From: Verrucomicrobiia bacterium
GTDB lineage: Bacteria > Patescibacteriota > Saccharimonadia > Saccharimonadales > JAGQNK01
Direction of reading: 5' to 3'
Length of the DNA stretch: 64,000 nt
Assembly (NCBI GenBank): GCA_035489575.1
Contig: DATHJY010000011.1
Coordinates: 84,514 to 148,513 of the forward strand
Shown here: piece after piece, positions 1 through 64,000 of the stretch
How the letters are laid out: each line of letters opens with the position of its first letter
Position numbering within the stretch: the first letter of the stretch is position 1
Made by a program: the position numbers and the translations under genes
The notes under the pieces: model-generated
Told to the model about the DNA's origin: nothing
The model's input: only the letters and a program-made list of their open reading frames with translations
Databases searched by the model: none

Positions 1-1686
1 GGGGCCTTCTTTGGACAGCTTTTCATCAGCGTAGCATTTGTAGCCACTCTTTAGTCCAAGTTTGTTGGCTACTTCAATAGTTTGCTCGACGCCAACAGTC
101 AGCATGGCTTTTACCGCTGGGATGTTGCGCGAGCCACCCAGGGCGTAGCGGAGTGTCATCGGTCCTGGGTAACGGAAGTCATAGTCCCATAGGCAATTAG
201 CTTTTTTGTCAGTCTTGGGATTGGTTTTGACAGTACATGGATAACCCGGGATAGGTCCCTGCGTATCGTACAGGACAGAGCCAGCACCAAAGTTATTAGT
301 CTTTTCTATAAGCGCAGCATAGTCATAGGGCTTAAAGCTCGAGCCCGGGGGAAGGCGCGTGCGTGCATAGTTGAGCTCTCCATGCACCGGATTGTTAAAG
401 TCCGCTCCACCTACCAAGGCTACGATCTGACCCGTCTTTACATCTTCTGCGGTAAAGGCTGCAACATCACCGCCTTGGCGTCGCACCTGGGCCAAGCCCT
501 TGTTTACCTGGTCTTCTGCTGTCCGTTGCAATCCGAGGTCCAGGGTTGTAGTTACTTTCCATCCACCACGCTTGACGGTGTCAGCAGTGAACTTTTCTTC
601 TAGGAAATCTTTGGCAGCCAGCACAAACCATGGGGCCGTGATGCCGTTGTATTTCGCTTTGGGCTGTTTAACTTTGGCAAGAATCTCCACCTGCTTAGCT
701 GTATCGCGCTCCTGAGAGCTGATCATGCCTTGCTCTTCCATCAGCTGCAAGACGTAGTGTTGGCGACCTATTAAGGCCTCGGGGTTATATTCGGAGCCAT
801 AGGGCGAATAATAAGACGGCGACTGTGGCATAGCGGCCAAAAAGGCTGCCTCGTCTAGGGTTAGGTCTTTGGCAGATTTCTCAAAGTAATCACGAGAGGC
901 CGACTCAACCCCATATTGCACGTCACCATACGGAGCTGTATTGAGGTAACCTACCAGGATCTCCTGTTTGGAATAGCTACGCTCTAGTTCGACAGACAGA
1001 ATAACTTCTTTTATCTTGCGCTTATATGTCTGTTCTCTACCTACACTGGACTGTGTCAGGCGAACCAGCTGCTGGGTGATGGTCGAGCCACCTTGGGTGC
1101 TACCCCCCGTAAAGTTGTTATAAGCAGCGCGAACAATACCACGAGTATCAAAGCCGCCATGCTTGAAGAAGTCCTTATCCTCAATGGCTACAGTGGCTTT
1201 CTTTATATAGTCGGACATTTCTTCGTCCTTGACCGGGATACGCTTGACGGCGTCAAAATCTTCCCATAGCAAGGTCTGTCCGGTGCGGTCATAGTATCGA
1301 ATACTACCGCCCAGGTTATTTCCAGAGATATCACGCAAGTTAGGCAGATCTTTGCGGAAGTAAGCAAACAGGCCTACCAACAGCAAAAAACCTGCGATCA
1401 GGCCAATGCCGGTGAGCTTGAGGGCCATGATACCGCCCTCACGACTGAACCAGTACTTATACATGCGCTTGGGGTGCAACCTGAAGAAGAACCGCTTTAT
1501 GCGTGACTTAGGCATGCCAGCAAGCCGCTGGGCGCGGGCACGAGCATAGGCGTCCTTGCGAGCCTTGATTTTGTCGGTCAAGCTCCGGTTCACCTTGATA
1601 GTTTGACCACTTTTTGTCGTAAAGGTATTTTTGCTTTTACGGCCAAGTTTTCGACCGCGTCCAGACAACCCCTTATTTGTGCTCAT
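1..1686 (-). CDS. Class A penicillin-binding protein (GT51 glycosyltransferase + transpeptidase); C-terminus runs off the window start
   Basis: Absent from the ORF track because it has no stop in the window. Manual minus-strand translation from ATG at 1684-1686 gives MSTNKGLSGRGRKLGRKSKN..., a TM segment IMALKLTGIGLIAGFLLLVGLFAYF, GT51 motifs EDKDFFKHGGFD, GGSTITQQL and RKIKE, then SxxK (GSSFKPY). Confidence 0.85.
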   Translation of the reverse strand, partial: MSTNKGLSGRGRKLGRKSKNTFTTKSGQTIKVNRSLTDKIKARKDAYARARAQRLAGMPKSRIKRFFFRLHPKRMYKYWFSREGGIMALKLTGIGLIAGFLLLVGLFAYFRKDLPNLRDISGNNLGGSIRYYDRTGQTLLWEDFDAVKRIPVKDEEMSDYIKKATVAIEDKDFFKHGGFDTRGIVRAAYNNFTGGSTQGGSTITQQLVRLTQSSVGREQTYKRKIKEVILSVELERSYSKQEILVGYLNTAPYGDVQYGVESASRDYFEKSAKDLTLDEAAFLAAMPQSPSYYSPYGSEYNPEALIGRQHYVLQLMEEQGMISSQERDTAKQVEILAKVKQPKAKYNGITAPWFVLAAKDFLEEKFTADTVKRGGWKVTTTLDLGLQRTAEDQVNKGLAQVRRQGGDVAAFTAEDVKTGQIVALVGGADFNNPVHGELNYARTRLPPGSSFKPYDYAALIEKTNNFGAGSVLYDTQGPIPGYPCTVKTNPKTDKKANCLWDYDFRYPGPMTLRYALGGSRNIPAVKAMLTVGVEQTIEVANKLGLKSGYKCYADEKLSKEGP

Positions 1687-1939
1687 CAGATTTAGATAGC
1701 TCCTTGAATAATCCGTCTAATTGATACTGATTATAACAGAATTAGTGTCCGTACAATGCCATTTCATGCTGAGAGAAAGCTGATACTTTCTAGCTAGTTT
1801 TTGCATATCAAATCAAGATCGCAATTTACTTGCGCTTGGACTGGTCGCTGGAAGGGTAGATTACGAGGATTTAATGAAGGGAAAGCCTGGGTTATACCTG
1901 GGTTTCTCATCATTAAGTGGCTACGCTATACTGGTGGGC

Positions 1940-3193
1940 ATGAGTATGACCCTATCCGAAGAGCTCGCTTGGCGCGGGTTCGTAAACCAAACCACTTATA
2001 AAGACCCCGCCGAGCTCGACAAAGATCCTATTACTTTTTACTGGGGCGTAGATCCCAGTGCTGACTCTATGCAAATCGGCAACCTCGCCGCTGCCATGAT
2101 GGTTCGACGCTTCATAGACCATGGCCACAAGGCCATCCTGCTCGTCGGTGGCGCCACAGGATTCATTGGCGATCCGGATGGCAAAAAACAAGAACGCGGC
2201 CTCAAGACACTTGACGAAATCAGCAAAAACAAAGCCGCTATCGCCGAGCAGTACAAGACTATATTTGCCGGTAAAGATTTTGAAATCGTTGACAATTATG
2301 ACTGGTTCAAGGGCATAAACTACCTTGACTTCTTGCGTGACGTCGGCAAGCACATGCCTATGCGCCTCATGCTGGGGCGTGAGTTCGTGCAATCTCGTTT
2401 AAACGATGATGGTGCCGGTATCTCATACGCCGAATTCAGCTACTCACTCATTCAGGGGTACGACTTTTTGCACCTACACCGAGAAAAAGGAGCTACCCTG
2501 CAACTATCCGGTGCTGACCAGTGGGGAAACTGTATCGCAGGCGTAGAACTTATCCGACGTATCGACGCCAAAGAAGCACATGTCTGGACCACGCCACTTA
2601 TCGTCAACAAAGCTACCGGTGTTAAGTTTGGTAAAACAGAACAAGGTGCCATCTGGCTAGACCCCAAGAAAACCAGCATCTACAAGTTTTACCAGTTCTG
2701 GCTAAATGTCGATGATGAAGGCGTCATAGACTATATGAAAATCTACACCTTACTTTCAAAAGAACAGATAGACGAGATCGCTGCACAGTTTAATGACAAC
2801 CGGGCTACCCGCATTGCCCAAAAAACCTTGGCATACGAAGTCACCAAGCTTGTCCACGGCCAAGAAGCAGCCGACACTCAGGTAAAAATCGCCCAGGCAC
2901 TGTTTGGCGGCGATACCCTAGACCTAGGCCAAGCCGAATTCCAGAGTCTCAGCGGCGAGTTCCCCGTGGGCACCGTTCCTAAACGCATGACACCAGAGGA
3001 TTTATTTGAGGCAGTTGTCCAGACACGCTTGGCATCATCAAAATCAGAGGCTCGGCGATTCCTAGAAGCTGGCGCTCTTTATATAAACAACAACCAGATA
3101 AAACCCAATGAAAGCTTTTTATACGATCAGGGCGCGCAACATGCGGTTGTTCGGCGGGGCAAGAACACAATAGCAATCTTAAAAATTACATAA
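1940..3193 (+). CDS. tyrS: Tyrosyl-tRNA synthetase
   Basis: ORF 1874..3193. Class I aaRS with KFGKT (KMSKS-type) motif and C-terminal S4-like domain. Start moved to the ATG giving MSMTLSEELAWRGF, the typical TyrRS N-terminus; the start is uncertain. Confidence 0.88.
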   Translation: MSMTLSEELAWRGFVNQTTYKDPAELDKDPITFYWGVDPSADSMQIGNLAAAMMVRRFIDHGHKAILLVGGATGFIGDPDGKKQERGLKTLDEISKNKAAIAEQYKTIFAGKDFEIVDNYDWFKGINYLDFLRDVGKHMPMRLMLGREFVQSRLNDDGAGISYAEFSYSLIQGYDFLHLHREKGATLQLSGADQWGNCIAGVELIRRIDAKEAHVWTTPLIVNKATGVKFGKTEQGAIWLDPKKTSIYKFYQFWLNVDDEGVIDYMKIYTLLSKEQIDEIAAQFNDNRATRIAQKTLAYEVTKLVHGQEAADTQVKIAQALFGGDTLDLGQAEFQSLSGEFPVGTVPKRMTPEDLFEAVVQTRLASSKSEARRFLEAGALYINNNQIKPNESFLYDQGAQHAVVRRGKNTIAILKIT

Positions 3194-3213
3194 GGTGTAT
3201 ACTGACTGACGAT

Positions 3214-4002
3214 ATGGCTACTACAACTAAAAACTCAGCAAAAACTAAAGTAAAAAAGGCAGACCAGTACAACGACCCCTCGCACAACTACCTGCGCTAC
3301 TGGGATGGTCGTGATTACGAGCATGCTGCCGAGGAAATGGCCCTGAAGCGCCTCCTGCATGGCAAACACTTCAGGCATGCCGCTGATATTGGCGGCGGGT
3401 ACGGCCGACTTTGTTTATTCCTAGAAAATTACGCAGACAAAGTCACCCTGGCGGAGCCTTCGCAGCAACAACTAGACATTGCCAAAGATTTCCTAAAAGG
3501 ACATCCGGAGATTGATCGTGTCCTAACCCAGACAGAAGACCTCCAGCTAAAAGACAAATCGGTCGACCTCATCACCGTTATCCGGGTCATGCACCATTTG
3601 CCCGAGCCAGCCGACAGCTTTGCAGAGCTAGCCCGTGTACTCAGTGACGACGGCTACCTGATACTAGAAGTCGCCAACTACGCTCACGGCCGCAATCGCC
3701 TAAAGCACATACTAAAAGGCAAGAAGCTCCCAATAGAGCCAGTAGATATCCGTTCGGCTCAGAACAAAAAGCAGGACGAGATTCCTTTTGTGAACCACAA
3801 CCCTAAAACGGTCGTAAAACAGCTGGCCCATGCCGGCCTCAAGGTAGAAAAGGTGCTGTCTGTATCTAACCTACGCAGCCCTGGCCTCAAAAAGCTGATA
3901 CCTAAAGGTGTCATGCTGTCTGCCGAGAAGGTCATGCAGACCACATTGGCTCGGACCTACTTTGGCCCTAGCGTCTTTTTCTTGATCAAAAAAGCTAAAT
4001 AG
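3214..4002 (+). CDS. Class I SAM-dependent methyltransferase
   Basis: ORF track. Motif I DIGGGYGR, followed by LITVIRVMHHL, typical of Methyltransf_11/25-type folds. Confidence 0.7.
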   Translation: MATTTKNSAKTKVKKADQYNDPSHNYLRYWDGRDYEHAAEEMALKRLLHGKHFRHAADIGGGYGRLCLFLENYADKVTLAEPSQQQLDIAKDFLKGHPEIDRVLTQTEDLQLKDKSVDLITVIRVMHHLPEPADSFAELARVLSDDGYLILEVANYAHGRNRLKHILKGKKLPIEPVDIRSAQNKKQDEIPFVNHNPKTVVKQLAHAGLKVEKVLSVSNLRSPGLKKLIPKGVMLSAEKVMQTTLARTYFGPSVFFLIKKAK

Positions 4003-4132
4003 TTTTCGCTCTTTTCAGAGCTCATCAGCGTGACTGGGATGGGTTCTTAAATATTCACGGAACTATTTTGCACCAGGAGGATACCCATCTGGGGATGCGC
4101 CGTATGCGCAGAGCCCCAGTGGACAGCAAGCT

Positions 4133-4624
4133 TCAGAAGAGCGCATCAACAATAAATCGGATGCGATCGTACGCCGACTCATCATCGATGATCTCAGAAG
4201 TGCCCAGCAGCGTGGCAGTCATGACGTTCTGGTAATTGTAACCGAGGATCAGGACGAAGCCACTCAAGGGCGCGTCGAGCATAGACCTACGGATACCGCG
4301 TACACCACCAGCGAGCACAAGGGAGTCCTTGATAAAAACTACATCCTTGATCTCCAAGTAGTAGACGCTCTCTCCAATCTCTAACAAGAGCGTAGGCCTC
4401 TCGTCGATATCAACCTTGCGATGCACAAGGAACATTTCAACGCGATACCTGAGCAGTAGCTCTAATTTAGATACCACCTCATCAAGATTCTGTGGCACCC
4501 GCCTGTCCTCAAGTAACAGGAAGGGCAACGACGGACTCTTAGGAGAGAGGGAAATGGCTGTACCTCCTGGTGCGTACTCTACCTTCTCAGGCGAGCAATT
4601 GATCTGACATTGCAGAACATGCAT
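4133..4624 (-). CDS. Hypothetical protein
   Basis: 163-aa ORF with no recognisable motif. TATAAT abuts the annotated ATG, so the true start may be internal. Confidence 0.4.
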   Translation of the reverse strand: MHVLQCQINCSPEKVEYAPGGTAISLSPKSPSLPFLLLEDRRVPQNLDEVVSKLELLLRYRVEMFLVHRKVDIDERPTLLLEIGESVYYLEIKDVVFIKDSLVLAGGVRGIRRSMLDAPLSGFVLILGYNYQNVMTATLLGTSEIIDDESAYDRIRFIVDALF

Positions 4625-4675
4625 ATTATATCATATATATACAGATCCAGCAATGTAACCTTATACTGGTGACTG

Positions 4676-6709
4676 ATGAAACTAACAAGTCCGCTAACTG
4701 ATGTAAAAGGTGTGGGGCCGGAGGTGGCGAAGAAGTACGCCAGCGCTGGCATTGCCACTGTCGCCCAACTGATTGACTACTATCCACGGGCTTACGAAGA
4801 TTATTCGCATATACAATCCATTGGCCATATCAAACCCGGCACCGTCACCATTAAAGCCACTATCAAACAAGCAACCGGGCGATATGTTCGCAGAGGCATG
4901 CATATCACCGAGGCTATCGCCAACGACGGGACTGGCGACGTGCGCCTGGTCTGGTTTAATCAGCCGTACCGGGCCGGCGCCATAAAGCCAGGGGCCGACT
5001 ATTTTATATCTGGTGATTTCGGACTCCGCCGTCAGCACCTGAACATCCTGAACCCTTCGGCCGAGCTGGTGAGCGACTTTCCGGTGAATACGGCGCGGAT
5101 TATACCCGTGTACCGCGAGGCCAAGGGCCTGAAGTCTTTGCAAATCAGGAAGTTCTTGCGCGAATGCATGCCCATGATCCGATCGTTGCCAGAGACTCTA
5201 CCAGGCTGGGTCGTGCAAGAACAGCAGCTTTTATCCCGGGCTCAGGCGCTCGAGGCACTGCATTTTCCGCAATCATCTGCAGAGCTCGAGAAAGCGCGGC
5301 GGCGACTGGGGTTCGAGGAAGTGTTCGAGCTTTCTTTAGCGGCCTTACTCAATAAGTATGATCTGCTGAAAGAAACATCGCTCGAGATTCCGTTTCACGA
5401 GCAGTTGGCCAAAGACTTTGTAGGGCACTTGCCATTTACTCTGACGCCCGCTCAAAAGAAGGCCGTGTGGCAGATTTATCTAGATATGCAAAAGAGCCAC
5501 CCCATGAATCGACTGTTAGAGGGCGATGTCGGCTCTGGCAAGACCGTCGTTGCGGCCATGGCTGCCGTGATGGTCATGCAGCAGGGGTTCCAGGTGGCCC
5601 TCATGGCCCCCACCGAGATATTGGCCCGGCAACATGCCGAGACGCTATATGACCTCCTAGCCCCTTTGGGCACGGCAGACAAACTGACACTATTAGTCGG
5701 CGGGCTAAAGCCGGCACAGAAAAAAGCCGCTCAGGAACGCATCAGGCAAGGCGATGTCAGTTTTATTGTGGGCACCCATGCGCTTATTCAGGAGAAGGTG
5801 GACATGCACAAACTAGGGCTGATAGTTGTAGATGAGCAACATCGTTTTGGCGTAGACCAACGCAAAACACTGCAGACAAAGGCCGGTCACATGCCGCACG
5901 TACTCAATATGACCGCCACACCCATACCCCGCAGCCTAGCACTGACACTGTACGGAGAACTGGATGTCACCGTTATAGATGCCAAACCAATGGGCCGCAA
6001 ACCAATAATGACCAAAATTATATCGCCAAATTCCCGCGCCCAACTGTATGAACGGGCCACCAAGCAGCTCGAACAAGGTCGCCAAATGTTTGTAGTCACC
6101 CCGCTGGTGAATGACTCTGACGCCCTGGCAGCCCGGTCCGCCGACAGCGTACACAAAGAGCTGGTTAGAACCTTCAAGAAGTGGCGGATCGGCCTGCTGC
6201 ACGGCAAGATGAAGCCAGCAGACAAGGATCAGGTCATGCAGCAATTCATGCGACATGAGCTTGATGTGCTGGTGGCCACTACGGTGATCGAAGTAGGCGT
6301 GAATGTCCCCAATGCTACGGTTATGATTCTTGAAAATGCCGACCGCTTTGGCCTGGCCCAAATACACCAGTTGCGGGGGAGGGTAGGGCGCAGCGAACAC
6401 CAGGGTTACTGCTTTTTGGTTATGAGCGATAGCAAAGCGCCCAGTCGTCGCCTACGGGCGCTCGAACAAACCACCGACGGCTTTGCGCTAGCTGAACTAG
6501 ACCTAGAACTCCGTGGTCCAGGCGCCATCTACGGCACGCTGCAAAGTGGCGAGCTGGATCTGCGCATTGCTAAGCTGAGTGACACCAAGCTAATCGCTGC
6601 CGCGCGTCACACCGCCCAGACCTTCATAGACAAACAAGAAAACCTGAAAAAATATAAAGAGCTGTACGCTCGAGTCACACGAGCACGGGCAGTGACAAAC
6701 CTCAATTGA
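4676..6709 (+). CDS. recG: ATP-dependent DNA helicase RecG
   Basis: 677 aa. Wedge-domain N-terminus, Walker A GDVGSGKT, DEQHRFG, and helicase C motifs (QLRGRVGR). Confidence 0.92.
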   Translation: MKLTSPLTDVKGVGPEVAKKYASAGIATVAQLIDYYPRAYEDYSHIQSIGHIKPGTVTIKATIKQATGRYVRRGMHITEAIANDGTGDVRLVWFNQPYRAGAIKPGADYFISGDFGLRRQHLNILNPSAELVSDFPVNTARIIPVYREAKGLKSLQIRKFLRECMPMIRSLPETLPGWVVQEQQLLSRAQALEALHFPQSSAELEKARRRLGFEEVFELSLAALLNKYDLLKETSLEIPFHEQLAKDFVGHLPFTLTPAQKKAVWQIYLDMQKSHPMNRLLEGDVGSGKTVVAAMAAVMVMQQGFQVALMAPTEILARQHAETLYDLLAPLGTADKLTLLVGGLKPAQKKAAQERIRQGDVSFIVGTHALIQEKVDMHKLGLIVVDEQHRFGVDQRKTLQTKAGHMPHVLNMTATPIPRSLALTLYGELDVTVIDAKPMGRKPIMTKIISPNSRAQLYERATKQLEQGRQMFVVTPLVNDSDALAARSADSVHKELVRTFKKWRIGLLHGKMKPADKDQVMQQFMRHELDVLVATTVIEVGVNVPNATVMILENADRFGLAQIHQLRGRVGRSEHQGYCFLVMSDSKAPSRRLRALEQTTDGFALAELDLELRGPGAIYGTLQSGELDLRIAKLSDTKLIAAARHTAQTFIDKQENLKKYKELYARVTRARAVTNLN

Positions 6710-6962
6710 GGACCTAGACCTGAATCACGAAACTCAATTTAACAGAGGTGGTTGCAACTCAAGTTCATTTTTGATCAACAGAGGTAAAGTTTTGAGCGAA
6801 ACTACCGCTAACGGAGGTAGAGAACCTAGATATTGACTCTGTGTTGTTTTCGTGGCATAGTATAGACTGTTATCAATGGACGGTAACACTGACGTCCTCT
6901 GTTAAAGCGTTTTTGCCAGATCACATCCGTCGGATCCTCGGATCCTAATGAGGAGGTACCCT

Positions 6963-7301
6963 ATGTCTCACGACATCGCCGCCACGGCCTCTGAACATCA
7001 CTACATCCTGGGTATCGACCTGTACCTGGGCTCGAATCCCCATGACACTCGCGATTTCCCGGGCCTTCGGTCCCCAGACGCCCTCGGCCAGCTCGACAGC
7101 AGTCTCAAGCTGCTTCCCAAGATCGACGATGGCCAAGGTGTGCCGCGCACCCAGCTGACCCCGAGCGCCTTCAGGGCCGTCGCCCGATGGGCCGAGAGAC
7201 ACTGTGCGCCAGATGCTCTTCAGAACCTGACAATCTGGCTGGGAGATCACGTCAACCAAGGATTTGCCTTCGGCTACGCCAGCGAGATTCCACTTCAATA
7301 A
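6963..7301 (+). CDS. Hypothetical protein, high-GC (foreign-looking) composition
   Basis: Strong SD (aatGAGGAGGtaccctATG). Codon third positions are mostly G/C. Chosen over the overlapping minus-strand 155-aa shadow ORF 6945..7412. Confidence 0.55.
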   Translation: MSHDIAATASEHHYILGIDLYLGSNPHDTRDFPGLRSPDALGQLDSSLKLLPKIDDGQGVPRTQLTPSAFRAVARWAERHCAPDALQNLTIWLGDHVNQGFAFGYASEIPLQ

Positions 7302-7344
7302 CGCAAGAGGCAGTAGCTTCAATAAGAACAGAGGGCTGTCCAGG

Positions 7345-7393
7345 GCGGGAGAAAAGGTGTGGTCAAACCACAACACGAGCCTTTTTCTCCCGC
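7345..7393 (+). terminator. Stem-loop downstream of the 6963-7301 ORF
   Basis: Arms gcgggagaaaagg / cctttttctcccgc (13 bp with one bulge) enclose an inner tgtgg/ccaca hairpin. No clear U-tract. Confidence 0.35.
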
Positions 7394-7447
7394 TGACAGC
7401 ACCCATTTTCATGACCTTTACTCGTGGACATAGGCACTGTCAGCACC

Positions 7448-7613
7448 TATAACCCCTGCGAAACAAAACTTGTGAACTTAGGCTGATGATCCGAGTGAGC
7501 CGGAATCACCCGGACCGAGTGAAACATATCCGTAGATACGGTGAGTGAGGGCCGAGTGATTCCGGCCGCTCGGGCGCGGCATAAGACACAGGTTTTGCTT
7601 CGCGGGGGTTATA
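7448..7613. repeat. 166-nt nested inverted repeat (rod-like hairpin; MITE-like element or structured ncRNA)
   Basis: Outer arms 7448-7474 / 7587-7613 pair over 27 positions (1 mismatch; 2 G-U if read as plus-strand RNA). Inner arms 7491-7509 / 7556-7573 pair over 16 bp. The motif ccgagtga occurs three times inside. Confidence 0.6.
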
Positions 7614-7670
7614 CTATAGGAGTAGCTTAGTGGCGTATGTAATGGTCGCCTCTGTAGTAGCCCATAAACT

Positions 7671-8570
7671 ATGTATTCTGGAACAACACTTACAAAATAT
7701 TCTGGTCGTGTGCTTGGGGCACACCAAAAGATTGATCGGGTGGCACGCAAGCACCTGTCGAAGCTTCTGAAAGACGATGCAGTTTTTCCCAGTAGCCGCA
7801 ATTTGCTGCACTTCGAGGGCAAGAACGGTCCAGATGGCATAAAGGTCAAAAGCCCCGCAAAGGACGAACCCTGGCACTATTTCAACCCTTTTGACGACAG
7901 CGATACCCAAATCATTGACCTTATCGAGGGCCACTACAAGCAACTAGTCAAAGAGCTCAAAGCCAACAACCGTGAACGCATAGCCTTTGAGGCCGCCTGG
8001 CTGTCTCACGCCATCGTCGACGGCCTGACGCCCGCTCACCACTACCCCTACGAAGAAAAGCTGGTCGAGCTCCGCAAGGGCGAAGGCATAGAAACCCGCA
8101 CCACCTACAAAGAAAAACTGATCATGCATGGCGACACCCGCCGCGAAAAAGTCAAAAACAACTGGAAGATGTGGGGTGCCCGCGGCCTGTTCATGACCCA
8201 TACGCTGTTCGAGATGGGCGTGGCCACTATTATCAAGCCCCTCAATTTTACCGAAGCCATTCCCAAGCCCAAAGAAGTCGCCCACATGCTAGATATTGGG
8301 CCAGCCGAATGGTTCAAGCGCACCGCCCGTGAGATTGCCGTGCTGGACATGTACACCCGGTACTACGAAAAAGGCTGGACCCCCAAACTGGCTTATGATG
8401 TCCGGCACAAACTGGGCCCACTTATCATTAAGAACGTCGCGCTCACGTGGTACGCCGCGTTAGCCGAAGCAAAGGTTATAGATCCAAAGAGTCTACCTGT
8501 CAAATCTCGTTTGTTAAGCAAAAGGCGCAGATCGTCGAGCTATAAAACAGTAAAAAATGAGGAGGCGTAA
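7671..8570 (+). CDS. Hypothetical protein (His-rich pattern faintly reminiscent of Zn phospholipase C / P1-nuclease-like folds)
   Basis: 299-aa ORF with genome-typical composition. The functional guess rests only on spaced H/D/W residues (HQKIDR, WHYF, HAIVDGLTPAHH). Confidence 0.55.
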   Translation: MYSGTTLTKYSGRVLGAHQKIDRVARKHLSKLLKDDAVFPSSRNLLHFEGKNGPDGIKVKSPAKDEPWHYFNPFDDSDTQIIDLIEGHYKQLVKELKANNRERIAFEAAWLSHAIVDGLTPAHHYPYEEKLVELRKGEGIETRTTYKEKLIMHGDTRREKVKNNWKMWGARGLFMTHTLFEMGVATIIKPLNFTEAIPKPKEVAHMLDIGPAEWFKRTAREIAVLDMYTRYYEKGWTPKLAYDVRHKLGPLIIKNVALTWYAALAEAKVIDPKSLPVKSRLLSKRRRSSSYKTVKNEEA

Positions 8571-8696
8571 CCATGATTACGGCTACGAGTTTTTGGCTGT
8601 TTTTAGCCGACGAGGTGTGCACTGCCACCCCATGAAACAGGTTTCATGGGGACCCCGACTTTTGGCTGAACAGGATTTGACAGGTAGATTCTTAGC

Positions 8697-9233
8697 ATGA
8701 GAGTCATCGCCGGAAATTTAGGCGGAAGAACATTCCACAGTCCTAAGACCCATAACACCCACCCCACAAGCGAGAAAATCCGTGGAGCAGTTTTTAATAT
8801 GCTCGGCGATATTCACGGGCTGACCGTTTTAGACGCTTTTGCCGGCAGTGGCGCGATGAGCTACGAAGCCATCAGCCGGGGCGCACAACACGCCATGCTT
8901 ATCGAACTAGACAAGGGTGCTTTTACAACAATCAAAGAAAACGTCGAGCTACTTGGGCTAGAAGACCACATAACAGCCGTACGCGGCAATATAAAAGGCT
9001 GGTCCAACAACAACCTGGACAAGCAGTACGACATAGTAATATGTGACCCACCCTACGATGCTGTGCTAGAAATGCTTATTCACAAGATCTCGCGGCATGT
9101 AGCCAGGGGTGGCACACTTCTCGTATCTTGGCCCACTAGCGAACCCACGCCGGTCATTCCCGACATGGAGCTAACTAGGCACAAAGTCTATGGCAACGCC
9201 CAGGTTGTTGCCTACAAAAAACCTAGTTCTTAG
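8697..9233 (+). CDS. rsmD: 16S rRNA (guanine966-N2)-methyltransferase RsmD-like
   Basis: 178 aa with LDAFAGSGA (SAM motif) and the DPPY catalytic motif. Confidence 0.8.
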   Translation: MRVIAGNLGGRTFHSPKTHNTHPTSEKIRGAVFNMLGDIHGLTVLDAFAGSGAMSYEAISRGAQHAMLIELDKGAFTTIKENVELLGLEDHITAVRGNIKGWSNNNLDKQYDIVICDPPYDAVLEMLIHKISRHVARGGTLLVSWPTSEPTPVIPDMELTRHKVYGNAQVVAYKKPSS

Positions 9234-9873
9234 AGGCTTTTTTGATCTGCTCGTATCGAACAGCAGGGGCGCAGTAGTACACCACTTGCAAGATAGCAGT
9301 AGCCACAGCCAACAAAGGTATGACACCCAGTAGACCTATTAGGACAGACACGCCAACGACCCCCCACAGGGCGTTCGCAAAGGGCTTGGAATCAGCCTGA
9401 CTTTGGCGCATGGCTTCTCGTACAGTGAGCTTGCGATCATACAGATAAAACGGCGCTAGCAGATAGCGCTTAATCATAAAGAAGCCTGGCACAATCAGCA
9501 GGATAAAACCACCAATGACTAGCAGCGTCGTCAAAATAGACAGGCCGTAAAAGCGCCAGAAGTACTTTCTGCCTCCCCGGAGTGCCTCGCCAATAGTTAC
9601 TTCCTGGCCTCGCACGCTCTTGAGCTGCAAGAACGGAATCGCCGGAGCAACCAATAGCCCAGCAATCCCGCCCACCAAGCCAGCCAGCAGGGCAACTGTG
9701 TTTGTGTCGGTACCTCCGCGGTTACCGAAGGCACCGCTTACTACAAATCCGGCAATCGGCAAGAGTAACAGGGCCAGAAACGTCCAGATATTGACCATGA
9801 TGGCCTCGTAGCTAGGTTTGAAAAGCGCAAAGGCGCTGGGTAGATTTGCTGCCTGCGGATGCTTGTGAGCCAT
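9223..9873 (-). CDS. Integral membrane protein, unknown function
   Basis: 216-aa ORF with about 5 hydrophobic helices. Confidence 0.6.
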   Translation of the reverse strand: MAHKHPQAANLPSAFALFKPSYEAIMVNIWTFLALLLLPIAGFVVSGAFGNRGGTDTNTVALLAGLVGGIAGLLVAPAIPFLQLKSVRGQEVTIGEALRGGRKYFWRFYGLSILTTLLVIGGFILLIVPGFFMIKRYLLAPFYLYDRKLTVREAMRQSQADSKPFANALWGVVGVSVLIGLLGVIPLLAVATAILQVVYYCAPAVRYEQIKKASKN

Positions 9874-9990
9874 AAAGGGTTCTCCTGATTGTTTCTATAA
9901 TCATTCGCTAAATAGATGTGCCTGTCAATCAAGCCTGTACAAACACCCTGTTAACCTCGTATAATTGCATCCGTCACAACCTTAACCTGC

Positions 9991-10076
9991 GCGCGAGTGG
10001 TGGAATTGGTAGACACGCTAGCCTTAGGAGCTAGTGCCGATAAGGCGTGGAGGTTCAAGTCCTCTCTCGCGCACCA
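9991..10076 (+). tRNA. tRNA-Leu (anticodon TAG), CCA encoded
   Basis: Manual cloverleaf: acceptor GCGCGAG/CTCGCGC, anticodon stem CTAGC/GCTAG with loop CTTAGGA, long variable arm, T-arm GGAGG TTCAAGT CCTCT. Confidence 0.9.
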
Positions 10077-10253
10077 GACAGGACTACAGGGGTGGTTATG
10101 TATTTTTCATGGTATTTTGTTAGGCTGATATATTACTACCTCTGTAATTTTGAGTTCAAGTTCCTTCATGTTCTTGACCAATTTATAATTCTTCCAATGG
10201 CATAGCTATACTTCTTCGCTGCTTGAGCACGAGAAGCCCTTATCAATCGTTGC

Positions 10254-11216
10254 TCAAGGCTTTGTTGCAAGAAGAATCTGTCCTTCGCGGCCCGGTAGTG
10301 ATACATCTATTGGAGGGCGATCGGCTGTGTCTCCCCATTGATCCCCGGTTTGCTGCGACCTGGCAGTCGCGATCGTGCCGATGAACAATGTCCGTTGTTC
10401 TTCAGGCTCCCCGATAAGCCCACGATGTAAGGTACCTTCTCTGGAGATAAGGAACGCACGACCTGGCTCGGGGCTAATAGTATGGATGGCACCACGTTCT
10501 TTTAGTTCTCCTTCATTTTCTGCGATGTATCGCCGCATTGCCTTGAGCAGCCCTTCGTACGACAGGCCGGTCTTCCCGTCACAAATGTCATAACACCTTA
10601 CTCCTCCATCAAATAGTAGGGCAGATTCACCACTAAAAGAGTTACGGCCTAGAAGCGGCAAACTGACTGGAGGAAATGGGTCCGTACGTTCCACTTCCTG
10701 AATGTACAGATCAATACTGGCTAGTGTATCGGGGTCGGCCGTAGCGCGAATTGGGAGCAGGATATCATTTATAAATGTACTATAGTCACCATCAAACATG
10801 CTGACTGCATCTTGTAGGCCTGCCTCCCTAAGACCGTGCAGAGCGAAAAACTCGTCTGTTTGCATTGCTTCGTACAGTCCAGCAGTATCAAGAACCTGCA
10901 TTTTTCCGGCATCCGAAGAGGCTTCGTGCCAGTATCCAACAGTTACAAGTTTTCCCTCTTGCTCCACGCGGTCCATGTGCCACAGCCCATCAGGGGCCCA
11001 AGCGACGTAAGGCTGCCCTGGATTACGGACCAATTCTTGATGATCTTTTGGAACCAGCAATTCTGGATGTGTATCGTCGGTGTCAAATAAGCATGGCGGC
11101 CCGTCTGCTAGTAATTCCATCCATTCTTCTGACGAGCTAATAGGCTCACTCACCGGCCAAGTGACGATTCCTGGCCCATGTTCGATAGCGTCTGGTGGGA
11201 GTTCCATGCGCAACAT
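10254..11216 (-). CDS. Hypothetical protein (only gene inside the tRNA-Leu-bounded islet)
   Basis: 320-aa acidic ORF with no recognisable motif. Confidence 0.6.
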   Translation of the reverse strand: MLRMELPPDAIEHGPGIVTWPVSEPISSSEEWMELLADGPPCLFDTDDTHPELLVPKDHQELVRNPGQPYVAWAPDGLWHMDRVEQEGKLVTVGYWHEASSDAGKMQVLDTAGLYEAMQTDEFFALHGLREAGLQDAVSMFDGDYSTFINDILLPIRATADPDTLASIDLYIQEVERTDPFPPVSLPLLGRNSFSGESALLFDGGVRCYDICDGKTGLSYEGLLKAMRRYIAENEGELKERGAIHTISPEPGRAFLISREGTLHRGLIGEPEEQRTLFIGTIATARSQQTGDQWGDTADRPPIDVSLPGREGQILLATKP

Positions 11217-11442
11217 ATCTACATAGTGAACCTCATGCGTTCACTAGTCAATTACGGTTATGCTATCGATTGCCCAAGCAGGTACATTAATTAATTTTTC
11301 GCACATCAATGATAACCAAGGTTCATCAGACTGGACGATCGGAGTTGTTTTTACTCAAACGTTCTCATAAGTTGGTCAAGCCAGCCCAAAAGATGTTCGA
11401 AAGAAACTGCTTCAAGCGCACCACGGTTTGGCAAACATCTCT

Positions 11443-11492
11443 ACAGAGAAGAAAGTTCCACATTTATTTTGTGGAACTCTTTCTTTTTGAAG
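11443..11492 (+). terminator. Intrinsic-terminator-like hairpin with T-tract
   Basis: agagaagaaagttccac ... gtggaactctttc pairs over 8 perfect bp plus a bulged extension and is followed by ttttt. It lies in an intergenic region with no upstream plus-strand gene. Confidence 0.45.
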
Positions 11493-11509
11493 CTGTCTCT
11501 GTTAATTGG

Positions 11510-11528
11510 GGTTCAAGTCATCTCGCGC
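11510..11528 (+). repeat. Partial direct copy of the tRNA-Leu 3' end (att-like)
   Basis: ggttcaagtcAtctc--gcgc versus the tRNA sequence at 10052-10072, ggttcaagtcCtctcTCgcgc. 18 of 21 positions shared. Confidence 0.6.
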
Positions 11529-11586
11529 TAACAAGATCTCCTTAACATGTTTGACAGTGACGATGGATTGACCATTAATAAGCTCC

Positions 11587-13071
11587 ATGTCCGAGGTGCA
11601 CGAGGTAGTCCAAGACCCTATGGCACGGCCGATGCCTGGCGAAAGCCTTGGCCTGACTACGGTTAACATCATCCAACGACTTGCGTCAGGGGAGAGATTT
11701 ACCGACATAGCTAACCAAGTTAACTTGATGTCGGTTGAGGAGATTGAGGGATTGAGGCCAGATGAGTCTAGGGACATAACGGTGGCCAATGTTTTGGCAC
11801 GGCTGAATGCAGTGCGCGTAAGGGCAGGCACACTACATAATGCGGTTTTGGGTTCTTTCCAGAAGGTTGCCAACGAAGTGGCCATCCTGGAAAGTGCTCG
11901 AGTTACAGAGTGGTCAGGCCTCAACGGGTTTAAACATCTGGCAGGTTATGATCATCTGCTCAGGACGAGGGTTGAACTGGTTAACTACCCGCCCACGGCT
12001 CATGAGTTTATGTGCGTTACGGGTAGTTTGAGACACTTTGGTACAGAAGCAGCCTGCGCAGACTTGAAGGAAAGAGATCCGGGGTGGCGGGTTCGTGCTA
12101 GGGATGTTAAAAAGTGTAAAATTGCGGCTCATGCGCAAATGAGACGCGTGCTAGATGAAATTCAGATAGGCCCTGGCCCAGACGACACCGTAGCAAATGC
12201 AATCGAGATTATTGAGCAATCCATGCGAACTGGCGTTGTGTCCGCAAGGGAAGGAAAGATGTCTATACTTGCGCTAGTTCGGGAAGCAAGCGGTTTTCGT
12301 GTTCCTCAGAGGGTTATGCAGTTGGCTTCACACAAAGACGCTGAAGCTCGCAAATGGCTCGAACGCCCCGTTTCTTACTCAGAAAGTGGCCTAGCTGGTC
12401 TGGCAAATCGAATTGATAACGCAACCTCCATGTTCCAAGTGATCTTTGGTTTTACTACCTTGCGTCGCATATTAGGAGAAGAGCGGGAGGAGGTAGTGCC
12501 CAACATGCTTGCGCACGATCTTAGCACACTCACAAGTTATATAACTGGTACGGCACCTGACATGCCTTTCGATCCTTCCAATGGTGCTACGTCGGATTTT
12601 ATGACTTGGATGAATGGGATTGCGGGAACTGCGCAGGCTGGAGCATCTATCGAGGAAGGGACGCTTGTTCTGCCGCATGTGGATCGGATTGGAAGTGGCA
12701 GATGCCCCGTACAGCATGTAGTGATAGCAAACAGCCCCTCGGCTGTAGAATTGCCCGAGCACATGCAAGTACTACAAACAGAGGTCAAAGATAGATTTGG
12801 CGTTGATCTGGGCTTTGACCAAGAATTACCCTCTATAGGCAAGGTTGCACTGGCGAATGCAATTGAGACTGCCGCTAAGCCCGGCGGACCATTGCATCCC
12901 GACTCGGTTGGCCTAGACGCTATGGTGAGGCATATCCAAGAGAGAGTACCCAAGTCGTCTATGCAACGACTCGTGCAATTGGCTCGCTTTTTACTAAAGC
13001 CGGGTATGCATACGCCCGTGGCATATACTTCTAAATACTACACTGAACCTGGCTTAATTTTTGAGCCCTAG
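11587..13071 (+). CDS. Hypothetical protein (possible N-terminal HTH)
   Basis: 494-aa ORF. N-terminal LTTVNIIQRLASGERFTDIANQVNL weakly resembles a LuxR/GerE-type HTH; nothing else recognised. Confidence 0.55.
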   Translation: MSEVHEVVQDPMARPMPGESLGLTTVNIIQRLASGERFTDIANQVNLMSVEEIEGLRPDESRDITVANVLARLNAVRVRAGTLHNAVLGSFQKVANEVAILESARVTEWSGLNGFKHLAGYDHLLRTRVELVNYPPTAHEFMCVTGSLRHFGTEAACADLKERDPGWRVRARDVKKCKIAAHAQMRRVLDEIQIGPGPDDTVANAIEIIEQSMRTGVVSAREGKMSILALVREASGFRVPQRVMQLASHKDAEARKWLERPVSYSESGLAGLANRIDNATSMFQVIFGFTTLRRILGEEREEVVPNMLAHDLSTLTSYITGTAPDMPFDPSNGATSDFMTWMNGIAGTAQAGASIEEGTLVLPHVDRIGSGRCPVQHVVIANSPSAVELPEHMQVLQTEVKDRFGVDLGFDQELPSIGKVALANAIETAAKPGGPLHPDSVGLDAMVRHIQERVPKSSMQRLVQLARFLLKPGMHTPVAYTSKYYTEPGLIFEP

Positions 13072-13161
13072 GTAGAGAGAGCATGGTCGCACTGGTACAC
13101 CAAGATAAGAAGATCAGCTATTGTCGGTCTTTTTATATGTTCTGCGCTTTTTGACCGTAGC

Positions 13162-14091
13162 TTAGTCTTCGGCAGGCACAGGATCGCGCGTGGTGAAGCG
13201 AATGATATCGTCACCCAAATCTTCTCTTTCAAGCTGGCCTTCGTCTAGGATCAAGTAAGCAAACGTGTCTTTATTCAGGTCGTTAACATCTATTATCTTA
13301 AACCGGGGACGGTAGACATACTTTGTTGTTATCTCGGTAGCAGCGTAGCTATCACCCGTACCGATGCGATCCACAATCCGGCGAGTCTCGTCTTGTCGCC
13401 TTACCTCAGCGGTCAACATTTTGTCACCAAAGTTTATAAGGACAATCTGCTGAGGATCGGAGTTGATAATCATATAAGACCGTAACCCCCGGGTAGCACG
13501 AGTGCCCATAGCATATGCAACCGCAATAATAAGTATAGCCAATACCGGCAGCACAACCCGGACCTTATCTATAAAATACGCAGTAGGTGTCCGATACACT
13601 TCCAGGTCGGACTCCTGACCAAACTTTGCCCGCAGTCCCTTGAGTTTGCGGTGTCGAATGAGAGGCAGAATAAAGTCACCCATAAGCAGATAGATGATAA
13701 TGGGAGCCAGCAGTAGATGTATGATCAGAAAATACTGAAGGGGAGATACCTCGCCACTGGAAACAAGCAGGGCAATAGTGCCAAATAGAAACTCAGGCAC
13801 AAACATAATCCCCACGAACCGCCTAAGGCGGATCAGTAACGGATGCCTCCCTGGAATAAACTTAGCTACTAGTTGCCCGATCACATAAGTAAGCACAAAG
13901 AAGATGGCTATGCTGGCACCAAACAGCAACGCCTGCATAGAGTTTGGCCGGAAAAGTCCTATCGGGACATTGTAGTGTTCGAACTGAGGCTGATAGTAAA
14001 ACCACAGCAGCAAATAAGAAAAAGAAGGAATGGCTGCAATAATAGCAACCTCAGTAATACGTACCTTGGCAAGTGCAGATGGCTGGCTCAT
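13162..14091 (-). CDS. Membrane protein, unknown function
   Basis: 309 aa. N-terminal multi-helix hydrophobic region with a soluble C-terminal part. Confidence 0.6.
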   Translation of the reverse strand: MSQPSALAKVRITEVAIIAAIPSFSYLLLWFYYQPQFEHYNVPIGLFRPNSMQALLFGASIAIFFVLTYVIGQLVAKFIPGRHPLLIRLRRFVGIMFVPEFLFGTIALLVSSGEVSPLQYFLIIHLLLAPIIIYLLMGDFILPLIRHRKLKGLRAKFGQESDLEVYRTPTAYFIDKVRVVLPVLAILIIAVAYAMGTRATRGLRSYMIINSDPQQIVLINFGDKMLTAEVRRQDETRRIVDRIGTGDSYAATEITTKYVYRPRFKIIDVNDLNKDTFAYLILDEGQLEREDLGDDIIRFTTRDPVPAED

Positions 14092-15935
14092 GGGTTGCCA
14101 CTAAGTATACTGGCTCCTTTATCTTATGGATACTATATAAGTCCGTAGACATTTGCTGGGACCTTATTCATATTTGTTATGATGAGCGGGTGAAATTCAT
14201 CCACAGAGCTCGCAAGTTTGTTGTCACTCACCGAAAGCTGGTCATTGGCTTGGCCTGCCTGGTTGCGGTGGGGCTTGTCGCTATCGTACTCAATTACCTT
14301 ATGACTGGTCGGAATGGACGGTATGTGCTGACCAGCCAAGATCAGGTATCGCACATCTTTGGCAACGAAAAGCCGGTTGGCGTGGTGCTGGGAGGCGGTA
14401 TTGTAGACGGTAAGCCAATGCTCCTCTTGCAGGACCGGCTGGATACAGCCGCCGCACTGCTCGGCTCGGGAAAGATCCGCAAAGTCATCGTGTCAGGGGA
14501 CAACAGATACAAAAATTATGACGAGCCGACAGTCATGCGTAATTACCTAATCCGCGAGAAAGCTATAGATCCCAGCTTTATACAGCCAGACTACGCGGGG
14601 CGTAGCACCTACGAGACATGCGAACGGGCTAGAAAGATATTCGATCTTAACAAAGCACTTCTCATATCCGAATCGACCCACTTGCCCCGGGCTATCTATT
14701 TGTGCCGATCCTTCGGGATCGAAGCCTATGGCTACACCAGCGACGGCCAGTCTTCGGCCGGCCTGAAGGTCGGGCAGCGGTGGCGTGAAGTTTTTGCTCG
14801 CACCAAGGCAACGCTCAATATATACATCTTGGGCGAAAAGACTGTTCTGGGGGATAAAATCCGGCAAACCGCCATAGACAACAATCCATTCATACCCCCC
14901 GAATCACCCCAACCATACATCAAGCAGGTACTGTCTTCCATGTCGCTACGCGATAAAGTGGCTAGTTTGTTTATTGTTCATGTCCGCGGCACGGACCCCA
15001 GCGCCTTGGCAGCCTATATGTCTGCGCACAAACCGAGTGGCCTCATTTTCATGGGAGACAACATTTCTTCCACGTCTGATGTGCTGCGAGCACAAACAAG
15101 CGACCTGGTTACCGACAAACAGCTCACGCCATTCACCGCAATCGACCAAGAAGGCGACACGGTCAAGCGACTACAGTCCGACACCTTTCCAGGTGCCCAG
15201 ACGCTGCGTGACCAGCATCCAGACGCAACGCGTAGTGCCTTTGCGGGACGCTCAGAGCTACTCAAGAACGCCGGGCTAAACCTCAACTTTGGCATTGTTG
15301 CCGATGTGACAGCCGACAAAGATTCTTTTATGTACGATCGTGTCCTAGGCACAACGCCCCAGGCAGCCAGCGTACGTGTTATCCAGGCCGTCGTTGGGTC
15401 ACGCGGCAAAACGCTAGCCACCCTCAAACACTTTCCAGGTCATGGCGAAGCCAGCGAGGACTCACACGGCACCATTCCGACCGCCCCTACCAACTATGAC
15501 GATTGGAAAAAGCGGGTAGCCCCACCATTCCAGGCAGGCATAGCCGCTCAGGCGGACATGGTGATGTTCGGTCACTTGCGCTATTCGGCTGTTGATACAG
15601 CACCAGCTACGCTATCAAAAAAGTGGCATGATATTCTACGCCGCGACCTTGGCTTTACTGGTATTACTATCACTGATGACATGATTATGCTGCAAGATTC
15701 AGGCGATACCGCCTACAAAGACCCTGTCAACAATGCCGTGGCCGCTCTGACTGCCGGGAATGATCTCTTGCTGTATGTGCTGGACCACAATAGCGCGTCA
15801 TCAAATGTGGATGCCGGCGCTCTCATAAATGGCGTCGTAGAGGCCGTGAACAACGGGCGCCTAGACAGTCGCCTGATCGACGAGCGTGCTCAAAAAGTCC
15901 TAACCCTGCGCCACCACCTAGCCAACGTATATTAG
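14073..15935 (+). CDS. Fusion protein: DUF218/SanA-YdcF-like domain + GH3 beta-N-acetylhexosaminidase (NagZ-like)
   Basis: TM helix (LVIGLACLVAVGLVAIVL), a DUF218-like block (VVLGGGIVDGKP...IVSGDN...YDEP), then GH3 motifs (KHFPGHG, ITDDM). Start is uncertain; an alternative GTG lies at 14190. Confidence 0.72.
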   Translation: MQMAGSWVATKYTGSFILWILYKSVDICWDLIHICYDERVKFIHRARKFVVTHRKLVIGLACLVAVGLVAIVLNYLMTGRNGRYVLTSQDQVSHIFGNEKPVGVVLGGGIVDGKPMLLLQDRLDTAAALLGSGKIRKVIVSGDNRYKNYDEPTVMRNYLIREKAIDPSFIQPDYAGRSTYETCERARKIFDLNKALLISESTHLPRAIYLCRSFGIEAYGYTSDGQSSAGLKVGQRWREVFARTKATLNIYILGEKTVLGDKIRQTAIDNNPFIPPESPQPYIKQVLSSMSLRDKVASLFIVHVRGTDPSALAAYMSAHKPSGLIFMGDNISSTSDVLRAQTSDLVTDKQLTPFTAIDQEGDTVKRLQSDTFPGAQTLRDQHPDATRSAFAGRSELLKNAGLNLNFGIVADVTADKDSFMYDRVLGTTPQAASVRVIQAVVGSRGKTLATLKHFPGHGEASEDSHGTIPTAPTNYDDWKKRVAPPFQAGIAAQADMVMFGHLRYSAVDTAPATLSKKWHDILRRDLGFTGITITDDMIMLQDSGDTAYKDPVNNAVAALTAGNDLLLYVLDHNSASSNVDAGALINGVVEAVNNGRLDSRLIDERAQKVLTLRHHLANVY

Positions 15936-16141
15936 CCTCGGAGACGTTGGCGGGGATAGTAGTCTCCAGGAATCCCACCGGCCTTGTTCCTGGCACTCCC
16001 ACAAAATGATCCCGTCATAGACCGCGCTACGTACTGTGCGGGGCGAGGCAAGCGGCCAAACCACTGGCGTGCCTGGAGCCAGTGGTCAAAATACAGCCCC
16101 ATGTATGCAGCTCGCTGCACACCGTACCATCTCCGCTCCCT

Positions 16142-16957
16142 TCACCCTGGCTCTTGCGAAGTTACTTTATCACCAGGCCCTGTGGGCAAAGTAGCAGCAG
16201 GGAACTGCAACAATGCCTGTACCGCCAGATGGTCCGAAGCCACACAGAAGGTCTCGATCTCGTACCCATACTGCTGCTCTGTGTCGACTGAACCGTTAAC
16301 AAGCTTTGTGTCGTCAGGAATGCGGATATCGATGCCATCCAGCTGCAGGTTAGACAAAAGCCTCAGCCAGCCCATCCACCTATGCTTGCCTGCACCTACT
16401 ATATAAGTGGGCTCATTCTCGGGCAGCAGAGCCTGCGCTCCCCACGCTTTCTGAAGCTGTCGATACTGTTGCGCCTGGCGTTGCCGGACAAAATTGCGGT
16501 CACCCGTACTAATAATGACGCTATTCGTATTCTCAATAGCCAGCCTGCCAAAAGCCAGAGCGTCTTGGCGAGCAACAGCCTGCCAGCGGGGCGAGCTAAA
16601 CACCGGGACGTGACCGTTCCCCAGTAATACCTCATGGTCACCAACGGCCGTCCTTACCACTTGCAGGCCATACTTTCTGCTAGTTCGCCCACCCTGGTAG
16701 GTCAACGTCTGCATGTCTCGCACCTCCAGATCCGGGCTCATGGCCAGCGCCAGCCCGTGGGACGCTAGCAGGATAGGTTGATACCCTCGCTGCCGAATGA
16801 GCGCCTCGGCCTGATCATGCCGATGCGCTACTTCCTGGAATGCAACTATAGTCGGAGTGTCATCGTCAGGCAGCAATTGCTCTAGGCTGGCCGGGTTGTT
16901 TAGCGCCCTATTCCTATAAGTATTCGAACTGATAACTCGCAGTGTTTCACCTGGCAT
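16142..16957 (-). CDS. Endonuclease/exonuclease/phosphatase (EEP) family protein
   Basis: 271 aa with IVAFQEV, GDRNF and C-terminal SDHLAV motifs. Confidence 0.7.
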   Translation of the reverse strand: MPGETLRVISSNTYRNRALNNPASLEQLLPDDDTPTIVAFQEVAHRHDQAEALIRQRGYQPILLASHGLALAMSPDLEVRDMQTLTYQGGRTSRKYGLQVVRTAVGDHEVLLGNGHVPVFSSPRWQAVARQDALAFGRLAIENTNSVIISTGDRNFVRQRQAQQYRQLQKAWGAQALLPENEPTYIVGAGKHRWMGWLRLLSNLQLDGIDIRIPDDTKLVNGSVDTEQQYGYEIETFCVASDHLAVQALLQFPAATLPTGPGDKVTSQEPG

Positions 16958-17079
16958 GGCACTCCTTAAGAAACCTCTTGGATCCCCAAGAGATGGTTAG
17001 GTTGCAAATAGACAAGTCGAGAAGTATAATAATACTACGAATTAAGTAGTACTACACATATCGTAGCACTGCGAAATGG

Positions 17080-17409
17080 ATGAATCAAATGGTTTCTTTA
17101 CACACCACCGCCCACGACAAAGATGAGTTTAGTCAAAGAATTAAAGTCTTTGGTGATATTTGGATGGTACGCATTATTAGCATGCTTGCCGATGTAACCC
17201 AGCGATTTAACGAGCTACACCGCAGCCTGGGACCCGTCAGTCCTACCGTACTGGCCGACCGGCTCAAAAAGCTAGAAGACTACGGTCTGATTGCCCGTGA
17301 AAGACAAACAATGGACCAGCTGTCGGTAACTTACGCCCTTACGGACAAGGGCCGAGCAATCCTGCCGCTCCTGAAATCCATCGAATCATTCACCAAAAAG
17401 TATCTGTAG
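17080..17409 (+). CDS. HxlR-family winged-helix transcriptional regulator
   Basis: 109 aa; RFNELHRSLGPVSPTVLADRLKKLEDYGLIARE is typical of HxlR. Confidence 0.75.
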   Translation: MNQMVSLHTTAHDKDEFSQRIKVFGDIWMVRIISMLADVTQRFNELHRSLGPVSPTVLADRLKKLEDYGLIARERQTMDQLSVTYALTDKGRAILPLLKSIESFTKKYL

Positions 17410-17593
17410 CACCCGTTTTCGTCTTTAACGTCTGTCGGATAAGACAGATAGACTCGTCAGCACTACCGCGTAGCAGTGGAACGGGTTGGTAAGAGAAAAA
17501 ATAGAGAGGGTGCAGCGGGCAGGGGCGGTGTCATAAAGTGCAGTCTTTACAGACCAACCTTTAGCACACACCCCTGCCGGACTGCATCAGGGC

Positions 17594-17800
17594 CTAGGCG
17601 ACCATGTCGTCGAACTCGCCAGCCTTGGCTCCCTGGAGGAATGCCAGCATCTCGTCACGGGTGAAGTGGGTCATCCCACCCTCCGGGTTGTTCGAGTTGC
17701 GCACGGCGATGCCACCGCTGTCGGTCTGCGCCATCTCGACACAGTTGTCCATGCCCTTCGTGGCACTGAAGGAGCTCTTCCGCCAGTTCAGCTGATCCAT
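17594..17800 (-). CDS. DUF397 (BldB-like) domain protein, high-GC
   Basis: WRKSSFS...NCVEMA...IAVRNSNNPEGG...FTRDEMLAFLQGAKAGEFD matches the DUF397 pattern known from Actinobacteria. Codon third positions are mostly G/C. Confidence 0.8.
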   Translation of the reverse strand: MDQLNWRKSSFSATKGMDNCVEMAQTDSGGIAVRNSNNPEGGMTHFTRDEMLAFLQGAKAGEFDDMVA

Positions 17801-17976
17801 GGGTCCTCTTCTCTCAAGGTTCTCTTACCTAAAAAAGTATCGTCCGGCTGGACGATCCTTATGCACAGTCAAGACTGCACGCAAACTAGATTACCAAGCT
17901 GGAGGGCGGGACGATGCAAGATTTTCGACAAACAGATGGCTTGTCTTTTCAGAAAAATATGACATTATGTAACGGT

Positions 17977-18036
17977 ATGAGATACATCCAGACCAACCAG
18001 CATCATCTGCATATTCTGCCGGAGCGCATCGGTTAG
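17977..18036 (+). promoter_or_regulatory. Candidate His-codon leader peptide (MRYIQTNQHHLHILPERIG) upstream of hisS
   Basis: 19 codons with CAT CAT CTG CAT. GCCGGAGCG (18018-18026), inside the ORF, is complementary to CGCTCCGGC (18073-18081) in the downstream terminator. SD is weak. Confidence 0.3.
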
Positions 18037-18061
18037 TTTCTCTTTGTCTTAAAACATTCAG

Positions 18062-18087
18062 AACGCCGGATCCGCTCCGGCGTTTTT
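18062..18087 (+). terminator. Intrinsic terminator immediately upstream of hisS
   Basis: aacgccgga tccgc tccggcgtt (9-bp stem) followed by ttttt. It ends 28 nt before the hisS ATG. Confidence 0.6.
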
Positions 18088-18115
18088 ATATGCAAATCAT
18101 AAGGAGAAAATACTG

Positions 18116-19450
18116 ATGACTGGTAAAATACTGGAAATGGCTTTATCTACACAACCCTATAAAGGTGCTCGGGATTTTTATCCCGAGGACAAACGCATCC
18201 AGAAGTACATGTTCAAAACGATTCGTAGAGTCGTCGAGAAATTTGGATACGAAGAATATGACGCTCCATTTTTGGAGCCCACAGAACTCTACGCCAGCAA
18301 GACCAGCGACGAAATCGTCAACGAACAAACCTATAGCTTCACCGACCGTGGCGACAGGGCGGTGACCATTCGCACAGAAATGACACCCAGCGTCAGCCGT
18401 ATGGTAGCTGGTCGTCGCCAAGAACTGGCATATCCGGTCCGCTGGTACTCAATCCCCAATCTGTGGCGGTACGAACGCCCACAGCGCGGCCGCATGCGTG
18501 AGTTTTTTCAGCCCAACGTTGATATCTTTGGTGTCAACGGTATCGAGGGCGACCACGAGATCATCCTGGTAGCCGACACCATCATGCAAGCCTTCAAGGC
18601 CAAGCGCGACATGTACACCATCAAGATTAATAGTCGCAAGCTCATGGACAGCCTATTCCAGGACTATCTCAAACTCAGCCAAACCCAGGCCGTCACCATG
18701 GGCCGGCTCATCGACCGCATGCACAAAATGGACTATGCAGAATTCGTCGGCAACGTCGACGCCATATTCCAGCCAGCTCAGCGTGAGAATGGCGAGACCG
18801 ACATGCTGCTGGCATTCCTGCAGGTCAAAAACCTCGGCGAGCTACCCGCCCAGCTCAAAGACCACCCCTCTATTGGTGAACTCACCAAGCTCCTCGATAT
18901 GCTACACGCCTCTGGCATTACCAACATAGAATTCGACCCCACGCTTATGCGCGGCTTCGACTACTACACCGATGTAGTGTTCGAGGTATTCGACAACCAC
19001 CCCGACAATAACCGGTCTATGTATGGTGGCGGACGGTACGAAGGGCTCGTCACCCTGTTTGGCGTAGAATCCGTATCTGCTGTCGGTTTTGCCCTGGGTG
19101 ATGTGACCCTGCAAAACTTTCTAGAGAGCCACAAGCTCATGCCCAATCTTCAGCCAGAGACAGATCTATACGTCATTCTGATAGGTGACGTCTACAGCCG
19201 GTCCCAGAAAGTCTTCAAGGAGTTGCGCGATTCAGGCGTCAAGGTAGCCGTCGACAGCACCGGACGCAAACCAGACAAACAAATCAAGACTGCCGTCAAA
19301 AAGGGCATTCACTACGCCTTGTTTATTGGCGAAAAAGAACTCGAAGATGACCAGTATGTCCTAAAAAATCTGTCAGCCGGCACCGACGAACGCCGGGGCA
19401 TCACCCGAATTGTCAGCATTGTTAAAGATTACCGCCAGAAAAAGAAGTAA
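18116..19450 (+). CDS. hisS: Histidyl-tRNA synthetase
   Basis: 444 aa. Class II aaRS with YKGARDFYPED, the HisRS-type FDYYT motif, and a C-terminal anticodon-binding domain. SD AAGGAG lies 8 nt upstream. Confidence 0.85.
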   Translation: MTGKILEMALSTQPYKGARDFYPEDKRIQKYMFKTIRRVVEKFGYEEYDAPFLEPTELYASKTSDEIVNEQTYSFTDRGDRAVTIRTEMTPSVSRMVAGRRQELAYPVRWYSIPNLWRYERPQRGRMREFFQPNVDIFGVNGIEGDHEIILVADTIMQAFKAKRDMYTIKINSRKLMDSLFQDYLKLSQTQAVTMGRLIDRMHKMDYAEFVGNVDAIFQPAQRENGETDMLLAFLQVKNLGELPAQLKDHPSIGELTKLLDMLHASGITNIEFDPTLMRGFDYYTDVVFEVFDNHPDNNRSMYGGGRYEGLVTLFGVESVSAVGFALGDVTLQNFLESHKLMPNLQPETDLYVILIGDVYSRSQKVFKELRDSGVKVAVDSTGRKPDKQIKTAVKKGIHYALFIGEKELEDDQYVLKNLSAGTDERRGITRIVSIVKDYRQKKK

Positions 19451-19903
19451 GTGAGGGCAATCAATCACGCCATGACCGGTGCCCTTATCGGGTTGACCGT
19501 AAGCAGTCCGGTCATAGCGTTGCCCCTGGCAGTGGCTTCACACTTTGTCCTCGATAGTATTCCGCACTATGCTGACGACGAGCGAGTACCCATCAATTCT
19601 AAAATCTTTGCAATCGAACTTGCTGTAGACGCCTTGCTTTGCGGGCTTTTGGTATTGGCTCTCATGGCAAGAACACCTGATAACTGGTTTGTACCCAGCC
19701 TTGCCGCTCTAGCTGCCGCCTCGCCAGATTTTATGTCTATCGCCAGATACCTCCGTGGCATACGCCGCGGTGACACCAGCAAGGACAGCAAATATACCAT
19801 CAGACAATTTCATACCCGCATTCAAAACGAATCACCCAAGGCCTGGCCGGTAGAGGTTATATGGGCGTTGGGTTGTATCGTGCTGCTTGCGCGGGCGACA
19901 TAA
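19451..19903 (+). CDS. Small membrane protein (YdjM/DUF457-like?)
   Basis: 150 aa with a GTG start directly after the hisS stop. Hydrophobic helices; HFVLDSIPHY motif. Confidence 0.5.
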   Translation: MRAINHAMTGALIGLTVSSPVIALPLAVASHFVLDSIPHYADDERVPINSKIFAIELAVDALLCGLLVLALMARTPDNWFVPSLAALAAASPDFMSIARYLRGIRRGDTSKDSKYTIRQFHTRIQNESPKAWPVEVIWALGCIVLLARAT

Positions 19904-19944
19904 GGGGTAGAAAAACGTAATCATATCTGTTAGGATAAAAAACT

Positions 19945-21228
19945 ATGCAAGTAAAAAAGACTCAACCATCAGAGACAGAAGCCGTTCTAGCTGTTGTAGC
20001 TGACGCCAAAGAGCTCGCTCCCATAAAAGAACATGTCCTCACTCATTTCCAAAAAAACACCAAAATACCCGGCTTTCGTGCCGGCAAAATCCCAGGCGAT
20101 CTACTAGAAAAGAGTGTTGACCAAAACGCGCTCCAAACCCAATTCCTAGAAGAAGCAGTCGAGCAACTCTATGTTGCTGCTGCCCGCGAAGTAAACCTGC
20201 GCCCCGTAGACAATCCTCAAATTTCTATCAAGAAATTCGTGCCATTCACCACCCTCGAATTCGAAGCCACTGTAGCTGTAGTAGGCGTCGTTACACTGCC
20301 TGACTACACCAAAATCAAAAAGACCAAGCCAGAGGTCAAGCTGACCGATGCAGATGTCAAAGAAGTTATCAAAAGCCTGCAAATGCGCGCCGCTGAAAAA
20401 AAAGACGTCAGCCGAGCCGCCAAAGATAGCGACCAAGTATGGATCGACTATACCGGCGTAGATGCCGACACCAAAGAATCTATCAATGGTGCTGACGGCA
20501 AAGATTATCCACTCGTCTTGGGCAGCAATACTTTTATTCCAGGATTCGAGCCAGAGCTCATTGGCCTAAAGGCTGGTGATGAAAAAACCTTCACCCTGAC
20601 TTTCCCTAAAGACTACGGCGTGGCCATGCTACAAGGTCGCAAAGTGACCTTTACCGTAACGGTCACCAAAGTCCAAGAAGTCGTCGAGCCAAAAGTAGAC
20701 GACGCCTTTGCGGCTAAAGTGGGACCATTCAAGACCCTCGCCGAGCTCAAAGCTGATATCAAAAAGCAGCTTGCCATCGAACGACAGCGGGAAGCCGATC
20801 GGAATTTTGAGTCACTCCTCATCAAAGAGATCAGCGACAAAAGCGCAGTAGCCATCCCCGACGTTCTAATAGCCGACCAAATCGAACGCCTCATGCAGGA
20901 GGTGCAGCAGAACCTCGTGTACCGAGGCCAGACCATCCAGGAATTCCTGGCAGCAGAAGGCAAAACCGAAGAGACATACAAATCCGATGTACTCAAACCA
21001 CAAGCTCATGACCGCGTAAAAGCCAGTTTGGTTCTGGCTGAAATTGCCGAAAAAGAAAAGCTAGACGTTACACCCGAAGAACTCGAGATCCGCATGCAGG
21101 TCCTAAAAGGCCAGTACAAAGACGAAGCCATGCAGGCAGAGCTAGAAAAGCCCGAAACTCGTCGGGACATCGCCTCTCGTATCCTTACCGAGAAGACCGT
21201 CAGCAAACTCGTCGCCTACACCGCATAA
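19945..21228 (+). CDS. tig: Trigger factor
   Basis: 427 aa with the GFRAGKIP ribosome-binding signature and a central FKBP-like block. Confidence 0.88.
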   Translation: MQVKKTQPSETEAVLAVVADAKELAPIKEHVLTHFQKNTKIPGFRAGKIPGDLLEKSVDQNALQTQFLEEAVEQLYVAAAREVNLRPVDNPQISIKKFVPFTTLEFEATVAVVGVVTLPDYTKIKKTKPEVKLTDADVKEVIKSLQMRAAEKKDVSRAAKDSDQVWIDYTGVDADTKESINGADGKDYPLVLGSNTFIPGFEPELIGLKAGDEKTFTLTFPKDYGVAMLQGRKVTFTVTVTKVQEVVEPKVDDAFAAKVGPFKTLAELKADIKKQLAIERQREADRNFESLLIKEISDKSAVAIPDVLIADQIERLMQEVQQNLVYRGQTIQEFLAAEGKTEETYKSDVLKPQAHDRVKASLVLAEIAEKEKLDVTPEELEIRMQVLKGQYKDEAMQAELEKPETRRDIASRILTEKTVSKLVAYTA

Positions 21229-21239
21229 GTTAGGGGCCC

Positions 21240-21494
21240 ATGAAAGAGAGCGGACCAGACCCCGAAGAAACCGAGCGGTTCGTAACAGTGGTTGAGTATA
21301 TTGACGGAGCGTTGGCAGTGGGAGGTATGGTGCTGATTGAAGTTTCAGACAACCCAGAAACTATCGAAGATGGTGCTCAAGAATTTACTTTTTGGTTTGG
21401 TGCTGCATCTATAGTCATAGCAGCTACTGTGGCCGTTGCCACTGGTCGCTACCGATTCCGAGAATACCGAAACAGCAAGAGACAAGACAACTAG
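21240..21494 (+). CDS. Small hypothetical protein with C-terminal TM helix
   Basis: 84-aa ORF between tig and clpP, followed by a terminator hairpin. Confidence 0.4.
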   Translation: MKESGPDPEETERFVTVVEYIDGALAVGGMVLIEVSDNPETIEDGAQEFTFWFGAASIVIAATVAVATGRYRFREYRNSKRQDN

Positions 21495-21520
21495 CACTCT
21501 TGACTTGAGAGTGCTAGTTT
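21491..21520 (+). terminator. Intrinsic-terminator-like hairpin
   Basis: ctagcactct tgacttg agagtgctag (10-bp perfect stem) followed by ttt. Confidence 0.55.
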
Positions 21521-21553
21521 CGGTAATATAGTGGTACATAAGGAGAAAGTTTT

Positions 21554-22144
21554 ATGCCCTTAGTCCCGACCGTTATCGAACAAGAAGGCCGCATGGAGCG
21601 CGCCTATGACATATATTCTCGGCTGCTCAAAGATCGCATTATCTTTTTGGGTGAAGACGTCAATTCGCACACCGCCAACCTGATAACCGCGCAGCTGCTT
21701 TTCTTGGACAACGAAGATTCCAAAAAAGACATCTACTTTTATATAAACAGTCCGGGCGGCAGCGTCTATGACGCACTGGCCATCTACGACACCATGCAAT
21801 TCGTAAAAGCCGACGTACAGACCTTTGGCATTGGTGTCCAGGCCAGCGCGGCAGCTTTCCTGCTGAGTTCCGGTGCCAAGGGCAAGCGCTTTATTCTGCC
21901 GCATGCCACTGTCATGATCCACCAACCCTCTAGTGGCACCCGCGGAAAAGTAACCGACCAAGAGATCGACCTACGCGAGTCTCTGCGTGTAAAGAAGCTG
22001 CTTGAACAAATCATGGCCAGGAACACCGGCCAAAAACCAGAAAGAATCCATGAAGACATGGAGCGCGACAAGTGGCTGAACGCCGAAGAGGCCAAAAAGT
22101 ACGGCCTAGTAGACAAAGTGATCCAGACTACTTCCAAGTCGTAA
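21554..22144 (+). CDS. clpP: ATP-dependent Clp protease proteolytic subunit
   Basis: 196 aa with [16 protein letters not shown], the active-site Ser context ASAAAFLL, and MIHQP. Confidence 0.92.
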
Positions 22145-22218
22145 CTATTTTCGAAATATCTCACACCCTAAAGCATCCCTAAAATGCTATCCTAGACATA
22201 GTAAACAAGGCTACCGAT

Positions 22219-22932
22219 ATGGTTGAGTCAGCACGTGGCGTAGATGATCTCCACTTCGAGCGTATGGATCCTTCAGCTCTATCAAAGGAACGATGGGATG
22301 AGGTTGTGCAGTTGCGCCATGACTACTATAGTCGCACGCTTCGGGGTCGACCTACGGGTCACGTCGAAATGTTCGTTAGTCATACCACTCAAGATTCCTG
22401 GGATAATCCTAACACCTCAGATCTTCGGGGTAGCTATGCCAGGGCCATGGTAGTGGCAGCTTTCGACAAGCACGATGACCTTGTCGGTTTCAGCTATACG
22501 GCCGACAACGCCTCTAGCGATCGACCCCAACCCCAAAACAGTGCCGAACGGCTTGCCAAGCTCTATCTGCCTCGGTATATCGAAGGCCGTTACCACTGGC
22601 AACGCGAGCTAGTAGACAACGGAGATGGCCGGCCGGGCCTGCGCGAAGCGTTAGCCGCACTCAGCATCAAAGGTAGGCTCAAGAATAAACAACACCTCCA
22701 ACCTATGTCTGTCTGGATCATGGGCGAAGAATATGACCTCCAGGAAGAAGCATCGGCCTGGGGCTTTACTGCCCACACCAAGCCCGAAGAACGTGGTATG
22801 TTTGGCGAGGGCACCATGCCTACGCACCTAACCATGTACAAGGCAAACTCTAAACTCGAGGTATTTGACCGGTTACTTGATCGGCCCAACGGGCAATCTG
22901 CCGTCTCTTTTGCAATGCAGCACGTCAAATAA
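22219..22932 (+). CDS. Hypothetical protein
   Basis: 237-aa ORF with no confident motif. Confidence 0.5.
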   Translation: MVESARGVDDLHFERMDPSALSKERWDEVVQLRHDYYSRTLRGRPTGHVEMFVSHTTQDSWDNPNTSDLRGSYARAMVVAAFDKHDDLVGFSYTADNASSDRPQPQNSAERLAKLYLPRYIEGRYHWQRELVDNGDGRPGLREALAALSIKGRLKNKQHLQPMSVWIMGEEYDLQEEASAWGFTAHTKPEERGMFGEGTMPTHLTMYKANSKLEVFDRLLDRPNGQSAVSFAMQHVK

Positions 22933-23063
22933 GCATCGAATATCTTGACATTAGAATCCTTATAACTCATACTTTTATCCTAAGAAGTAGTGTACGTGGG
23001 CGTGCTATGCACCAAAAATACCCAAGGTAGTAATCTTCATGGCCCCTCAAAAACCAAAACCAT

Positions 23064-23095
23064 AAAACATCCGACCGGATCCTTGGATGTTTTTT
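23064..23095 (+). terminator. Intrinsic terminator in the clpP-side / rpoB intergenic region
   Basis: aaaacatcc gaccggatcctt ggatgtttt followed by tt(t). Confidence 0.55.
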
Positions 23096-23097
23096 GC

Positions 23098-23259
23098 ATA
23101 GGAGTTTCGCACTTTCCCATCGTTGCCAGCTTGCATCCTGAGTACATCAGGAGCTTTTATCTCCGAGGGAGGCATAACTTTGTTACGTTGACCGAGGAAT
23201 GGAAGCTTCTGTGTGCTCAGGTGTGAGCTGGGGCGATGCGGAAAGTGGGAAACTCCTAT
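23098..23259 (+). promoter_or_regulatory. Structured rpoB 5' leader closed by a long-range stem
   Basis: ataggagtttcgcactttccc (23098-23118) pairs with cggaaagtgggaaactcctat (23239-23259) at 19 of 21 positions. Local hairpins inside include tcctga/tcagga and ggag/ctcc. Confidence 0.4.
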
Positions 23260-23299
23260 ATGTACCAAATCATTTATAACAGCGGGAGTATCAACGCGT

Positions 23300-26200
23300 A
23301 TGGCAAAAAGCTCACTCAGCGCAAAGGCAGCGCTCAAGAAGCGAACGTTTTTTACCAAAACTGACGATGTACTCGACATGCCGAATCTTGTCGACCATCA
23401 AAACCGATCATTCCAGTGGTTTATAGACGAAGGACTTGGCGAACTGTTGGCCGAGATCAGCCCTATAGACGACTACACAGGCACCAAACTTTCTTTGCGG
23501 TTCAAAGATTACCGTTTTGAAGACCCCAAAACGTCCGAGCTGGAAGCTCGCGAAAACAACGTTTCGTACGAGGCACCCCTGAAAGCTACCGTCGAGCTGA
23601 CCAACAAAGTCACTGGCGAAATCAAAGACCAAGAGATCTACCTGGGTGACTACCCATGGATGACTGCTCGTGGTACTTTTGTCATTAATGGCGCCGAGCG
23701 CGTTGTCGTAAGCCAGCTGATTCGCTCAGCCGGTGTTTTCTTTACTGCCGATCCACACGGTACGCACAATCTGTACGGCGCAAAGGTTATTCCTGGCCGT
23801 GGTGCTTGGCTAGAGTTCGAAACCGCTGCATCTGGTGCTCTCTACGTCAAGATCGACCGCAAGCGCAAGATTGCCGTTACCACCCTCCTGCGTGCTCTGG
23901 GTATGAGCGAAGCGCAGATCAAAGACGCCTTCAAACACGTTGACCAAGGCAAGCTGAACTACATCGATGTCACCATCGACAAAGACCCAGCTCGCGGCAA
24001 CAACGACGCCCTCATCGAGGTCTACCGTCGTCTGCGTCCTGGCGACCTGGCAACCGTAGACAACGCCCGCAGCTTGCTAGAGAACATGTTCTACAACTTC
24101 AAGCGATTCGACTTCTCCCGCGTAGGTCGCTACAAAATCAACAAGCGCCTGAACCTAGATATTGCTAATACCACCGAAAATCGCGTGATGCGCATCGAAG
24201 ACCTAGTGGCCATCATTGCCGAGATTATTCGCCTCAATAACTCGCAGGAACCAGCTGACGATATCGACAGCTTGGCCAATCGCCGCGTTAAATTGGTAGG
24301 CGAACTGGTTCAACGTCAATTCCGTATCGGTCTGCTGCGCATGGAGCGTAACACCAAAGACCGTATGAGTATGAGCGAAATCGAAACCGTCACGCCCGCC
24401 CAACTCATTAACGCTCGTCCTATTGTGGCTGCCGTTCGTGAGTTCTTTGCCAGTTCTCAGCTGTCACAGTTCATGGACCAGATCAATCCGCTTTCAGAGC
24501 TGGCCCACAAGCGCCGCCTGAGTTCTATGGGTCCTGGTGGCCTCAGCCGTGAACGTGCTGGCTTTGAAGTCCGCGACGCCCATGCTACTCACTATGGTCG
24601 TATCTGTGCCGTAGAAACTCCAGAAGGCGCCAACATTGGTTTGGTACTCAACCTGGCTACTTACGCACGTATTAATGAATACGGTTTCATCGAAACACCT
24701 TACCGCAAGGTCATCAACGCCCTTACAGCCAAAGATGCCGTCGGTTACATCGCCGCCATCAACCTAGATGTCGATGGCAAAGTGGTTGTCAAAAAAGGCG
24801 ACAAAATCACTGCCGAAGCAGCCAAGAAGCTCGCTACTGTCAAAGGTCAAATAACATGGCCGGTTAAATCTAAGGTTACCGACAAGGTTCTCTACTTGGA
24901 CGCTTCCGAAGAAGAGCAAGCAGTTATTGCCAGCGCCGGCGAAGAAGTCGATGCCGACGGTTACTTTGTGAACGACCGTATTTCTGCCCGGGCACGCCTA
25001 AAGGCTGGAGAAGTTGACTCAGACGACGTTACCCACATGGATGCTTCACGCAAGCAGATCATTGGTTCCAGCGCCGGCCTGATTCCTTTCATCGAAAAGA
25101 ACTATGTGTACCGTTCGCTCATGGGTAGTAACCAGCAGCGCCAAGCAGTGCCACTAGTGACGCCACAGGCCCCAATTGTCGGTACCGGCCTAGAGTCAAC
25201 AGCCGCTCATAACAGTGGTCAGTTGATTGCCGCCGAATCTGACGGCGAGGTCGTCAAGGCCTACGGCGACGAAGTCATTGTGAAGTACAAAGACCAGACC
25301 GTTACCTATAACCCGCTGCACTTTGTTCGTTCCAACGAAGGTAGCTCTATCAACCAAAAGGTTGTGGTGAACACCGGCGACAAATTAAAGGCTGGTGATC
25401 CTATCATCGAAGGCATGTCAATTGCCGACGGCGAACTCGCCCTTGGTAAAGACCTCGTTGTAGCCTTCATGCCCTGGAATGGTTACAACTTCGAAGACGC
25501 TATTATCCTCAGCCGCAAATTGGTCGAGGACGACACTCTTACTTCAGTCCATATTGTTGACTTCATGGTAGAAGTCCGCGAGACCAAGCTCGGTCCAGAA
25601 ATTGTTACCCGCGATATTCCAAACGTTTCAGAAGACGCCCTGCGTCATCTGGACGAAGACGGCATTGTCCGCATTGGAGCAGAAGTCCATCCTGGTGACA
25701 TCCTGGTTGGCAAGATTACTCCAAAGGGCGAGCAAGAACTCAGTTCTGAAGAGCGTCTGCTGCGCGCCATCTTTGGTGAAAAAGCCAAGGAAGTCCGCGA
25801 CACCTCACAGCGTATGCCAAACGGCAAGCACGGTAAGGTTGTAGGCGTAAAAGTCTTCTCTCGCGCTAACGGCCATGAGTTAAAAGCCGGTGTCATCATG
25901 CAAATCCAGGTCTTTGTGGCCCAGATGCGCAAGATTTCTGTTGGCGACAAGCTTGGTGGACGTCATGGTAACAAGGGTGTTATCGCTCGTATCCTACCCG
26001 TAGAAGACATGCCCTTCATGGAAGACGGTACTCCTGTAGACATCATCCTGAATCCCCTCGGCGTACCATCACGTATGAACGTTGGTCAGTTATTCGAGAC
26101 TCATCTAGGTATGGCCGCCCGTGCCTTGGGCATGAAAGTTGCCAGCCCCTCATTTAACGGCGTGCCAACTTCTAAGATTCACGAGCTTTTGACAGAAGCT

Positions 26201-26884
26201 GGCCTACCCGAAGATGGCAAACAACGTTTGTTCGACGGCCGCACCGGTGACGCCTACAAAGAGCGCACTACTGTTGGCTCTATGTACATGATCAAGCTCA
26301 ACCACATGATTTCAGACAAGATCCACGCCCGCAGCACCGGACCATACACCATGGTTACGCAGCAGCCGCTTGGTGGTAAGGCACAAAACGGTGGACAGCG
26401 ATTTGGAGAGATGGAAGTCTGGGCCCTCGAAGCTTACGGCGCATCCCACACTCTTCAAGAAATGCTGACTATCAAGTCAGACGATGTCTACGGACGCTCC
26501 AAAGCCTACGAATCCATCATCAAGGGTACCGAGATTGTCGGTCCAAAAGTTCCCGAAAGCTTTAACGTACTCGTGAAAGAACTCCAGGGCCTAGGCCTCA
26601 AGGTCGACCTGATGAGCAGTAGCAAGGTCATCGACGCCGAGGACGTACTGGCCGAGAACATCAAGGACGAAGCCAGCAATCTGCCTCAGGTAGAAGTCCC
26701 CGCACCAAGCATTTCCGATGTTGATGTCACACAAGATGTCTCCGCCGACGAATTTGTCGTCATGGAATTAGAAGACGATATTCCTGCCACAACAGTCATT
26801 ACCGCAGATGATTCTGCGAACGATGACGACGATACCGCCATGATTGGAACAGACGATACCGACGATAAAGAGAAGGAGGCTTAA
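23300..26884 (+). CDS. rpoB: DNA-directed RNA polymerase subunit beta
   Basis: ORF 23213..26884. Start moved to the ATG giving MAKSSLSAKAALKKRTFF. Conserved RpoB blocks throughout. Unusual acidic C-terminal tail (...DDSANDDDDTAMIGTDDTDDKEKEA). Confidence 0.95.
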   Translation: MAKSSLSAKAALKKRTFFTKTDDVLDMPNLVDHQNRSFQWFIDEGLGELLAEISPIDDYTGTKLSLRFKDYRFEDPKTSELEARENNVSYEAPLKATVELTNKVTGEIKDQEIYLGDYPWMTARGTFVINGAERVVVSQLIRSAGVFFTADPHGTHNLYGAKVIPGRGAWLEFETAASGALYVKIDRKRKIAVTTLLRALGMSEAQIKDAFKHVDQGKLNYIDVTIDKDPARGNNDALIEVYRRLRPGDLATVDNARSLLENMFYNFKRFDFSRVGRYKINKRLNLDIANTTENRVMRIEDLVAIIAEIIRLNNSQEPADDIDSLANRRVKLVGELVQRQFRIGLLRMERNTKDRMSMSEIETVTPAQLINARPIVAAVREFFASSQLSQFMDQINPLSELAHKRRLSSMGPGGLSRERAGFEVRDAHATHYGRICAVETPEGANIGLVLNLATYARINEYGFIETPYRKVINALTAKDAVGYIAAINLDVDGKVVVKKGDKITAEAAKKLATVKGQITWPVKSKVTDKVLYLDASEEEQAVIASAGEEVDADGYFVNDRISARARLKAGEVDSDDVTHMDASRKQIIGSSAGLIPFIEKNYVYRSLMGSNQQRQAVPLVTPQAPIVGTGLESTAAHNSGQLIAAESDGEVVKAYGDEVIVKYKDQTVTYNPLHFVRSNEGSSINQKVVVNTGDKLKAGDPIIEGMSIADGELALGKDLVVAFMPWNGYNFEDAIILSRKLVEDDTLTSVHIVDFMVEVRETKLGPEIVTRDIPNVSEDALRHLDEDGIVRIGAEVHPGDILVGKITPKGEQELSSEERLLRAIFGEKAKEVRDTSQRMPNGKHGKVVGVKVFSRANGHELKAGVIMQIQVFVAQMRKISVGDKLGGRHGNKGVIARILPVEDMPFMEDGTPVDIILNPLGVPSRMNVGQLFETHLGMAARALGMKVASPSFNGVPTSKIHELLTEAGLPEDGKQRLFDGRTGDAYKERTTVGSMYMIKLNHMISDKIHARSTGPYTMVTQQPLGGKAQNGGQRFGEMEVWALEAYGASHTLQEMLTIKSDDVYGRSKAYESIIKGTEIVGPKVPESFNVLVKELQGLGLKVDLMSSSKVIDAEDVLAENIKDEASNLPQVEVPAPSISDVDVTQDVSADEFVVMELEDDIPATTVITADDSANDDDDTAMIGTDDTDDKEKEA

Positions 26885-26885
26885 C

Positions 26886-29800
26886 ATGAGACGCTATTCG
26901 TACGGTACTAACATTGCCGACTTCGACGCCGTTCGCCTAGCAGTTGCCAGCCCAGAAGATATTCTGGACTGGAGCTATGGCGAGGTAACAAAACCAGAAA
27001 CCATCAACTACCGTACCCAAAAGCCAGAACGCGACGGCTTGTTCTGCGAGCGCATCTTTGGACCGGTCAAAGACATTAATCCGCACGACGCAAAATACAA
27101 GGGCGTCCGCTCCCGCGAGGCTGCCGTAGACAAGAACGGCGAGATCGTTACCAAGAGCATTGTCCGCCGCGAGCGCATGGGCCATATCAACCTAGCCGCA
27201 CCGGTTGCGCACATCTGGTTCCTTCGTGGCACCCCAAGTGCCATCGGCCTGCTCCTAGGTATGACCGTCAAGAATCTCGAACGCATCGTGTACTTTGCCA
27301 GCTACGTCATTAAGTCTGTCGACATCGCCAAACGTGACCAATACCTGGTAGACAAAGAAGCTGAATTCTCAGCCGCCAAAGAAGCCATCAAGGTACGTTA
27401 CGAAAAAGAAGCTGAAAAAGAAGACGCCAACGTCAAAGCCTTGGCAGAGATGCAAACTAAAGAGCTCGACGAAGTCACCACCGAGTTTGAACAGCTCAAG
27501 ACGCAACTCACTGGACTCGAGAAGTACAGCCTCATCAACGAGACCGATTACCGCTCACTGCCAGACGAACTCCAAGATATGATCACCGTCGGCATGGGTG
27601 GCGCTTCGCTACGCGACCTGCTGGTAGAGATCGAGCTTACCAAGCTCATCCAAGAGCTCACCGCCGAAGCCGAAGACGCCAAGGGCCAACGCAAGAAGAA
27701 GCTTATGAAGCGCTTGCGCCTCCTAGAGAGCATGGAACGTGCTGGTATCAAACCCAGCAGCATGTGCGTATCAGTTCTGCCAGTCATTCCTCCAGACCTG
27801 CGCCCTATGGTGCAGCTAACTGGTGGCCGCTTTGCAACATCTGACCTGAACGACCTGTACCGCCGCGTCATCAACCGCAACAATCGCCTGAAGAAGCTGA
27901 TCGAGCTCAATGCTCCAGAAGTCATCCGCCGCAACGAACAGCGCATGCTTCAGGAAGCCGTTGACGCCCTGATAGACAATAACAACGCCCGCAGTGGCCG
28001 CGCCGTGGCCGCAACCGGTCAACGTCGTCGCCTGAAATCTTTGAGCGACATGCTCAAGGGTAAGCAGGGACGTTTCCGCCAGAACTTGTTGGGTAAGCGC
28101 GTGGACTACTCTGGTCGTTCGGTCATCGTGGCCGGTCCAGAGCTCAAGATTTTTGAGTGTGGTCTGCCAAAGATGATGGCCCTCGAACTCTTTAAGCCAT
28201 TCGTTATTGGCTATCTCATCCAGAACGAGCACGCCCACAACATCCGCTCTGCCACTCGTATGATCGAGACAGGCGAGATCGAAGTATGGGACGCCCTAGA
28301 CGAAGTCATTAAGGGCAAGTATGTGCTACTCAACCGCGCACCATCCTTGCACCGGCTATCTATCCAGGCCTTCCAACCTCGTTTGATCGAAGGTAAAGCT
28401 ATCCAGTTGCACCCCCTCGTCTGTAAAGGCTTTAACGCCGACTTCGACGGTGACCAGATGGCTGTGCACTTGCCACTGTCTGATGGTGCCCAAGAAGAAG
28501 CTCGCACTATCATGGCCAGCAACATGAACCTATTGAAACCTGCCGATGGTTCGCCAATCCTGCACATCGAACAAGATATCGTGCTTGGTTGTTACTACCT
28601 CACCTACGACCGTCCAGGTACCAGCAAGAAAGTTGCCAACTTTACCGGTATAGAAGAAGCCATCATGGCCCGCGACGCCGGCGTCATTACGCTCCAAAGC
28701 CGGGTCCACGTGTCTTTCCGTGGTGAAATGCGTGACACAACACTGGGACGCCTCTTCTTCAACGAGATTTTCCCCGACGACTTCCCGTTCCAAGACGAAG
28801 CCATGACCAAGAAGAAGCTCAACAACGTCCTAGCATTGGCTTACCAGAAGTACGGCCAAGCCAAGACTGCGGCTATTGCCGACGACCTAAAAGACCTAGG
28901 CTTTGAATTTGCTACCATGTCAGGTCTGTCTATGGGTATGAGTGACTTTAGCGACCTCAAAGGACTAGATGAACTGCTTGCCCAGGGCGAAAAGACCGCT
29001 GCTAAAGTTAGCGAACAGTACGAACAAGGCTTCATCACTGACGAAGAGCGTTACCGCCTGACCGTCGAAACCTGGACAGAAACTGACGCCAAGGTGCAAA
29101 AAGCTCTGACCGAGCAGTTTGCTACCGAGGACAGTTCTATGTCCATCGCCGTCGTATCTGGCGCCCGTGGTAACATCGGCCAGGTCAAGACCGCTGTCGG
29201 TATGCTTGGTCTTATGGTAGACGCTACTGGCCGTGCTATCGAGCTGCCGATTCGCTCCAACTATAAGGGTGGACTGACACCACTCGAATACTTTACCGCC
29301 ACCCGTGGTGCCCGTAAGGGTATGATCGACACCGCCCTCAAGACCGCTGACTCTGGTTATCTGACTCGTCGCTTGGTAGATGTATCGCAAGATGTCTTTA
29401 CTATCGACGAAGCCACCAGCGACGACGATCCCGGCTTTGCCCAATTCCGCTCAGACGCTGCCGAGATTGGCGTGAACTATGCCGTTCGCCTCGAGGGCCG
29501 ATTTGCTGCCGAGAAAATCCCCAAACTGCTGAAGCGTGGCGACCTCATTACCACCGAACTTGCTAAGACTATTGATGAAGACGAGTCTATTGACGGCGTC
29601 AAGATCATGAGCGCCCTGTCCAGCACATCAGTCCTGGGCGTCCCCCAAAAGTCTTACGGTCTCGACCCCGCAACCGGCGAACTAGTAGCCAACCACCATC
29701 CTGTTGGTGTCATCGCTGCCCAGTCTATCGGTGAGCCTGGTACCCAGCTGACGCTGCGTACCTTCCACTCCGGTGGTTCAGCTGTCGCAGACGACATTAC

Positions 29801-30698
29801 CCAAGGCTTGCCTCGCGTCGAAGAGCTGTTCGAAGTTCGCGCACCAAAGGGTCAGGCCTATCTGGCTGACATTGGTGGCATCACCAACACCTGGGAAGAG
29901 GGCGACCACTACGTTGTTCAGCTGACCGCCGACGATGCCGAACGTGTCGAGCTCCGCCTAGGCGAACGTAAAGCCCGTGTGGGCAGCGGAACCGATGTTG
30001 CTATCGGCGATGTCATTGCCTCACTCGAAGACAGCTCAGAGCCCATTACTGCACCAATCGCCGGCAAGGCAGAAGTTGCCAAGACCAAGATTGTAATTGT
30101 TCCAAGCAACCAAAGCGTCATGCGCTATGAAATCCCCGGCTTCAAGCAGCTAGTTGTCAAAGACGGCGACAAAGTAGTAGCCGGCCAGCGCCTGACCAAC
30201 GGTTCAATCAATCTGCACGAGCTCATGCGCCTGCAAGGTGTAGAAGCGACTCAGCGCTACATCATGAACGAAATCCTGCGCATCTTTGCCTCACAGGGCC
30301 AGAACATTGCTGACAAGCACCTAGAAATCATCGTGCGCCAGATGTTCAGCCGTGTACAGATCGAAGAAGCTGGTGACACCGAATTCGTAACTGGTGACGT
30401 CGTATCCAAGCTCGCTGCCGTACAAGCCAACGAAAGGCTCGTTAAGAAAAAGAAGCAGCCCGCCAAGTTCATCCAACTGCTCTTGGGTATCACCAAGGCC
30501 AGCCTGTCCACCGACTCATTCCTGAGCGCCGCTTCCTTCCAAGACACCACACGCGTCCTCATCGCTGCTGCTACCAGCGGCAAAATCGACCGCCTGTATG
30601 GCCTGAAGGAGAACGTTATCCTAGGTCGCCGCATCCCTGTGGGTACCGGCTACAACGCCGAGAAGCGAACCCGAGCCACCCAAGACGATGATCTCTAG
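26886..30698 (+). CDS. rpoC: DNA-directed RNA polymerase subunit beta'
   Basis: ORF 26844..30698. Start at the ATG after SD GAAGGAGG (MRRYSYGTNIADFD...). NADFDGD catalytic motif present. Confidence 0.95.
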   Translation: MRRYSYGTNIADFDAVRLAVASPEDILDWSYGEVTKPETINYRTQKPERDGLFCERIFGPVKDINPHDAKYKGVRSREAAVDKNGEIVTKSIVRRERMGHINLAAPVAHIWFLRGTPSAIGLLLGMTVKNLERIVYFASYVIKSVDIAKRDQYLVDKEAEFSAAKEAIKVRYEKEAEKEDANVKALAEMQTKELDEVTTEFEQLKTQLTGLEKYSLINETDYRSLPDELQDMITVGMGGASLRDLLVEIELTKLIQELTAEAEDAKGQRKKKLMKRLRLLESMERAGIKPSSMCVSVLPVIPPDLRPMVQLTGGRFATSDLNDLYRRVINRNNRLKKLIELNAPEVIRRNEQRMLQEAVDALIDNNNARSGRAVAATGQRRRLKSLSDMLKGKQGRFRQNLLGKRVDYSGRSVIVAGPELKIFECGLPKMMALELFKPFVIGYLIQNEHAHNIRSATRMIETGEIEVWDALDEVIKGKYVLLNRAPSLHRLSIQAFQPRLIEGKAIQLHPLVCKGFNADFDGDQMAVHLPLSDGAQEEARTIMASNMNLLKPADGSPILHIEQDIVLGCYYLTYDRPGTSKKVANFTGIEEAIMARDAGVITLQSRVHVSFRGEMRDTTLGRLFFNEIFPDDFPFQDEAMTKKKLNNVLALAYQKYGQAKTAAIADDLKDLGFEFATMSGLSMGMSDFSDLKGLDELLAQGEKTAAKVSEQYEQGFITDEERYRLTVETWTETDAKVQKALTEQFATEDSSMSIAVVSGARGNIGQVKTAVGMLGLMVDATGRAIELPIRSNYKGGLTPLEYFTATRGARKGMIDTALKTADSGYLTRRLVDVSQDVFTIDEATSDDDPGFAQFRSDAAEIGVNYAVRLEGRFAAEKIPKLLKRGDLITTELAKTIDEDESIDGVKIMSALSSTSVLGVPQKSYGLDPATGELVANHHPVGVIAAQSIGEPGTQLTLRTFHSGGSAVADDITQGLPRVEELFEVRAPKGQAYLADIGGITNTWEEGDHYVVQLTADDAERVELRLGERKARVGSGTDVAIGDVIASLEDSSEPITAPIAGKAEVAKTKIVIVPSNQSVMRYEIPGFKQLVVKDGDKVVAGQRLTNGSINLHELMRLQGVEATQRYIMNEILRIFASQGQNIADKHLEIIVRQMFSRVQIEEAGDTEFVTGDVVSKLAAVQANERLVKKKKQPAKFIQLLLGITKASLSTDSFLSAASFQDTTRVLIAAATSGKIDRLYGLKENVILGRRIPVGTGYNAEKRTRATQDDDL

Positions 30699-30806
30699 GC
30701 CTTGAAAGTACCGAGTAAATCTGTTAAAATTACATTACAAACCTAAGTGATCCGAGCTGTACGCGGCATACGTATACTGCGGTAGATCACATCTCTAAGG
30801 AGAGAT

Positions 30807-31220
30807 ATGCCAACAATTAATCAGTTAGTGCGCAAACCGCGCAAGGCTAAGACATCCAAGTCTAAGTCACCACACCTGCAACGTGTGGTCAACAACCTGA
30901 AGACCACCAACTACGAAAAGCCCGCCCCATTCAAACGCGGTGTCTGTGTCAAGGTAACCACCAAGACCCCTAAAAAGCCTAACTCTGCGCTTCGCAAAGT
31001 TGCCCGCGTTCGTCTGAACAACGGCTATGAAGTCTGGGCTTACATTGGCGGCGAAGGCCACAACCTACAAGAACACGCCGTAGTCATGGTTCGTGGTGGT
31101 CGCGTACCGGACCTTCCCGGTGTTCGTTACCACATTGTCCGCGGAACCCTAGACCTCCAGGGTGTCCAAAACCGCAAGAATGGCCGCAGCAAGTACGGCA
31201 CCAAGAAGGAGAGCAAGTAA
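30807..31220 (+). CDS. rpsL: 30S ribosomal protein uS12
   Basis: 137 aa; [13 protein letters not shown]. Confidence 0.97.
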
Positions 31221-31369
31221 TGTCTTTCGCAGCCTTAAGGGAAAAGAGCAGCCAGAACGCGGATTCATTCCGCGTCCTGCGCGATGAAACGGGGTCCCCG
31301 CAAAACCTGTTTTGTGGGGTACAGAAAAACCGCAAGGTTTGTCTCATTACTCCGAAGGAGAGCAAGTAA
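31220..31369 (+). CDS. Mini-ORF 1 of the junction element (49 aa: [49 protein letters not shown])
   Basis: The ATG overlaps the rpsL stop (TAATG). The frame stays open to TAA at 31367-31369, 1 nt before the rpsG ATG. Too short for the ORF track. Confidence 0.45.
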   Translation: MSFAALREKSSQNADSFRVLRDETGSPQNLFCGVQKNRKVCLITPKESK

Positions 31370-31370
31370 G
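31221..31370 (+). repeat. Junction-insertion element copy 1 (core 31238-31347, carrying a nested 36-nt hairpin insertion)
   Basis: Shares the core AGGGAAAAGAGCAGCC...GATGA..GAAAAACCGCAAGGTTTGTCTCAT with three other copies. Flanked by a perfect 16-bp direct repeat, GAAGGAGAGCAAGTAA (31205-31220 and 31354-31369). Confidence 0.85.
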
Positions 31371-31850
31371 ATGCCTCGTAAAGTTACCAAATCACTCGTT
31401 CGTCCTATCAACCCAGACCGTCTATACAACGACGTTATGGTCCAGCGCCTGATCAACCGTGTCATGCTGAATGGTAAAAAGCAATTGGCCGAGCGCCTGG
31501 TATATAACGGCATGCAAGAAGCAGCCGACACTCTCAAGGTCAAAAACCCTGTAGAGGTGTTTACCCAAGCTATGCAAAATGTTCGCCCCTCCATGGAGAC
31601 TCGTTCTCGTCGCGTAGGTGGTGCCAACTACCAGATTCCTTTCGAGGTTAAAGGTCAGCGCCAAAACCACCTGACTATGATGTGGTTCGTAGCCGCAGCC
31701 CGTGCCCGCAAAGGCATGAGCATGCAGAAGCGTCTCGCTCTAGAACTCGTTGACGCCTACAACAGCACCGGCGCAGCCGTTAAGAAAAAAGAAGACACCC
31801 ACAAAATGGCCGAGGCCAACCGCGCCTTTGCCCACTTTGCGCGGAGCTAA
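31371..31850 (+). CDS. rpsG: 30S ribosomal protein uS7
   Basis: ORF 31284..31850, trimmed to MPRKVTKSLVRPINPD... after SD GAAGGAG. Confidence 0.95.
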   Translation: MPRKVTKSLVRPINPDRLYNDVMVQRLINRVMLNGKKQLAERLVYNGMQEAADTLKVKNPVEVFTQAMQNVRPSMETRSRRVGGANYQIPFEVKGQRQNHLTMMWFVAAARARKGMSMQKRLALELVDAYNSTGAAVKKKEDTHKMAEANRAFAHFARS

Positions 31851-31851
31851 C

Positions 31852-32406
31852 ATGTCCGCAGAAGTTCGCACCGGAAAAAGTGTCGTCATAGATCAGCACA
31901 TTGGGCGGCCAGCTGGCAAGCGAGTGTCGCGCCGCCGTGCCTCCTTTGAAGATATTCACGCACACCTAGGTATCAGCCAGCCCGAAAGGAATCGGCTTGG
32001 TGGCCTTATTCAGCCCGGCGACGAATTTCTGCTATTCCTAAATGTAGGTCGCACTCGCAGGCGTACACCACCCGTCATGGGAGTGGGCGTTATCTTACGT
32101 GACCACCTGCAGGAAGGTGACGTAATCTTTAGTGGTGAAATCAAAGTGCCAAAATTAGGTGACCCCACCGAAGAACCAGAAACAAGGCAAGGCACCTTTC
32201 ATTTTGACCCAGAAATGGTAGATAGACTGAGTCGGGACGATTACACCAACGTACCGCTCGCCGCTCGCGGAGCGGCCGACCTCATTGCCACCCGTGTATT
32301 TCATCTCGACCCAGTAGATACCGAATTAGAAACAACGTATGACGCACTCCGAGCCAACGTAGAACCCATGAGCTGGGTCAATTTTCATGAGAGAGTATGG
32401 CCGTGA
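31852..32406 (+). CDS. Hypothetical protein inserted between rpsG and fusA
   Basis: ATG 1 nt after the rpsG stop (GGAGctaacATG). 184 aa (MSAEVRTGKSVVIDQH...) with no recognised domain. Confidence 0.55.
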   Translation: MSAEVRTGKSVVIDQHIGRPAGKRVSRRRASFEDIHAHLGISQPERNRLGGLIQPGDEFLLFLNVGRTRRRTPPVMGVGVILRDHLQEGDVIFSGEIKVPKLGDPTEEPETRQGTFHFDPEMVDRLSRDDYTNVPLAARGAADLIATRVFHLDPVDTELETTYDALRANVEPMSWVNFHERVWP

Positions 32407-32440
32407 AACAAAAGAACATAACGCTTAAGATAGGATAATT

Positions 32441-34528
32441 ATGGCAGCAAAAAAATACCCACTCGATAAGCTCCGCAACATTGGCATTATTGCTCATATT
32501 GACGCCGGCAAAACAACTACAACCGAAGGTATTCTGTACCGCACGGGGCTTAAGCACAAAATTGGTGCCGTTCATGAGGGCGAAACCACCACAGACTGGA
32601 TGGCTCAAGAGCGCGAGCGTGGTATTACTATTGTGTCTGCTGCCGTTACTTGCTACTGGAGAGATCACCAGATCAATATCATCGATACCCCGGGACACAT
32701 CGACTTTACCGTCGAGGTAGAACGTTCGTTGCGCGTTCTAGACGGTGCAGTTGTTGTCTTTGACGGCAAGATGGGCGTGGAATCTCAGTCAGAAACTGTC
32801 TGGCGCCAGGCTACCAAGTACGGTGTGCCTCGTGTCTGCTTTATCAACAAGATCAACCAAACTGGTGGCGATTTCTACAAATCACTCGACACCATTCATG
32901 CCCGCCTGAGCAAGCGCGCATTTCCCATCCACCTGCCTATCGGCTTTGAACAGTCTATTAACGGCATTATAGACCTGGTCAGTCAAAAGGCGTACACCTA
33001 CAAAGAATTCACCGACAAAGAACTTGTAGAAACCGAAGTCCCTGAAGACATGAAAGACAAGGTTGCCAAGTACCGCAGCCTCCTCATCGAAAACGCTGTC
33101 GCCGAAGACGAAGCCATACTCGAGAAGTTCTTCGAGGTTGGCGAAGAAGGTCTGAGTGAAGCTGATGTTAGGCAAGCTATCCGCACAGCCACGCTGGCGG
33201 GTGACTTTTATCCCGTCACTGGTGGCGACGGCCGTGGTGTTATCGTAGAAAAAGTCCTCGATATGGTGGTAGATATTTTGCCATCACCCCTCGACCGTGG
33301 CTCAACCTGGGGCACCCACCCCAAAACTGGTGACGAAATCGAGCGCAAGCCCGATGCTGACCAGCCCATGGCTGGTCTGGCGTTCAAGATCACCACCGAC
33401 CCATTTGTGGGTAAACTCGCTTACTTCCGTGTTTATTCCGGCAAGCTGATCGCTGGCTCTTACATACTGAACACTTCTACCGGCGAGAAAGAACGCGTAG
33501 GCCGCATCGTTCGTATGCAGGCCGACAAACGCGAAGACGTTACCGAAGTAGAAGCCGGTGACATTGCCGCTATCGTGGGCCTCAAGGGCACCACAACGGG
33601 TCACACCCTGGCAGATCCCAATAACCCAATCGTTCTCGAGAGCATCACCTTCCCAGAACCTCCCGTGTCTATCGCCATAGAGCCCAAGACCAAGTCTGAC
33701 CAAGAAAAGATGAGCCTAGCCCTACAGCGCCTGGCAGAAGAAGACCCCACTTTCCGTATCAGAGTAGACGACGAGACCGGCCAGACTATCATCTCCGGCA
33801 TGGGCGAGCTGCATCTGGAGATCCTAGTAGACCGCATGAAGCGCGAATTCTCCGTAGAGGCCAACATTGGTGCGCCACAAGTTGCCTACCGCGAAACCAT
33901 TCGCAAAGACGCCGTCGAGGCAGAGGGCAAGTTTATCCGCCAGAGTGGTGGTCGCGGGCAATACGGTCATGTATGGCTACGCCTCAGCCAGAACGAGGCC
34001 GGCAAAGGCTTTGAGTTCATCAACTCCATCAAGGGTGGTATTGTTCCCAATGAATACATCAAGCCCGTCCAAGAAGGTATCAAAGAAGCCATGAACAACG
34101 GCGTTATTGCCGGCTACCCCATGGTAGATATCAAGGCTGAGCTTTACGACGGCAGCTACCACGATGTTGACTCCAACGAAATGGCCTTCAAGATCGCCGG
34201 CAGTATGGGCCTCCAAGAAGGTGCCAAAAAAGCCAATCCCGTACTCCTAGAACCTGTCATGAAGGTCGTAGTCGTCACCCCTGAAGAATTCATGGGTGAC
34301 GTTATCGGAGACCTCAACAGCAAACGCGGACGCATAGAGTCCATGGAAGATCTCAGCGCCGGCATCAAAGAAATCACTGCATTTGTACCACTTGGCGAAA
34401 TGTTTGGTTACACTACCAACCTCCGCAGCAATACCCAAGGTCGCGCTAGTTCCAGCATGGAATTGGATCATTACGCTGACGTGCCAAGCCACGTAGCAGA
34501 AGCAATCGTTGCCAAAGCAGGGAAGTAA
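32441..34528 (+). CDS. fusA: Elongation factor G
   Basis: 695 aa; AHIDAGKTTTTE, DTPGHIDF. Confidence 0.97.
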   Translation: MAAKKYPLDKLRNIGIIAHIDAGKTTTTEGILYRTGLKHKIGAVHEGETTTDWMAQERERGITIVSAAVTCYWRDHQINIIDTPGHIDFTVEVERSLRVLDGAVVVFDGKMGVESQSETVWRQATKYGVPRVCFINKINQTGGDFYKSLDTIHARLSKRAFPIHLPIGFEQSINGIIDLVSQKAYTYKEFTDKELVETEVPEDMKDKVAKYRSLLIENAVAEDEAILEKFFEVGEEGLSEADVRQAIRTATLAGDFYPVTGGDGRGVIVEKVLDMVVDILPSPLDRGSTWGTHPKTGDEIERKPDADQPMAGLAFKITTDPFVGKLAYFRVYSGKLIAGSYILNTSTGEKERVGRIVRMQADKREDVTEVEAGDIAAIVGLKGTTTGHTLADPNNPIVLESITFPEPPVSIAIEPKTKSDQEKMSLALQRLAEEDPTFRIRVDDETGQTIISGMGELHLEILVDRMKREFSVEANIGAPQVAYRETIRKDAVEAEGKFIRQSGGRGQYGHVWLRLSQNEAGKGFEFINSIKGGIVPNEYIKPVQEGIKEAMNNGVIAGYPMVDIKAELYDGSYHDVDSNEMAFKIAGSMGLQEGAKKANPVLLEPVMKVVVVTPEEFMGDVIGDLNSKRGRIESMEDLSAGIKEITAFVPLGEMFGYTTNLRSNTQGRASSSMELDHYADVPSHVAEAIVAKAGK

Positions 34529-34530
34529 CC

Positions 34531-34761
34531 ATGGAATTTCCTGGACAAAGAGCGGCCGAAAGGCTCACAGATGCCATAAAAGAGCGAGCCCGGCAATGGT
34601 TCGTTAGGCTAGGCGACCAAGTGTTTGAAGCTATGATGGTTCCACCAAAAGACGACAACGAAATCGTGCCACAAGACCTGGCAGCGGCTGACGTGTGCCC
34701 TGACGAACCAGCCCCTCCAGAGGAAACACGCCGACCCGACCAACTCGCCAGCCGTTCGTAG
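34531..34761 (+). CDS. Small hypothetical ORF coupled to the fusA stop
   Basis: GGGAAGtaaccATG; 76 aa with an acidic, Pro-rich C-terminus. An antisense ORF of similar size also exists. Confidence 0.35.
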   Translation: MEFPGQRAAERLTDAIKERARQWFVRLGDQVFEAMMVPPKDDNEIVPQDLAAADVCPDEPAPPEETRRPDQLASRS

Positions 34762-34918
34762 GGGTAACTATCAAAATTCCAATCCACCCCGTTAGCACCT
34801 GCCCAAAGAGTCGCCCAAGCCTCTTTACAACTGGGGCGATATCAGATAAGATTATCCGGTAACTCGTGTGAGTTATCTATGCTCATGCAACTAATTAATT
34901 TTAAGGAGATCTACCTCT

Positions 34919-36103
<1,185 letters not shown>

Positions 36104-36152
36104 GTATCTCGCCCATTTGTCAGGGCGCATCGCGGGCAAAAACCTGCGACAG

Positions 36153-36187
36153 AAAAAGGAGCAGTACCATTTGTACAGCTCCTTTTT
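36153..36187 (+). terminator. Intrinsic terminator after tuf
   Basis: aaaaaggagc ... gctccttttt (10-bp stem, inner gtac/gtac). A-tract before and T-tract after, so potentially bidirectional. Confidence 0.65.
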
Positions 36188-36314
36188 CGTGCTCGGCCTT
36201 TGCTCCACGCTGCACTCCTGAAAATGCCCGAGCCATAGCGACTCACCCCAAAGATCCCTCAGCCAGAGAGAGTTTTCTTTTTGGTACATGCTTGGCGTAG
36301 AATTATTACATACT

Positions 36315-36734
36315 ATGAACGAAACCGGCGAAACGTCTGATAGCCCCGACCTCCTAGAGGTCAGTCCGCTCCCTATTCGCCGCAGGATTAGGCGCGCGCT
36401 GAGAGGTTCGGTGGAATTCTGCCCTCCTTGTCCCGCCAAAGGCTCGTGTGCGGGCAAAGTCACACCCCAGGTAGGAATTAGGCGGGCAAAAAACTCGTAT
36501 GACACCCCAGTAATACTTGCCGAGGTGATATTCACGGATAGAGATGGACTACGTAGTAAACCTAAAGTTGCTGGCATAGATCGGTTTGATGACGCCAAGT
36601 CCGAAGAGTTAGCATACCGACTCGAAAACCGAGTAGGTCGTTGTAACGGCCCCGCCGACGCTAACTGCCCAGCGCTTACCAACGACGCCATAAAACACTT
36701 AGCCGCAACCGTTATGGGTGACATAGACCAGTAG
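36315..36734 (+). CDS. Hypothetical Cys-containing protein between tuf and rpsJ
   Basis: Part of ORF 36288..36734 (MNETGETSD...CPPCPAKGSC...). No SD and an uncertain start. The opposite-strand 239-aa ORF was rejected. Confidence 0.35.
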   Translation: MNETGETSDSPDLLEVSPLPIRRRIRRALRGSVEFCPPCPAKGSCAGKVTPQVGIRRAKNSYDTPVILAEVIFTDRDGLRSKPKVAGIDRFDDAKSEELAYRLENRVGRCNGPADANCPALTNDAIKHLAATVMGDIDQ

Positions 36735-36860
36735 GCACCTTCCATTTCCGGCATAAATGTTGTAAAATCATATCTATAAACTAATTGTGATGACTAAAAG
36801 TCGTTGTGCATGCTCTCTTATAGCAGTTCAAAGATGTTACATCACCAAGGAGATAGTTCT

Positions 36861-37226
36861 ATGGCTGAAGCCAAGAAACCAGCAGCAAAGACTGCTGCTA
36901 AAAAAACCGAAGCACCCGCTGGCAAACAACGTATTCGTATTCGCCTAAAGGCCTACGACCATAAAGTAATCGACCAATCTGCCAAGCAGATCGTTGACAC
37001 CGCCCTGCGTACCGGCGCCACCATTGCCGGCCCGATCCCACTGCCTACCAAGAAGACGCTTTACACCGTTGTCAAAAGCCCGCACGTCTACAAAAAAGGA
37101 CGTGAGCAATTCGAGATGCGCGTACACAAACGCCTTATCGACGTCCTAGAGCCCACCCCCAAGACCATCGACAGCCTCATGAACTTGAGCCTGCCAGCTG
37201 GTTGCGACGCCGAAATTAAGATGTAA
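36861..37226 (+). CDS. rpsJ: 30S ribosomal protein uS10 (with Lys/Ala-rich N-terminal extension)
   Basis: ORF 36804..37226, trimmed to the ATG after [24 protein letters not shown]. Confidence 0.92.
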
Positions 37227-37263
37227 CATTCGTTGCATAAATAGTTATTTTATGCTATAATAT

Positions 37264-37292
37264 GTACCTCTGTGAATAGCAGAGGTACTTTT
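37264..37292 (+). terminator. Intrinsic terminator directly after rpsJ
   Basis: gtacctctg tgaatag cagaggtac followed by tttt. It separates rpsJ from rplC. Confidence 0.6.
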
Positions 37293-37321
37293 ATATGTCA
37301 GTACCAGAGAAGGGTGTTTGA

Positions 37322-37368
37322 TGCGAGGAGCAAGTCTTGCCGTTTGGCAGCAAGGCTTGCTCCTCGCA
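37322..37368 (+). other. Perfect 13-bp stem hairpin upstream of the high-GC ORF
   Basis: tgcgaggagcaag ... cttgctcctcgca with a structured 21-nt loop. It lies 42 nt before the GTG start at 37411. Confidence 0.5.
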
Positions 37369-37410
37369 TCGACCGCAACTTGTCCCATTCGACCAGACCA
37401 AGGAGGCCTT

Positions 37411-38040
37411 GTGCCTGCTACCTCCACCGTCCCCGACAGCGGTGAACTCCTGGACGGAGACTTCTGCTACGAACTCGTCCGACCGGGCTGCTACAACGTC
37501 TACAGCAACAACGCGGAGCTAGACCTCGGCAAGCTCTTCCCCCAAGGCTTCCACGGTGAAGTCAATCTTGGCATGGAAGGTGTGCACTGGGCAATCGGCG
37601 TCAAGCGTGAAGCTCGAAACCCGGCCCACCTCTGTGCCCAGATCCTGCCGGCTCACCGAGGCACCAGCATGCAGATCCTGACCAACGCCGCACGCGTCCT
37701 GCGCGAAGCGTTCTGGCCGACCGACCTCCCAGATCACACCCCCGTCCGGGCGACGAACGTTGCCGACCACAGGCGTGTGCCGCTGAACCTCGGCGAGGTC
37801 CAAGTGGGCATGAAGGTCTGCACCCGCGGCAGCATCCAAGTGCACGGCATCGTGGCCGAGATCGGACACGATGACGATGGCCGAGACGCCGTGTGCCTCT
37901 CCAGATCACCGTACATCGCCCACTTCGAGGACCCCCAGGGACGCAGGTGGTATTATGCCGACCTAATGGGGCTTGTCCCACGCCACGCCGGCACCAACCG
38001 TGCCCACTGGGACCCTCGCAGCTACACCCTTCCGGACTGA
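37411..38040 (+). CDS. High-GC hypothetical protein, family member 1 (shared C-terminal motif)
   Basis: Start is aAGGAGGccttGTG. Codon third positions are mostly G/C. C-terminus: YADLMGLVPRHAGTNRAHWDPRSYTLPD. The ORF-track start at 37318 would read through the upstream hairpin. Confidence 0.6.
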   Translation: MPATSTVPDSGELLDGDFCYELVRPGCYNVYSNNAELDLGKLFPQGFHGEVNLGMEGVHWAIGVKREARNPAHLCAQILPAHRGTSMQILTNAARVLREAFWPTDLPDHTPVRATNVADHRRVPLNLGEVQVGMKVCTRGSIQVHGIVAEIGHDDDGRDAVCLSRSPYIAHFEDPQGRRWYYADLMGLVPRHAGTNRAHWDPRSYTLPD

Positions 38041-38047
38041 CAGCGTG

Positions 38048-38092
38048 TCATCATGGTGGCCATCCACACCCTGGCTCTGGCCACCATGATGA
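38048..38092 (+). repeat. Conserved palindrome H1 (TCATCATGGTGGCCA / TGGCCACCATGATGA)
   Basis: 15-bp perfect stem with a 15-nt loop, starting 7 nt after the stop of 37411-38040. Confidence 0.8.
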
Positions 38093-38130
38093 CACAACAA
38101 TTTACTTATATGATCATGTACAATACGCTT

Positions 38131-38403
38131 ATGGCCTCAAAAACAAAAAAGAAACAAACCTCACAGGAATTAGACAGCATTTATATCCTCAAACTTGTGG
38201 TGTATCTGGTGCTTGGGTCGCTCTGGCTCAAAATAACCGACGGGCAAGACACTCAGATACCTATTCCTATCGGCTTTTTCATCGGCCTGGTATTTGCCAG
38301 TCATGACCACATTCAGCTGGATCGCAAGATTGGGTATGCCGTACTGCTCGTGGCCATGCTCATTGGCTTTTGGGCACCGTTTGGCGTCTACGTTGCCACA
38401 TAA
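38131..38403 (+). CDS. Small membrane protein
   Basis: Part of ORF 38053..38403. Start placed after the palindrome (MASKTKKKQTSQ...). Two or three hydrophobic helices. Start uncertain. Confidence 0.45.
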   Translation: MASKTKKKQTSQELDSIYILKLVVYLVLGSLWLKITDGQDTQIPIPIGFFIGLVFASHDHIQLDRKIGYAVLLVAMLIGFWAPFGVYVAT

Positions 38404-38597
38404 TTCGTAGTGGAATTATCAACACATTGACAGAGGTTAGCAAACTATGCTAATCTGTAGCGGTATATCAAAAGTTCCCGGACTTGGTGAGTGGCATAGG
38501 TCTGCCCCTAACAGAGGTAGAAACCAGCCAACACCAAGCGTTTTTGTGTCACGCATTCGTGACACTTAAGGGAATTAAATAACAAGTAAGGTTTGCT

Positions 38598-39212
38598 ATG
38601 AAAGCTCTTATCACCAGAAAGGTTGGCATGACCAGTACCATCGCAGAAGATGGCGTAGTTCAAGCCGTTACCTTGCTTTCCGCTAGTCCCTGTGTCATTA
38701 CGCAGGTGAAGACCGAGGAAACTGACGGCTATACAGCTGTTCAGCTCGGCACCGAAGAAAACAAAGCCATGGGCAAGGCCCAGGCTGGTCACTTCAAACC
38801 ATCAAAGGTACAGCCAAAGCTCGTGCGCGAATTCCGCATTGCAGAGGTTGATGAAAGTATCAAAGTCGGCGAGAGCATCTCGGCCGACATTTTTGAAGTT
38901 GGGGACATCGTAACTGTCACCGGCACCAGCAAAGGTAAAGGCTGGGCTGGTACCATCAAGCGTCACAACTTTCATCGGCAGCGCAAAACACACGGTGGCA
39001 AAGGCGATACCCGCAAGCCCGGTTCTATTGGCTCTATGTATCCGCAGCACATCCTGAAAGGCAAGAAAATGGCCGGACAGATGGGCGCAGAGCAAGTAAC
39101 TGTTCAGAATTTGCGGGTTGCTTTGGTAGACACCGACCTTGGTGTTATTGGTGTAACCGGCGCTGTTCCAGGCCCACGCAAGGGCATTGTCCTTATCAAG
39201 GAGGCAAAATAA
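38598..39212 (+). CDS. rplC: 50S ribosomal protein uL3
   Basis: 204 aa; KGKGWAGTIKRHNF. Confidence 0.95.
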   Translation: MKALITRKVGMTSTIAEDGVVQAVTLLSASPCVITQVKTEETDGYTAVQLGTEENKAMGKAQAGHFKPSKVQPKLVREFRIAEVDESIKVGESISADIFEVGDIVTVTGTSKGKGWAGTIKRHNFHRQRKTHGGKGDTRKPGSIGSMYPQHILKGKKMAGQMGAEQVTVQNLRVALVDTDLGVIGVTGAVPGPRKGIVLIKEAK

Positions 39213-39213
39213 G

Positions 39214-39852
39214 ATGGCTGTACCTACTTATACAAAAGCCGGTGCCAAGGCTTCTACTCCAGCCAAGCTCGACAAGGCTGTCTTTTCAGTGATGCCAGAG
39301 AACCATGAGCTCATTCAAGTAGCTTATGTAGCATACTTGGCAAACGGCCGCGGGAACTTGGCACAGACAAAGACTCGCGGTCTTGTTAGTGGTGGTGGTA
39401 AGAAACCATGGAAACAAAAGGGTACTGGCCGGGCTCGTTTTGGCTCAAGCCGTAACCCTATTTGGCGCGGTGGTGGTATCGCCTTTGGTCCTACTGGCCA
39501 AGAAAACTACAAGCAAAAACTGCATGTTACAGCAAAGCGTCTGGCCATCCGCCAGGCTCTCAGCCTGAAAGCAGATACCAGCGCTATTAAAGTTATCGAG
39601 ACTTTTGAGTGTAAGGATGGCACTGTTAAGCCAACCATCAAACTCCTGGAGAGGATCGAAGCAAAGGGCAATACCCTGATTGTCGTAAGCAATAAGGACA
39701 CCTTGGTCGAGCGCGCAACACGCAACCTCCAGAACGTCAAAGCTATACACGCCAAGTACCTGAATGTCTATGATGTCATAAACGCTGACACCATTGTAGT
39801 GAGCAAGAAAGCCCTCGACATCGTCCATGAGTGGCTGGGAGGTGATAAGTAA
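39214..39852 (+). CDS. rplD: 50S ribosomal protein uL4
   Basis: ORF 39187..39852, trimmed to the ATG after AAGGAGG. GTGRARFGS motif. Confidence 0.93.
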   Translation: MAVPTYTKAGAKASTPAKLDKAVFSVMPENHELIQVAYVAYLANGRGNLAQTKTRGLVSGGGKKPWKQKGTGRARFGSSRNPIWRGGGIAFGPTGQENYKQKLHVTAKRLAIRQALSLKADTSAIKVIETFECKDGTVKPTIKLLERIEAKGNTLIVVSNKDTLVERATRNLQNVKAIHAKYLNVYDVINADTIVVSKKALDIVHEWLGGDK

Positions 39853-40199
39853 TGGATAAGACTATGATTCTAAAACCTCGCATCAGCGAGAAAGCTTATG
39901 CCATGAGCCAAGACGGCAAAAGCGTCTACGTATTCGTAGTACCCAAAGAAACCAGCAAGCAAGCAATTGCTTCAGCTGTGGCTACTCAGTATGGCGTAAC
40001 CGTTACTGCCGTTAATACAACCGTCACTAAAGGCAAGGCAAAACGAACCGTCCGCAAGGGTGGTCGTGCTATTGCCGGCCGCACCAACACCATCAAGAAG
40101 GCCTACGTCACCCTGAAAACGGGCGACTCTATTGCCATCTTCAAGGCTACTGAAGACGAGAAGCCAGCTGCCAAGGCTGCCAAAAAGGAGAAGAAATAA
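39852..40199 (+). CDS. rplW: 50S ribosomal protein uL23
   Basis: 115 aa. TAATG-coupled to rplD. Operon position and sequence fit. Confidence 0.9.
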   Translation: MDKTMILKPRISEKAYAMSQDGKSVYVFVVPKETSKQAIASAVATQYGVTVTAVNTTVTKGKAKRTVRKGGRAIAGRTNTIKKAYVTLKTGDSIAIFKATEDEKPAAKAAKKEKK

Positions 40200-41053
40200 T
40201 GGCCATTAAAGCATACAAGCCTACCACTCCTGGTCAGCGCGGTATGACCACTCAGGACATGAGTGCTATTACCACCAAGAAGCCACTGAAGTCCTTGACA
40301 GTCATCAAGAAAAAGCATTCTGGCCGTAATAACCAGGGCCGTATTACTACTCGCCACCGCGGTGGTGGTGTCCGTAAGTTCTATCGCCTGATTAACTTCA
40401 ACCTGCCCGCAGGTACTACGGCAACTATCGAACATATCGAATACGACCCTAACCGCAGCGCTCGTATTGCGCGCGTCAAAGACCAAGACAACGTGTACCA
40501 CTATGTATTGGCTGCCAAGGATATGAAAGTTGGTCAAACCATTGCCAGTGGCGAAGAAATTGCCATCGAAAACGGCAACCGCCTACCGCTCAAAAACATT
40601 CCAGTTGGTAGCGTTATCCACGCCATCGAACTGCAACCTGGTCGTGGTGCCCAATTAGCCCGCAGCGCTGGCAACAGTGCCCAGCTGATGGCCAAAGAAG
40701 GAACTTACGCCCAGGTCAAATTGCCCTCTGGTGAAGTCCGTCTGGTCAACATTAACTGCACCGCCAGTTTAGGTGTTATTGGCAACGAACAACATCAGAA
40801 CATCAAGATTGGTAAAGCAGGACGCAATCGCCACAAGGGCAAGCGCCCAGGTGTGCGTGGTGTTGTTATGAACGCGGCCGATCACCCTCATGGTGGTGGT
40901 GATGGTGGCCGTCACGGCGTCGGTGGTGGTAAGAACCACGGTACAGCTCCCAAGACCCCTTGGGGCCAAAAGACCCTGGGCTTCAAGACCCGCCGCCGCA
41001 AGAGCACAACCAAGTTTATCTTAAAGAGCCGTCACGCGGCGAAGAGGAAATAA
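40199..41053 (+). CDS. rplB: 50S ribosomal protein uL2
   Basis: 284 aa; ADHPHGGGDGG. Confidence 0.96.
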   Translation: MAIKAYKPTTPGQRGMTTQDMSAITTKKPLKSLTVIKKKHSGRNNQGRITTRHRGGGVRKFYRLINFNLPAGTTATIEHIEYDPNRSARIARVKDQDNVYHYVLAAKDMKVGQTIASGEEIAIENGNRLPLKNIPVGSVIHAIELQPGRGAQLARSAGNSAQLMAKEGTYAQVKLPSGEVRLVNINCTASLGVIGNEQHQNIKIGKAGRNRHKGKRPGVRGVVMNAADHPHGGGDGGRHGVGGGKNHGTAPKTPWGQKTLGFKTRRRKSTTKFILKSRHAAKRK

Positions 41054-41065
41054 GGGAGTATATAG

Positions 41066-41341
41066 ATGAGTCGTTCACTCAAAAAAGGGCCATTCATAGA
41101 TCCCAAGCTCGCCAAGAAAGTGGCCGCACTGGGTAATGAAGACCGCACCATCATCAAGACATGGGCTCGTTCGAGCACCATCAGCCCAGACTTTGTTGGC
41201 CGTACTATTGCTGTACACAATGGCAAAGTTCATGTACCAGTATTCGTTACCGAAAACATGGTTGGTCACAAACTCGGCGAGTTTAGCCCAACCCGTAAAT
41301 TCCGCAGTCATGGCGGCAAGCTCGCGAAAGGCAAGAAGTAA
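41066..41341 (+). CDS. rpsS: 30S ribosomal protein uS19
   Basis: 91 aa; [10 protein letters not shown]. Confidence 0.95.
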
Positions 41342-41721
41342 TGGCAGTTACCGCTATCGCTAAAGGCGTTCGCATGAGCCCACGCAAAGTCGGTGTTGTA
41401 GCCGCTTTGGTTCGTGGCCGCACCGTAGCTGACGCGCTGACAATCCTTCAGCACACCCCTCGTCGCTCGGCATTGCCTGTCAAGAAAGTTATCGAAAGTG
41501 CCCGGGCTAACGCCGACCACAACCACAACTACAAGGCAGACACCTTGCAGATTGTGTCCATCCAGGTCAGCCCTGGCCCTCGTTTTAAACGGTACCGTCC
41601 CGCAGCTCATGGTCGCGCATTGCCATTCCAGCGACGCACCAGCCATATTCATGTAGTCGTCGATGGCGAGCAGCGAGCAGCCAAAAAGTCAGCATCATCT
41701 GCGAAAAAGGAGACAAAATAA
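41341..41721 (+). CDS. rplV: 50S ribosomal protein uL22
   Basis: 126 aa; TAATG-coupled; correct operon position. Confidence 0.92.
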   Translation: MAVTAIAKGVRMSPRKVGVVAALVRGRTVADALTILQHTPRRSALPVKKVIESARANADHNHNYKADTLQIVSIQVSPGPRFKRYRPAAHGRALPFQRRTSHIHVVVDGEQRAAKKSASSAKKETK

Positions 41722-42353
41722 TGGGACAGAAGGTAAATCCAATTAGCATGCGTCTTCAGGTCAATAAAGACTGGCGCAGCAAGTGGTTCGCTTCCAAGCG
41801 CGACTATGCAAAGTTCTTGGGCCAAGACCTCAAGATCCGCAAACTAATCCAAGACAAGGTCGGTTCACGTGGTGCTATCAACAAGGTAGACATCGAACGT
41901 TCGCCTAACCTGGTATCAGTCACTATCACCACCGCCAAGGCCGGTGTAGTTATCGGTCGCGGTGGCGCAGGCGCCCAGGAGCTCAAGGCAGCTATAGAGA
42001 AAATCTATGGTTTCCCGGCTCGTGTAAATATTGAAGAAATCAAAAAGCCAGAACTGTACGCCAAGCTCGTTGCCGAGAACATCGCCCACCAGTTGGAGCG
42101 CCGTATTGCTTTCCGGCGAGCCATGAAACAGTCCGCAGGCGCAACCATGCGCGCTGGTGCCAAAGGCATCCGTATTGAAATAGCCGGACGCCTCGGCGGT
42201 GCCGAAATGTCTCGCCGCGAGAAAACAGTCGAAGGCTCAGTGCCACTGCACACCCTTCGTGCTGATGTCGACTACCACGCAGCCCGTGCCAAGTATCCAG
42301 GTGCCGGTATTATCGGTATCAAGGTCTGGATCTACAAAGGGGAGGTTAATTAA
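41721..42353 (+). CDS. rpsC: 30S ribosomal protein uS3
   Basis: 210 aa; MGQKVNP..., KH domain, GRLGGAEMSR. Confidence 0.95.
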   Translation: MGQKVNPISMRLQVNKDWRSKWFASKRDYAKFLGQDLKIRKLIQDKVGSRGAINKVDIERSPNLVSVTITTAKAGVVIGRGGAGAQELKAAIEKIYGFPARVNIEEIKKPELYAKLVAENIAHQLERRIAFRRAMKQSAGATMRAGAKGIRIEIAGRLGGAEMSRREKTVEGSVPLHTLRADVDYHAARAKYPGAGIIGIKVWIYKGEVN

Positions 42354-42475
42354 TATGATTTCTTCTGTTGTTTTAAGGGAAAAGAGCAGCCAGAACGCGG
42401 ATTCATTCCGCGTCCTGCGCGATGAGAAAAACCGCAAGGTTTGTCTCATGGCTTGCAAAGGGGAGGTAAACTAAT
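42354..42475 (+). repeat. Junction-insertion element copy 2 (core 42376-42449)
   Basis: Core identical to copy 1 apart from the nested insertion. Flanking 23-nt direct repeat CAAAGGGGAGGT(T/A)AA(T/C)TAATATG at 42335-42357 and 42456-42478 (21 of 23). Confidence 0.85.
42355..42474 (+). CDS. Mini-ORF 2 (39 aa: [39 protein letters not shown])
   Basis: ATG 1 nt after the rpsC stop; TAA 1 nt before the rplP ATG. Corresponds to the tail of ORF-track entry 42199..42474. Confidence 0.45.
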
Positions 42476-42889
42476 ATGCTTATCCCGAACCGAACCAAAC
42501 ACCGTAAGGTGTTCAAGGGCCGCGTTCGCGGACCCGCCACCACTGGCAATCATATTGCCTTTGGTCAGTTTGCCCTGCAAGCCCAAGGTCACGAGCGCAT
42601 CACCAGTCGTCAGATCGAGTCCGCTCGTCAGGCAATGACCCGCTACGTGAAACGTGGTGGTAAAATCTGGATTCGTATCTTCCCACACACACCTGTCAGC
42701 CGCAAGGCGCTCGGTACCAAGATGGGTAGCGGCAAAGGTAACCCAGAATTCTTCGTAGCCAAAGTCCGTCCCGGCACCATTATGTTCGAGATGCAAGGTG
42801 TGCCAGAAGAAACTGCACGCGAGGCAATGCGCCTGGCTGCCCACAAACTCCCTGTCAAGACCAAATTCTTGGTGAAGGAGGATGTTTAA
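42476..42889 (+). CDS. rplP: 50S ribosomal protein uL16
   Basis: 137 aa; [16 protein letters not shown]. Confidence 0.95.
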
Positions 42890-42890
42890 G

Positions 42891-43094
42891 ATGCAAAAAA
42901 TGACTGAAATTCGTAAATTATCAACCACAGAGCTAGCAAACGGAAGTACTAAGCTCCGTGAAGAAATCGCCGAACTAAAGCGCGGTCTTCACATGGGCGA
43001 AGTCACCAACGTCAAAGTCGTGCGCACAAAGCGCAAAGAACTGGCACGTATGCTGACCGTTCTGAGTGAGCAGCTCGCAAAGGAGACAAAATAA
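42891..43094 (+). CDS. rpmC: 50S ribosomal protein uL29
   Basis: ORF 42882..43094. The ATG at 42891 has better SD spacing (GAAGGAGG), but 42882 or 42900 remain possible. Confidence 0.85.
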   Translation: MQKMTEIRKLSTTELANGSTKLREEIAELKRGLHMGEVTNVKVVRTKRKELARMLTVLSEQLAKETK

Positions 43095-43210
43095 TGAGTT
43101 TTTCCATGGTCCTCAGGGAAAAGAGCAGCCAGAATGCGGATTTATTCCGCATGCTGCGCGATGAGAAAAACCGCAAGGTTTGTCTCATTACCCCGAAGGG
43201 GGCAAAATAA
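43094..43210 (+). CDS. Mini-ORF 3 (38 aa: [38 protein letters not shown])
   Basis: The ATG overlaps the rpmC stop (TAATG). The TAA overlaps the rpsQ ATG (TAATG). Confidence 0.45.
   Translation: MSFSMVLREKSSQNADLFRMLRDEKNRKVCLITPKGAK
43095..43209 (+). repeat. Junction-insertion element copy 3 (core 43115-43188)
   Basis: The core carries a compensatory variant of hairpin A (ATGCGGA tttat TCCGCAT). Flanking repeat at 43078-43096 and 43194-43212 (16 of 19). Confidence 0.85.
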
Positions 43211-43539
43211 TGGCACGTACATTAGTGGGTGTGGTTGCGTCTGACAAAGCCGACAAGACAATTGTTGTCCGGGTTGATACCAGAAAGACCCATCCGGTTT
43301 ATAAGAAGCAGTACACCACCAGCAAGAAGTTTATGGCTCACGACGAGCAAAACGAGGCACACACAGGTGACCGTGTTGAGATTTCCGAAACCCGTCCCCT
43401 GAGTGCTCGCAAACGTCACACGCTCAAGCGAGTGATCGAGCACGCCGCCATTCAGCACGTCGAAACCGTCGACAAAGCAGTAGCAGAAGTGACTGGCACC
43501 AAAGAAAAAGAAGAAACGGAAGCCGAGGAGAAGAAGTAA
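43210..43539 (+). CDS. rpsQ: 30S ribosomal protein uS17 (Glu/Lys-rich C-terminal extension)
   Basis: ORF 43180..43539, trimmed to [20 protein letters not shown]. Confidence 0.92.
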
Positions 43540-43907
43540 TGATTCAGCAAGAATCTCGCCTCAGTGTCTGTGATAACAGCGGTGCCAAGGAAATCCTATG
43601 CATCCGCGTACTGGGCGGCACCCGTCGGCGCTACGCCCGTGTAGGCGATGTTATTGTGGCTACCGTCAAACAAGCCAGTCCAACTGGTACCGTCAAAAAG
43701 AAGTCAGTTATCCGTGCAGTTGTTGTACGCACCAAGGACACCATTCGTCGCAAGGATGGCTCGACCATTAAGTTTGACGATAATGCAGCTGTTATTATCG
43801 GTGACGATAAAAACCCCAAGGCTACCCGTATCTTTGGCCCAGTCCCACGCGAACTGCGTGACCAAGGCTATGCCAAGATCATCAGCCTAGCACCGGAGGT
43901 CCTATAA
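43539..43907 (+). CDS. rplN: 50S ribosomal protein uL14
   Basis: 122 aa; [18 protein letters not shown]. Confidence 0.96.
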
Positions 43908-44233
43908 TGAGTGATCAGATCTATAAAATTCGCCTAAAGAAAGGCGACACTGTCGTCGTTCGTGCAGGCAAATATAAGGGCAAGTCCGGCAAGATTACTG
44001 CCGTACACCCTAGCCTCAACAAAGTGACCGTTGAGGGTATCAATATCGTCAAGAAACACCAGAAGCCAAACCGAGCTCACCCTCAGGGCGGCATCCTGGA
44101 AATCACCAAGCCTATAGATGTCAGCAAGGTTGGCATCAGTGACGGCGGCAAGCCCTCACGTATTGGCTACAAAGTCGACAAAGACGGTAAAAAGACTCGC
44201 ATCGCCAAGAAGTCTGGGAAGGAGATCAAATAA
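43907..44233 (+). CDS. rplX: 50S ribosomal protein uL24
   Basis: 108 aa; [16 protein letters not shown] (KOW motif). Confidence 0.93.
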
Positions 44234-44820
44234 TGGCTGAAGCAAAAACCGCTACAAAAGCGCCAGCAACTGCTGCACGCCTGAAAGCTCTGTACACCAG
44301 CAAGTTCGCCGACGAGCTACAGAAGGAGCTTGAGCTCCCTAACCGCAACCAGGTTCCAAAATTGGAAAAGATTGTTCTGAACGTTGGACTTGGCAAAGCC
44401 AAGGACGACAAAAAGATCATGGAAGTTGCCGCCAATACACTTCGCAAGATCACCGGCCAGCAACCCATAGAGACTGTTGCCAAGAATTCTATCGCCGGTT
44501 TCAAGCTGCGCGAAGGCAACAAGATCGGCCTAAAAGTTACATTACGCGGTAACTATATGTACGAATTCATGGATCGCCTGATTAACATTGTGCTACCACG
44601 TTTTCGTGACTTCCACGGCGTTAAGACCACTGCCTTTGACAAGTCCGGCAACTTTAGCCTGGGCCTCACCGACCAATCAGTCTTTCCTGAGCTTACCTTT
44701 GAAGAGACAACAACCGTCCATGGCATGCAAGTGGTATTTGTAATCACCTGCCAAGAACCCGCACATGCCCGTGCATTGCTAGAAAAGTTTGGTATGCCCT
44801 TTCAGAAAGGAGCTAAGTAA
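44233..44820 (+). CDS. rplE: 50S ribosomal protein uL5
   Basis: 195 aa; correct operon position and conserved blocks. Confidence 0.94.
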
Positions 44821-45089
44821 TGGCTAAGAAATCTATGATTGCCCGCGATTTGAAGCGCCAAAAGATGGCAGATCGCTTTGCAGCCAAGCGAGCCGAATTG
44901 AAAAAGGTTGGCGACCGCGACGGTCTGCATAATCTGCCGCGCAACAGTTCGCCCACACGGCGCAAGAACCGGTGTGTCGAAACCGGCCGGCCGCGTGGCT
45001 TTATGCGCCAATTCGGCCTGAGCCGCATTAGTTTCCGCGAACACGCAAGCAAGGGCGAAATCCCTGGTGTAACAAAATCAAGCTGGTAA
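44820..45089 (+). CDS. rpsN: 30S ribosomal protein uS14 (long, non-zinc type)
   Basis: 89 aa with C-terminal [21 protein letters not shown]. No CxxC pairs. Confidence 0.92.
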
Positions 45090-45106
45090 GAAAGGAGATA
45101 GCTTTC

Positions 45107-45508
45107 GTGAGTACTACATCAACCGACCCAATCGCAGACATGCTGTCTCGCATTCGTAACGCTATTGCTGTTAGCAAGAGCGAGATCAGCATGCCACACA
45201 GCAAAGTTAAAGAATCTGTTGCCAAGCTGCTAAAAGACAATCGCTACGTAGATAGCGTTAACGTCGAAGACGCACGTGTTGGCAAAACACTAAAAATTAC
45301 CATCAACGGCCCGCAAAAGAACTCCCGGATCACCGAGATCAAGCGCATGAGTACCCCTGGCCGTCGTTACTACGCCAGCGCAGACCAGATCCCAACGGTC
45401 AAGCGTGGCCGTGGCGTTGTCATCATTAGCACTTCCAAGGGCATGATGACTGGCGCCGAAGCCAAGAAGCAAGGTGTTGGTGGTGAATTAATTTGTAAGA
45501 TTTACTAA
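45107..45508 (+). CDS. rpsH: 30S ribosomal protein uS8
   Basis: 133 aa with a GTG start after AAGGAG. DPIADMLSRIRNA. Confidence 0.94.
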   Translation: MSTTSTDPIADMLSRIRNAIAVSKSEISMPHSKVKESVAKLLKDNRYVDSVNVEDARVGKTLKITINGPQKNSRITEIKRMSTPGRRYYASADQIPTVKRGRGVVIISTSKGMMTGAEAKKQGVGGELICKIY

Positions 45509-45520
45509 AGGAACAAAGTA

Positions 45521-46060
45521 ATGAGTCGTATAGGAAAACTGCCCATCGATATACCGAGCGGCGTGACAATCACTGTCGACCCTGACTGGATTACTGTAGC
45601 GGGGAGCAAAGGCACCCTCAAGCAGTTCACCATGCCGGGCGTGACAGTTAAACAAGAAGACAATCAAGTTGTCGTCACCCGCATAAATGACGAAGCGCCA
45701 AACCGTGCCAAGCACGGGCTGATGCGCACACTGGTTGCCAACATGATAGAAGGCGTCAGCAAAGGCTTTGAGAAAAAGCTAGAGCTAAACGGCGTCGGCT
45801 TCCGTGTAGCGTTGGCTGGTCCTGGTCTGAAGTTCAATATTGGTTTCTCGCACGAGGTCAATTACGCACTGCCACAGGGCGTATCCGCCAAAGTAGAAAG
45901 TAATATTATTACAGTGTCTGGCATAGACAAACAACAGGTCGGCCAAGTCGCCGCTGAGATTCGTGCCCTCAAGAAGCCAGAACCCTACAAGGGCAAAGGT
46001 ATTAAGTACGTTGGCGAGCGGATTATCCGTAAGTCAGGTAAGTCAGGTAAGGACAAGTAG
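45521..46060 (+). CDS. rplF: 50S ribosomal protein uL6
   Basis: 179 aa; MSRIGKLPI. Confidence 0.94.
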   Translation: MSRIGKLPIDIPSGVTITVDPDWITVAGSKGTLKQFTMPGVTVKQEDNQVVVTRINDEAPNRAKHGLMRTLVANMIEGVSKGFEKKLELNGVGFRVALAGPGLKFNIGFSHEVNYALPQGVSAKVESNIITVSGIDKQQVGQVAAEIRALKKPEPYKGKGIKYVGERIIRKSGKSGKDK

Positions 46061-46061
46061 T

Positions 46062-46418
46062 ATGAACAGAATAACTCATAAGATCCAGAATCTTTCCCGC
46101 CGACGCAATCGTGTTCGTTCAACCGTGTCCGGCACTGCTGAACGTCCTCGCCTGAGCGTGCACGTCAGCAACAAGCACGTGAGTGCACAGATTATTGACG
46201 ATACCGCTCACAAAACCATTGCGCAGATCAGTACGGTTGGCCAAAAGGATGCCCTGGGCACCATGACCGAGCGCGCTACCTGGGTTGGTACCCAAATTGC
46301 AAAAAAGGCTAAGACTGCCAAAGTTCGTCAGGTCGTATTCGACCGCGGTGGCCGTCTGTACCATGGCCGCATAAAGGCCCTGGCTGACGCAGCCCGCGCC
46401 GGAGGATTGGAGTTCTAA
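46062..46418 (+). CDS. rplR: 50S ribosomal protein uL18
   Basis: ORF 45963..46418, trimmed to the ATG 1 nt after the rplF stop (MNRITHKIQNLSRRRNRVRS). Confidence 0.92.
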   Translation: MNRITHKIQNLSRRRNRVRSTVSGTAERPRLSVHVSNKHVSAQIIDDTAHKTIAQISTVGQKDALGTMTERATWVGTQIAKKAKTAKVRQVVFDRGGRLYHGRIKALADAARAGGLEF

Positions 46419-46419
46419 T

Positions 46420-46980
46420 ATGGCAGACCAAAGAGAACAACGAAGAGGCCGGCACGACAACCGACCGCCGCAAGAAGAAAAACAGTTCGACGAGCGCGTT
46501 GTAAACATCGACCGTGTTGCCCGTGTGGTTAAGGGCGGTCGCCGCTTCCGATTCCGCGCGCTGGTTGTCCTTGGCGACCACAAGGGTAGGGTAGGCATTG
46601 GCATCTCAAAGGGTGCTGACGTGACTACAGCCGTTGCCAAGGCCGTAGAAGTAGCCAAGAAGAGTATGGTGACCATCCATATGTACAACGACACTATCCC
46701 GCACGAGGCCGAGACGAAAGTCAGTGGTGCTCGTATCCTCATTAAGCCAGCCGCTCCTGGTACTGGTCTGATTGCAGGCGGTGTTGTTCGTACCGTGCTG
46801 GAAGTAACTGGTATCAAGAATGCATTGTCCAAGTCACTTGGCTCAAGCAACAAAATCAATATTGCCTACGCCACCCTAGCTGCACTGCAAAGTGTTGTGC
46901 CTGCTGACAAGTGGGTGACGAATCAGGGCGAGAAGAAAACCTCCACGAAAAAGTCCGTAGCCAAGGAGAGCGTAAAATGA
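46420..46980 (+). CDS. rpsE: 30S ribosomal protein uS5
   Basis: 186 aa; VVKGGRRFRFRALVVLGD. Confidence 0.95.
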   Translation: MADQREQRRGRHDNRPPQEEKQFDERVVNIDRVARVVKGGRRFRFRALVVLGDHKGRVGIGISKGADVTTAVAKAVEVAKKSMVTIHMYNDTIPHEAETKVSGARILIKPAAPGTGLIAGGVVRTVLEVTGIKNALSKSLGSSNKINIAYATLAALQSVVPADKWVTNQGEKKTSTKKSVAKESVK

Positions 46981-47084
46981 AAGTAAGGGAAAAGAGCAGC
47001 CGGAGCGGGCGAATTTATTTCGCCGCCCCGCGCGATGAGAAAAACCGCAAGGTTTGTCTCATCACAGCTGTGGAGGCCAAATAA
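46977..47084 (+). CDS. Mini-ORF 4 (35 aa: [35 protein letters not shown])
   Basis: The ATG overlaps the rpsE stop (ATGA). TAA at 47082-47084 directly abuts the rplO ATG at 47085. Confidence 0.4.
   Translation: MKVREKSSRSGRIYFAAPRDEKNRKVCLITAVEAK
46981..47084 (+). repeat. Junction-insertion element copy 4 (core 46986-47062; most diverged)
   Basis: Same 5' block (AGGGAAAAGAGCAGCC) and hairpin B. Hairpin A is replaced by a different but still complementary sequence (CGG a GCGGGCGAA tttat TTCGCCGC c CCG). Confidence 0.8.
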
Positions 47085-47558
47085 ATGAAGTACAACGAAT
47101 TAAACCTAACCAAAAAGCGCAGCCCCAAGCGAGTGGGACGCGGCATCGCAGCTGGACAGGGTAAGACTGCCGGTCGGGGAACCAAGGGCCAAGGCGCTCG
47201 CAAGAGCGGTGGTGTTCGCCCCGGATTTGAAGGTGGCCAGACACCCCTTACTAAGCGACTGCCTAAGTTGCCTGGCTTTACGTCTCACCGACCAAAGGTC
47301 GAGAACGTCTATACCGGCCAACTCGAAGCTTTTGCGGGCAAAACCGCTGACAACTTTACGGTCGCAGAAGCTGGCTTAACCACCAGCCCCTACGTCAAAG
47401 TAAAGCTGATAGTCCAGGGCGACATTACCAAGAAAGTTACCGTCAAACTCCAGGGTGCCAGCGAGAGCGCCATTGCAGCCGTCCAAAAAGCCGGTGGTAG
47501 CTTTGACAAAGTGCCGCAAGTAAAACGTCAGCCAAAAGAAAAGCCAGAAACCAAGTAG
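47085..47558 (+). CDS. rplO: 50S ribosomal protein uL15
   Basis: 157 aa; GRGIAAGQGKTAGRGTKGQ. No bL30 gene between rpsE and rplO. Confidence 0.94.
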   Translation: MKYNELNLTKKRSPKRVGRGIAAGQGKTAGRGTKGQGARKSGGVRPGFEGGQTPLTKRLPKLPGFTSHRPKVENVYTGQLEAFAGKTADNFTVAEAGLTTSPYVKVKLIVQGDITKKVTVKLQGASESAIAAVQKAGGSFDKVPQVKRQPKEKPETK

Positions 47559-47581
47559 CCCACCGTGGGCTGCTAGAGAGA

Positions 47582-47609
47582 AAAAGTCACTCGTTCACGG
47601 GTGACTTTT
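47582..47609 (+). terminator. Intrinsic-terminator-like hairpin after rplO
   Basis: aaaagtcac tcgttcacgg gtgactttt. Confidence 0.55.
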
Positions 47610-47625
47610 GTTATAGTAGGGGCGA

Positions 47626-49461
47626 ATGAGCAATAAGACCCAAAAAAAGCGCGACAAACATATTACGCGCGAGATACATCGTTTGTTCTGGAGGCACACC
47701 CTCAACAACCCGCTTCGGCTTGTTCTGGGTATGTCCGGACGATTCCCGGCTTTTATGACAACACACCTCTTGATGCCGCTGGTTGTTGCCAACGCCCTGC
47801 AGGCCATCATCGAGAGGCAATTTGACAGTATTACTGGCTATGCGTACCAGCTGCTTCTACTGGCAGCCATCTTCTCGGTCCTGTGGGCCATCAGTAACTA
47901 CCTGGTTATTGGAACAGTTGCCAGGGCTGGCAGGAACATACAAAGAGAAGTATTTGCCAACTTCCTACACAAAGATTATGACTTTTATGCCAATACCTAT
48001 TTTGGCGCATTGGGCGATCAAGCCTCGCGTCTGCGCGAAGCATTTATCGGTGACTACTGCGGCGTTTTCCTTTTGGCCGTTCCTAAGCAACTGGTAGTCA
48101 TAGTCGGAGGGATTGTGGTGATTGCAACCAAATCACCACTTCTAGCGCTCGTAACGCTGGGAGCTATGGCGTCAGTATTAGGATTTACCATGCTTACCAG
48201 CAGTATGCGTATAAAGTGGCGCCGAAAGGTCAGCGAAGAAAGTAGCGCTATCGCTGCCAAACTTGGTGATGCGCTAACACAAGCGCCGGCCGTAAAAAGC
48301 TTTGCCTCAGAAGATTACGAAAGTAAAAGGCTTGATCACAACCTTAACCTCTGGGAACGTGCTCAGTTTACTGCATGGATGTCCTCTGTACCCGCAGATG
48401 CCGGACGTTATTTCTTGGTTGCTCTTGCCACAGCCATTCTGCTGGTTATGACCGGTCGTATGTACCGGGATGGTGCTATATCGATTGCCATCGTCGCTCT
48501 TGTGCAACTATACGTCGTAAAAATGGTTGCAGCCACGATTGATATCAATGACATTATCAAATCTTATGAATCTGCTGTAGGTGGTGCATACCAGCCTATA
48601 AAAACCATGCTGATACAGCCTACCATCGTAGACAGCGCAAAGCCGGATAAGTTACCAAGACGAGCCAAATACCCCGTTACCCTTCAGTCCGTGTCATATA
48701 AATATGACAATACAGCCAAAGACGCAGTAGCGGTGCGTGATTTTACATTAGACATTGCCCCTGGCGAGAAAGTAGGGCTGGTTGGCTTTTCTGGCAGCGG
48801 CAAAACAACACTGACCAAACTGCTACTTCGATTCATGGACATCACGAGCGGCAGCATTGCCATAGCCGGCAAAGACATTCGGTCTATCGCCCAAAAAGAC
48901 CTACGTCGCCATATATCATACGTACCACAGGAACCGTTACTGTTCCACCGAAGCATTGCCGAAAACATTGCCTACAGCAAACCTACTGCTAGCAATAAAG
49001 AGCTAAAACACGCCGCTAAAATGGCCTACGTCACGGAGTTCATAGAAGAGCTGCCCGAGCGGTACAACACCTTAGTTGGCGAGCGGGGAGTCAAATTGTC
49101 TGGTGGCCAACGCCAGCGCGTGGCCATAGCCCGTGCCATTCTAAAAGACGCCCCCATCCTGGTCCTGGACGAAGCCACCAGTGCTCTAGACAGTCGCAGT
49201 GAACAACTCATTCAAAAAGCTCTATGGAGTCTTATGGAAGACCGGACCGCCTTAGTGATCGCTCACCGGCTCAGCACCATTCAGCGCATGGACCGCATTG
49301 TGGTTATGGATAAGGGCAAGGTGGTCCAAGTTGGTACGCACAGGGAACTCCTAAGAGACAAGAAGGGCATATATGCCGAATTGTGGGCACACCAAAGCGG
49401 TGGCTACATTGGGGTACCGGCTGAACCAGAGGATGATGTAGGTGCCATATCTGTTGCATAG
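47626..49461 (+). CDS. ABC transporter, fused permease/ATPase (MsbA-like exporter)
   Basis: 611 aa. Six-helix TMD, Walker A GFSGSGKTT, signature LSGGQRQR, Walker B ILVLDEATS. Confidence 0.88.
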   Translation: MSNKTQKKRDKHITREIHRLFWRHTLNNPLRLVLGMSGRFPAFMTTHLLMPLVVANALQAIIERQFDSITGYAYQLLLLAAIFSVLWAISNYLVIGTVARAGRNIQREVFANFLHKDYDFYANTYFGALGDQASRLREAFIGDYCGVFLLAVPKQLVVIVGGIVVIATKSPLLALVTLGAMASVLGFTMLTSSMRIKWRRKVSEESSAIAAKLGDALTQAPAVKSFASEDYESKRLDHNLNLWERAQFTAWMSSVPADAGRYFLVALATAILLVMTGRMYRDGAISIAIVALVQLYVVKMVAATIDINDIIKSYESAVGGAYQPIKTMLIQPTIVDSAKPDKLPRRAKYPVTLQSVSYKYDNTAKDAVAVRDFTLDIAPGEKVGLVGFSGSGKTTLTKLLLRFMDITSGSIAIAGKDIRSIAQKDLRRHISYVPQEPLLFHRSIAENIAYSKPTASNKELKHAAKMAYVTEFIEELPERYNTLVGERGVKLSGGQRQRVAIARAILKDAPILVLDEATSALDSRSEQLIQKALWSLMEDRTALVIAHRLSTIQRMDRIVVMDKGKVVQVGTHRELLRDKKGIYAELWAHQSGGYIGVPAEPEDDVGAISVA

Positions 49462-49565
49462 AGCCCACCTCATGGTAATTTTTGAGACTGAAAGCTGATG
49501 ATTTTTAAGCGAAACCAGCAAAAAATGGCAGTTTTCTGGCCAAAATATTGCCTTGGGGTGGGCTC
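49461..49565. repeat. Long-range inverted repeat between the ABC transporter gene and secY
   Basis: gagcccacctcatgg (49461-49475) pairs with ccttggggtgggctc (49551-49565) over 15 positions (1 mismatch, 1 G-U), enclosing about 75 nt of AT-rich sequence. Confidence 0.45.
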
Positions 49566-49631
49566 CGAATAACACGTCATGTATACTGGAGTGAGTTTAC
49601 ACAAAACAACCGGAGAATCTTTGGGAAACAC

Positions 49632-51128
49632 ATGAACTGGAAGCTTATTTGGAAGTCACTTAAAAACAGCGATATGCGTAACCGCGTGTTGGCAGTGCTT
49701 GGCATGTTATTAATATTTCGCGTCCTTGCTCATATTCCGATTCCTTTGAGCGACCCTGAAACCCTTAAACAAGTTCTAGAGAATCTCTTTAGCTCTAAAG
49801 ATACCCCCGAACTCCTTAGTTTTATAGATGTTTTGTCTGGAGGAGCTTTGGCTAATTTCTCCATTATGCTGATTGGCCTGGGGCCATACATCAACGCCAG
49901 TATCATCATGCAGCTCCTCACCAAGGCCATTCCGCAGCTAGAGACACTCAACAAAGAAGGTGAGTTTGGGCGTCGCAAAATTAACCAGTACACCCGCATC
50001 CTGACCCTGCCACTGGCTATCATTCAGTCTATTGGTGCCATCTATCTAGTCCGCCAGTCTGCGCTTCAGATTGGTGGCATCGGCGACATCACCGCCAATA
50101 CATCCATTACCCAATGGGTTTTGATGGTCGCAGCACTGACCGGTGGCGCCATGCTAGTGATGTGGCTAGGTGAACTCATCACCGAACAAAGTGTAGGAAA
50201 CGGTATCTCACTGGTCATTACCATTGGCATTGTCAGCCAGCTACCAACGACTATCACCAGCCTTGTTACTGGTATCTTCAGTGGCGCCAACAAGGTAAAC
50301 CTCTTTGGCTGGCAGTTCGCCGTAGACCGTCACAACGCCATTATTGGTGCAGTTTTGCTGATCACCACCGTTGTCATCACCGTACTGATCGTCAAACTTA
50401 ACGAAGCCTCGCGTAAAATCACCATCAACTATGCCAAGCGCATCCAGGGCAGCCGAGCTTACGGCGGCGTATCGACCATACTACCCGTCAAGCTCATTAC
50501 AGCTGGCGTGGTACCTATTATCTTTGCTGTCGCCTTCCTGAGTGTCCCAGCATTTGCTGGGCAGCTCCTGACCAGCGCAGGTAGCGCTCGGCTGCAGTCA
50601 ATTGGCACCAACCTGGCCGCCTGGTTCCAGACACCTAGTCCGCAGACCTTCCTACAGGAAGGCATTACGCCCTATATTTATCCCATTACTTACTTTGTCT
50701 TGGTCTTTATGTTCACGTTCTTTTATACAAGCATCACCTTCAACAGTAAGGAAATTGCCGAGAACTTACAGAAGCAAGGTGGGTTTATCGAAGGGGTTCG
50801 CCAAGGTAACTCAACAGAGAAGTATCTGGCCAAAGTCCTAAATCGCCTGACGCTCTTTGGGGCAATTGCCCTTGGTTTCCTAGCACTTATTCCAATCATC
50901 GGACAAGTTTTCCTAGAGACCAATATCGCCCTCGGTGGCACCAGCATCTTGATTCTAGTGTCTGTAGCCCTTGAAACGCTGCGCCAGATAGAATCACGTG
51001 CTCTTATGGTCACATACGACCAGTATGAACAACCCGACTTCTTCTATGATCAAGACCAACCCGCCCTGGCTGCTACTGGTGCACGACGCCTTCGTTTTCT
51101 GCCGGGCCGTAAGAAGTCAAATAAATAA
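49632..51128 (+). CDS. secY: Preprotein translocase subunit SecY
   Basis: ORF 49548..51128, trimmed to MNWKLIWKSLKNSDMRNRVL. Ten TM segments expected. Confidence 0.93.
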   Translation: MNWKLIWKSLKNSDMRNRVLAVLGMLLIFRVLAHIPIPLSDPETLKQVLENLFSSKDTPELLSFIDVLSGGALANFSIMLIGLGPYINASIIMQLLTKAIPQLETLNKEGEFGRRKINQYTRILTLPLAIIQSIGAIYLVRQSALQIGGIGDITANTSITQWVLMVAALTGGAMLVMWLGELITEQSVGNGISLVITIGIVSQLPTTITSLVTGIFSGANKVNLFGWQFAVDRHNAIIGAVLLITTVVITVLIVKLNEASRKITINYAKRIQGSRAYGGVSTILPVKLITAGVVPIIFAVAFLSVPAFAGQLLTSAGSARLQSIGTNLAAWFQTPSPQTFLQEGITPYIYPITYFVLVFMFTFFYTSITFNSKEIAENLQKQGGFIEGVRQGNSTEKYLAKVLNRLTLFGAIALGFLALIPIIGQVFLETNIALGGTSILILVSVALETLRQIESRALMVTYDQYEQPDFFYDQDQPALAATGARRLRFLPGRKKSNK

Positions 51129-51215
51129 TGTCGCAAACTCTCATTTTTGCGTCCCCTTATAACCCCTTTACAAACTGTAGTGTAATTTGCTATAATTGGG
51201 CGACGTTATATCTGT

Positions 51216-51437
51216 ATGGCCAAAAATAAGGAAGTAATCGAATTAGCGGGAGTAGTAACTGAGGCCCTCCCAGGGACTCAATTCCGCGTGGAACTCGAGA
51301 ACGGTCACCAGATCATAGCCCATGTTGCTGGCAAGATGCGAAAACACTACATTCGTCTCGTACCCGGTGACAGCGTTACGGTAGAATTGACTCCTTACGA
51401 TCTTACGAAGGGTCGGATAACGTACCGCAAGTCATAA
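51216..51437 (+). CDS. infA: Translation initiation factor IF-1
   Basis: 73 aa; S1-like fold; [14 protein letters not shown]. Confidence 0.95.
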
Positions 51438-51491
51438 CTTATAAATATTAAGCAGTGTGTCATTGACCGCTTGAGAGGAGCAATGATCCGC

Positions 51492-51608
51492 ATGAAAGTG
51501 CGTGCAAGTGTCAAAAAAATCAGTCCCGATGACAAGATCGTCCGCCGCAAAGGACGACTTTATGTTATTAACAAATTTAAGCCAAAGCACAAGCAAAGGC
51601 AGGGGTAG
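51492..51608 (+). CDS. rpmJ: 50S ribosomal protein bL36 (cysteine-free variant)
   Basis: Below the ORF-track size cutoff. Manual translation: [38 protein letters not shown]. The canonical Zn-binding Cys positions are S, D and N. Confidence 0.85.
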
Positions 51609-51672
51609 TAATGACGAAGTCATTCAAAATTATTAAGGATGGCGCATTAGCAAGCCCCGAAGGAGGTCACTA

Positions 51673-52059
51673 ATGGCTCGTATTTCCGGAGTAACCATTC
51701 CTGATAACAAACAGGTCCAAATCTCTCTGACGTATGTGTTCGGTATTGGCCCTAAGACTGCGGGCGAAGTCCTGACAGCCGCAAAGGTAGAGCCTACCGT
51801 GCGAGTCAAGGATCTGACCGACGCAGAAGTTGGTCGTATCCAGGACACTATCAACGAGAAACTAACGGTTGAGGGTGAACTGCAACGTATTGTTGCCGGC
51901 AACGTCAAGCGCTTAAAAGATATCAACAGCTATCGGGGCATTCGCCACAAGAATAATTTGCCTTCCCGGGGCCAGCGTACTCGTACTAACGGTCGCACAC
52001 GCCGCGGTCGCAAAGTAGCAGTGGGCGGCGCACAACCTAAATCAGCGTCTAAGACATAG
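51673..52059 (+). CDS. rpsM: 30S ribosomal protein uS13
   Basis: 128 aa; MARISGVTIP. Confidence 0.95.
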   Translation: MARISGVTIPDNKQVQISLTYVFGIGPKTAGEVLTAAKVEPTVRVKDLTDAEVGRIQDTINEKLTVEGELQRIVAGNVKRLKDINSYRGIRHKNNLPSRGQRTRTNGRTRRGRKVAVGGAQPKSASKT

Positions 52060-52071
52060 GAATAAGGACAA

Positions 52072-52467
52072 ATGGCAGACCTACCTACAGCAACCAAGAA
52101 GAAGAAAGCCAAGCGCTCTGTGCCTACTGGACAGATGCATGTCTTGGCAACGTTCAATAACACGATCATTACCTTTACCGACACCAAGGGTGGCGCTCTA
52201 GCAAATAGCAGTGCCGGTGCCTGCGGTTTCCGCGGTAGCAAGAAGGGCACAGCGTATGCTGCCCAAATAGCTACCGAAAAGGCTGGAACTGCCGTCAAGC
52301 AGCTCCACGGTCTTACCAAGGTAGATGTATATATAAAGGGTGTGGGCCTCGGCCGCGAAGCAGCCGTTCGCAGCCTAACCAACCTTGGCATTCAAGTTGA
52401 AACCATCAAAGATGTAACAGGCGTACCCCACGGTGGCGTTCGTCCACGTAAGGCACGAAGGGTATAG
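52072..52467 (+). CDS. rpsK: 30S ribosomal protein uS11
   Basis: 131 aa; HVLATFNNTIITFTD. Confidence 0.95.
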   Translation: MADLPTATKKKKAKRSVPTGQMHVLATFNNTIITFTDTKGGALANSSAGACGFRGSKKGTAYAAQIATEKAGTAVKQLHGLTKVDVYIKGVGLGREAAVRSLTNLGIQVETIKDVTGVPHGGVRPRKARRV

Positions 52468-52476
52468 GAGACAGAT

Positions 52477-53094
52477 ATGGCACGAGATACCCAATCTATC
52501 GTTAAAATGTCACGCCGCGAAGGCTATGCGCTGCATCCCAAAGCCCACAAGGCTTTGGCCAAGCGCACCGGGCCTCCTGGACAGCAGGGCGGACGATATC
52601 AGCGCAACAAGTCGAGTCAATACTCTTTGCAGCTGCGTGAAAAACAAAAAGTAAAGCGCTTGTATGGCTTACTGGAAAAACAATTCAGTAATCTCATGAA
52701 AGAAGCTAGCCGCACACCCGGCCAGTCCGGACAGGTTTTGTTGCAGTACCTAGAACAGCGTGCTGATAACGCAGTCTACCGAGCAGGGCTTGCACCGTCA
52801 CGACGGGCAGCTCGCCAGCTCGTAACCCATGGTCACTTTACGCTGAACGGCCGTCGCGTAGATATCCCGTCTATCCGCATGAAGGCTGGAGATGTTTTAA
52901 CAGTACGTGACCACAGCAAGGCGACTGAATACTTCAAGAAGATTGACGACGTCAGCCCTGCACCATCAGAAACTCCCGGATGGTTGAAAGTTAATCGCAA
53001 GAAATTCGAAATAACCATTACTGGCGTGCCTACCCGCGAGGAAGCCGAGCCAGACTTAAACGAACAACTAATCGTGGAATACTACTCACGCTAA
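52477..53094 (+). CDS. rpsD: 30S ribosomal protein uS4
   Basis: 205 aa; S4 domain (RQLVTHGHFTLNGRRVDIPS). Confidence 0.94.
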   Translation: MARDTQSIVKMSRREGYALHPKAHKALAKRTGPPGQQGGRYQRNKSSQYSLQLREKQKVKRLYGLLEKQFSNLMKEASRTPGQSGQVLLQYLEQRADNAVYRAGLAPSRRAARQLVTHGHFTLNGRRVDIPSIRMKAGDVLTVRDHSKATEYFKKIDDVSPAPSETPGWLKVNRKKFEITITGVPTREEAEPDLNEQLIVEYYSR

Positions 53095-53112
53095 GGGAGG
53101 CTAGGAGAAAAT

Positions 53113-54051
53113 ATGTCAAAGATAATTCACACACCAGGCGTTGTTAAAGTAGACGACCACAGTCCAAGTAGCGCCACTTTCGCAGTCGAGCCACTCCACA
53201 CCGGCTATGGCATGACCCTCGGCAACAGCTTGCGACGCGTACTACTATCCAGCATTGCTGGCGCCGCTATCACAGCCTTTAAAGTAGAAGGCGCAACCCA
53301 CGAATTCACCACCCTAAAGGGCGTGCGAGAAGACGTAGTTGATATTATGCTCAACCTAAAGGGTATCCGTTTCCGCGTTTTCGGCAGCGAAGCTCAGTCC
53401 TTGCGCATTACCAAAAAGGGCAAAGGCCCTGTTACCGCCAAAGACATCCAGCTAAACGCTGACGTAGAAGTAGTCAATCCCGACCATGTGATTGCTACTA
53501 TCGACGATGATAAGACGTCGCTTGTCATGGACCTGGTGGTAGAAACCGGCCGTGGCTACCGTACCATCGAAGAAGGTACTGCCAAGAAGGCTAGTGACAT
53601 GATTGCAGTTGACGCTATCTTTAGCCCAGTTGTACGTGTTCGCTACAAGGTAGAGAACACCCGCGTTGGCCAGATGACCGATCTAGATAAGCTACTGCTT
53701 ACCATTGATACCGATAGCTCAATTACCCCACGCGACGCTTTTGAAGAAGCTGCTGCAATTCTAGTGAACCAGTACACTGCCCTGGCTGGACAAACTCGCG
53801 TCGAGAGTGCTGCGCCTATCAGCCCTACTGGCGACGATGACGCTGCCACCAACGATGACGCTCCTGAACTTATGACTCCTATCGAAGACCTGAACCTGAG
53901 CGCCCGCACCACCAATGCCCTGATCAACAACGAGATCCACACTTTGCGTGACTTGTTCTCGCTCAGCGATTCAGAGCTACGTGAACTGAAAGGCTTCGGC
54001 AGCAAAGCGCTGGATGAAGTCAAAGAAAAGCTAGCGGAGCTGGAGCTCTAA
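53113..54051 (+). CDS. rpoA: DNA-directed RNA polymerase subunit alpha
   Basis: 312 aa. NTD blocks plus a C-terminal HhH domain (LNLSARTTNALINNEIHTLRDL). Confidence 0.94.
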   Translation: MSKIIHTPGVVKVDDHSPSSATFAVEPLHTGYGMTLGNSLRRVLLSSIAGAAITAFKVEGATHEFTTLKGVREDVVDIMLNLKGIRFRVFGSEAQSLRITKKGKGPVTAKDIQLNADVEVVNPDHVIATIDDDKTSLVMDLVVETGRGYRTIEEGTAKKASDMIAVDAIFSPVVRVRYKVENTRVGQMTDLDKLLLTIDTDSSITPRDAFEEAAAILVNQYTALAGQTRVESAAPISPTGDDDAATNDDAPELMTPIEDLNLSARTTNALINNEIHTLRDLFSLSDSELRELKGFGSKALDEVKEKLAELEL

Positions 54052-54052
54052 G

Positions 54053-54532
54053 ATGCATCGTCACGGATATAAAGGAAGGAAATTCCACCGCGAACGCGAC
54101 CAACGCCAAGCTCTTATCAAGAGTCTGGCTGAGAGCCTTATCAAGCATGAGTCTATAGAGACTACCTTGCACAAGGCCAAAGAAGTCGTGCCCTACGTGG
54201 AACGCCTGATCACCAAAGCTAAAAAGGGTGATTTACATAACCGCCGTCAGGTTATTAGCAGTCTGCAAACAGTTGCAGTCGCTCATAAATTGGTTGACGA
54301 GATTGCACCAAAGCTAAAAGGACGCGTTAGCGGCCATCTGCGCATTGAGCGCACTGTGGCTCGTCGTGGCGACAACGCCCAGCTAGCTCGCATAAGTTTT
54401 GTAGACGACCTCAAAGAAGCGCCCGTTGCCAAGAAAGCCGTAGAGAAAAAGGCTGAAGCACCTGCCGCAAAACCAGCTACCATCAAGAAACCAGTAGCCA
54501 AGAAAACTCCTGCCAAAAAGGAGGCTCAATAA
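54053..54532 (+). CDS. rplQ: 50S ribosomal protein bL17 (Lys/Ala-rich C-terminal tail)
   Basis: 159 aa; MHRHGYKGRKFHRERDQRQAL. Confidence 0.93.
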   Translation: MHRHGYKGRKFHRERDQRQALIKSLAESLIKHESIETTLHKAKEVVPYVERLITKAKKGDLHNRRQVISSLQTVAVAHKLVDEIAPKLKGRVSGHLRIERTVARRGDNAQLARISFVDDLKEAPVAKKAVEKKAEAPAAKPATIKKPVAKKTPAKKEAQ

Positions 54533-54972
54533 TGAAAACTTTTAGCGCAAAACCATCAGACGTAACTCGCAAGTGGTACGTTATCGATGCCGCCGAAGCT
54601 CCCGTGGGCCGTCTGGCTACCGTAGCCGCCACATTGTTGACCGGCAAGGGTAAGCCAACGTTTACCAAGCATATCGACACCGGTGACTTCGTCATTGTTG
54701 TCAATGCAGACAACCTGGTTGTCACGGGCAACAAAATGGAAGACAAGATGTACTACCGTCATAGTGGCTTTCCTGGTGGACTAAAGGAAACCAAACTGCG
54801 TCACCAGATGGACAAAGATTCGACTCACGTTATCGAGCACGCTATTCGTGGCATGCTGCCCGTCAACAAGCTGCGCGATGACCGACTGAAGCGACTCAAG
54901 GTCTATGCCGGTGCCGAGCATAATCATGCCGCCCAGAAACCACAGAAACTTAATGTAAAGGCAGAGAAGTAA
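54532..54972 (+). CDS. rplM: 50S ribosomal protein uL13
   Basis: 146 aa; TAATG-coupled; KWYVIDA. Confidence 0.94.
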   Translation: MKTFSAKPSDVTRKWYVIDAAEAPVGRLATVAATLLTGKGKPTFTKHIDTGDFVIVVNADNLVVTGNKMEDKMYYRHSGFPGGLKETKLRHQMDKDSTHVIEHAIRGMLPVNKLRDDRLKRLKVYAGAEHNHAAQKPQKLNVKAEK

Positions 54973-55379
54973 TGGCAGAAAAAACTGCTCACTATCACTA
55001 CGCCCTTGGCCGACGCAAGAGTTCGACTGCTCGTGTTCGTTTGCAAAATGGCAAAGGCAAAATTGTCATAAACGGCAAAGAAGCCAGCGAGTATTTTGGC
55101 GAGAGCAAGTCCAACATGCACGAACTCATGAAGCCTTTTGTTGCACTAGAGCTTGAAGCCACCAAGTACGACATCAGTGCCGTAGTTAGTGGTGGTGGCC
55201 ATGCCGGTCAAGCCGATGCTATTCGTTTGGGGATTGCCAAGGCCTTGGCTCTCATGAACGAAGACCTGCGGGGCACACTTCGTCGTGCAGAGCTACTTGG
55301 TCGCGACCAACGCGAAAAAGAACGCAAAAAACCCGGCCTCAAAGGCGCCCGCAAACAACGTCAGTTTACGAAGCGCTAA
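54972..55379 (+). CDS. rpsI: 30S ribosomal protein uS9
   Basis: 135 aa; GGGHAGQADAIRLGIAKAL ... KQRQFTKR. Confidence 0.95.
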   Translation: MAEKTAHYHYALGRRKSSTARVRLQNGKGKIVINGKEASEYFGESKSNMHELMKPFVALELEATKYDISAVVSGGGHAGQADAIRLGIAKALALMNEDLRGTLRRAELLGRDQREKERKKPGLKGARKQRQFTKR

Positions 55380-55430
55380 AGACAGTAATGAGGAGCCTCA
55401 AGCGGGTTCCCCATGCACTTTGGGCACAGA

Positions 55431-55468
55431 AAAACAGGACTCTGGAAATACATCCAAGGTCCTGTTTT
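55431..55468 (+). terminator. Intrinsic terminator after rpsI
   Basis: aaaacaggac ... gtcctgtttt (10-bp perfect stem). Confidence 0.6.
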
Positions 55469-55515
55469 GCATAATATGATATTCTCAATACTTGAATGTT
55501 GAGAGATAGGCGCAA

Positions 55516-56115
55516 ATGAAAAATTTCCTGTGGCGGCATAAATTTTTGATACTTATTTGGGTGACAGTTTTTGTTGTTGGCGGATACATAGGTTATCTAC
55601 TTTTCTTTAAGTCTACTGGTGGTAAAAATCCATACACCATAGCAGCAAGCGAAAAGGCCGTAAACGATACCAAGACAGCCGAAACACCCAAAAACCAGCC
55701 CAAAAAGCCCCAGATTGGTGAGCCTGCGCAAGATGGTGACCTGGAGTTCACCGTCAAAGGCACCGCCTGCAATGGCGAAAGAACTATTGGCACCAATGCC
55801 TACGCCCAAGCAGAAGCCGAAGGACAGTTCTGCCGCCTTAGTATTACTCTAAGAAACACGGGTAGCGCGCCCGTTAGCCTATCGCTGGCTGCGCAAAGAG
55901 TCTTTGTGGCTACAGAAGATTCGTACCCCGCAGACGAAGGCGCCACCCAAAACGCCCAGGCGGATCAAACGAAAAACTACTGGTACCAGCAAATCGCTCC
56001 AGACAGTACCGTATCGGGCGATCTGCTCTTTGATCTAAATGGCGGCGAAGAAATGAGACGAGCCGAGCTGCATGGCGCAGAGAATAGCCCCGGCATACAA
56101 ATTAACCTGAAGTAG
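55516..56115 (+). CDS. Secreted/membrane-anchored DUF4352-like protein
   Basis: 199 aa. N-terminal TM helix, then a beta-rich block (DLEFTVKG...FCRLSITLRNTGSAPVSL...GDLLFDL) typical of DUF4352. Confidence 0.6.
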   Translation: MKNFLWRHKFLILIWVTVFVVGGYIGYLLFFKSTGGKNPYTIAASEKAVNDTKTAETPKNQPKKPQIGEPAQDGDLEFTVKGTACNGERTIGTNAYAQAEAEGQFCRLSITLRNTGSAPVSLSLAAQRVFVATEDSYPADEGATQNAQADQTKNYWYQQIAPDSTVSGDLLFDLNGGEEMRRAELHGAENSPGIQINLK

Positions 56116-56181
56116 TTCGAGTCAGCACCGCCTCTTTAGCCGACGTAATGCTTGCCTATGGTGGCGATCTAAATAATAAAG

Positions 56182-56190
56182 TGGTATAAT
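56182..56190 (+). promoter_or_regulatory. Extended -10 promoter (TGgTATAAT)
   Basis: TGGTATAAT lies 9 nt upstream of the ATG at 56200. No SD in between. Confidence 0.45.
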
Positions 56191-56199
56191 GCTCAAGTT

Positions 56200-56280
56200 A
56201 TGAAACTAATCCAGAGCTTCGCTTATTGGTTTACCGGCCGTAAATTGGCGGTTGTTCCTGTGCGTATTCGTAATAAATAA
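56200..56280 (+). CDS. 26-codon micro-ORF (MKLIQSFAYWFTGRKLAVVPVRIRNK), or the body of a small RNA
   Basis: Bracketed by the extended -10 promoter and a strong terminator, giving a total unit of about 125 nt. Confidence 0.3.
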   Translation: MKLIQSFAYWFTGRKLAVVPVRIRNK

Positions 56281-56296
56281 TCAATAAGCACTCAGC

Positions 56297-56323
56297 AAAA
56301 GACCGCCACGGGCGGTCTTTTTT
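56297..56323 (+). terminator. Intrinsic terminator
   Basis: aaaagaccgcc acg ggcggtctttt followed by tt. Confidence 0.7.
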
Positions 56324-56342
56324 AAATGACGAAAGGAAAGCT

Positions 56343-56687
56343 ATGGAAACTCACGAACCTACCAGATACAGACGGGAGCTCACCGACGAACAACTACAGC
56401 GTGCCCAGGTGGTACCCGATATTGCGGGCCGAGACCTCAGCAACGGTGAGGTTGCGGGCTCACAGACAACGGAACTGTCGTTGCTACCAGCAGACATATA
56501 CGCGGGGGCGGGCATATCCAGGGAGGCAGAGGTCGCACCAGATATCTCGTACGGTCAGGCACGGGTAGAAGCTATGCGCAGGATCATAGCCTACCAGGCA
56601 GAGCTAACACGCCGCCGGAACCTGTTAGAAGCAACAATAACACCGGTAGAATCAAAAACTAGTGGTACAATTAGTGCAAATGAGTAA
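56343..56687 (+). CDS. Hypothetical protein overlapping the trpS start
   Basis: 114 aa with SD-like AAAGGAAAG. Its stop overlaps the trpS ATG region by 8 nt. Confidence 0.45.
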   Translation: METHEPTRYRRELTDEQLQRAQVVPDIAGRDLSNGEVAGSQTTELSLLPADIYAGAGISREAEVAPDISYGQARVEAMRRIIAYQAELTRRRNLLEATITPVESKTSGTISANE

Positions 56688-57699
56688 AGAAGTAATATTG
56701 ACCGGCATACGGGCGAATAACGACCTTCATATTGGCAATTATTTGGGCGCATTACTGCCCATTGTTGACATGGCCACTACACGTGCCGGGGACTATCAAA
56801 TTAATCTGTTTGTGCCAGATCTGCATAGTTTTACCACGCCCATTGATCACAGCAAGCTGCAGGAGCGCATCTTCCAAGCCCTGAGGATGTTTGTTGCGGT
56901 TGGCTTGCCCCTAGACAACTCGGACATACATATTTACCGCCAGAGCTATGTGCCTGCTCATTCAGAACTGACTTGGATACTTGATTGCTTCACTGGTTTT
57001 GGCGAAATGTCCCGCATGACTCAATTCAAAGACAAGTCAGCCAAACTTAAAGAAGACCGTATTAGTATCGGGCTGTTTAACTATCCTGTATTGATGGCCT
57101 GCGACATGTTGCTGTACGGCGCAACTTATGTGCCAGTTGGTGACGACCAATCTCAGCACCTAGAGTTCACACGCGATATTGCCGACCGGCTGAACAGCCA
57201 ATTCGGCGAGCTATTTATAGTCCCGAAACCAGTCAAAGACCAGCATGAGTTCTTTGGCAAAGATCAGGGGTTACGTATCCGCGACCTGGGGGATCCAACC
57301 AAGAAAATGAGCAAATCGGACGAAACTGGCAAAGGCGTGATATTCTTGACCGATTCTCCGGATGAAGCCCGCAAAAAGATCATGTCGGCCACAACCGACA
57401 GTCTGGGTGATATTCAGCACGATTACAAAGAACGCCCAGGGGTGACTAACCTGTTAGATATGTTAAAATTATTCGGTGGCAACTCGGATGAGTTTATTGG
57501 ACAAAACCAGTATGGTCAACTCAAAACCGCCGCAGCCGATAAAGTCGCCACATTTTTACAAGAATTTCAAACGAAGCTTGGTCAAATAGACGAAAACGCT
57601 ATCAAAGCAAAGTTAGAGTCCAGCGAGGCCACCATGAACCAACAAGCCAATCAAACTTTGCTAAAAGTCCAGCAGGCGGTAGGACTACGTCCTCAATAA
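56680..57699 (+). CDS. trpS: Tryptophanyl-tRNA synthetase
   Basis: ORF 56662..57699, trimmed to MSKEVILTGIRANNDLHIGNYLG (HIGH-type motif). KMSKS present. Confidence 0.9.
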   Translation: MSKEVILTGIRANNDLHIGNYLGALLPIVDMATTRAGDYQINLFVPDLHSFTTPIDHSKLQERIFQALRMFVAVGLPLDNSDIHIYRQSYVPAHSELTWILDCFTGFGEMSRMTQFKDKSAKLKEDRISIGLFNYPVLMACDMLLYGATYVPVGDDQSQHLEFTRDIADRLNSQFGELFIVPKPVKDQHEFFGKDQGLRIRDLGDPTKKMSKSDETGKGVIFLTDSPDEARKKIMSATTDSLGDIQHDYKERPGVTNLLDMLKLFGGNSDEFIGQNQYGQLKTAAADKVATFLQEFQTKLGQIDENAIKAKLESSEATMNQQANQTLLKVQQAVGLRPQ

Positions 57700-57700
57700 T

Positions 57701-58597
57701 ATGTCAAAAAATCTAATTGTAGACGAGGAGACAAAGGGCAAACGCTTTGACGTGGTGGCTACAGAAATGCTGCCCATGCTCAGCCGTGCCTATGTGCACG
57801 TGCTGATTGAAGGCAAGCGCGTCCTGCTAAACGATCACCAGGAAAAAGCTGGCTACAAGCTACGCATGGGTGATGTTATCAGCACCGACTTTAACGCCAA
57901 AGAGATTGATCAGATTGCCGATATTGACCTGCCTATTATTTATGAAGACGACAATGTGCTGGTAGTGAACAAGCCTGAAGGCATTATCAGCCATAGCCGA
58001 GGTCGGTACTGGAACGAGCCATCTGTGGCCTCGTTTGTACGTCAAAAAACCGCTGCTACTGGGTACGACCCCGTAGCAGGCCCGTCCGTTGGGGCCGATG
58101 GCCGGGCAGGTATTGTGCACCGCCTGGACAGGGCAACGTCCGGTGTTATGATCTGCGCCAAGAATCAGCAAACACTCTCGTTTTTGCAGAAACAGTTCTC
58201 GCAGCGCAAGGTCAAAAAGACCTACATGGCAGTTGTTACCGGCCATCTAGATCCCGAGGAAGCTGCTATAGATATGCCGATAGAACGTAACCCCAAAGCT
58301 CCGGCCACCTTTCGTGTTGGTGCCAACGGCAAGCCGTCGGTTACCGTCTATCATGTAGAGACAAAGGGTAAAACAGACGATCTAGTACGGCTAGAACCTA
58401 CCACAGGACGAACCCACCAGCTCCGCGTGCACCTGACACACCAGGACCATCCTATTGTTGGCGACGTGTTATATGACGGTGCACCGGCCGATCGGCTCTT
58501 TTTGCACGCGCTGTCTTTGGAAATCACGCTGCCTGGCGGCGAGCGAAAAACCTTCACAGCCCCATTGCCCAAGGTATTCAAGTCACGAGTAGTATAG
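57701..58597 (+). CDS. RluA-family pseudouridine synthase (RluD-like, with S4 domain)
   Basis: 298 aa; HRLDRATSGVM catalytic motif. Confidence 0.85.
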   Translation: MSKNLIVDEETKGKRFDVVATEMLPMLSRAYVHVLIEGKRVLLNDHQEKAGYKLRMGDVISTDFNAKEIDQIADIDLPIIYEDDNVLVVNKPEGIISHSRGRYWNEPSVASFVRQKTAATGYDPVAGPSVGADGRAGIVHRLDRATSGVMICAKNQQTLSFLQKQFSQRKVKKTYMAVVTGHLDPEEAAIDMPIERNPKAPATFRVGANGKPSVTVYHVETKGKTDDLVRLEPTTGRTHQLRVHLTHQDHPIVGDVLYDGAPADRLFLHALSLEITLPGGERKTFTAPLPKVFKSRVV

Positions 58598-58599
58598 CC

Positions 58600-59457
58600 A
58601 TGTTGCTGCACGGCTATACTCAGAAACGCCTGCAAGCTATTAAGCCCGGTAGCATCCACGGACTGTTACTGTCCGGGCCAAGAGGATCAGGCAAAGCATT
58701 TGCGGCCCGATATCTCGCCCAATTGCAGTTAGGGCTGGCTACGCCCGCACAGCTAGAGATCTACCCGTACTTTTCGGTTATCGCCCCGACCGACGGCACG
58801 ATTAGCATCGATTCTATCCGGGGATTGCAAAAGTTTTTACAGCTTCGCACACCAGGCGATCAAGTCGTTCGCCGGGTGGTAGTTGTCGAAGATGCCCACA
58901 CCATGACTAACGAGGCCCAAAATGCACTACTGAAAGCCCTGGAGGAACCGCCAGCCGACACGATGATTATTCTGACTGCACCAAAGTCTTTGCAGCTCAA
59001 AGAAACTATTTACTCACGCGTCCAAGAGATTCCTATTCAGAAAATAGCCAAAGAGCAGGCCAACACCTATTTTGACGGTGACTTCGAGCAGGCAGACATT
59101 GACCGCGCATACATGATGAGTGGCGGTCATGCTGGCCTGATGAATGCCCTCCTGAAGCAAGAGGACCATCACCTGGCCAACCAGGTCCAACGTGCCAAGC
59201 AAATCCTAAGCAGTACGCTCTTTGACCGTCTGGCCCAAGTGGACGACCTCGCCAAGCAACGTGATACATTGCCGCTATTCTTGCAAGCATGCAAGCTCAT
59301 TTGCTCGGCCGCCCTGCACCAGGCCATAGACAAAGGAGACGACACCAAAATAAAGCATTGGCACCGGACCCTGGGAGTCGTACATGAGGCAGAGGCATCG
59401 CTAGCCCATAACCCCAATACCAAACTGTTGTTGTGCGATCTGTTTTTAAACCTTTAG
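58600..59457 (+). CDS. holB: DNA polymerase III subunit delta'
   Basis: 285 aa; LLSGPRGSGK (AAA+ P-loop-like), then a VVVVEDAH... block. Confidence 0.75.
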   Translation: MLLHGYTQKRLQAIKPGSIHGLLLSGPRGSGKAFAARYLAQLQLGLATPAQLEIYPYFSVIAPTDGTISIDSIRGLQKFLQLRTPGDQVVRRVVVVEDAHTMTNEAQNALLKALEEPPADTMIILTAPKSLQLKETIYSRVQEIPIQKIAKEQANTYFDGDFEQADIDRAYMMSGGHAGLMNALLKQEDHHLANQVQRAKQILSSTLFDRLAQVDDLAKQRDTLPLFLQACKLICSAALHQAIDKGDDTKIKHWHRTLGVVHEAEASLAHNPNTKLLLCDLFLNL

Positions 59458-59524
59458 AGTCCATCTCGTAATTCACCTCCGTCCTGCGGCCTCGGAATCG
59501 AAGGGAATTACGAGATGGACTCTA
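59455..59524. repeat. Perfect 20-bp inverted repeat starting at the holB stop codon
   Basis: tagagtccatctcgtaattc (59455-59474) and gaattacgagatggactcta (59505-59524) with a 30-nt loop. Confidence 0.75.
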
Positions 59525-59543
59525 GGAGTGTATAATAGTCGTC

Positions 59544-60197
59544 ATGTACGAACTTGCTCTGGTCATTGGCTTTGGTGCCTTGGCCTACCGCAGCGCCAAG
59601 ATGCGCGACGATGACCTAGAGGCTATTCCACGCAGGATAAGTGACAAGATGGGCCGCCTGTGGGATATAGCCCACCAGGGTATGCGCGAGAACCGATTCT
59701 TGCGTGCCGAAAAAGCTTTGCTGACTATTCTAAAAATTGACCAGAAAAATGCCGCTGCTTACAACCGTCTGGGTATTTTGTACGCCAAGCAAAAAGAATA
59801 CAAAGACGCTATTGACTGTTTCGAGATCGCTAGCAGCATAGAACCAACAGCCTCCAGTTTGCATAACTTGGGGCTGATTTATTACGAAACCGAAAACTAC
59901 CAAAAAGCCGCCACGGCTTTTGAGCAAGCGCTCAAACTAGAAGAAGAATTGGCCGCCCGCCACATTGCCTATGCCAAGGTCCAAGAAAAACTGGGCAATG
60001 AAAAACTCATGCTAGACGGACTCAAGCGCGCCATAGAGTTAGAGCCAAATCCCGAAAGCTTTAGCCTTCTTATAAAAGCCTATGAAAATGCTGGCATGCA
60101 GGCCGAAGCCGACGTGCTGAATGACAAGCTGGAGAAACTCATTGTGCCCTCTGGCAAGTCCAAGCGAGTGATACGCCCCAAGCGCGTCGTTATCTAA
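59544..60197 (+). CDS. TPR-repeat protein
   Basis: 217 aa. N-terminal TM helix plus 3-4 TPR-like repeats (AAYNRLGILYAKQKEYKDAIDCFEIA...). TATAAT lies 7 nt before the ATG and there is no SD. Confidence 0.7.
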   Translation: MYELALVIGFGALAYRSAKMRDDDLEAIPRRISDKMGRLWDIAHQGMRENRFLRAEKALLTILKIDQKNAAAYNRLGILYAKQKEYKDAIDCFEIASSIEPTASSLHNLGLIYYETENYQKAATAFEQALKLEEELAARHIAYAKVQEKLGNEKLMLDGLKRAIELEPNPESFSLLIKAYENAGMQAEADVLNDKLEKLIVPSGKSKRVIRPKRVVI

Positions 60198-60263
60198 TTC
60201 TCTTCCTTGAAAACTCATGTCTATCTGCCTGTTAGACAGACACGAAAGCTCAAAAAAATGTAG

Positions 60264-60312
60264 TCATCATGGTGGGCGCGGCCCTGGGTGTAGGGCCGGC
60301 CCACCATGATGA
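60264..60312 (-). repeat. Conserved palindrome H2 (TCATCATGGTGGGC / GCCCACCATGATGA)
   Basis: 14-bp outer stem plus a GGCCCT/AGGGCC inner stem. It starts 5 nt after the stop of 60318-61151. On the minus strand it is followed by ctacaTTTTTTT. Confidence 0.8.
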
Positions 60313-60317
60313 GGTAG

Positions 60318-61151
60318 TCAAGACTCGAGGGTGTAGCAGACATCGCTCCAGCGGGGATTCGAGGTGGCGCGTCCATAAGGCTCCATGCCCAAGTGAGCAG
60401 CAGCCACCAGACGCGTCTTGTCCAGCTGAATCAGCGTGGGCCTACCGCCAGACGTGATGATGTCGGTGATGATGGCCCAAGTGGGATGTTCGTCACGAAT
60501 GTGACGCACGATCGGCATGCCACTGCGCGCGGTGGCCACTGTCAGTGCTGCATGATGCAGCGGGCTGTGTGCCGGTAGGGCTCCATCCACAGGGAACAGT
60601 CGCCCTAGAGCAGTGAGAACACCACACAGGACAGCGTTGGCCTGCGACAGGTAGCTGTCCGCCACAAGCACTTCTAGCACATCTGACTCGAAGTAGTCAC
60701 AACCAATCCGGTCGATCCCATCCACAGCCAGACAAACCTGGCTGAGCTTCTGAGTACCGACGTACGTCAAGGGCAGCGGACAGCGGACATGGAACAAGCT
60801 CCACGCGGGGTAGTGCCGACGCACCTCAATACCAGGACGCCAGGTCTGCCAGCTGACATCGATGGAAACCACCGGCTGCTCCGGAACAACGAAGAAGGAC
60901 TCGAGCTGCTTGAGCAGCGGGTGCAGAACTTCGTGCGGGTTGATCGCCAGCGCTTCCAGCTCGACCGCCAACACGTGGCGACGCTGCATGACATCGGGCG
61001 TACAAGACGCGACAAATGGCGTGTTCGCCACAAGCACGTCCAGGTTGGACCGGTCCAGTTCGCCAATGGGATAGCGACTTTGTATATTCCAGCCCGTAGG
61101 CATGGCGAAGTAGGTGAATGGCTGGACCAAAAGGTCCGAGACGGGGGACAC
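60318..61151 (-). CDS. High-GC hypothetical protein, family member 2
   Basis: Start is GGAGGcgcccacGTG. Codon third positions are mostly G/C. C-terminus: RLVAAAHLGMEPYGRATSNPRWSDVCYTLES. Confidence 0.6.
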   Translation of the reverse strand: MSPVSDLLVQPFTYFAMPTGWNIQSRYPIGELDRSNLDVLVANTPFVASCTPDVMQRRHVLAVELEALAINPHEVLHPLLKQLESFFVVPEQPVVSIDVSWQTWRPGIEVRRHYPAWSLFHVRCPLPLTYVGTQKLSQVCLAVDGIDRIGCDYFESDVLEVLVADSYLSQANAVLCGVLTALGRLFPVDGALPAHSPLHHAALTVATARSGMPIVRHIRDEHPTWAIITDIITSGGRPTLIQLDKTRLVAAAHLGMEPYGRATSNPRWSDVCYTLES

Positions 61152-61297
61152 GTGGGCGCCTCCAAGACGAGGGTGCTAGAGGGGTCTTCCAGCTTTTTCA
61201 AGCTTGACTATAAAAGAGCTCTAACACGCGAGGTGAAGAGATAATATTATTATACAATTTTTTGGTAAATACCACAATATCATTCAAATGTTATCGG

Positions 61298-61348
61298 TCA
61301 TCATAGTGGGGCAGAGCCCGTTGCGTTGGGCTCCGCCCACTATGATGA
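61298..61348 (-). repeat. Conserved palindrome H3 (TCATCATAGTGGG / CCCACTATGATGA)
   Basis: 13-bp outer stem carrying a compensatory G->A / C->T change relative to H1 and H2. Inner stem GAGCCC/GGGCTC. It starts 8 nt after the stop of 61357-62301. Confidence 0.8.
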
Positions 61349-61356
61349 CCGGATCG

Positions 61357-62301
61357 TCAGGCTGCAACCATGTAGAAATTGACGCTCCAGTCCAAAACCT
61401 CATCCGGCCCAAGGGGCACAAGGCCCAGGTCAGCGGCCTGGCGCGTCCTCAACCCGAGATTGTCGCCTCGGCTGTTCAGCGTCACCAGCTGATTGGCCTC
61501 ATCGATCTCGGCGACCAGCAGTCGAGTCCCGGCATTCCCCAATGTGGAGATGACCTCACCCGTAGAGGTGAGACTGGACCGCAGCTCGACCCACATGCCG
61601 ATCTTGAGCTGACTGAACGTCAACGCGTCCACACTGAGCGGACTACGACCGGGAGGGGCAAGGGACAGGTGACTGACAATTCGGCGGACCACCGTGTGCA
61701 CGTCTGGCAGCGGCTGGTCTTGCTTGTACTCCTCGAGCACGAGATGCAGGATGTGCGGTTCCAGGCCCTCGTCTCGCGAGACGCTGATCACGCCCATGGT
61801 GTCACCAGCGACTTCATCCAGCCACACCTGTTTGAGCTCATCCAGGGAGTAGGGGAAGCGCAGGATGCACTCATTGGGGGCCTGCCACAGTCGGACACCC
61901 ACACCCGGCGCAACCGGCTGCCACTCGTAGTCGGGGTATCCCCTCATCTGTTCGGGGGGGTCCCAATCCTTGCGAGTGACATGGCGGGCAAAAGCCTGCA
62001 GACTGGTCAGCTCGTGATCATGTGGCTGCTCACGACGCGGACATGTCTTGACCCGCAATGCGTACAGGGAGTGCTCCGCCGTAGTCTGCTCGAACTCCTG
62101 GCGCTTGTCACCCTCGGGGTTGTCACCCACCTGGGCACGTTCCCAACTTTCGATCCCATCCGTCTCCTTGACGATGAAGTTGAGGTCCGCGTCAGTCAGG
62201 TCACCGATGCGCAGATCGCTCATGATGACGTAGCAGCCTACTTGCGGCTGCGGCCGACCGTAAGTGAACGGCGCCAGATCAAACGGCTTCGTGATAATCA
62301 C
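61357..62301 (-). CDS. High-GC hypothetical protein, family member 3
   Basis: Minus-strand ORF 61357..62412, trimmed to GGAGGtaactgcaGTG. C-terminus: RQAADLGLVPLGPDEVLDWSVNFYMVAA. The plus-strand 375-aa ORF is judged a shadow ORF. Confidence 0.6.
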   Translation of the reverse strand: MIITKPFDLAPFTYGRPQPQVGCYVIMSDLRIGDLTDADLNFIVKETDGIESWERAQVGDNPEGDKRQEFEQTTAEHSLYALRVKTCPRREQPHDHELTSLQAFARHVTRKDWDPPEQMRGYPDYEWQPVAPGVGVRLWQAPNECILRFPYSLDELKQVWLDEVAGDTMGVISVSRDEGLEPHILHLVLEEYKQDQPLPDVHTVVRRIVSHLSLAPPGRSPLSVDALTFSQLKIGMWVELRSSLTSTGEVISTLGNAGTRLLVAEIDEANQLVTLNSRGDNLGLRTRQAADLGLVPLGPDEVLDWSVNFYMVAA

Positions 62302-62483
62302 TGCAGTTACCTCCAGTGGATTTTCTACGTGTATAGCACTGACACTAAACGTAACTCTGCCCAAATAGGCAGAGATGCCTATGCTTATATAATACCGGCC
62401 AAAAAAACACAATGAGTTTTACCCAACAGATTGCCATTTAACCCCTGTTTTGGTAAAATTCAGCGGTTAGCAAGGAACAGTAC

Positions 62484-62559
62484 GCCACCTTAGCTCAGTG
62501 GCTAGAGCAACACTTTTGTAAAGTGAAGGTCGTCGGTTCGAATCCGACAGGTGGCTCCA
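62484..62559 (+). tRNA. tRNA-Thr (anticodon TGT), CCA encoded
   Basis: Manual cloverleaf: acceptor GCCACCT/AGGTGGC, D-arm GCTC..GAGC, anticodon loop TTTGTAA, T-arm GTCGG TTCGAAT CCGAC. Confidence 0.88.
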
Positions 62560-62679
62560 CGGGAAACTTTTGGCAGCTTGCTGACAGAAAGTTTCCGAGG
62601 AAGCCACGTGAACGCAGTACAGGTGGTTCCAAGTTTCATCGCACATTAAAACAGCACTATACTCTGCTATAATCGATGT

Positions 62680-63057
62680 ATGCATACGAAGCAGAAGGGC
62701 GATCTAGCAGTGGCGAATGCCATTCAATACTACATGACCAACGGATACGAGGTTTGTCTGCCAATAGGAGATAAGCGACCCTACGACCTAGTAATCGAAG
62801 TTGAAGGAGTATTGAAAAGGGTTCAGGTGAAATATGCAGGTTTTTATAACGGAATCCAACAGCACAAAGTGGCGTTGCGAATAACGGGAGGTAATCAATC
62901 ATTTTCTACCACCAAGAAATACCTGGACAATGACTTTGACGAGTTATTCGTATACACCGCAAGCGGCAGAAAGTTCGTATTGGCTTGGGATAAGATAACC
63001 GCAAGGAATGAGCTAAATATTGAACATCCAAAGTATAGTGGTTATGAAATAGTGTGA
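62680..63057 (+). CDS. PD-(D/E)XK endonuclease (group-I-intron-associated PDDEXK_5-like family)
   Basis: 125 aa. MHTKQKGDLAVANAIQYYMTNGYEVCLPIGDKRPYDLVIEVEGVLKRVQVKY matches the family N-terminal pattern. Extended -10 (TGcTATAAT) lies 6 nt before the ATG. Confidence 0.65.
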   Translation: MHTKQKGDLAVANAIQYYMTNGYEVCLPIGDKRPYDLVIEVEGVLKRVQVKYAGFYNGIQQHKVALRITGGNQSFSTTKKYLDNDFDELFVYTASGRKFVLAWDKITARNELNIEHPKYSGYEIV

Positions 63058-63061
63058 TTAT

Positions 63062-63147
63062 GCAGGGTTAGTGAAGCGGTCAAACACGATAGACTGTAAA
63101 TCTATTGGCTTATGCCTTCGTAGGTTCGAATCCTACACCCTGCACCA
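63062..63147 (+). tRNA. tRNA-Tyr (anticodon GTA), CCA encoded
   Basis: Manual cloverleaf: acceptor GCAGGGT/ACCCTGC, anticodon stem ATAGA/TCTAT with loop CTGTAAA, long variable arm, T-arm GTAGG TTCGAAT CCTAC. Confidence 0.88.
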
Positions 63148-63214
63148 ATAAAAAGACCTCGATTTATCGGGGTTTTCTTATTGGTGCTTGGTCCGGGCTG
63201 AGAATACTTTTTGC

Positions 63215-63450
63215 CTATTCCTGGTCAGGGCTCTCTATCCAAGACGCTAAAACAACATCGGCTTCAAACCCGGCTTGTGTTAAATAGCTGTACGGGGTGT
63301 CAAAGGCATCTTCGAATGAGAGATCTGCGAGCTCGCCTAGAGTCTCTTCGTCAAAGCCAGCATCTTCCCCATAGAAGCGCCTAACATGTCAGCAACCCCT
63401 TGGCTTGGTGTTTTTGGCTCAGGCTCCGGCCCGGGTAATAGCTCGCTCAT
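63215..63450 (-). pseudogene. Small acidic ORF split by a frameshift
   Basis: Minus strand: MSELLPGPEPEPKTPSQGVAD... (frame 1, stops after 37 codons) continues in another frame as ...RRFYGEDAGFDEETLGELADLSFEDAFDTPYSYLTQAGFEADVVLASWIESPDQE. Confidence 0.3.
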
Positions 63451-63505
63451 CCTCTGCAGTATAGGTTTTTATTTCTAGTTCGAGTAAGGTAATATAGGCT
63501 ACACT

Positions 63506-63990
63506 ATGTCAATACTTGTTGCTCGACACGGTCTTTCAGAAGCCAACAATCGTGATAATTACGGCACGCCAGCATTTGGCAACCCAGAAGCCCCACTGAT
63601 GCCGCAAGGCAGAGAGCAAGCTACCGAGCTAGGCGAAAAACTGACAAGTGAATATGGTTTTGATCTCGCCAGCGAACCTGTCGCGGTATCTATGATGCGA
63701 CGTACGCAAGATACCGCAATAACTGCGGGTTCCGTAGACTCCACTTGTATCCAGAGCTTAATGAAGAAAAGGGTGGGCTCAGTAATTCAGAAATTCGCGC
63801 TGCGCTAGACAAAAGACGCCCTCCCGAAGTGGCGCGTAAAGCTGCACGTTTTCTCATCGAGCATCCACCTCAAGAAAAAGTCTGGATAACCCACGCCCTA
63901 TTAATAGCAACCATTTGCCAAGAACTTGGCATCTACGAAGAGGCTCGTTTTACGCCTAAATTTTGCGAGATCAGAGAACTTCGCCTATAG
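63506..63990 (+). pseudogene. Histidine phosphatase (phosphoglycerate-mutase-like) family gene with a frameshift near 63726-63745
   Basis: ORF 63506..63808 starts MSILVARHGLSEAN (RHG motif). ORF 63745..63990 continues the family in another frame (...LYPELNEEKGGLSNSE...). Confidence 0.6.
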
Positions 63991-64000
63991 TTTTGCCAGA

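Follow-up and report, generated by a model that had tools for sequence, protein, structure and literature searches.

Several described repeats and regulatory sites bear on the DNA analysed here. ERIC/IRU and Correia (NEMIS) MITEs are small, structured, co-transcribed inter-gene repeats that can alter mRNA processing or stability; we know of no coupling ORFs described for them. REP/BIME elements, which are mobilised by RAYT, and elements derived from IS200/IS605 present a conserved hairpin beside conserved single-stranded bases and show an orientation bias. SINE-like elements have, to our knowledge, not been described in bacteria. The E. coli rpsL-rpsG intercistronic region, the position of copy 1 below, is the site of the S7 translational operator, in a coupling-regulated operon. 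MIRUs are mycobacterial and typically occur as VNTR loci, with units of 46-101 bp repeated in tandem. As described in PMC12548453, citing Supply et al. 1997, they insert at start codons and carry a coupled internal ORF. Rickettsia palindromic elements (RPEs) are hairpin repeats that survive in translated sequence, where they keep the frame open and the peptide is incidental (PMC10969869).

The 64-kb stretch of DNA that we analysed (the window) holds four copies of a short structured repeat. We consider it probable, at roughly 70%, that they represent a family of small insertion elements, non-autonomous and distributed across Saccharibacteria, whose copies at ribosomal-protein (r-protein) gene junctions relay coupling through mini-ORFs. 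Mobility is suggested by distribution and duplications. The copies examined showed neither terminal inverted repeats nor conserved termini, and no transposase or reverse-transcriptase gene was found near copies.

The family is undescribed, and its closest precedent, compared by description and not by sequence, is the mycobacterial MIRU. Going by PMC12548453, both are short, dispersed, intercistronic operon repeats that are oriented with the genes and thought to be mobile, with start codons as their insertion points; in both, an internal ORF is coupled to its neighbour by a stop/start overlap (-4 nt spacing), and insertion would barely disturb expression, owing to that ORF. Start-codon insertion with a coupled internal ORF, as reported for MIRUs, thus provides a precedent where the preliminary description had known of none. 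Unlike MIRUs, the element is present in single copy per site, shows covariation in a two-hairpin core that is conserved throughout a whole class, occurs also in tRNA 5' leaders and in antisense, and has long, variable target duplications. It shares with RPEs a hairpin repeat that keeps the frame open and an incidental peptide, but RPEs lie in-frame inside protein-coding genes and join the host protein, whereas the element is a separate mini-cistron between genes. Like ERIC/IRU and Correia (NEMIS) repeats it is small, structured, co-transcribed and intergenic or intercistronic; unlike them it has no inverted repeats at its ends, and its duplications span 13 to ~60 nt where theirs is a fixed TA. 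A conserved hairpin (P2) beside conserved single-stranded bases and an orientation bias, compatible with single-stranded-DNA recognition, recall REP/BIME and IS200/IS605-type elements, yet these lie adjacent to a fixed 4-5-nt target and are not known to duplicate it, whereas the element duplicates its target. The REP signature GTAG is absent from the element, and no Y1/HUH gene was seen near copies. Target duplications of variable length, a 3' end that is defined while the 5' junction varies, and a structured RNA-like core without coding for its own mobility are shared with SINEs and non-LTR retroposons; unlike SINEs, the element has no A-tail and no reverse transcriptase known to partner it, and an RNA intermediate would be hypothetical. 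Finally, the E. coli S7 operator is conserved and site-specific, whereas here all 19 unbiased relatives have an empty rpsL/rpsG junction.

Four copies at ribosomal-protein gene junctions

A core of ~75 nt had been reported four times, precisely at rpsL/rpsG, rpsC/rplP, rpmC/rpsQ and rpsE/rplO, and a motif search bore this out. The conserved, purine-rich 5' strand, (A)AGGGAAAAGAGCAGCC, is followed by hairpin P1, in which sequence is free and pairing constant, and by the nearly invariant hairpin P2 (AUGAGAAAAAC / GUUUGUCUCAU). A third mini-hairpin, P3 (NNCGAAGNN or GCCGGAGGC), is frequent and may double as a Shine-Dalgarno (SD) sequence; the outer flanks are short and lineage-specific.

31238 to 31347, + strand: copy 1 core, with the 5' single strand AGGGAAAAGAGCAGCC and hairpins P1 and P2
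~31251 to 31282, + strand: P1 of copy 1
31284 to 31287 plus 31324 to 31347, + strand: P2 of copy 1
31288 to 31323, + strand: extra hairpin of copy 1, 36 nt within the 5' arm of P2 (12 codons, frame kept)
42376 to 42449, + strand: copy 2 core, P1 and then P2 with a GCAA loop
43115 to 43188, + strand: copy 3 core; 4 of its 74 positions depart from copy 2, a compensatory P1 pair among them
46986 to 47062, + strand: copy 4 core, with a distinct P1 subfamily (+3 nt, fully compensated)

Exact matches to AGGGAAAAGAGCAGCC number four in the window, all on the + strand with no mismatches (31238, 42376, 43115 and 46986), against 0.71 matches in a shuffled control that tolerated three mismatches. The 31-nt 3' half of the core is identical in three copies, with none expected; copy 1 has the same 3' half, interrupted by its 36-nt insert. 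A profile made from the four copies detected no fifth in the 64 kb. The bordering genes, identified by Pfam, are S12/S7, S3/L16, L29/S17 and S5/L15. An assembly artefact was rejected, as copies 2 and 3 are reproduced with 100% identity in two further assemblies (ENA ERZ27268085 and JGI 3300020034).

Empty and filled sites in relatives

Eight matches to the element were found in an unbiased set of 80 loci (812 kb) selected solely by L3 homology. None of the window's junctions is filled in the relatives that cover them (rpsL/rpsG 0/19, rpsC/rplP 0/37, rpmC/rpsQ 0/30, rpsE/rplO 0/29), and the empty junctions carry the canonical TAATG or a close variant. Other junctions in the set are occasionally filled, namely rplC/rplD (2/69), rplW/rplB (4/50) and rplE/rpsN (1/32). 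In the closest relative, three of the window sites are empty. Across genomes, no fewer than 16 distinct r-protein junctions carry the element, and the P1 of copy 4, at rpsE/rplO, is only 1 nt away from that of a copy at a different junction, rpmC/rpsQ, in relative L108. The comparison, with its TAATG-type empty sites and a filled set that differs between genomes, upholds the original proposal of an insertion over an ancient leader: the element entered many different sites in different genomes. Counted against this reading, the core is kept far beyond neutral expectation, in hosts whose L3 proteins are just 64-78% identical, and such strong conservation could mean a host function.

A family spread over several genomic contexts

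The family numbers at least 130 copies, nearly all in Saccharibacteria MAGs. A genome scan returned at least 120 DNA stretches with the element, and public metagenomes contain ~70 called mini-ORFs of the family; of the 80 matches listed, almost every one has Saccharibacteria, Saccharimonadales or Saccharimonadia in its record title. An exact 27-nt pattern served to pick the 120 genome loci, which inflates conservation in that set. The 137 classified copies comprise 36 junction "relay" ORFs, 33 copies at 2-11 nt upstream of tRNA genes, and 68 in 5' leaders, at gene ends or antisense at gene starts. Specific targeting of coupled r-protein junctions, as initially suggested, is contradicted by this distribution: tRNA 5' leaders make up about a quarter of the copies, and other contexts half. 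Copies in tRNA leaders are nearly all in sense orientation and lack flanking repeats, a placement resembling a functional leader more than junk. Insertions in antisense are present at tpiA, an msrA-like gene and tRNA-Pro. Downstream protein genes mostly serve translation or housekeeping (L4, S17, L2, S14, L10, EF-Tu, SSB, RpoC and ClpB).

These contexts bear on a reading that we hold to be unlikely but worth weighing, namely that the core is mainly a host-serving cis-acting RNA (a processing site, 5' stabiliser or global-regulator site) near tRNAs and highly expressed genes. Junction copies would then be functional intercistronic punctuation, and the duplications merely the route of new copies. 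The 33 tRNA-leader copies, on the same strand as the tRNA gene and past sigma-70-like -10 boxes, fit such a role, as do the bias towards translation and housekeeping genes, the near invariance of P2 and the unpaired segments over deep host divergence while P1 covaries, compensatory changes in P2 too in divergent members, and optional hairpin expansions like those of functional RNAs; several genes also begin 5-9 nt past P3 with no obvious SD. Occupancy, however, is sporadic, no orthologous r-protein junction being filled in a majority of relatives. The window's three tRNA genes all lack the element, which is found on 35 of 74 tRNAs, under half, in element-bearing loci. Antisense copies and long perfect flanking duplications, the latter indicating recent insertion, also speak against it, and Rfam returned no match even at E <= 10.

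Duplicated targets and rebuilt junctions

The flanking-repeat counts given in the preliminary description, 16/16 for copy 1, 21/23 for copy 2, 16/19 for copy 3 and a weak repeat for copy 4, were correct on recount.

31205 to 31220, + strand: upstream direct repeat of copy 1, GAAGGAGAGCAAGTAA, made up of the native SD and the rpsL stop
31354 to 31369, + strand: copy 1 downstream direct repeat, 16/16, overlapping the P3 mini-hairpin CUCC-GAA-GGAG (31350-31360)
42335 to 42357, + strand: copy 2 upstream direct repeat CAAAGGGGAGGTTAATTAATATG
42456 to 42478, + strand: copy 2 downstream direct repeat, 21/23, including the SD and rplP start
43080 to 43096, + strand: copy 3 upstream direct repeat AAGGAGACAAAATAATG
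43196 to 43212, + strand: downstream direct repeat of copy 3, AAGGGGGCAAAATAATG, 15/17, contributing to the P3 hairpin CCCC-GAA-GGGG

Compared with random pairs of native junctions from the operon, the repeats of copies 1 and 2 stand out, that of copy 3 is borderline and that of copy 4 does not. The copy 2 repeat (21/23) lies above all 105 background pairs, and the 16-nt exact run of copy 1 compares with a longest run of 11 nt in 78 pairs. For copy 3 (17/23), 2 of 105 pairs are equally good and the longest exact run, 11 by eye, equals the background maximum; for copy 4, 56 of 105 are equally good, which is chance level. Family-wide, a flanking repeat score of at least 12 was obtained for 24 of 128 copies versus 2 of 128 in the control, and perfect repeats of 50, 44, 42 and 26 nt lie in unique coding sequence. 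Target-site duplication is real across the family, although of no fixed length and missing from many copies: recent insertions have the target duplicated on both flanks, over 13 to ~60 nt. With a stop/start overlap as target, SD, stop and start are thereby regenerated on each side. Rebuilding of the junction in this way holds for some copies; many others at junctions lack a flanking repeat and terminate in the element-borne hairpin GCCGGAGGC followed by GCAAGTAATG. Some copies bring their own SD and TAATG, so the element itself can supply GGAGG...TAATG as an alternative to duplication.

Spread through an RNA intermediate, as a bacterial SINE-like retroposon or template-switching cDNA, strikes us as improbable. 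A processed leader RNA, running from the transcription start to just past P2 or P3, would undergo reverse transcription before insertion at highly transcribed loci. This would suit the variable duplication length (13 to ~60 nt), the variable segment between upstream repeat and core (1 to 39 nt), the lack of conserved termini and inverted terminal repeats, the mostly sense orientation at tRNA and r-protein sites, and the highly expressed targets; in one subfamily the 3' end is defined, ...CATNAGGCGAAGCCGC, with the repeat directly after it, and in size the inserted unit approximates the tRNA 5' leader that RNase P releases, a link that we infer. Against it, copies have neither a linked reverse transcriptase nearby nor a priming tail, A-rich or other, and some are antisense, at tpiA, the msrA-like gene and tRNA-Pro. 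DNA-level template switching at hairpins, or some transposase, would leave similar footprints, and a search for a source/daughter copy pair with a common 5' flank found none.

Mini-ORFs and a proposed relay of coupling

Each window copy is a mini-ORF of 35-49 codons that extends from the upstream stop codon to a point on or beside the downstream start codon.

31220 to 31369, + strand: mini-ORF of copy 1, 49 codons; the A of its ATG also belongs to the rpsL stop (TAATG), and its TAA lies 1 nt ahead of the rpsG ATG at 31371
42355 to 42474, + strand: mini-ORF of copy 2, 39 codons, beginning 1 nt past the rpsC stop and stopping 1 nt ahead of the rplP ATG at 42476
43094 to 43210, + strand: copy 3 mini-ORF, 38 codons; TAATG overlaps with both the rpmC stop and the rpsQ start
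46977 to 47084, + strand: mini-ORF of copy 4, 35 codons, overlapping the rpsE stop as ATGA, with a TAA that directly abuts the rplO ATG at 47085

Paired cells reach 93.8%, compared with 81.4 ± 0.4% in shuffles, and cells changed on both sides number 384 versus 121 ± 13, a value reached by none of 500 shuffles. P1 variants rewrite the encoded peptide, and single-nucleotide changes in the P2 loop convert EKNRKVCL to EKNRRFVS with the nucleotides otherwise kept. Because P1 covaries strongly, selection is on the nucleic-acid structure and not on the peptide. It is hard to credit that the repeats encode, as paralogues, a genuine small protein of 35-49 aa expressed together with ribosomal proteins. 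The four window copies are indeed open in one frame, with indels in multiples of three (+3 in copy 4, +36 in copy 1), and gene callers give ~70 homologous mini-ORFs with a conserved REKSSQ...; but the middle of the peptide is wholly altered wherever P1 has compensatory substitutions, the C-terminal half is frame-shifted (EKNRKVCL to EKNRRFVS or EKNVVCL) while nucleotides are kept, and the C-termini duplicate the tail of whichever gene lies upstream. Moreover, over half of the copies fail to form ORFs bounded by genes, antisense copies read in other frames, and no precomputed Pfam domain is on record for any of the mini-ORFs. An ancient conserved intercistronic operator of r-protein operons, such as an S7-type autoregulatory site, would place copy 1 exactly where S7 acts in E. 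coli and would let one regulator bind one sequence at four junctions, but it is refuted by the empty orthologous sites (0/19, 0/37, 0/30 and 0/29), and the element also lies upstream of tRNA and unrelated genes.

For the insertion-element reading, the geometry of the 36 relay copies is informative. The mini-ORF start lies at -1 relative to the upstream stop in 19 and at -4 in nine; its stop lies at -1 relative to the next start in 15, and at -4 to +3 in the others. A ribosome ending the upstream gene would restart at the overlapping ATG, translate through the mini-ORF, melting P1 and P2, and then terminate on or beside the next gene's start, so that coupling would be relayed and not broken; the peptide would be a by-product. 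Copies are probably tolerated in essential r-protein operons because they can be read as a tiny ORF that hands ribosomes on, and only those forming a short ORF (33-49 codons) would persist there. All but one of the r-protein-junction copies checked have an open frame; for duplication-type insertions, we put the prior of the in-frame condition alone at ~1/3. In many non-junction copies, a TGA interrupts the reading frame of the junction copies. That every junction copy is a mini-ORF had escaped the preliminary description.

Copies of the element in the window

The window carries four copies of the element, at rpsL/rpsG, rpsC/rplP, rpmC/rpsQ and rpsE/rplO (copies 1 to 4), as the preliminary description had reported. 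The 16-mer AGGGAAAAGAGCAGCC has four exact occurrences, every one on the + strand, against 0.71 matches in shuffled sequence with three mismatches permitted, and Pfam agrees on the flanking genes (S12/S7, S3/L16, L29/S17 and S5/L15). The 3' half, 31 nt long, is identical in three of the four copies; in copy 1 a 36-nt insert splits it. No fifth copy in the 64 kb was retrieved by a profile HMM of the four. Copies 2 and 3 were recovered at 100% identity in two independent assemblies from other samples and are therefore no assembly artefact.

Overlooked in the preliminary description, all four copies are complete small ORFs in one common frame. Each mini-ORF has its start on or beside the upstream stop (TAATG, ATGA) and its own stop on or beside the downstream start. 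The copies differ in length by +3 nt (P1 hairpin, copy 4) and +36 nt (P2 hairpin, copy 1), and both differences keep the frame.

Mini-ORFs and extra hairpin of the element in the window
31220-31369, + strand: copy 1 mini-ORF, 49 codons
42355-42474, + strand: copy 2 mini-ORF, 39 codons
43094-43210, + strand: copy 3 mini-ORF, 38 codons
46977-47084, + strand: copy 4 mini-ORF, 35 codons
31288-31323: extra hairpin GGGGTCCCCGCAAAACCTGTTTTGTGGGGTAC inside P2 of copy 1, 36 nt

Among the sequences compared, the 36-nt hairpin occurs only within the element. Homologues sit at slightly shifted positions in P2 at two loci of relatives (L038, L130; L-numbers denote such loci throughout) and in the metagenomic mini-ORF peptides P0025, P0052 and P0060.

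Structure is conserved and the peptide is not

The core of about 75 nt begins with a purine-rich single strand, (A)AGGGAAAAGAGCA, preceded by a conserved (A/T)AGG. Hairpin P1, closed by GCC...GGC pairs, is followed by a short linker and by hairpin P2 (AUGAGAAAAACC-loop-GGUUUGUCUCAU, with a single A.G mismatch). Copies 1 and 3 have a further mini-hairpin, P3 (CUCC-GAA-GGAG and CCCC-GAA-GGGG), that includes the Shine-Dalgarno (SD) sequence of the next gene. When 127 DNA copies were aligned, 93.8% of cells proved paired, versus 81.4 +/- 0.4% in shuffles, and both-side changes number 384 cells versus 121 +/- 13, a value equalled by none of 500 shuffles. Sliding the 3' partners lowered pairing to 38-51%. 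Double changes occur in nine of the 12 P1 pairs; P2 is invariant, a property of this set, which was chosen by sequence pattern. Divergent members show compensatory P2 changes (GAUAGGA...UCCUAU; AACCCG...CGGGUG) as well as branched versions of P1.

A profile of the four peptides recovered about 70 mini-ORFs of 33-50 aa from public metagenomes. REKSSQ is common to them, the middle is rewritten wherever P1 differs, and a base gained or lost in the P2 loop turns the tail into EKNRRFVS or EKNVVCL, with the surrounding nucleotides unchanged. We therefore rejected a small-protein gene family: the peptide alters with compensatory P1 substitutions and frame shifts, and the nucleotides and pairing are kept. 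This pattern of substitution argues firmly for selection on structure, not on peptide. At least one frame is open across the core in every copy, so an open core by itself comes easily. The 33-50-aa "hypothetical proteins" of Saccharibacteria r-protein operons are best read as repeat copies, not genes.

Rfam gave no match in the window at gathering thresholds; at E <= 10 the sole match was Sphinx_1, at a meaningless 10.9 bits. Inspected by eye for self-cleaving ribozyme features, the core has neither a hammerhead core (CUGANGA...GAAA) nor a nested HDV-like topology. Threading by eye, which is a matter of opinion, found no fit to hammerhead, HDV-like, K-turn (box C/D), riboswitch consensus sequences or boxA/put-type antitermination. 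By eye we also noted a candidate purine triplex of the 5' strand GAAAAGAG with the P2 purine strand, both segments being invariant. With its covarying P1, invariant P2 and 5' strand, and strong association with tRNA leaders, the core represents an unclassified structured nucleic acid.

Empty and filled sites

We assembled an unbiased set of 80 metagenome loci (812 kb), picked solely for encoding a relative of the window L3 (53-84% identity). It contained only eight element matches, in six loci.

Occupancy of r-protein junctions in the unbiased set (filled/assessed)
rpsL/rpsG: 0/19
rpsC/rplP: 0/37
rpmC/rpsQ: 0/30
rpsE/rplO: 0/29
rplC/rplD: 2/69
rplW/rplB: 4/50
rplE/rpsN: 1/32

Empty junctions consist of TAATG or a near variant; at rpsL/rpsG of L164, for instance, the empty site AAGAAGGAGAGCAAGTAATGCC is what would be left of the window sequence on removal of the element and one repeat. 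Counting all loci together, the element occupies at least 16 different r-protein junctions in some genome or other, always in sense orientation. P1 sequence tracks the genome, not the site: its median identity is 0.78 within a locus versus 0.52 between loci, and five filled rpmC/rpsQ junctions hold five different P1s. Similarly, P1 of window copy 4 differs by 1 nt from that of the rpmC/rpsQ copy of L108, where rpsE/rplO is empty. Set against the refuting condition of the preliminary description, an ancient leader at fixed junctions, empty sites in relatives and genome-specific P1 favour insertion. An r-protein autoregulatory leader or operator was rejected on the same grounds, conservation at orthologous sites being absent (none filled at the four junctions occupied in the window). 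Presence or absence at a junction offers a ready strain marker.

A class-wide family

Scanning one genome per species with the pattern GAAAAGAGCAGCC-N18-40-GCGATGAGAAAAAC yielded at least 120 matching stretches. Among the 80 matches listed, the titles name Saccharibacteria, Saccharimonadales or Saccharimonadia, bar three MAGs, two of them labelled simply "bacterium" and the third "Patescibacteria group". Closed Saccharibacteria genomes, CP025011.1 and CP064992.1, are among the matches. The family spans the class and is not confined to junctions. The preliminary description had the element targeting coupled r-protein junctions, a claim that falls because the family also occupies tRNA leaders and other contexts.

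Genomic contexts of 137 classified copies
33/137: 2-11 nt upstream of a same-strand tRNA gene
36/137: relay mini-ORF between two co-oriented genes
68/137: elsewhere (5' leaders 10-30 nt before starts, just past stops, antisense at gene starts)

The tRNA-leader copies cover 13 amino-acid specificities and lie downstream of sigma-70-type -10 boxes. Other downstream genes belong mostly to translation and housekeeping (L4, S17, L2, S14, L10, S18, EF-Tu, SSB, RpoC, ClpB, RNase III). We quote orientation for tRNA and homology-defined r-protein sites only, because a naive longest-ORF caller called the window's own rplP side antisense. An outward promoter within the element was discarded, the -10 boxes being upstream of the core, as was a -35/-10 pair built from P2, from which transcription would begin inside the tRNA.

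The tRNA promoters at tRNA-leader loci (for example L066, L103, L043, L042, L105, L014, L109) have an extended -10, TGnTAnAAT, followed directly by a conserved motif, YACCCCTGTT, which may be a discriminator or start-site element. Three MAGs (L008, L092, L094) share another motif, CTGTGCCGCAACGGTAA, 15-25 nt ahead of the core; Rfam did not recognise it, and its reading as the end of 5S rRNA was a guess without support.

Flanking duplications

Each insertion had been described as bracketed by a duplication of the local junction. Native r-protein junctions in the window are themselves much alike, with a mean of 11/23 identical positions and a maximum of 20/23. Against this background, the repeat of copy 2 (21/23) and that of copy 1 (a 16-nt exact run versus a longest background run of 11 nt) stand out, that of copy 3 is borderline and that of copy 4 is indistinguishable from chance. 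Family-wide, a flanking repeat score of at least 12 was reached by 24/128 copies versus 2/128 in the control, and perfect repeats of 50, 44, 42 and 26 nt lie in unique coding sequence (L047, L053, L052 and L100). Duplication is thus real in the family. Most copies overall lack a repeat, among them nearly every tRNA-leader copy and many of those at junctions, which carry at their end an element-borne hairpin, GCCGGAGGC, followed by GCAAGTAATG, and so supply an SD and stop/start of their own (L004, L035, L060, L070, L071, L113, and L012 at rpsL/rpsG). Nor are these target-site duplications in the classical sense, since they range from 13 to about 60 nt. Repeat and core are separated by 1-39 nt on the 5' side and 3-13 nt on the 3' side; in one subfamily the 3' end ...AGGCGAAGCCGC immediately precedes the repeat (L064, L100).

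Two gene starts bear antisense copies in several MAGs: that of tpiA in four (L033, L045, L072, L123) and that of an msrA-like gene in three (L046, L053, L097). These copies carry different P1 types, with flanking-repeat identity from 100% to about 80%, and their recurrence suggests hot spots or gene conversion between repeats. An upstream ORF there begins in the duplicated N-terminal codons and crosses the reverse-complemented core; in L053, read by eye, it ends in TAATG on the real start. L119 holds, on the minus strand at ~6958-7053, an antisense copy immediately next to the 5' end of a tRNA-Pro gene, whose first 15 nt are duplicated as the flanking repeat; this is the sole tRNA-associated copy with a clear flanking repeat.

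A proposed translated relay at gene junctions

In the 36 relay copies, which are readable as mini-ORFs joining the upstream stop to the downstream start, upstream spacing between the mini-ORF start and the stop of the preceding gene is -1 in 19 and -4 in nine. Downstream spacing is -1 in 15, -4 in three and 0 to +3 in 16, with a full range of -8 to +3. All but one of the r-protein-junction copies checked are open from junction to junction, divergent ones in another frame (L185, L021:7023). For a duplication-type insertion to end on the duplicated stop, inserted length plus repeat must equal 2 mod 3, a condition whose prior we estimate at about one third per event. From these frames we infer that insertions breaking the coupling chain would have been removed by selection.

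We propose that a ribosome terminating at the upstream gene would reinitiate on the overlapping ATG of the mini-ORF, translate it, unwinding P1 and P2, and terminate at the regenerated or element-borne junction before reinitiating on the next gene. The element would then illustrate a way for a repeat to settle harmlessly, as a translated relay cistron, in the operons that are most conserved and most tightly coupled in a streamlined genome of ~1 Mb, and would be a natural counterpart of the bicistronic relay design of expression engineering.

Mobility and function of the core

Two accounts were weighed. The element is probably selfish and mobile, as sporadic occupancy, recent perfect duplications, genome-specific P1 subfamilies and copies in both orientations suggest. 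Clustering of 1,115 neighbouring ORFs returned housekeeping families only, with no transposase or reverse transcriptase among them, and a search for source/daughter pairs with common 5' flanks gave only orthologous sites and generic SD-TAATG similarity. The other account gives the core a host or mechanistic function. It is favoured by core conservation far beyond neutral among carriers whose L3 proteins are only 64-78% identical, by tight spacing and sense orientation ahead of tRNA genes, by the P1 subtype AAAATGTATTCCATTTT, found in tRNA leaders in 13/18 cases and in no relay copy, and by the optional hairpin modules.

As to copying, a route through RNA or by template switching would be in keeping with duplications of differing length, with the one defined 3' end (...AGGCGAAGCCGC) and with a 5' junction that varies; a route through DNA is also possible. 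A more specific proposal, which we regard as a long shot, is that the core is a functional RNA that propagates via an RNA intermediate. Set free as a discrete leader, for instance where RNase P cuts in front of tRNAs, it would be retroposed or template-switched into other highly transcribed loci, yielding duplications of variable length; the near-invariant single-stranded bases and P2 would be its recognition or catalytic part. If true, this would make the element a bacterial counterpart of SINEs.

Comparison with known systems

The literature searched contained no described Saccharibacteria or Patescibacteria repeat or RNA motif matching the element, and the family is real and undescribed there. 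The further claim that no repeat family behaves in this way was incorrect, given the precedent of mycobacterial MIRUs. In a 2025 review (PMC12548453, citing Supply et al. 1997), these are described as apparently mobile repeats that insert at start codons, with an internal ORF coupled to the gene at -4 spacing, an arrangement that minimises the effect on expression. Compared by description, MIRUs appear to be the closest described phenomenon. Both are short repeats dispersed in intercistronic operon regions in gene orientation, with an internal ORF overlapping the stop and start of the flanking genes. Unlike MIRUs, which typically form tandem VNTR arrays, the element has one unit per site (a partial tandem copy occurs only in L011). 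It differs also in its covarying two-hairpin core, class-wide spread, use of tRNA leaders, long variable duplications and host phylum. With the element, a phenomenon known from mycobacterial MIRUs alone would reach into the Candidate Phyla Radiation.

Other mobile repeats are more distant. A strict MITE has terminal inverted repeats and a fixed short duplication, whereas the element has no such termini, its repeat-to-core sequence differs from copy to copy, and its duplication is variable and mostly absent. IS200/IS605-derived and REP elements make no target duplication, use a fixed tetra- or pentanucleotide and depend on a Y1/HUH partner; the element has long duplications, and no transposase-like family recurs among the neighbouring ORFs. 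Like a SINE retroposon, it combines target duplications of variable length with a defined 3' end (the L064 and L100 subfamily), but it has no A-rich tail and no reverse transcriptase in the neighbouring ORF clusters. Rickettsia RPEs are an in-gene analogue (PMC10969869).

Other inserts and genes at r-protein loci

Further inserts were observed at these junctions. A second, unrelated family of 93-115 nt occurs at rpsL/rpsG of L152 and rpsC/rplP of L108, with the common ends TTTTAGRAGTGAGRAG ... CTTCGCGACTGAAAGGAGC. A third, of 151-168 nt, lies at rpsC/rplP of L137 and L171; it begins with ATGACTTCGTCATYCC, after which come short AT-rich repeats resembling CAATTAACAATT. Inserts of ~210 nt beginning on TAATG at rpsL/rpsG of L137 and L174 may encode a small protein. 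The 109-nt insert at rpmC/rpsQ of L171 ends with GCCGGAGGCGAAGTCTGATG, the SD hairpin module of many element 3' ends. The presence of at least two unrelated insert families suggests that inserts in these genomes find a general safe harbour at coupled junctions.

Additional genes of the cluster
34531-34761: 76-aa ORF directly after fusA, a called gene in L205, no Pfam match
36861-37226: S10 (rpsJ), from gene calls on the identical contig L205
37411-38040: 209-aa ORF between rpsJ and rplC, no Pfam match
38053-38403: 116-aa ORF between rpsJ and rplC, no Pfam match

In the window (46980-47085) and all relatives examined, rpsE is followed directly by rplO, the L30 gene being absent, which fits the Candidate Phyla Radiation. 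Beside rplC, 23 of the unbiased loci carry a homologue of the 116-aa ORF.

Follow-up and report, generated by a model that had tools for sequence, protein, structure and literature searches.

A probable structured RNA element of Saccharibacteria, found at coupled ribosomal-protein gene junctions and 5′ of tRNA and rRNA genes

Described insertions, repeats, and operators

Several families of short bacterial repeats reside within or beside genes. Rickettsia palindromic elements (RPE) are selfish repeats found in RNA genes and, as in-frame insertions, in protein genes. Correia/NEMIS, ERIC, BOX, and RUP are bacterial MITEs or interspersed repeats that are co-transcribed with genes. The element described here is present in four copies in a 64,000-nucleotide stretch of DNA (the window) and in other Saccharibacteria genomes and metagenomes. 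Like RPE, it is a short structured repeat of coding and RNA-gene contexts, and its coding sites are tolerated only with an open frame. However, RPE becomes part of the host protein, whereas this element stands between two genes as an ORF of its own, with coupling at either end. The two are also unrelated in sequence and host lineage, and the flank duplications of the element are long and variable. With Correia/NEMIS, ERIC, BOX, and RUP it shares a multi-copy nature, a length of about 100 nt, hairpins, gene-adjacent positions, and strain-variable presence. Those repeats have terminal inverted repeats, short fixed target duplications (e.g., TA), and both orientations, whereas the element lacks inverted ends, has duplications of 11–43 nt, and is almost always sense. 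Variable-length duplications, the lack of inverted ends, ill-defined ends, a conserved RNA structure, sense orientation, and targets biased to the most abundant transcripts are reminiscent of SINE-like retroposition. With neither an A-tail nor a known reverse-transcriptase partner, this is a resemblance only, and to our knowledge nothing of the kind is established in bacteria.

The intervening sequences (IVS) in 23S rRNA of Salmonella, Coxiella, and Leptospira likewise interrupt the tips of helices 25 and 45 with short, non-intronic sequence that lacks an ORF. Classical IVS occur in rRNA only and are excised by RNase III, whereas the element is also found in tRNA, 5S, and 23S leaders, 5′ UTRs, and operon junctions. 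In Saccharibacteria, 64 of 66 rRNA insertions are ≤250 bp and are without an intron or homing endonuclease (PMC11270868). These insertions of Ca. Saccharibacteria are short and uncharacterised, and the available part of that report does not define a shared motif (PMC11270868).

The element also touches on two features of ribosomal-protein operons. Termination-reinitiation coupling in these operons uses the overlaps TAATG and ATGA, which recur at both ends of the mini-ORFs described below. Unlike ordinary coupling, a structured insert is bridged here by an extra, otherwise meaningless ORF, with two coupling events in series. As in the Nomura model of autoregulatory operators, rRNA and the usual operator positions share the motif. 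Each known operator answers to a single ribosomal protein and keeps a conserved position, whereas the element is one motif everywhere, with sporadic occupancy.

RNA structure and copies of the element

The repeat is probably a structured, multi-copy RNA element of Saccharibacteria, lying on the sense strand, with a core of about 76 nt, and not a protein gene. It is previously undescribed and has no match in Rfam. At least 152 copies were collected from the window and 200 fetched loci of Saccharibacteria genomes and metagenomes, at least 120 of them metagenome loci. Metagenome copies were retrieved with an exact H2 match, which in part dictates the invariance of H2 among them; the tail and P1 are unaffected. 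Gene boundaries in fetched loci come from an ORF heuristic and BLAST, not from curated annotation.

The core begins with a conserved single-stranded purine tail, AAGGGAAAAGAGCA. The long, covarying hairpin P1 follows, with a conserved base (G:C, C:G, a bulged C, C:G) and a top that covaries freely or is even replaceable. One linker G separates P1 from H2, a 12-bp hairpin (AUGAGAAAAACC/GGUUUGUCUCAU) with a conserved A.G mismatch. A small hairpin, H3, is often present after H2 and contains the Shine-Dalgarno sequence (SD) of the next gene. In an alignment of 114 copies, standard pairs fill 96.4% of cells, changes on both sides occupy 252 cells (70.9 ± 12.5 in shuffles), and the covariation score is 0.277, compared with at most 0.061 when partners are slid. 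For example, 62 copies have C:G at pair 18:46, 28 have G:C, and 23 have A:U. Among copies not picked by the scan pattern, 7 of 10 H2 pairs have compensatory changes. Pair 54:78 is G.U in 16 copies and A.C in none, which points to the sense strand.

In the window, each of two conserved blocks occurs four times, on the + strand only (chance expectation 0.00 and 0.08). No fifth copy was found when the entire window was scanned, unfiltered, with the covariance model. The cores are:

31237–31348, + strand: core of c1, with purine tail, P1, and an H2 split by an extra hairpin; covariance-model match 50.7 bits
31288–31323, + strand: extra hairpin of c1 (CCCCGCAAAAC/GUUUUGUGGGG), inserted in the 5′ strand of H2
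42375–42450, + strand: core of c2; covariance-model match 88.8 bits, fold z-score −4.56
43114–43189, + strand: core of c3
46985–47063, + strand: core of c4; covariance-model match 95.6 bits

The extra segment of c1 is exactly 36 nt, as stated in the preliminary description of the window, and without it the c1 core equals that of c2 except for the last base (T vs. G). This extra hairpin is partly similar to H2 itself. From c2 to c3, P1 changes on both sides in a compensatory manner, from ACGCGGA/UCCGCGU to AUGCGGA/UCCGCAU. The P1 of c4 has a different sequence, GGGCGAA/UUCGCC, and its lower pair is CGG/CCG, not CAG/CUG.

Mini-ORFs and insertion at ribosomal-protein junctions

All four window copies lie in intact ORFs of 35–49 codons, each with an ATG that overlaps or abuts the upstream stop and a stop that overlaps or abuts the downstream ATG, in agreement with the preliminary description.

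31220–31369, + strand: c1 mini-ORF, 49 aa, between rpsL (S12, 30807–31220) and rpsG (S7, 31371–31850); start TAATG, its ATG overlapping the S12 TAA; stop TAAgATG, 1 nt ahead of the S7 ATG
42355–42474, + strand: c2 mini-ORF, 39 aa, between rpsC (S3, 41721–42353) and rplP (L16, 42476–42889); start TAAtATG, stop TAAtATG
43094–43210, + strand: c3 mini-ORF, 38 aa, between rpmC (L29, 42882–43094) and rpsQ (S17, 43210–43539); start TAATG, stop TAATG
46977–47084, + strand: c4 mini-ORF, 35 aa, between rpsE (S5, 46420–46980) and rplO (L15, 47085–47558); start ATGA overlap, stop TAAATG

Copy c4 occupies the spot where rpmD (L30) is missing.

One reading offered for these ORFs was a family of small basic proteins, co-produced with ribosomal proteins and selected at the peptide level. 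The frames are indeed intact and coupled, REKSS...RDEKNR recurs in most junction copies, and public gene callers predict genes at the 39-aa and 38-aa ORFs. The codon differences taken as a sign of peptide selection (TCT/AGT, TTC/TTT, TTA/CTC, ATT/ATC, and ACT/ACC/ACA) are every one present. All fall outside the conserved core. The Ser2 and Phe3 codons belong to a variable pyrimidine-rich stretch 5′ of the purine tail, the three nucleotides immediately 5′ of AGGG form the Leu codon, and the Ile and Thr codons lie in the variable 3′ flank past H2. In the conserved tail, third codon positions vary in 4/126 and positions 1 and 2 in 10/252, with no excess. About 80% of the copies, among at least 152, are in untranslated contexts. 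Three registers are used across the invariant nucleotides GCGCGAUGAGAAAAACCG, giving LRDEKNR in most translated copies, GAMRKTA in L017 and L179, and RRNEKK in L016b. An H2 loop of 3 or 4 nt shifts the C-terminal frame (KVCLI vs. RFVS), and compensatory base-pair changes freely alter the residues that P1 encodes. The four window peptides have no Pfam match, and both differences between the c3 flank duplications alter amino acids (KETK to KGAK). Selection on a peptide is thus highly improbable; the untranslated copies, the three registers, the flat third positions, and the free P1 residues argue against a protein gene of this kind.

The filled window junctions correspond to tight TAATG junctions in relatives. 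Among 80 related S10-spc regions, only nine contain the element, with 11 copies in all, at differing junctions. Flank duplications (score ≥11) are present in 13 of 130 copies and in 0 of 385 mismatched flank pairs; they are 11–43 nt long and visible in only about 10% of copies. In the window they are:

31205–31220, + strand: c1 left target duplication, GAAGGAGAGCAAGTAA, the S12 end including the SD for S7
31354–31369, + strand: c1 right target duplication, 16/16 identical, providing SD and stop before the S7 ATG
42335–42357, + strand: c2 left junction duplication of 23 nt, CAAAGGGGAGGTTAATTAATATG; empty sites in L001–L012
42456–42478, + strand: c2 right duplication, CAAAGGGGAGGTAAACTAATATG, 21/23 identical, ending in the L16 ATG
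43080–43096, + strand: c3 left junction duplication of 17 nt, AAGGAGACAAAATAATG
43196–43212, + strand: c3 right duplication, AAGGGGGCAAAATAATG, 15/17 identical

The S12/S7 junction of relatives has one single ..AAGGAGAGCAAGTAATG.. copy. In the right duplication of c1, GGAG pairs with CUCC as the small hairpin H3. No clear flank duplication was found for c4, which is therefore probably the oldest copy. Empty sites in relatives and the flank duplications together indicate that the element can insert at new sites, apparently duplicating 11–43 nt of its target. The element has no terminal inverted repeats, and we know of no partner enzyme for its putative movement.

Among untranslated copies, 55% have no stop in this frame (0.55^4 is about 0.09), so the four open frames of the window are by themselves not significant. 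In the wider set, the core is read through in 25/25 coupled junction copies versus 58/106 copies elsewhere (Fisher p = 3e-6), which supports the alternative suggestion that the frame is kept open as a translated spacer through which ribosomes maintain coupling. Furthermore, 24 of 26 real coupled junction copies end within −4 to +2 nt of the downstream start. The register that yields an in-frame UGA from the conserved GAUGAG is used by 0/25 junction copies versus 33/105 untranslated ones (p = 5e-4). The junction copies make up a subfamily, with A:U at pair 18:46 in 17 of 22 (3 of 71 others; p = 1e-11) and a 4-nt H2 loop in 18 of 26 (21 of 101 others; p = 6e-6). Part of the open frames may thus be inherited and not selected copy by copy.

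Genomic contexts, possible roles, and coupling

The element is located 5′ of highly expressed genes, in tRNA, 5S, and 23S leaders and the 5′ UTRs of translation genes, and in variable 23S helices. Among the matches listed, 27–30 copies lie 3–17 nt 5′ of co-oriented tRNA genes of many specificities, with one opposite-strand case. Further copies lie upstream of 5S and 5 nt upstream of 23S rRNA, and those within 23S rRNA occupy sites corresponding to E. coli helices 25, 45, 63, and 79. In 5′ UTRs, copies precede rplK, rplJ, rplL, groEL, ssb, hrcA, and aminoacyl-tRNA synthetase genes. Nearly all copies are in sense orientation and lie 5′ of the gene; one antisense copy was found, beside a terminator.

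Our best guess, a tentative one, is that the element serves in cis as an IVS-kind processing site or a factor-binding leader. A purely selfish mobile element, whose structure and conserved blocks serve its own propagation (e.g., recognition by a reverse transcriptase or nuclease) with no host benefit, is possible though doubtful. Such an element would be seen only where an insert of about 100 nt is harmless: cut-off leaders, variable rRNA loops, UTRs, and frame-open junctions. The tolerated sites are indeed those where inserts do least harm, presence at junctions is sporadic across relatives, some copies have flank duplications, and the same P1 types appear in different contexts in a subfamily-like manner. 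No copy precedes any of the three tRNA genes of the window; there, at least, the element is dispensable. However, a tRNA-Lys leader copy has kept its place and promoter in five species with an unchanged tail while the P1 top has diverged entirely. The nearly constant sense orientation 5′ of genes, the narrow distance to tRNA 5′ ends, and the expectation that streamlined genomes shed useless DNA also speak against a purely selfish element.

The remaining explanations assign the element to a regulator, a cleavage reaction, or DNA transposition. A common translation operator is unlikely; one trans-acting protein would bind the 23S motif and, when free, ribosomal-protein mRNAs and tRNA and rRNA leaders (Nomura-type mimicry), and would thereby keep the synthesis of rRNA, tRNA, and ribosomal proteins in balance. 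This would fit the motif within 23S rRNA, its classical operator positions (S12/S7, L24/L5, and the leaders of rplK, rplJ, S10, and S13), and the sequence conservation of both H2 strands and the single-stranded tail, which suggests protein contact. However, we know of no protein that binds the motif, junction copies are sporadic between species, and the rRNA copies occupy IVS-type sites and may be excised. Those sites (the classical helices 25 and 45), the abutment on mature 5′ ends, the conserved unpaired nucleotides at the helix junction, and the stable GCGAAGC-type mini-hairpin often 3′ of the element in mRNAs would suit a new self-cleaving ribozyme, or a cassette for cleavage by a specific nuclease, through which leaders would be cut, 23S rRNA fragmented, and cistrons separated. 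This is rather unlikely: Rfam ribozyme classes gave no match up to an E-value of 10, the hammerhead-like GAUGA..GAAA is missing the obligatory CUGA and, in the majority of copies, also stem II, and a cut within a coupled mini-ORF would break the coupling implied by the open frame. Very unlikely is a DNA-level element with single-stranded hairpins recognised by an IS200/IS605- or REP/RAYT-like enzyme. Its sense bias would be a replication-strand bias, as highly expressed genes are co-oriented with replication. The hairpin make-up, the lack of terminal inverted repeats, and the strict strand bias agree with it, and G.T wobbles are tolerated in DNA hairpins too. Nevertheless, those families make no target duplication, whereas here it is 11–43 nt, and they insert beside a fixed short target, typically 3′ of genes. 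The tie to gene 5′ ends and rRNA helix tips, and the antisense copy, also disagree.

For the structured RNA element, a course of events at junctions can be proposed. The element would land in the overlapping stop/start (TAATG or ATGA) of an essential operon. Target duplication would leave the ATG of the downstream gene orphaned at the left end and recreate SD, stop, and ATG at the right end. Ribosomes finishing the upstream gene would restart on the orphan ATG, melt P1, H2, and H3 while translating, halt at the recreated stop, and restart on the true ATG. On this proposal the mini-ORFs would be translated. An in-frame stop inside the element would leave ribosomes stranded ahead of structure worth about −30 kcal/mol and deprive the ribosomal-protein genes downstream of translation; only read-through versions would then persist, forming a junction-adapted subfamily.

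Selection thus seems to keep the junction frame open through coupling, without acting on the peptide. Of 1301 pairs of neighbouring ribosomal-protein genes in 80 relatives, 957 are separated by ≤10 nt. Sixty unrelated inserts of >45 nt at ribosomal-protein junctions of relatives are also spanned by a coupled ORF and, judged from these, a coupled ORF across junction inserts would be a general rule.

Repeats at the junctions of the ribosomal-protein cluster

The gene cluster in the window follows the order rpoB/rpoC, S12, S7, EF-G, EF-Tu, S10, L3 to L15, ABC transporter, and SecY. Four direct repeats interrupt it at gene junctions, each forming a mini-ORF.

Mini-ORFs formed by the four repeats (window positions)
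Copy 1, 31220-31369, + strand: S12/S7 junction; 49 codons; start TAATG, end TAAgATG
Copy 2, + strand: S3/L16 junction; 39 codons; start TAAtATG, end TAAtATG
Copy 3, + strand: L29/S17 junction; 38 codons; start TAATG, end TAATG
Copy 4, 46977-47084, + strand: S5/L15 junction; 35 codons; start ATGA, end TAAATG

As the preliminary description stated, all four ORFs are intact and coupled at both ends: the start codon of each overlaps or adjoins the stop of the gene before it, and the stop of each overlaps or adjoins the ATG of the gene after it. Copy 1 carries an additional piece of exactly 36 nt, as described. The conserved blocks occur four times each in the window, versus about zero expected, and a covariance-model scan with filters off found no fifth copy in the 64 kb. 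Two blocks, AGGGAAAAGAGCAGCC and GCGCGATGAGAAAAACCGCAAGGTTTGTCTCAT, are invariant in the four copies and surround a hairpin that differs in sequence and retains its pairing. Copies 1-4 also fold better than shuffled sequence (z-scores of -2.6 to -4.6).

The junction filled by copy 4 (window 46980-47085) lacks an rpmD (L30) gene between S5 and L15; the absence of L30 is expected for this radiation. An ABC transporter gene (PF00664 and PF00005; window 47626-49461 and 49548-51128) lies between rplO (L15) and secY. A look-up with S17 was uninformative on strain polymorphism, identifying only the same strain in three further loci (L202, L203, and L204), 100% identical over 8 kb (ENA ERZ27268085, SRR7026570, and JGI 3300020034). 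Gene callers in those three samples list the 39-aa and 38-aa mini-ORFs as genes without a family.

A structured RNA family found in several contexts

The L3 protein was used to retrieve 80 related operons (L001-L080), nearly all from MAGs labelled Saccharibacteria or Saccharimonadales, the nearest with 88% L3 identity. Profile and covariance-model searches revealed 11 further copies in nine of the 80 loci, at other junctions (L3/L4, L4/L23, L23/L2, L2/S19, L24/L5, L29/S17, and S12/S7). An exact-pattern scan of metagenome contigs yielded at least 120 loci. The family collected comprises at least 152 copies, of which 135 are unique; these counts represent a sample, and gene boundaries in the fetched loci are heuristic.

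Covariation supports a common secondary structure. In a MAFFT alignment of 114 copies, 96.4% of cells hold standard pairs, and both-side changes occur in 252 cells versus 70.9 +/- 12.5 in shuffles. With a value of 0.277, the covariation score exceeds the maximum of 0.061 obtained when partners are slid. Pair 18:46, for example, occurs as C:G (62 copies), G:C (28), and A:U (23). In the pattern-derived set, hairpin H2 is invariant by construction, since the scan pattern fixed it in most copies. H2 varies in the 20 copies found only by profile search, with compensatory changes in seven of ten H2 pairs. The sense strand is indicated by pair 54:78, where G.U occurs 16 times and A.C is absent.

In the resulting model, a single-stranded purine tail is followed by hairpin P1, one linker G, and H2. 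P1 has a conserved base and a freely variable top, which may be a three-way junction or, in a 47-50-nt form, a stub. H2 is a 12-bp helix with a conserved A.G mismatch. A small 3' hairpin, H3, is often present and contains the Shine-Dalgarno (SD) sequence of the next gene. The consensus core has a stability of about -30 kcal/mol. The minimal 47-50-nt form, with a P1 stub of GCAGCGCAGCG or GCGGCGAAGCG, occurs in five loci (L111 558-607 and 732-781, L104, L193, L123 1091-1140, and L135 1437-1487), about 5 nt upstream of the 23S rRNA 5' end where the downstream sequence was identified. This form indicates that the tail, P1 base, and H2 are the essential core.

An upstream helix, P0, between a pyrimidine stretch and the tail has modest support as an optional feature (mean -7.6 kcal/mol versus -6.4 kcal/mol for shuffled sequence). 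P0 is strongest in tRNA leaders (-9.2 kcal/mol) and absent in junction copies (-5.2 kcal/mol). It may account for the pyrimidine-rich Ser/Phe codons after the ATG in copies 1-3. Separately, one related operon has a diverged copy in antisense orientation (L001 5914-5990, minus strand), which follows the S10 stop, precedes the next gene, and adjoins a terminator-like hairpin. The H2 of this copy is fully compensated (GAGAGAACC/GGUUCUCUC), and the tail is able to pair with the 3'-flank CUGCUCU, which would close a three-way junction.

No Rfam family matched at gathering score over the window, and nothing relevant appeared at E-values up to 10 over 42300-43300, which holds two copies. The viral contigs searched did not match the element, and no published description of the motif was found in the literature searched, an absence that is no proof of novelty. 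The element is an apparently undescribed, multi-context, insertion-competent structured RNA of Saccharibacteria, presumably also where it was collected from metagenome contigs.

Several resemblances to known RNAs were pursued and rejected. The element matched no known self-cleaving ribozyme in Rfam. The hammerhead core is CUGAUGA ... GAAA around three stems; the GAUGA-hairpin-GAAA of copy 1 has the core GCGAUGA without CUGA, its hairpin is found only in that copy, and stem II is missing in most copies. Within the tail, AAAGAGCA is complementary in reverse to E. coli boxA (UGCUCUUU), but upstream boxA-like words show no enrichment (5/132 versus a 2.9% background). H2 was considered as a tRNA-like 12-bp minihelix followed by ACCA, and the 3' flank is not conserved (the top 4-mers are AAGC in 19 copies and TACC in 13). 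The tail would pair weakly with the 3' end of 16S rRNA or with the H2 3' strand (-6 kcal/mol versus -14.4 kcal/mol for H2 itself).

Most copies are found outside ORFs. Away from the junctions, 27-30 of those collected precede tRNA genes of many specificities by 3-17 nt in the same orientation, versus one case on the opposite strand. Other copies are directly upstream of 5S rRNA, and a short form is located 5 nt upstream of 23S rRNA. Copies in 5' UTRs precede rplK, rplJ, rplL, groEL (between groES and groEL), ssb, hrcA, and aminoacyl-tRNA synthetase genes. What these contexts share is a sense-oriented element 5' of a highly expressed gene. The three tRNA genes of the window (9991-10073, 62484-62556, and 63062-63144; anticodons Leu-UAG, Thr-UGU, and Tyr-GUA, read by eye) have no element upstream; the tRNA-Tyr genes of two other loci (L098 and L124) do.

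At least six copies reside inside 23S rRNA, in 126-265-nt insertions that replace 8-11-nt loops. The sites, in E. coli numbering, are helix 25 (~540-553; L102), helix 45 (~1162-1223; L081b), helix 63 (~1704-1769), helix 79 (~2207-2213), and ~360-370. Helices 25 and 45 are the classical sites of intervening sequences (IVSs) excised by RNase III. The element, like a 23S IVS, sits at the tips of these two helices. However, 23S IVSs are confined to rRNA genes, whereas the element is mostly found outside rRNA. One 23S rRNA gene with an element copy at helix 63 also carries a group I intron (L107 1796-2054). A 2024 survey reports 64 of 66 rRNA insertions of Ca. Saccharibacteria as short, non-intron, and uncharacterised (PMC11270868). 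The element motif explains at least some of these insertions.

Open frames and coupling at the junctions

As one of two models, the preliminary description proposed that the mini-ORFs are a small protein family under peptide-level selection. This reading is refuted by the multiple registers in which the element is read, the lack of excess third-position change, and the equal conservation of the same blocks in untranslated copies. In most copies the invariant nucleotides GCGCGAUGAGAAAAACCG would encode LRDEKNR, whereas L017 and L179 have them in the GAMRKTA register and L016b in the RRNEKK register, and an H2 loop of 3 versus 4 nt flips the C-terminal reading (KVCLI.. versus RFVS..). In the conserved tail, where an excess of synonymous change was looked for and not found, minority bases number 2/126, 8/126, and 4/126 at codon positions 1, 2, and 3, so third positions are not more variable than the others (4/126 versus 10/252). 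Residues encoded by P1 change radically because P1 evolves by paired substitutions. The N-termini of junction copies are not conserved (MIA, MNLH, MKV, MSV, MFAAAI, MTVETRS, and others), nor are the C-termini, and the four window peptides have no Pfam match at E-values up to 0.01. The codon differences between the four copies that had been taken as a sign of selection are present, every one outside the conserved core. The Ser2/Phe3 codons fall in a variable pyrimidine-rich stretch upstream of the tail, with which it can pair; the Leu codon is the 3 nt before AGGG, and the Ile/Thr codons lie in the variable 3' flank.

The other model of that description, a translated spacer preserving coupling, is supported. 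Junction copies were defined without regard to read-through: each had to have an ATG that overlaps or adjoins the stop codon of a long ORF upstream. This definition gave 29 copies, of which three are false calls (L164, L136, and L192) and 26 are real, so that about 26 of the 135 unique copies are coupled ORFs. Translation from the junction ATG would read through in 25 of the 26; the remaining copy (L125) reads through from a second ATG, 6 nt past the upstream stop. In 24 of the 26, the frame ends -4 to +2 nt from the next start; L083 overlaps the next start by 16 nt, and L117 (groES/groEL) stops 18 nt before it. The core is stop-free in 25/25 junction copies versus 58/106 other copies in the same frame (Fisher p = 3e-6). 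The frame is thus open and coupled more often than expected, and we infer that it is translated. The commonest obstacle, the UGA in the conserved GAUGAG, is in frame in 33/105 non-junction copies versus 0/25 junction copies (p = 5e-4).

Junction copies also form a subfamily. Pair 18:46 is A:U in 17/22 junction versus 3/71 other copies (p = 1e-11), and the H2 loop has 4 nt in 18/26 versus 21/101 (p = 6e-6). The shared traits suggest a lineage adapted to junctions and moving between them, and some of the open frames may accordingly reflect inheritance instead of separate selection on each copy. In a single case (L172 1315-1393), the gene immediately following a coupled junction copy is RNase III-like (PF14622), which would matter only if RNase III cuts the element.

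Bridging by open frames extends to other inserts in these operons. In 957 of the 1301 adjacent ribosomal-protein gene pairs of the 80 related operons, the two genes are separated by at most 10 nt. After setting aside S10/L3 (always separated, by 174-8723 nt), S7/EF-G, EF-G/EF-Tu, EF-Tu/S10, and an L18/S5 clade with a uniform 118-nt gap that is probably a boundary misestimate, 60 of the gaps exceeding 45 nt are bridged by an ORF with coupling at its two ends. The bridging ORFs are for the most part unrelated to the element; spanned gaps occur at L2/S19 in at least 14 genomes, S12/S7 in eight, and L22/S3 in six. The 60 bridged inserts are as expected if every insert in these operons must be translated through.

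The window also has ORFs in its S7/fusA, fusA/tuf, tuf/S10, and S10/L3 gaps (31852-32406, 34531-34761, 36288-36734, 37318-38040, and 38053-38403). The first two, in S7/fusA and fusA/tuf, start right at the upstream stop. The gap ORFs between S7 and L3 have no Pfam match, and window 37600-37999 has a GC content of 65.7% versus ~51% in its surroundings. Two related operons (L019 and L037) carry a second, unrelated repeat family at S12/S7, S3/L16, and L29/S17. It consists of tandem TTCAAGTTTCAATTTTCAATGCCAAATG-like units with GGAAGGAGTTG directly before the next ATG and also forms coupled ORFs.

Insertion, spread, and possible roles

Orthologous sites display presence and absence of the element. 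Where the window is filled, relatives have tight, empty TAATG junctions, such as ..AAGGAGAGCAAGTAATGCC.. at S12/S7. The junction sequence is duplicated on both sides of the insert in copy 1 (16/16 nt), copy 2 (21/23), and copy 3 (15/17), and copy 4 has no clear flank duplication. Across the family, flank duplications scoring at least 11 (11-43 nt) accompany 13/130 copies versus 0/385 mismatched flank pairs, including non-coding sites (L158, L121, L105, and L137). The insert ends are ill-defined, 2-23 nt 5' and 4-17 nt 3' of the core. No terminal inverted repeats were found; the ends of duplication-flanked inserts, compared by eye, differ between copies and are non-complementary. The tRNA-leader copies are without duplication and look old. 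One tRNA-Lys copy lies behind the same promoter (TTGAC-N17-GATAATGT) in five species, with an unchanged tail, a completely different P1 top, and an H2 fixed by the scan pattern. This argues for maintenance in situ, at least of the leader copies.

The most likely mechanism at junctions is as follows. Insertion into TAATG or ATGA would leave the ATG of the downstream gene orphaned at the left end, and duplication would recreate the SD, stop, and ATG at the right end. Ribosomes would restart at the orphan ATG, unwind P1, H2, and H3 during translation, finish at the recreated stop codon, and begin again at the true ATG. H3 is predicted to pair with the SD in copies 1 and 3, and downstream initiation would therefore depend on a passing ribosome. 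The duplicated SD-stop-start thus provides coupling at both ends for free, but the open frame between them is not free.

The element differs from familiar mobile elements. Like MITEs, it is present or absent at orthologous sites, but MITEs have a fixed short target duplication and terminal inverted repeats, whereas its duplications vary between 11 and 43 nt and inverted repeats are lacking. REP/RAYT or IS200/IS605 hairpin elements use a fixed short target without duplicating it and usually lie 3' of genes, unlike the duplication-flanked, 5'-sided element. A DNA-level hairpin element is accordingly the least probable of the five accounts of its role. We know of no bacterial transposon family that fits long variable duplications, no inverted ends, sense-only orientation, and a bias to abundant transcripts. 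Reverse transcriptase (RT) template switching would fit all four, although this is speculation.

For the role of the element, we tentatively favor an IVS-like processing site or a factor-binding leader. A purely selfish element, visible only at tolerated sites, is only slightly less probable; empty sites and flank duplications are what such an element would leave, and the leader copies appear to be maintained in place. A common operator for one regulator of the translation apparatus is in our view improbable, and a new ribozyme or nuclease cassette is slightly more improbable still. A broader and unlikely possibility is that a mobile RNA module has been domesticated to mark the complete Saccharibacteria translation gene set. 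The marked set would include the tRNA, 5S, and 23S leaders, 23S helices 25, 45, 63, and 79, and ribosomal-protein and chaperone mRNAs. The module would be a single shared processing or operator signal used by one trans-acting nuclease or regulator and spread at the RNA level. RT template switching into abundant transcripts would explain the sense-only orientation, expression bias, lack of inverted ends, and variable 11-43-nt duplications. If this is true, bacteria would possess a SINE-like retroposon that serves its host.

Whichever role applies, the hypothetical 33-49-aa genes in Saccharibacteria ribosomal-protein operons are the footprint of an RNA element, an annotation artefact rather than a protein family. 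This new RNA family, with at least 150 copies and no Rfam match, belongs to a poorly understood lineage. It links short uncharacterised 23S rRNA insertions (PMC11270868), long conserved tRNA/rRNA leaders, and ribosomal-protein operon inserts, which have so far been treated apart. The junction copies are a natural experiment on coupling, in which a structured insert of ~100 nt is tolerated in an essential, tightly coupled operon only if an open frame with restarts at its two ends bridges it. The family may also represent a new way of moving, and its duplications and orientation make an RNA-mediated route testable.

Follow-up and report, generated by a model that had tools for sequence, protein, structure and literature searches.

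Between rpsG and rplC, the translation genes of Saccharibacteria are separated by four expanded slots, at the rpsG-fusA, fusA-tuf, tuf-rpsJ and rpsJ-rplC junctions, which in this clade hold mostly species-specific, fast-evolving genes. Five real genes now occupy these slots in the 64,000-nucleotide stretch of DNA analyzed here (the window). Four of them are fast-evolving orphans confined to the closest relatives, and the fifth, ORF90, is conserved across the clade as a lineage-specific component of the rpsJ-rplC junction. An initial annotation had described the region as a normally tight gene order interrupted at every step. Judging from the signals around each gene, three of the four junctions instead appear to be boundaries of separately promoted units, and we consider it likely that the rpsL-to-rplC string is organized as rpsL-rpsG-X-fusA-X, tuf-X, rpsJ-X and a unit starting with rplC (X, slot genes).

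Layout of the rpsL-to-rplC region

The elements that the initial annotation had listed between rpsG and rplC were all recovered in place (Table 1). Mis-assembly of this region was ruled out, because an independently assembled 10-kb JGI contig (L081) has an identical arrangement. The source genome carries the NCBI label Verrucomicrobiae; the genome itself belongs to the Saccharimonadales (CPR).

Table 1 Features of the rpsL-to-rplC region, with positions in the window
Feature	Position	Strand	Remarks
rpsL promoter-like site TTGAAA-17-TAAAAT with TG, and conserved 5' leader hairpin GTGATCCGAGC...GGTAGATCAC	30702-30806	+	
rpsL-rpsG spacer, conserved structured RNA	31221-31370	+	motif common to L003 and L167
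rpsG (S7)	31371-31850	+	Pfam Ribosomal_S7, E 2.5e-54; stop codon TAA
ORF184, fast-evolving orphan, fills rpsG-fusA slot	31852-32406	+	ATG start, 1 nt after rpsG; 34 nt to fusA ATG
fusA (EF-G)	32441-34528	+	without conserved upstream promoter
ORF76, small orphan gene	34531-34761	+	ATG start, 2 nt after fusA
Putative tuf promoter TTTACA-17-TAAGAT and short leader	34824-34918	+	
tuf (EF-Tu)	34919-36103	+	
Terminator-like hairpin and T-run 3' of tuf	36152-36191 (approximate)	+	imperfect hairpin; dG -13.0 kcal/mol
ORF148/139, Cys-containing orphan, start uncertain	36288-36734	+	candidate starts 36288, 36315 or GTG 36411; conserved core 36411-36734, from V42
rpsJ leader RNA, long hairpin	36780-36855	+	invariant TGACTAAAAGTCG / GATGTTACA, covarying stems
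rpsJ (S10)	36861-37226	+	Pfam Ribosomal_S10, E 1.3e-35
Promoter-like TTGCAT-17-TGcTATAAT (37233-37261), then predicted rpsJ intrinsic terminator	37233-37292	+	10-bp hairpin 37264-37288 and TTTT, dG -15.4
51-nt hairpin, 21-nt arms, 5' region of ORF209	37320-37370	+	
ORF209, high-GC orphan gene	37411-38040	+	GTG start behind AAGGAGG Shine-Dalgarno; 209 aa, not 240
Perfect palindrome, 18-nt arms, between ORF209 and ORF90	38045-38095	.	
ORF90, membrane protein of ~90 aa, Saccharibacteria-wide	38131-38403	+	without family assignment; 194 nt to rplC start
Putative rplC promoter TTGACA-18-TGcTAATCT (38427-38456) and structured leader RNA	38427-38597	+	covariance model match 38449-38558
rplC (L3)	38598-39212	+	first of tight rplC-rplD-rplW-rplB... 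string

Promoters, leader RNAs and terminators

Promoters, terminators and translational coupling in this organism are predicted from sequence. Promoter-like sites lie upstream of tuf in 82%, rpsL in 50%, rplC in 35% and rpsJ in 31% of loci, the rplC figure excluding the conserved TAATCT -10 element captured in covariance model R1. The corresponding values are 5% for fusA and 0% for rpsG, rplD and rplB. Among 61 loci, 82-97% retain the tuf promoter, TTTACA-N17-TATACT/TATAAT. In TM7x, the tuf promoter has been found experimentally to drive reporter genes, and the tuf and rpsJ promoters together with the tuf terminator are functional in reporter cassettes (PMC10187176). Hairpins followed by a T-run occur downstream of tuf (55% of 78 loci), rpsJ (44% of 86 loci) and fusA (18%), with 0-5% for the other genes.

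Conserved structured leaders accompany these sites; covariation was counted formally for rpsJ and rplC and judged by eye for rpsL and tuf. The motif AAGCAATCCGAGCC...GCAGATTGCA recurs 5' of rpsL in relatives, and by eye the changes in its stem compensate (GTGATC/GATCAC versus GCAATC/GATTGC). The rpsL-rpsG spacer shares the motif GGGAAAAGAGCAGCC...GCGCGATGAGAAAAACCG.AGGTTTGTCTCATTA with L003 and L167 and has one hairpin extra in the window; this motif also occurs upstream of tuf in L006 and L010. By this shared motif the spacer is a conserved structured RNA, and a 49-aa ORF proposed to fill it was rejected. The rpsJ leader shows compensatory changes in 9 of 16 pairs (RNAalifold, 27 loci). The rplC leader consists of four nested helices closed by CTTGGTG/CACCAAG and followed by a U-run. 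For this leader the share of paired cells is 86.7% (28-47% in slid controls), compensatory changes occur in 16 of 20 pairs, and none of 500 shuffles reached the observed values. Each of 46 loci gave a single R1 match, positioned immediately 5' of rplC, and no match fell outside Saccharibacteria.

The closest known counterparts are the E. coli S10 operon leader and ribosomal protein leaders in general (Fu et al. 2013, PMC3616713; Eckert & Weinberg 2020, PMC7247131). Neither the rplC nor the rpsJ leader matches any Rfam 15 family. Like the E. coli S10 leader, which acts by L4-mediated attenuation and translational control, both are conserved, covarying 5' UTR structures, and the helix and U-run ending the rplC leader resemble an attenuator; unlike in E. 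coli, the structured leader with this ending precedes rplC, not rpsJ.

The block 3' of rpsJ, with its promoter-like site and terminator, is ~93% identical in L082, where a C-to-T change creates a G-U pair and leaves the hairpin intact. With its conserved leader and terminator-like hairpin, rpsJ would form a unit of its own, in line with the isolation already proposed for it.

Slot contents across the clade

The slots were compared among ~80 relatives, and the four junctions are expanded and hypervariable in roughly 40-75 related Saccharibacteria loci. Median gaps are 358 nt (rpsG-fusA), 513 nt (fusA-tuf), 298 nt (tuf-rpsJ) and 1256 nt (rpsJ-rplC); the baseline for this variability is the neighboring ribosomal protein junctions, which stay at -1 to 9 nt from rplC to rpsC and at 2 nt for rpsL-rpsG. 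Independent gene calls gave the same layout in closer relatives. The synteny comparison that had been suggested for this region shows the four junctions expanded beside compact neighbors.

Nearly every genome has its own slot contents: 211 of 237 slot-ORF families are singletons. Recognizable Pfam families include PALP+CM_2, glycosyltransferases, amylase, Mur ligase, GIY-YIG and 23S_rRNA_IVP. The rpsG-fusA slot appears to sit within an operon and admits almost only co-oriented, gap-filling, abutting ORFs. Only two of its 42 ORFs lie off the + strand, and the ORFs cover 90% of the gap; in the other three slots 24-32% of ORFs are on the - strand. No more than 5 nt separate the ORF start from the rpsG stop codon in 19 of 31 loci, and no more than 24 nt separate the ORF end from fusA in 24 of 31. 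Tight abutment at both ends, noted for ORF184 at rpsG, is a rule of the clade.

The view of the region as a preferred landing site is borne out for the clade, in that the same four junctions are hypervariable with mostly unrelated contents. It fails as an account of recent insertion in this genome: the ORFs of the window are inherited, since the nearest relative has each of the five in the corresponding place. Conservation across the phylum, the possibility opposed to insertion, was found for ORF90 only. ORF90 has homologs in at least 98 protein clusters (85-95 aa, all labelled hypothetical), and 29 of 52 loci carry it between rpsJ and rplC.

Alternatively, each slot might hold one ancient, vertically inherited gene that evolves too fast for detectable homology, nothing having been inserted or replaced. 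The orphans do evolve 20-30 times faster than their neighbors (dN 0.3-0.5 versus 0.01-0.02), and in the nearest relative, whose EF-G is 97% identical, their orthologs are already down to 44-71% identity. Furthermore, slot ORFs of different genomes are alike in size, orientation and acidic composition, and many rpsG-fusA ORFs have paired-Cys patterns (Cys 2.5% versus 0.4% in core genes). However, weak similarity among slot ORFs does not exceed that in shuffled controls, the families just named are clearly unrelated, and L007, L012, L015, L018 and L126 have empty slots. Even the nearest relative differs from the window by whole genes, namely a 308-aa ORF and a - strand gene; the latter sits where a 135-aa gene of a related JGI contig has a weak DUF3592 match. 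The ORF184 family has homologs at 57%, 30% and 35% identity, two of them directly 5' of fusA or between rpsG and fusA. It is detectable at 32-35% in the more distant L085 (86% core identity), yet absent from L167 (91% core identity), L139, L001, L025 and L003, with unrelated ORFs in its place in the closer relatives L167, L139 and L001. We therefore regard a single ancient gene per slot as unlikely. Given the speed of the orphans, some apparent replacement could be divergence beyond detection. Percent identity is not a phylogeny, so losses could also account for the patchy occurrence of ORF184.

The rpsJ-rplC junction and mobile elements

The largest slot holds ORF209 and ORF90. ORF209 (dN/dS 0.46) is GC-rich (GC 0.64, GC3 0.78; 0.62-0.66 versus ~0.52) and is conserved over its C-terminal two-thirds. 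It has two homologs, 71% and 65% identical, each located in the rpsJ-rplC gap. The AF2 model of ORF209 (pLDDT 49.9), like the other of the two made, was unusable. ORF90 (dN/dS 0.06) is taken in its 90-aa form, as a 1-nt indel relative to L082 marks 38053-38130 as non-coding. In seven loci the gap shrinks to 171-225 nt, which corresponds to promoter and leader alone.

Alternatively, the cargo might be moved by a dedicated mobile-element mechanism, either integron-like cassettes with hairpin recombination sites or free-standing homing-endonuclease genes aimed at the conserved neighbors. Two 51-nt hairpins flank ORF209 and are better conserved than the gene: in L082 the upstream one is nearly invariant and the palindrome is kept, with a 1-nt indel in its loop. 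Slots of relatives contain a GIY-YIG gene (L005, fusA-tuf) and a 23S rRNA IVS/bAvd-like gene (L010, rpsG-fusA), and CPR rRNA genes are known for frequent insertions (PMC9297842). Against this, the two hairpins are mutually unrelated and each is unique within the 64-kb window, and the slots share no boundary motif. Domain searches found no nuclease, integrase or other domain in any of the five window ORFs, for ORF184 across Pfam, PHROGs, PADLOC, NCBIfam and PDB, and viral contigs contained none of their relatives. Much of the cargo in relatives consists of ordinary metabolic genes. A mobile-element mechanism is quite improbable on this evidence.

Coding evidence for the window ORFs

Absence of coding signal had been named as a possible objection; all five ORFs score as coding, in the annotated frame only, with GC1 > GC2. 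Scores are +0.28 for ORF184, +0.20 for ORF76 and a weak +0.08 for ORF148/139, while an antisense 239-aa ORF opposite the last was rejected as non-coding (-0.27). Protein-level homologs of all five occupy the same slots in the closest relative, with dN/dS of 0.06-0.46. ORF184 (0.13) was compared with L083, as was ORF76, whose ortholog at the same position has 80 aa and 56% identity (0.19); ORF148/139 has a dN/dS of 0.33, and its homolog in the same slot of L082 has 109 aa and is 45% identical. Pooled singleton slot ORFs resemble core genes (G1 0.34-0.38, D+E 11.5-14%; spurious ORFs, 0.25 and 4.9%).

That the ORFs are non-functional, being chance or annotation artefacts or open only for ribosome passage to fusA, is scarcely credible: their homologs are confined to a handful of relatives and they have no domains, ORF148 scores weakly and the 49-aa ORF is indeed better read as RNA, but the signal is frame-specific, nonsynonymous divergence is far below synonymous (pN 0.16-0.37 versus pS 0.31-0.72), the ORF148 family persists as protein where the DNA is no longer alignable, and the chance of + strand gap-filling by ORFs of 100-180 codons across 33 genomes is negligible.

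Comparison with known systems and a proposed mechanism

Comparable inserts include the Salmonella genes bfd-bfr-hopD, which lie between str and S10, and ybaC of Bacillus subtilis, which lies between tufA and rpsJ. As here, these are non-ribosomal, non-mobile genes between an operon end and the next promoter, by the same logic that insertion would be neutral only in that interval. In the Saccharibacteria, by contrast, four such junctions are affected throughout a clade, and two of these (rpsG-fusA and rpsJ-rplC) fall within canonical operons. Their contents, mostly orphans, differ between nearly all species, and rpsJ has left the S10 operon and has a leader and terminator to itself. Horizontal-transfer hotspots flanked by core genes, a concept reportedly due to Oliveira and colleagues in 2017, likewise combine constant core flanks with differing accessory content in few intervals; the slots, however, are very small (usually 1-3 genes), lie within the genome's most conserved cluster and mostly lack mobile-element genes. 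Insertions in CPR rRNA genes (Brown et al. 2015; Tsurumaki et al. 2022, PMC9297842) are lineage-variable additions to the translation apparatus of the same bacterial group, but they sit inside RNA genes, from which they are removed by splicing or processing, whereas the slots hold separate protein genes.

We favor, as the likely explanation, separately signalled units with gene turnover between them. A permissive slot would be the interval from the last core gene of a unit to the promoter of the next, with rpsG-fusA as one intra-operon position that is likewise permissive, and lineage-specific genes would be gained, replaced and lost there. What apparently makes extra genes tolerable is that a separate promoter and leader RNA serves each of tuf, rpsJ and rplC. 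The rpsG-fusA slot would admit only co-oriented, terminator-free, gap-filling ORFs, since other content would presumably cut off fusA expression. Saccharibacteria are naturally competent, and flanks of only 221 bp suffice for them to integrate a cassette (PMC10187176). Turnover probably relies on natural transformation, after which the incoming DNA would recombine homologously across the ultra-conserved genes on either side. Expression of ORF148 and ORF209 probably depends on a weak promoter belonging to each gene or on terminator read-through. For ORF184 and ORF76 the probable route is co-transcription with rpsG and fusA together with close translational abutment to these genes, and we infer that genes in these two positions would be highly expressed.

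Gene layout of the rpsL-rplC region

Few bacterial gene orders are as conserved as the string from rpsL to rplC, which serves as a phylogenetic marker block for CPR genomes. In the window, this string is expanded at four junctions (rpsG-fusA, fusA-tuf, tuf-rpsJ and rpsJ-rplC), hereafter called slots, and the genes inside them are referred to as slot ORFs. The spacing departs from that of a canonical str operon, with 590 nt between rpsG and fusA and 390 nt between fusA and tuf. The canonical S10 start is likewise not kept, as the rpsJ-rplC gap measures 1371 nt and holds two genes along with a predicted terminator, and rplC has a promoter and leader of its own.

The initial annotation had described non-ribosomal elements at each of these junctions, and the local details were borne out. 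The spacers from rpsG to ORF184 (1 nt) and from fusA to ORF76 (2 nt) are exact, and tuf is followed on its 3' side by an imperfect hairpin with a T-run (dG -13 kcal/mol). Furthermore, rpsJ has its own predicted intrinsic terminator (10-bp stem, 5-nt loop, TTTTAT, dG -15.4 kcal/mol), which is kept in the nearest relative (contig L082), and the reported order of hairpin, high-GC ORF and palindrome corresponds to two hairpins of ~51 nt flanking ORF209. The arrangement is reproduced in an independent 10-kb JGI contig.

The window has a GC content of ~0.52, and its EF-G, EF-Tu and L3 are deposited under a MAG labelled "Verrucomicrobiae bacterium" (HTE58091-HTE58099, locus tags VK694_). Nearly all of the closest relatives of its EF-G (83-89% identity) carry the label Candidatus Saccharibacteria or Saccharimonadales; this, together with all ribosomal protein neighbours, places the window in a Saccharimonadales (CPR/Patescibacteria) genome. 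The NCBI label is probably a taxonomic mis-assignment. Further downstream, a 611-aa ABC exporter (ABC_membrane and ABC_tran domains) lies between rplO and secY, a position inside the usual spc operon. SecY itself comprises 526 aa, and its Pfam domain begins only at residue 105.

Features of the window, with comparison of the slot ORFs to their homologs in the nearest relative
Feature	Coordinates	Coding score	Amino-acid identity	dN/dS
rpoC	26844-30698
rpsL promoter and hairpin region	30702-30806
rpsL	30807-31220
rpsL-rpsG spacer, structured RNA	31221-31370
rpsG	31371-31850
ORF184	31852-32406	+0.28	56-57%	0.13
fusA	32441-34528
ORF76	34531-34761	+0.20	57%	0.19
Promoter-like site of tuf	34824-34852
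tuf	34919-36103
Antisense ORF, 239 aa (rejected)	36035-36754	-0.27
Imperfect hairpin with T-run	~36152-36191
ORF148/139, Cys-containing	36288/36315-36734	+0.08	44%	0.33
rpsJ leader	36780-36855
rpsJ	36861-37226
Promoter-like site after rpsJ	37233-37261
Predicted terminator (hairpin)	37264-37292 (37264-37288)
Hairpin before ORF209	37320-37370
ORF209, high-GC (0.62-0.66)	37318/37411-38040	+0.24	71%	0.46
Palindrome after ORF209	38045-38095
ORF90, small membrane ORF	38053/38131-38403	+0.36	89%	0.06
Promoter-like site of rplC	38427-38456
rplC leader	38449-38558
rplC (then tight rplD-rplW-rplB-rpsS-rplV-rpsC string)	38598-39212
rplO	47085-47558
ABC exporter	47626-49461
secY	49548-51128

Coding status and distribution of the slot ORFs

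Under a codon log-odds model trained on 23 long window genes, all five slot ORFs score positive in the annotated frame only, and GC1 exceeds GC2 in each of them. The nearest relative, from sample SRR33471251 (contigs L082 and L083), has an EF-G 97% identical to that of the window at a synonymous divergence of ~0.8, and carries homologs of all five ORFs, each in the same slot. For comparison with the dN/dS values of the slot ORFs, those of fusA, rpsJ and rplC lie between 0.01 and 0.04. In the ORF148 family, the protein has been kept although the DNA is no longer alignable. Judged by these signatures, the five ORFs appear to be real genes whose amino-acid sequences evolve 20-30 times faster than those of their neighbours.

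Gene starts were revised for three of the ORFs. ORF209 begins at GTG 37411, preceded by AAGGAGG, and its 240-aa long form was ruled out because the 5' extension is a non-coding hairpin. For ORF90, the 90-aa form is the correct model; the extension of the 116-aa form is a non-coding hairpin, with a 1-nt indel relative to L082 within 38053-38130. The conserved core of ORF148 starts from V42, and GTG 36411 is a possible start. The 239-aa antisense ORF was ruled out by its negative coding score, and a 49-aa ORF filling the rpsL-rpsG spacer was rejected because the spacer is a structured RNA.

Searches of Pfam, PHROGs, PADLOC, NCBIfam and PDB sequences with the five ORFs returned no meaningful relative, and the AlphaFold2 models of the ORF184 family (4 sequences, pLDDT 36.6) and the ORF209 family (3 sequences, 49.9) were too poor for a fold search. 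ORF184 had no homolog in a word-indexed search of 5.8 billion proteins, and an exhaustive HMMER search yielded three real homologs (57%, 30% and 35% identity); a fourth match, a repeat protein, is regarded as spurious. One homolog lies directly upstream of fusA in the nearest relative (L083), one between rpsG and fusA in a further relative (L085), and the third is on a contig too short for placing (L084). ORF209 has two homologs (71% and 65% identity), both in the rpsJ-rplC gap, and homologs of ORF76 and ORF148 were found in the nearest relative only. The ORF184 alignment gave no match in a metagenome scan, nor did the ORF184 and ORF209 alignments in viral-contig scans. ORF90 is represented by at least 98 protein clusters of 85-95 aa, all labelled hypothetical, the named ones being from Saccharibacteria. 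Of 52 loci, 29 have it between rpsJ and rplC, and it is a conserved, lineage-specific member of this junction.

The initial reading of the junction ORFs as non-ribosomal insertions is thus upheld as far as their status as genes is concerned, but all five are shared with the nearest relative in the same slots. Presence of the same ORFs across the lineage, which had been named as speaking against insertion, is found for ORF90, while ORF184, ORF76, ORF148 and ORF209 are confined to the closest relatives.

Expanded junctions across the clade

To place the window in its clade, 80 loci around fusA from species-representative genomes and 80 loci around rpsJ from metagenomes were used, with core genes located by tblastn and gap figures taken from Saccharibacteria-like loci. 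The median gap is 358 nt for rpsG-fusA (range -1 to 5727), 513 nt for fusA-tuf (106 to 4615), 298 nt for tuf-rpsJ (0 to 2308) and 1256 nt for rpsJ-rplC (171 to 4814), the first two medians setting the clade apart from canonical str/S10 operons. The rpsL-rpsG junction has a median of 2 nt, and the six junctions from rplC to rpsC span -1 to 9 nt. The rpsJ-rplC gap is at least 171 nt in 52 of 52 loci, and the smallest gaps (171-225 nt, seven loci) consist of promoter and leader alone. Some junctions are tight in a few genomes (L012, L015, L018, L007 and L126). When three closer relatives were examined by independent gene calling, the layout was again the same but the slot genes were others, one of these relatives (L167) reading rpsG-(104 aa)-fusA-(93)-tuf-(168)-rpsJ-(89)-rplC.

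Outside the four slots, the rpsL-rpsG gap measures 80-285 nt in ~20% of relatives and may represent a fifth slot. Small unannotated ORFs of 37-109 aa were called at a few S10/spc junctions of relatives, namely rplB-rpsS, rpsC-rplP and rplX-rplE (L166 11936-12265 and 13566-13685; L167 15083-15196 and 3204-3329), and the rplB-rpsS gap is 300-328 nt in ~10% of loci.

Contents and turnover of the slots

Greedy picking in the gaps, with a minimum length of 50 aa, yielded 293 slot ORFs in 237 families, 211 of them singletons. A sensitive all-against-all BLASTP found a few close pairs only, the weak similarity among slot ORFs not rising above shuffled controls, and an HMM of the ORF184 family matched no other slot ORF. 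In the rpsG-fusA slot, 37 of the 42 ORFs are singletons and 40 are encoded on the + strand, with 90% of the gap covered. The start of the slot ORF is no more than 5 nt from the rpsG stop in 19 of 31 loci, and in 24 of 31 its end is no more than 24 nt away from the fusA start. Minus-strand ORFs make up 24-32% in the other three slots.

Pooled small + strand singletons have G at codon position 1 at 0.34-0.38 and 11.5-14% D+E, compared with 0.38 and 12.5% in core genes and 0.25 and 4.9% in spurious ORFs inside core genes. As a pool, they resemble true genes in both nucleotide and amino-acid composition. Pfam searches of 90 ORFs from the rpsG-fusA and fusA-tuf slots identified mutually unrelated, ordinary families, including PALP with chorismate mutase, glycosyltransferases, alpha-amylase, an ABC ATPase, a Mur ligase, NUDIX and CDP-alcohol phosphatidyltransferase, along with one GIY-YIG protein and one 23S-rRNA-IVS/bAvd-like protein. 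With few members matching the listed families, the majority of small slot ORFs appear to be domain-free. Cysteine makes up 0.4% of residues in core genes and 1.3-1.4% in three of the slots, but 2.5% in rpsG-fusA slot ORFs. Many small slot proteins have two Cys pairs, an N-terminal CxxC or Cx3-6C and a pair near the C-terminus, seen in the rpsG-fusA slots of seven relatives (L004, L005, L009, L011, L013, L025 and L167) and in the window at 36411-36734; no sequence homology was found between these proteins.

Relatedness was ranked by sequence identity across S12, S7 and the N-terminal 200 residues of EF-G. By this measure, L167 (91.3%), L139 (88.5%), L001 (87.4%), L025 and L003 are nearer to the window than L085 (86.3%), which retains a recognisable ORF184 homolog; the five nearer relatives have unrelated ORFs at this place. 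The nearest relative also has two genes that the window is without: a 308-aa ORF flanked by the ORF148 homolog and rpsJ (L082 1538-2464), and a minus-strand gene between ORF90 and the rplC promoter (L082 4125-4598). At the latter position, another relative (the JGI contig of P0015) has a 135-aa minus-strand gene with a weak DUF3592 match, and the L082 gene was judged DUF3592-like by position and eye only. In the window, the sequence shared with L082 ahead of the rplC promoter resumes just 8 nt after the ORF90 stop. Because the ORF184 family is patchy and whole genes differ from the nearest relative, slot contents appear to have been replaced and lost, not only diverged, even though the orphan character of the slot genes certainly owes something to very fast divergence.

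Within the rpsJ-rplC interval, the block of promoter-like site and terminator with the hairpin before ORF209 is ~93% identical to L082 and the block with the palindrome after it 94%, compared with 71% for the ORF209 protein, and these hairpins are therefore under constraint. They are mutually unrelated and each unique within the 64-kb window, so that both a REP/MITE-like repeat family and an attC-like pair were rejected. ORF209 has a GC3 of 0.78 versus ~0.55 for the genome and a synonymous divergence from L082 of 0.40 versus 0.80 for fusA and rpsJ. These values hint that the segment is of foreign origin or was exchanged more recently.

Promoters, terminators and leader RNAs

Promoter-like sites and hairpins with a T-run are unevenly distributed among the core genes. 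Upstream of tuf, a conserved promoter-like TTTACA-N17-TATACT/TATAAT is followed by a short conserved leader. No conserved motif was found upstream of fusA across loci, where the slot ORF reaches the fusA Shine-Dalgarno sequence. Published constructs in Saccharibacteria express reporter and resistance genes with the tuf promoter and terminator and the rpsJ promoter of TM7x (PMC10187176), which independently supports a division into separate transcription units.

Loci with a promoter-like site (within 200 nt upstream) and with a hairpin plus T-run (within 110 nt downstream)
Gene	Promoter-like site	Hairpin and T-run
rpsL	50%	0%
rpsG	0%	5%
fusA	5%	18%
tuf	82%	55%
rpsJ	31%	44%
rplC	35%	5%
rplD	0%	2%
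rplB	0%	0%
rpsS	3%

Directly after the rpsJ stop, a promoter-like TTGCAT-17-TGcTATAAT precedes the predicted terminator hairpin. A transcript from this promoter, initiated at the usual distance from the -10 element, would start inside the 5' arm of the hairpin, which then could not form. The hairpin might thus stop rpsJ transcripts and spare those of this promoter.

The rplC gene is preceded by a promoter-like TTGACA-18-TGcTAATCT and a leader of ~110 nt. A covariance model of this leader found a single match in each of 46 loci, every time immediately upstream of rplC, and no match outside Saccharibacteria. In an alignment that was itself fitted to the model, 86.7% of cells are paired, versus 28-47% with partners slid; in the same model-fitted alignment, 16 of 20 pairs have double changes and 0 of 500 shuffles reach the observed values. 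The leader forms four helices, and the closing helix is followed by a U-run, so that its end looks like an attenuator. We consider it a candidate new ribosomal protein attenuator, perhaps responding to L4 or L3. The rpsJ leader contains invariant TGACTAAAAGTCG and GATGTTACA, and 9 of its 16 pairs are compensatory (RNAalifold, 27 loci, alignment A7); L110, L112 and L122 are among the loci that have a variant form instead, GAGAACTCG...GAGGTTACGGCAC. Like ribosomal protein leaders, both are conserved 5' UTR structures supported by covariation.

Upstream of rpsL, a promoter-like site (TTGAAA-17-TAAAAT) is followed by a conserved hairpin, AAGYRATCCGAGCC...GCAGATYRC, whose stem shows compensating changes across relatives by eye only. 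A conserved structured RNA, GGGAAAAGAGCAGCC...GCGCGATGAGAAAAACCG.AGGTTTGTCTCATTA, makes up the rpsL-rpsG spacer and is also present in L003 and L167; gene callers put ORFs of 41-64 aa over it, and it is possibly an S7 operator. The spacer motif was also seen upstream of tuf in two relatives (L006, ~2760-2864; L010, ~10700-10799). None of the leaders matched an Rfam 15 family, even with permissive filters and short stretches (E > 1, bit scores far below gathering).

Discussion

Most of the pattern is probably explained by a supercluster split into separately controlled units, combined with rapid turnover and divergence of passenger genes. Three of the junctions (fusA-tuf, tuf-rpsJ and rpsJ-rplC) separate the final core gene of a unit from the predicted promoter of the following one, and an insertion at such a place would leave the downstream unit undisturbed. 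This logic of insertion at operon junctions has been set out by Brandis et al. (PMC6735719). The rpsG-fusA junction lies inside a predicted operon and takes almost only co-oriented, terminator-free, gap-filling ORFs. As for the mechanism of turnover, natural competence with recombination via highly conserved flanks is probably involved: Saccharibacteria are naturally competent and recombine with flanks down to 221 bp (PMC10187176), and few sequences in the genome are as conserved as the slot flanks. No breakpoints or donors were found for this route, and viral contigs scanned with the ORF184 and ORF209 alignments were empty of relatives. The earlier view of the supercluster as a preferred landing site holds for the clade, in which four junctions are expanded and their contents vary, but not as an account of recent events in this genome.

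From sequence comparison, the slots seem to belong with known operon-junction insertions or core-flanked turnover hotspots, the enrichment in turnover being relative to the neighbouring ribosomal protein junctions only. What appears unusual is the hypervariable slot inside the rpsG-fusA operon, the detached rpsJ, and the undescribed, covarying rpsJ and rplC leaders. A further reading holds that the rpsG-fusA slot, and less so the others, acts as a gene nursery, in which landed or arising DNA is automatically expressed at EF-G-like levels and new, species-specific small acidic or Cys-pair proteins are born or captured unusually often; we regard this as rather improbable. Free-standing homing endonucleases share with the slots the single GIY-YIG protein among the 90 ORFs of relatives, but none of the five window ORFs has a nuclease or any other Pfam, PHROGs, PADLOC or NCBIfam domain. 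Integron cassettes differ from the slots, which share no boundary motif, and no recombinase was found among the genes annotated around the region.

Fixed hypervariable slots in a whole clade amount to a natural experiment on what a highly expressed operon tolerates, and they supply a set of young or fast-evolving genes for studies of orphan-gene origin. They are also places where CPR binning or synteny-based annotation can err. Together with the control regions of tuf, rpsJ and rplC, the slots are candidate sites for gene expression in Saccharibacteria, which have recently become tractable. To our knowledge, Rfam describes no ribosomal protein regulatory RNA for this phylum, and the rplC and rpsJ leaders are candidates for new ones. 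If the nursery reading were true, the targets of some products may be the ribosome, EF-G or the interaction between epibiont and host, and, with at least two undescribed leaders (rpsJ and rplC), it would amount to a CPR-specific rewiring of the regulation of core translation genes.
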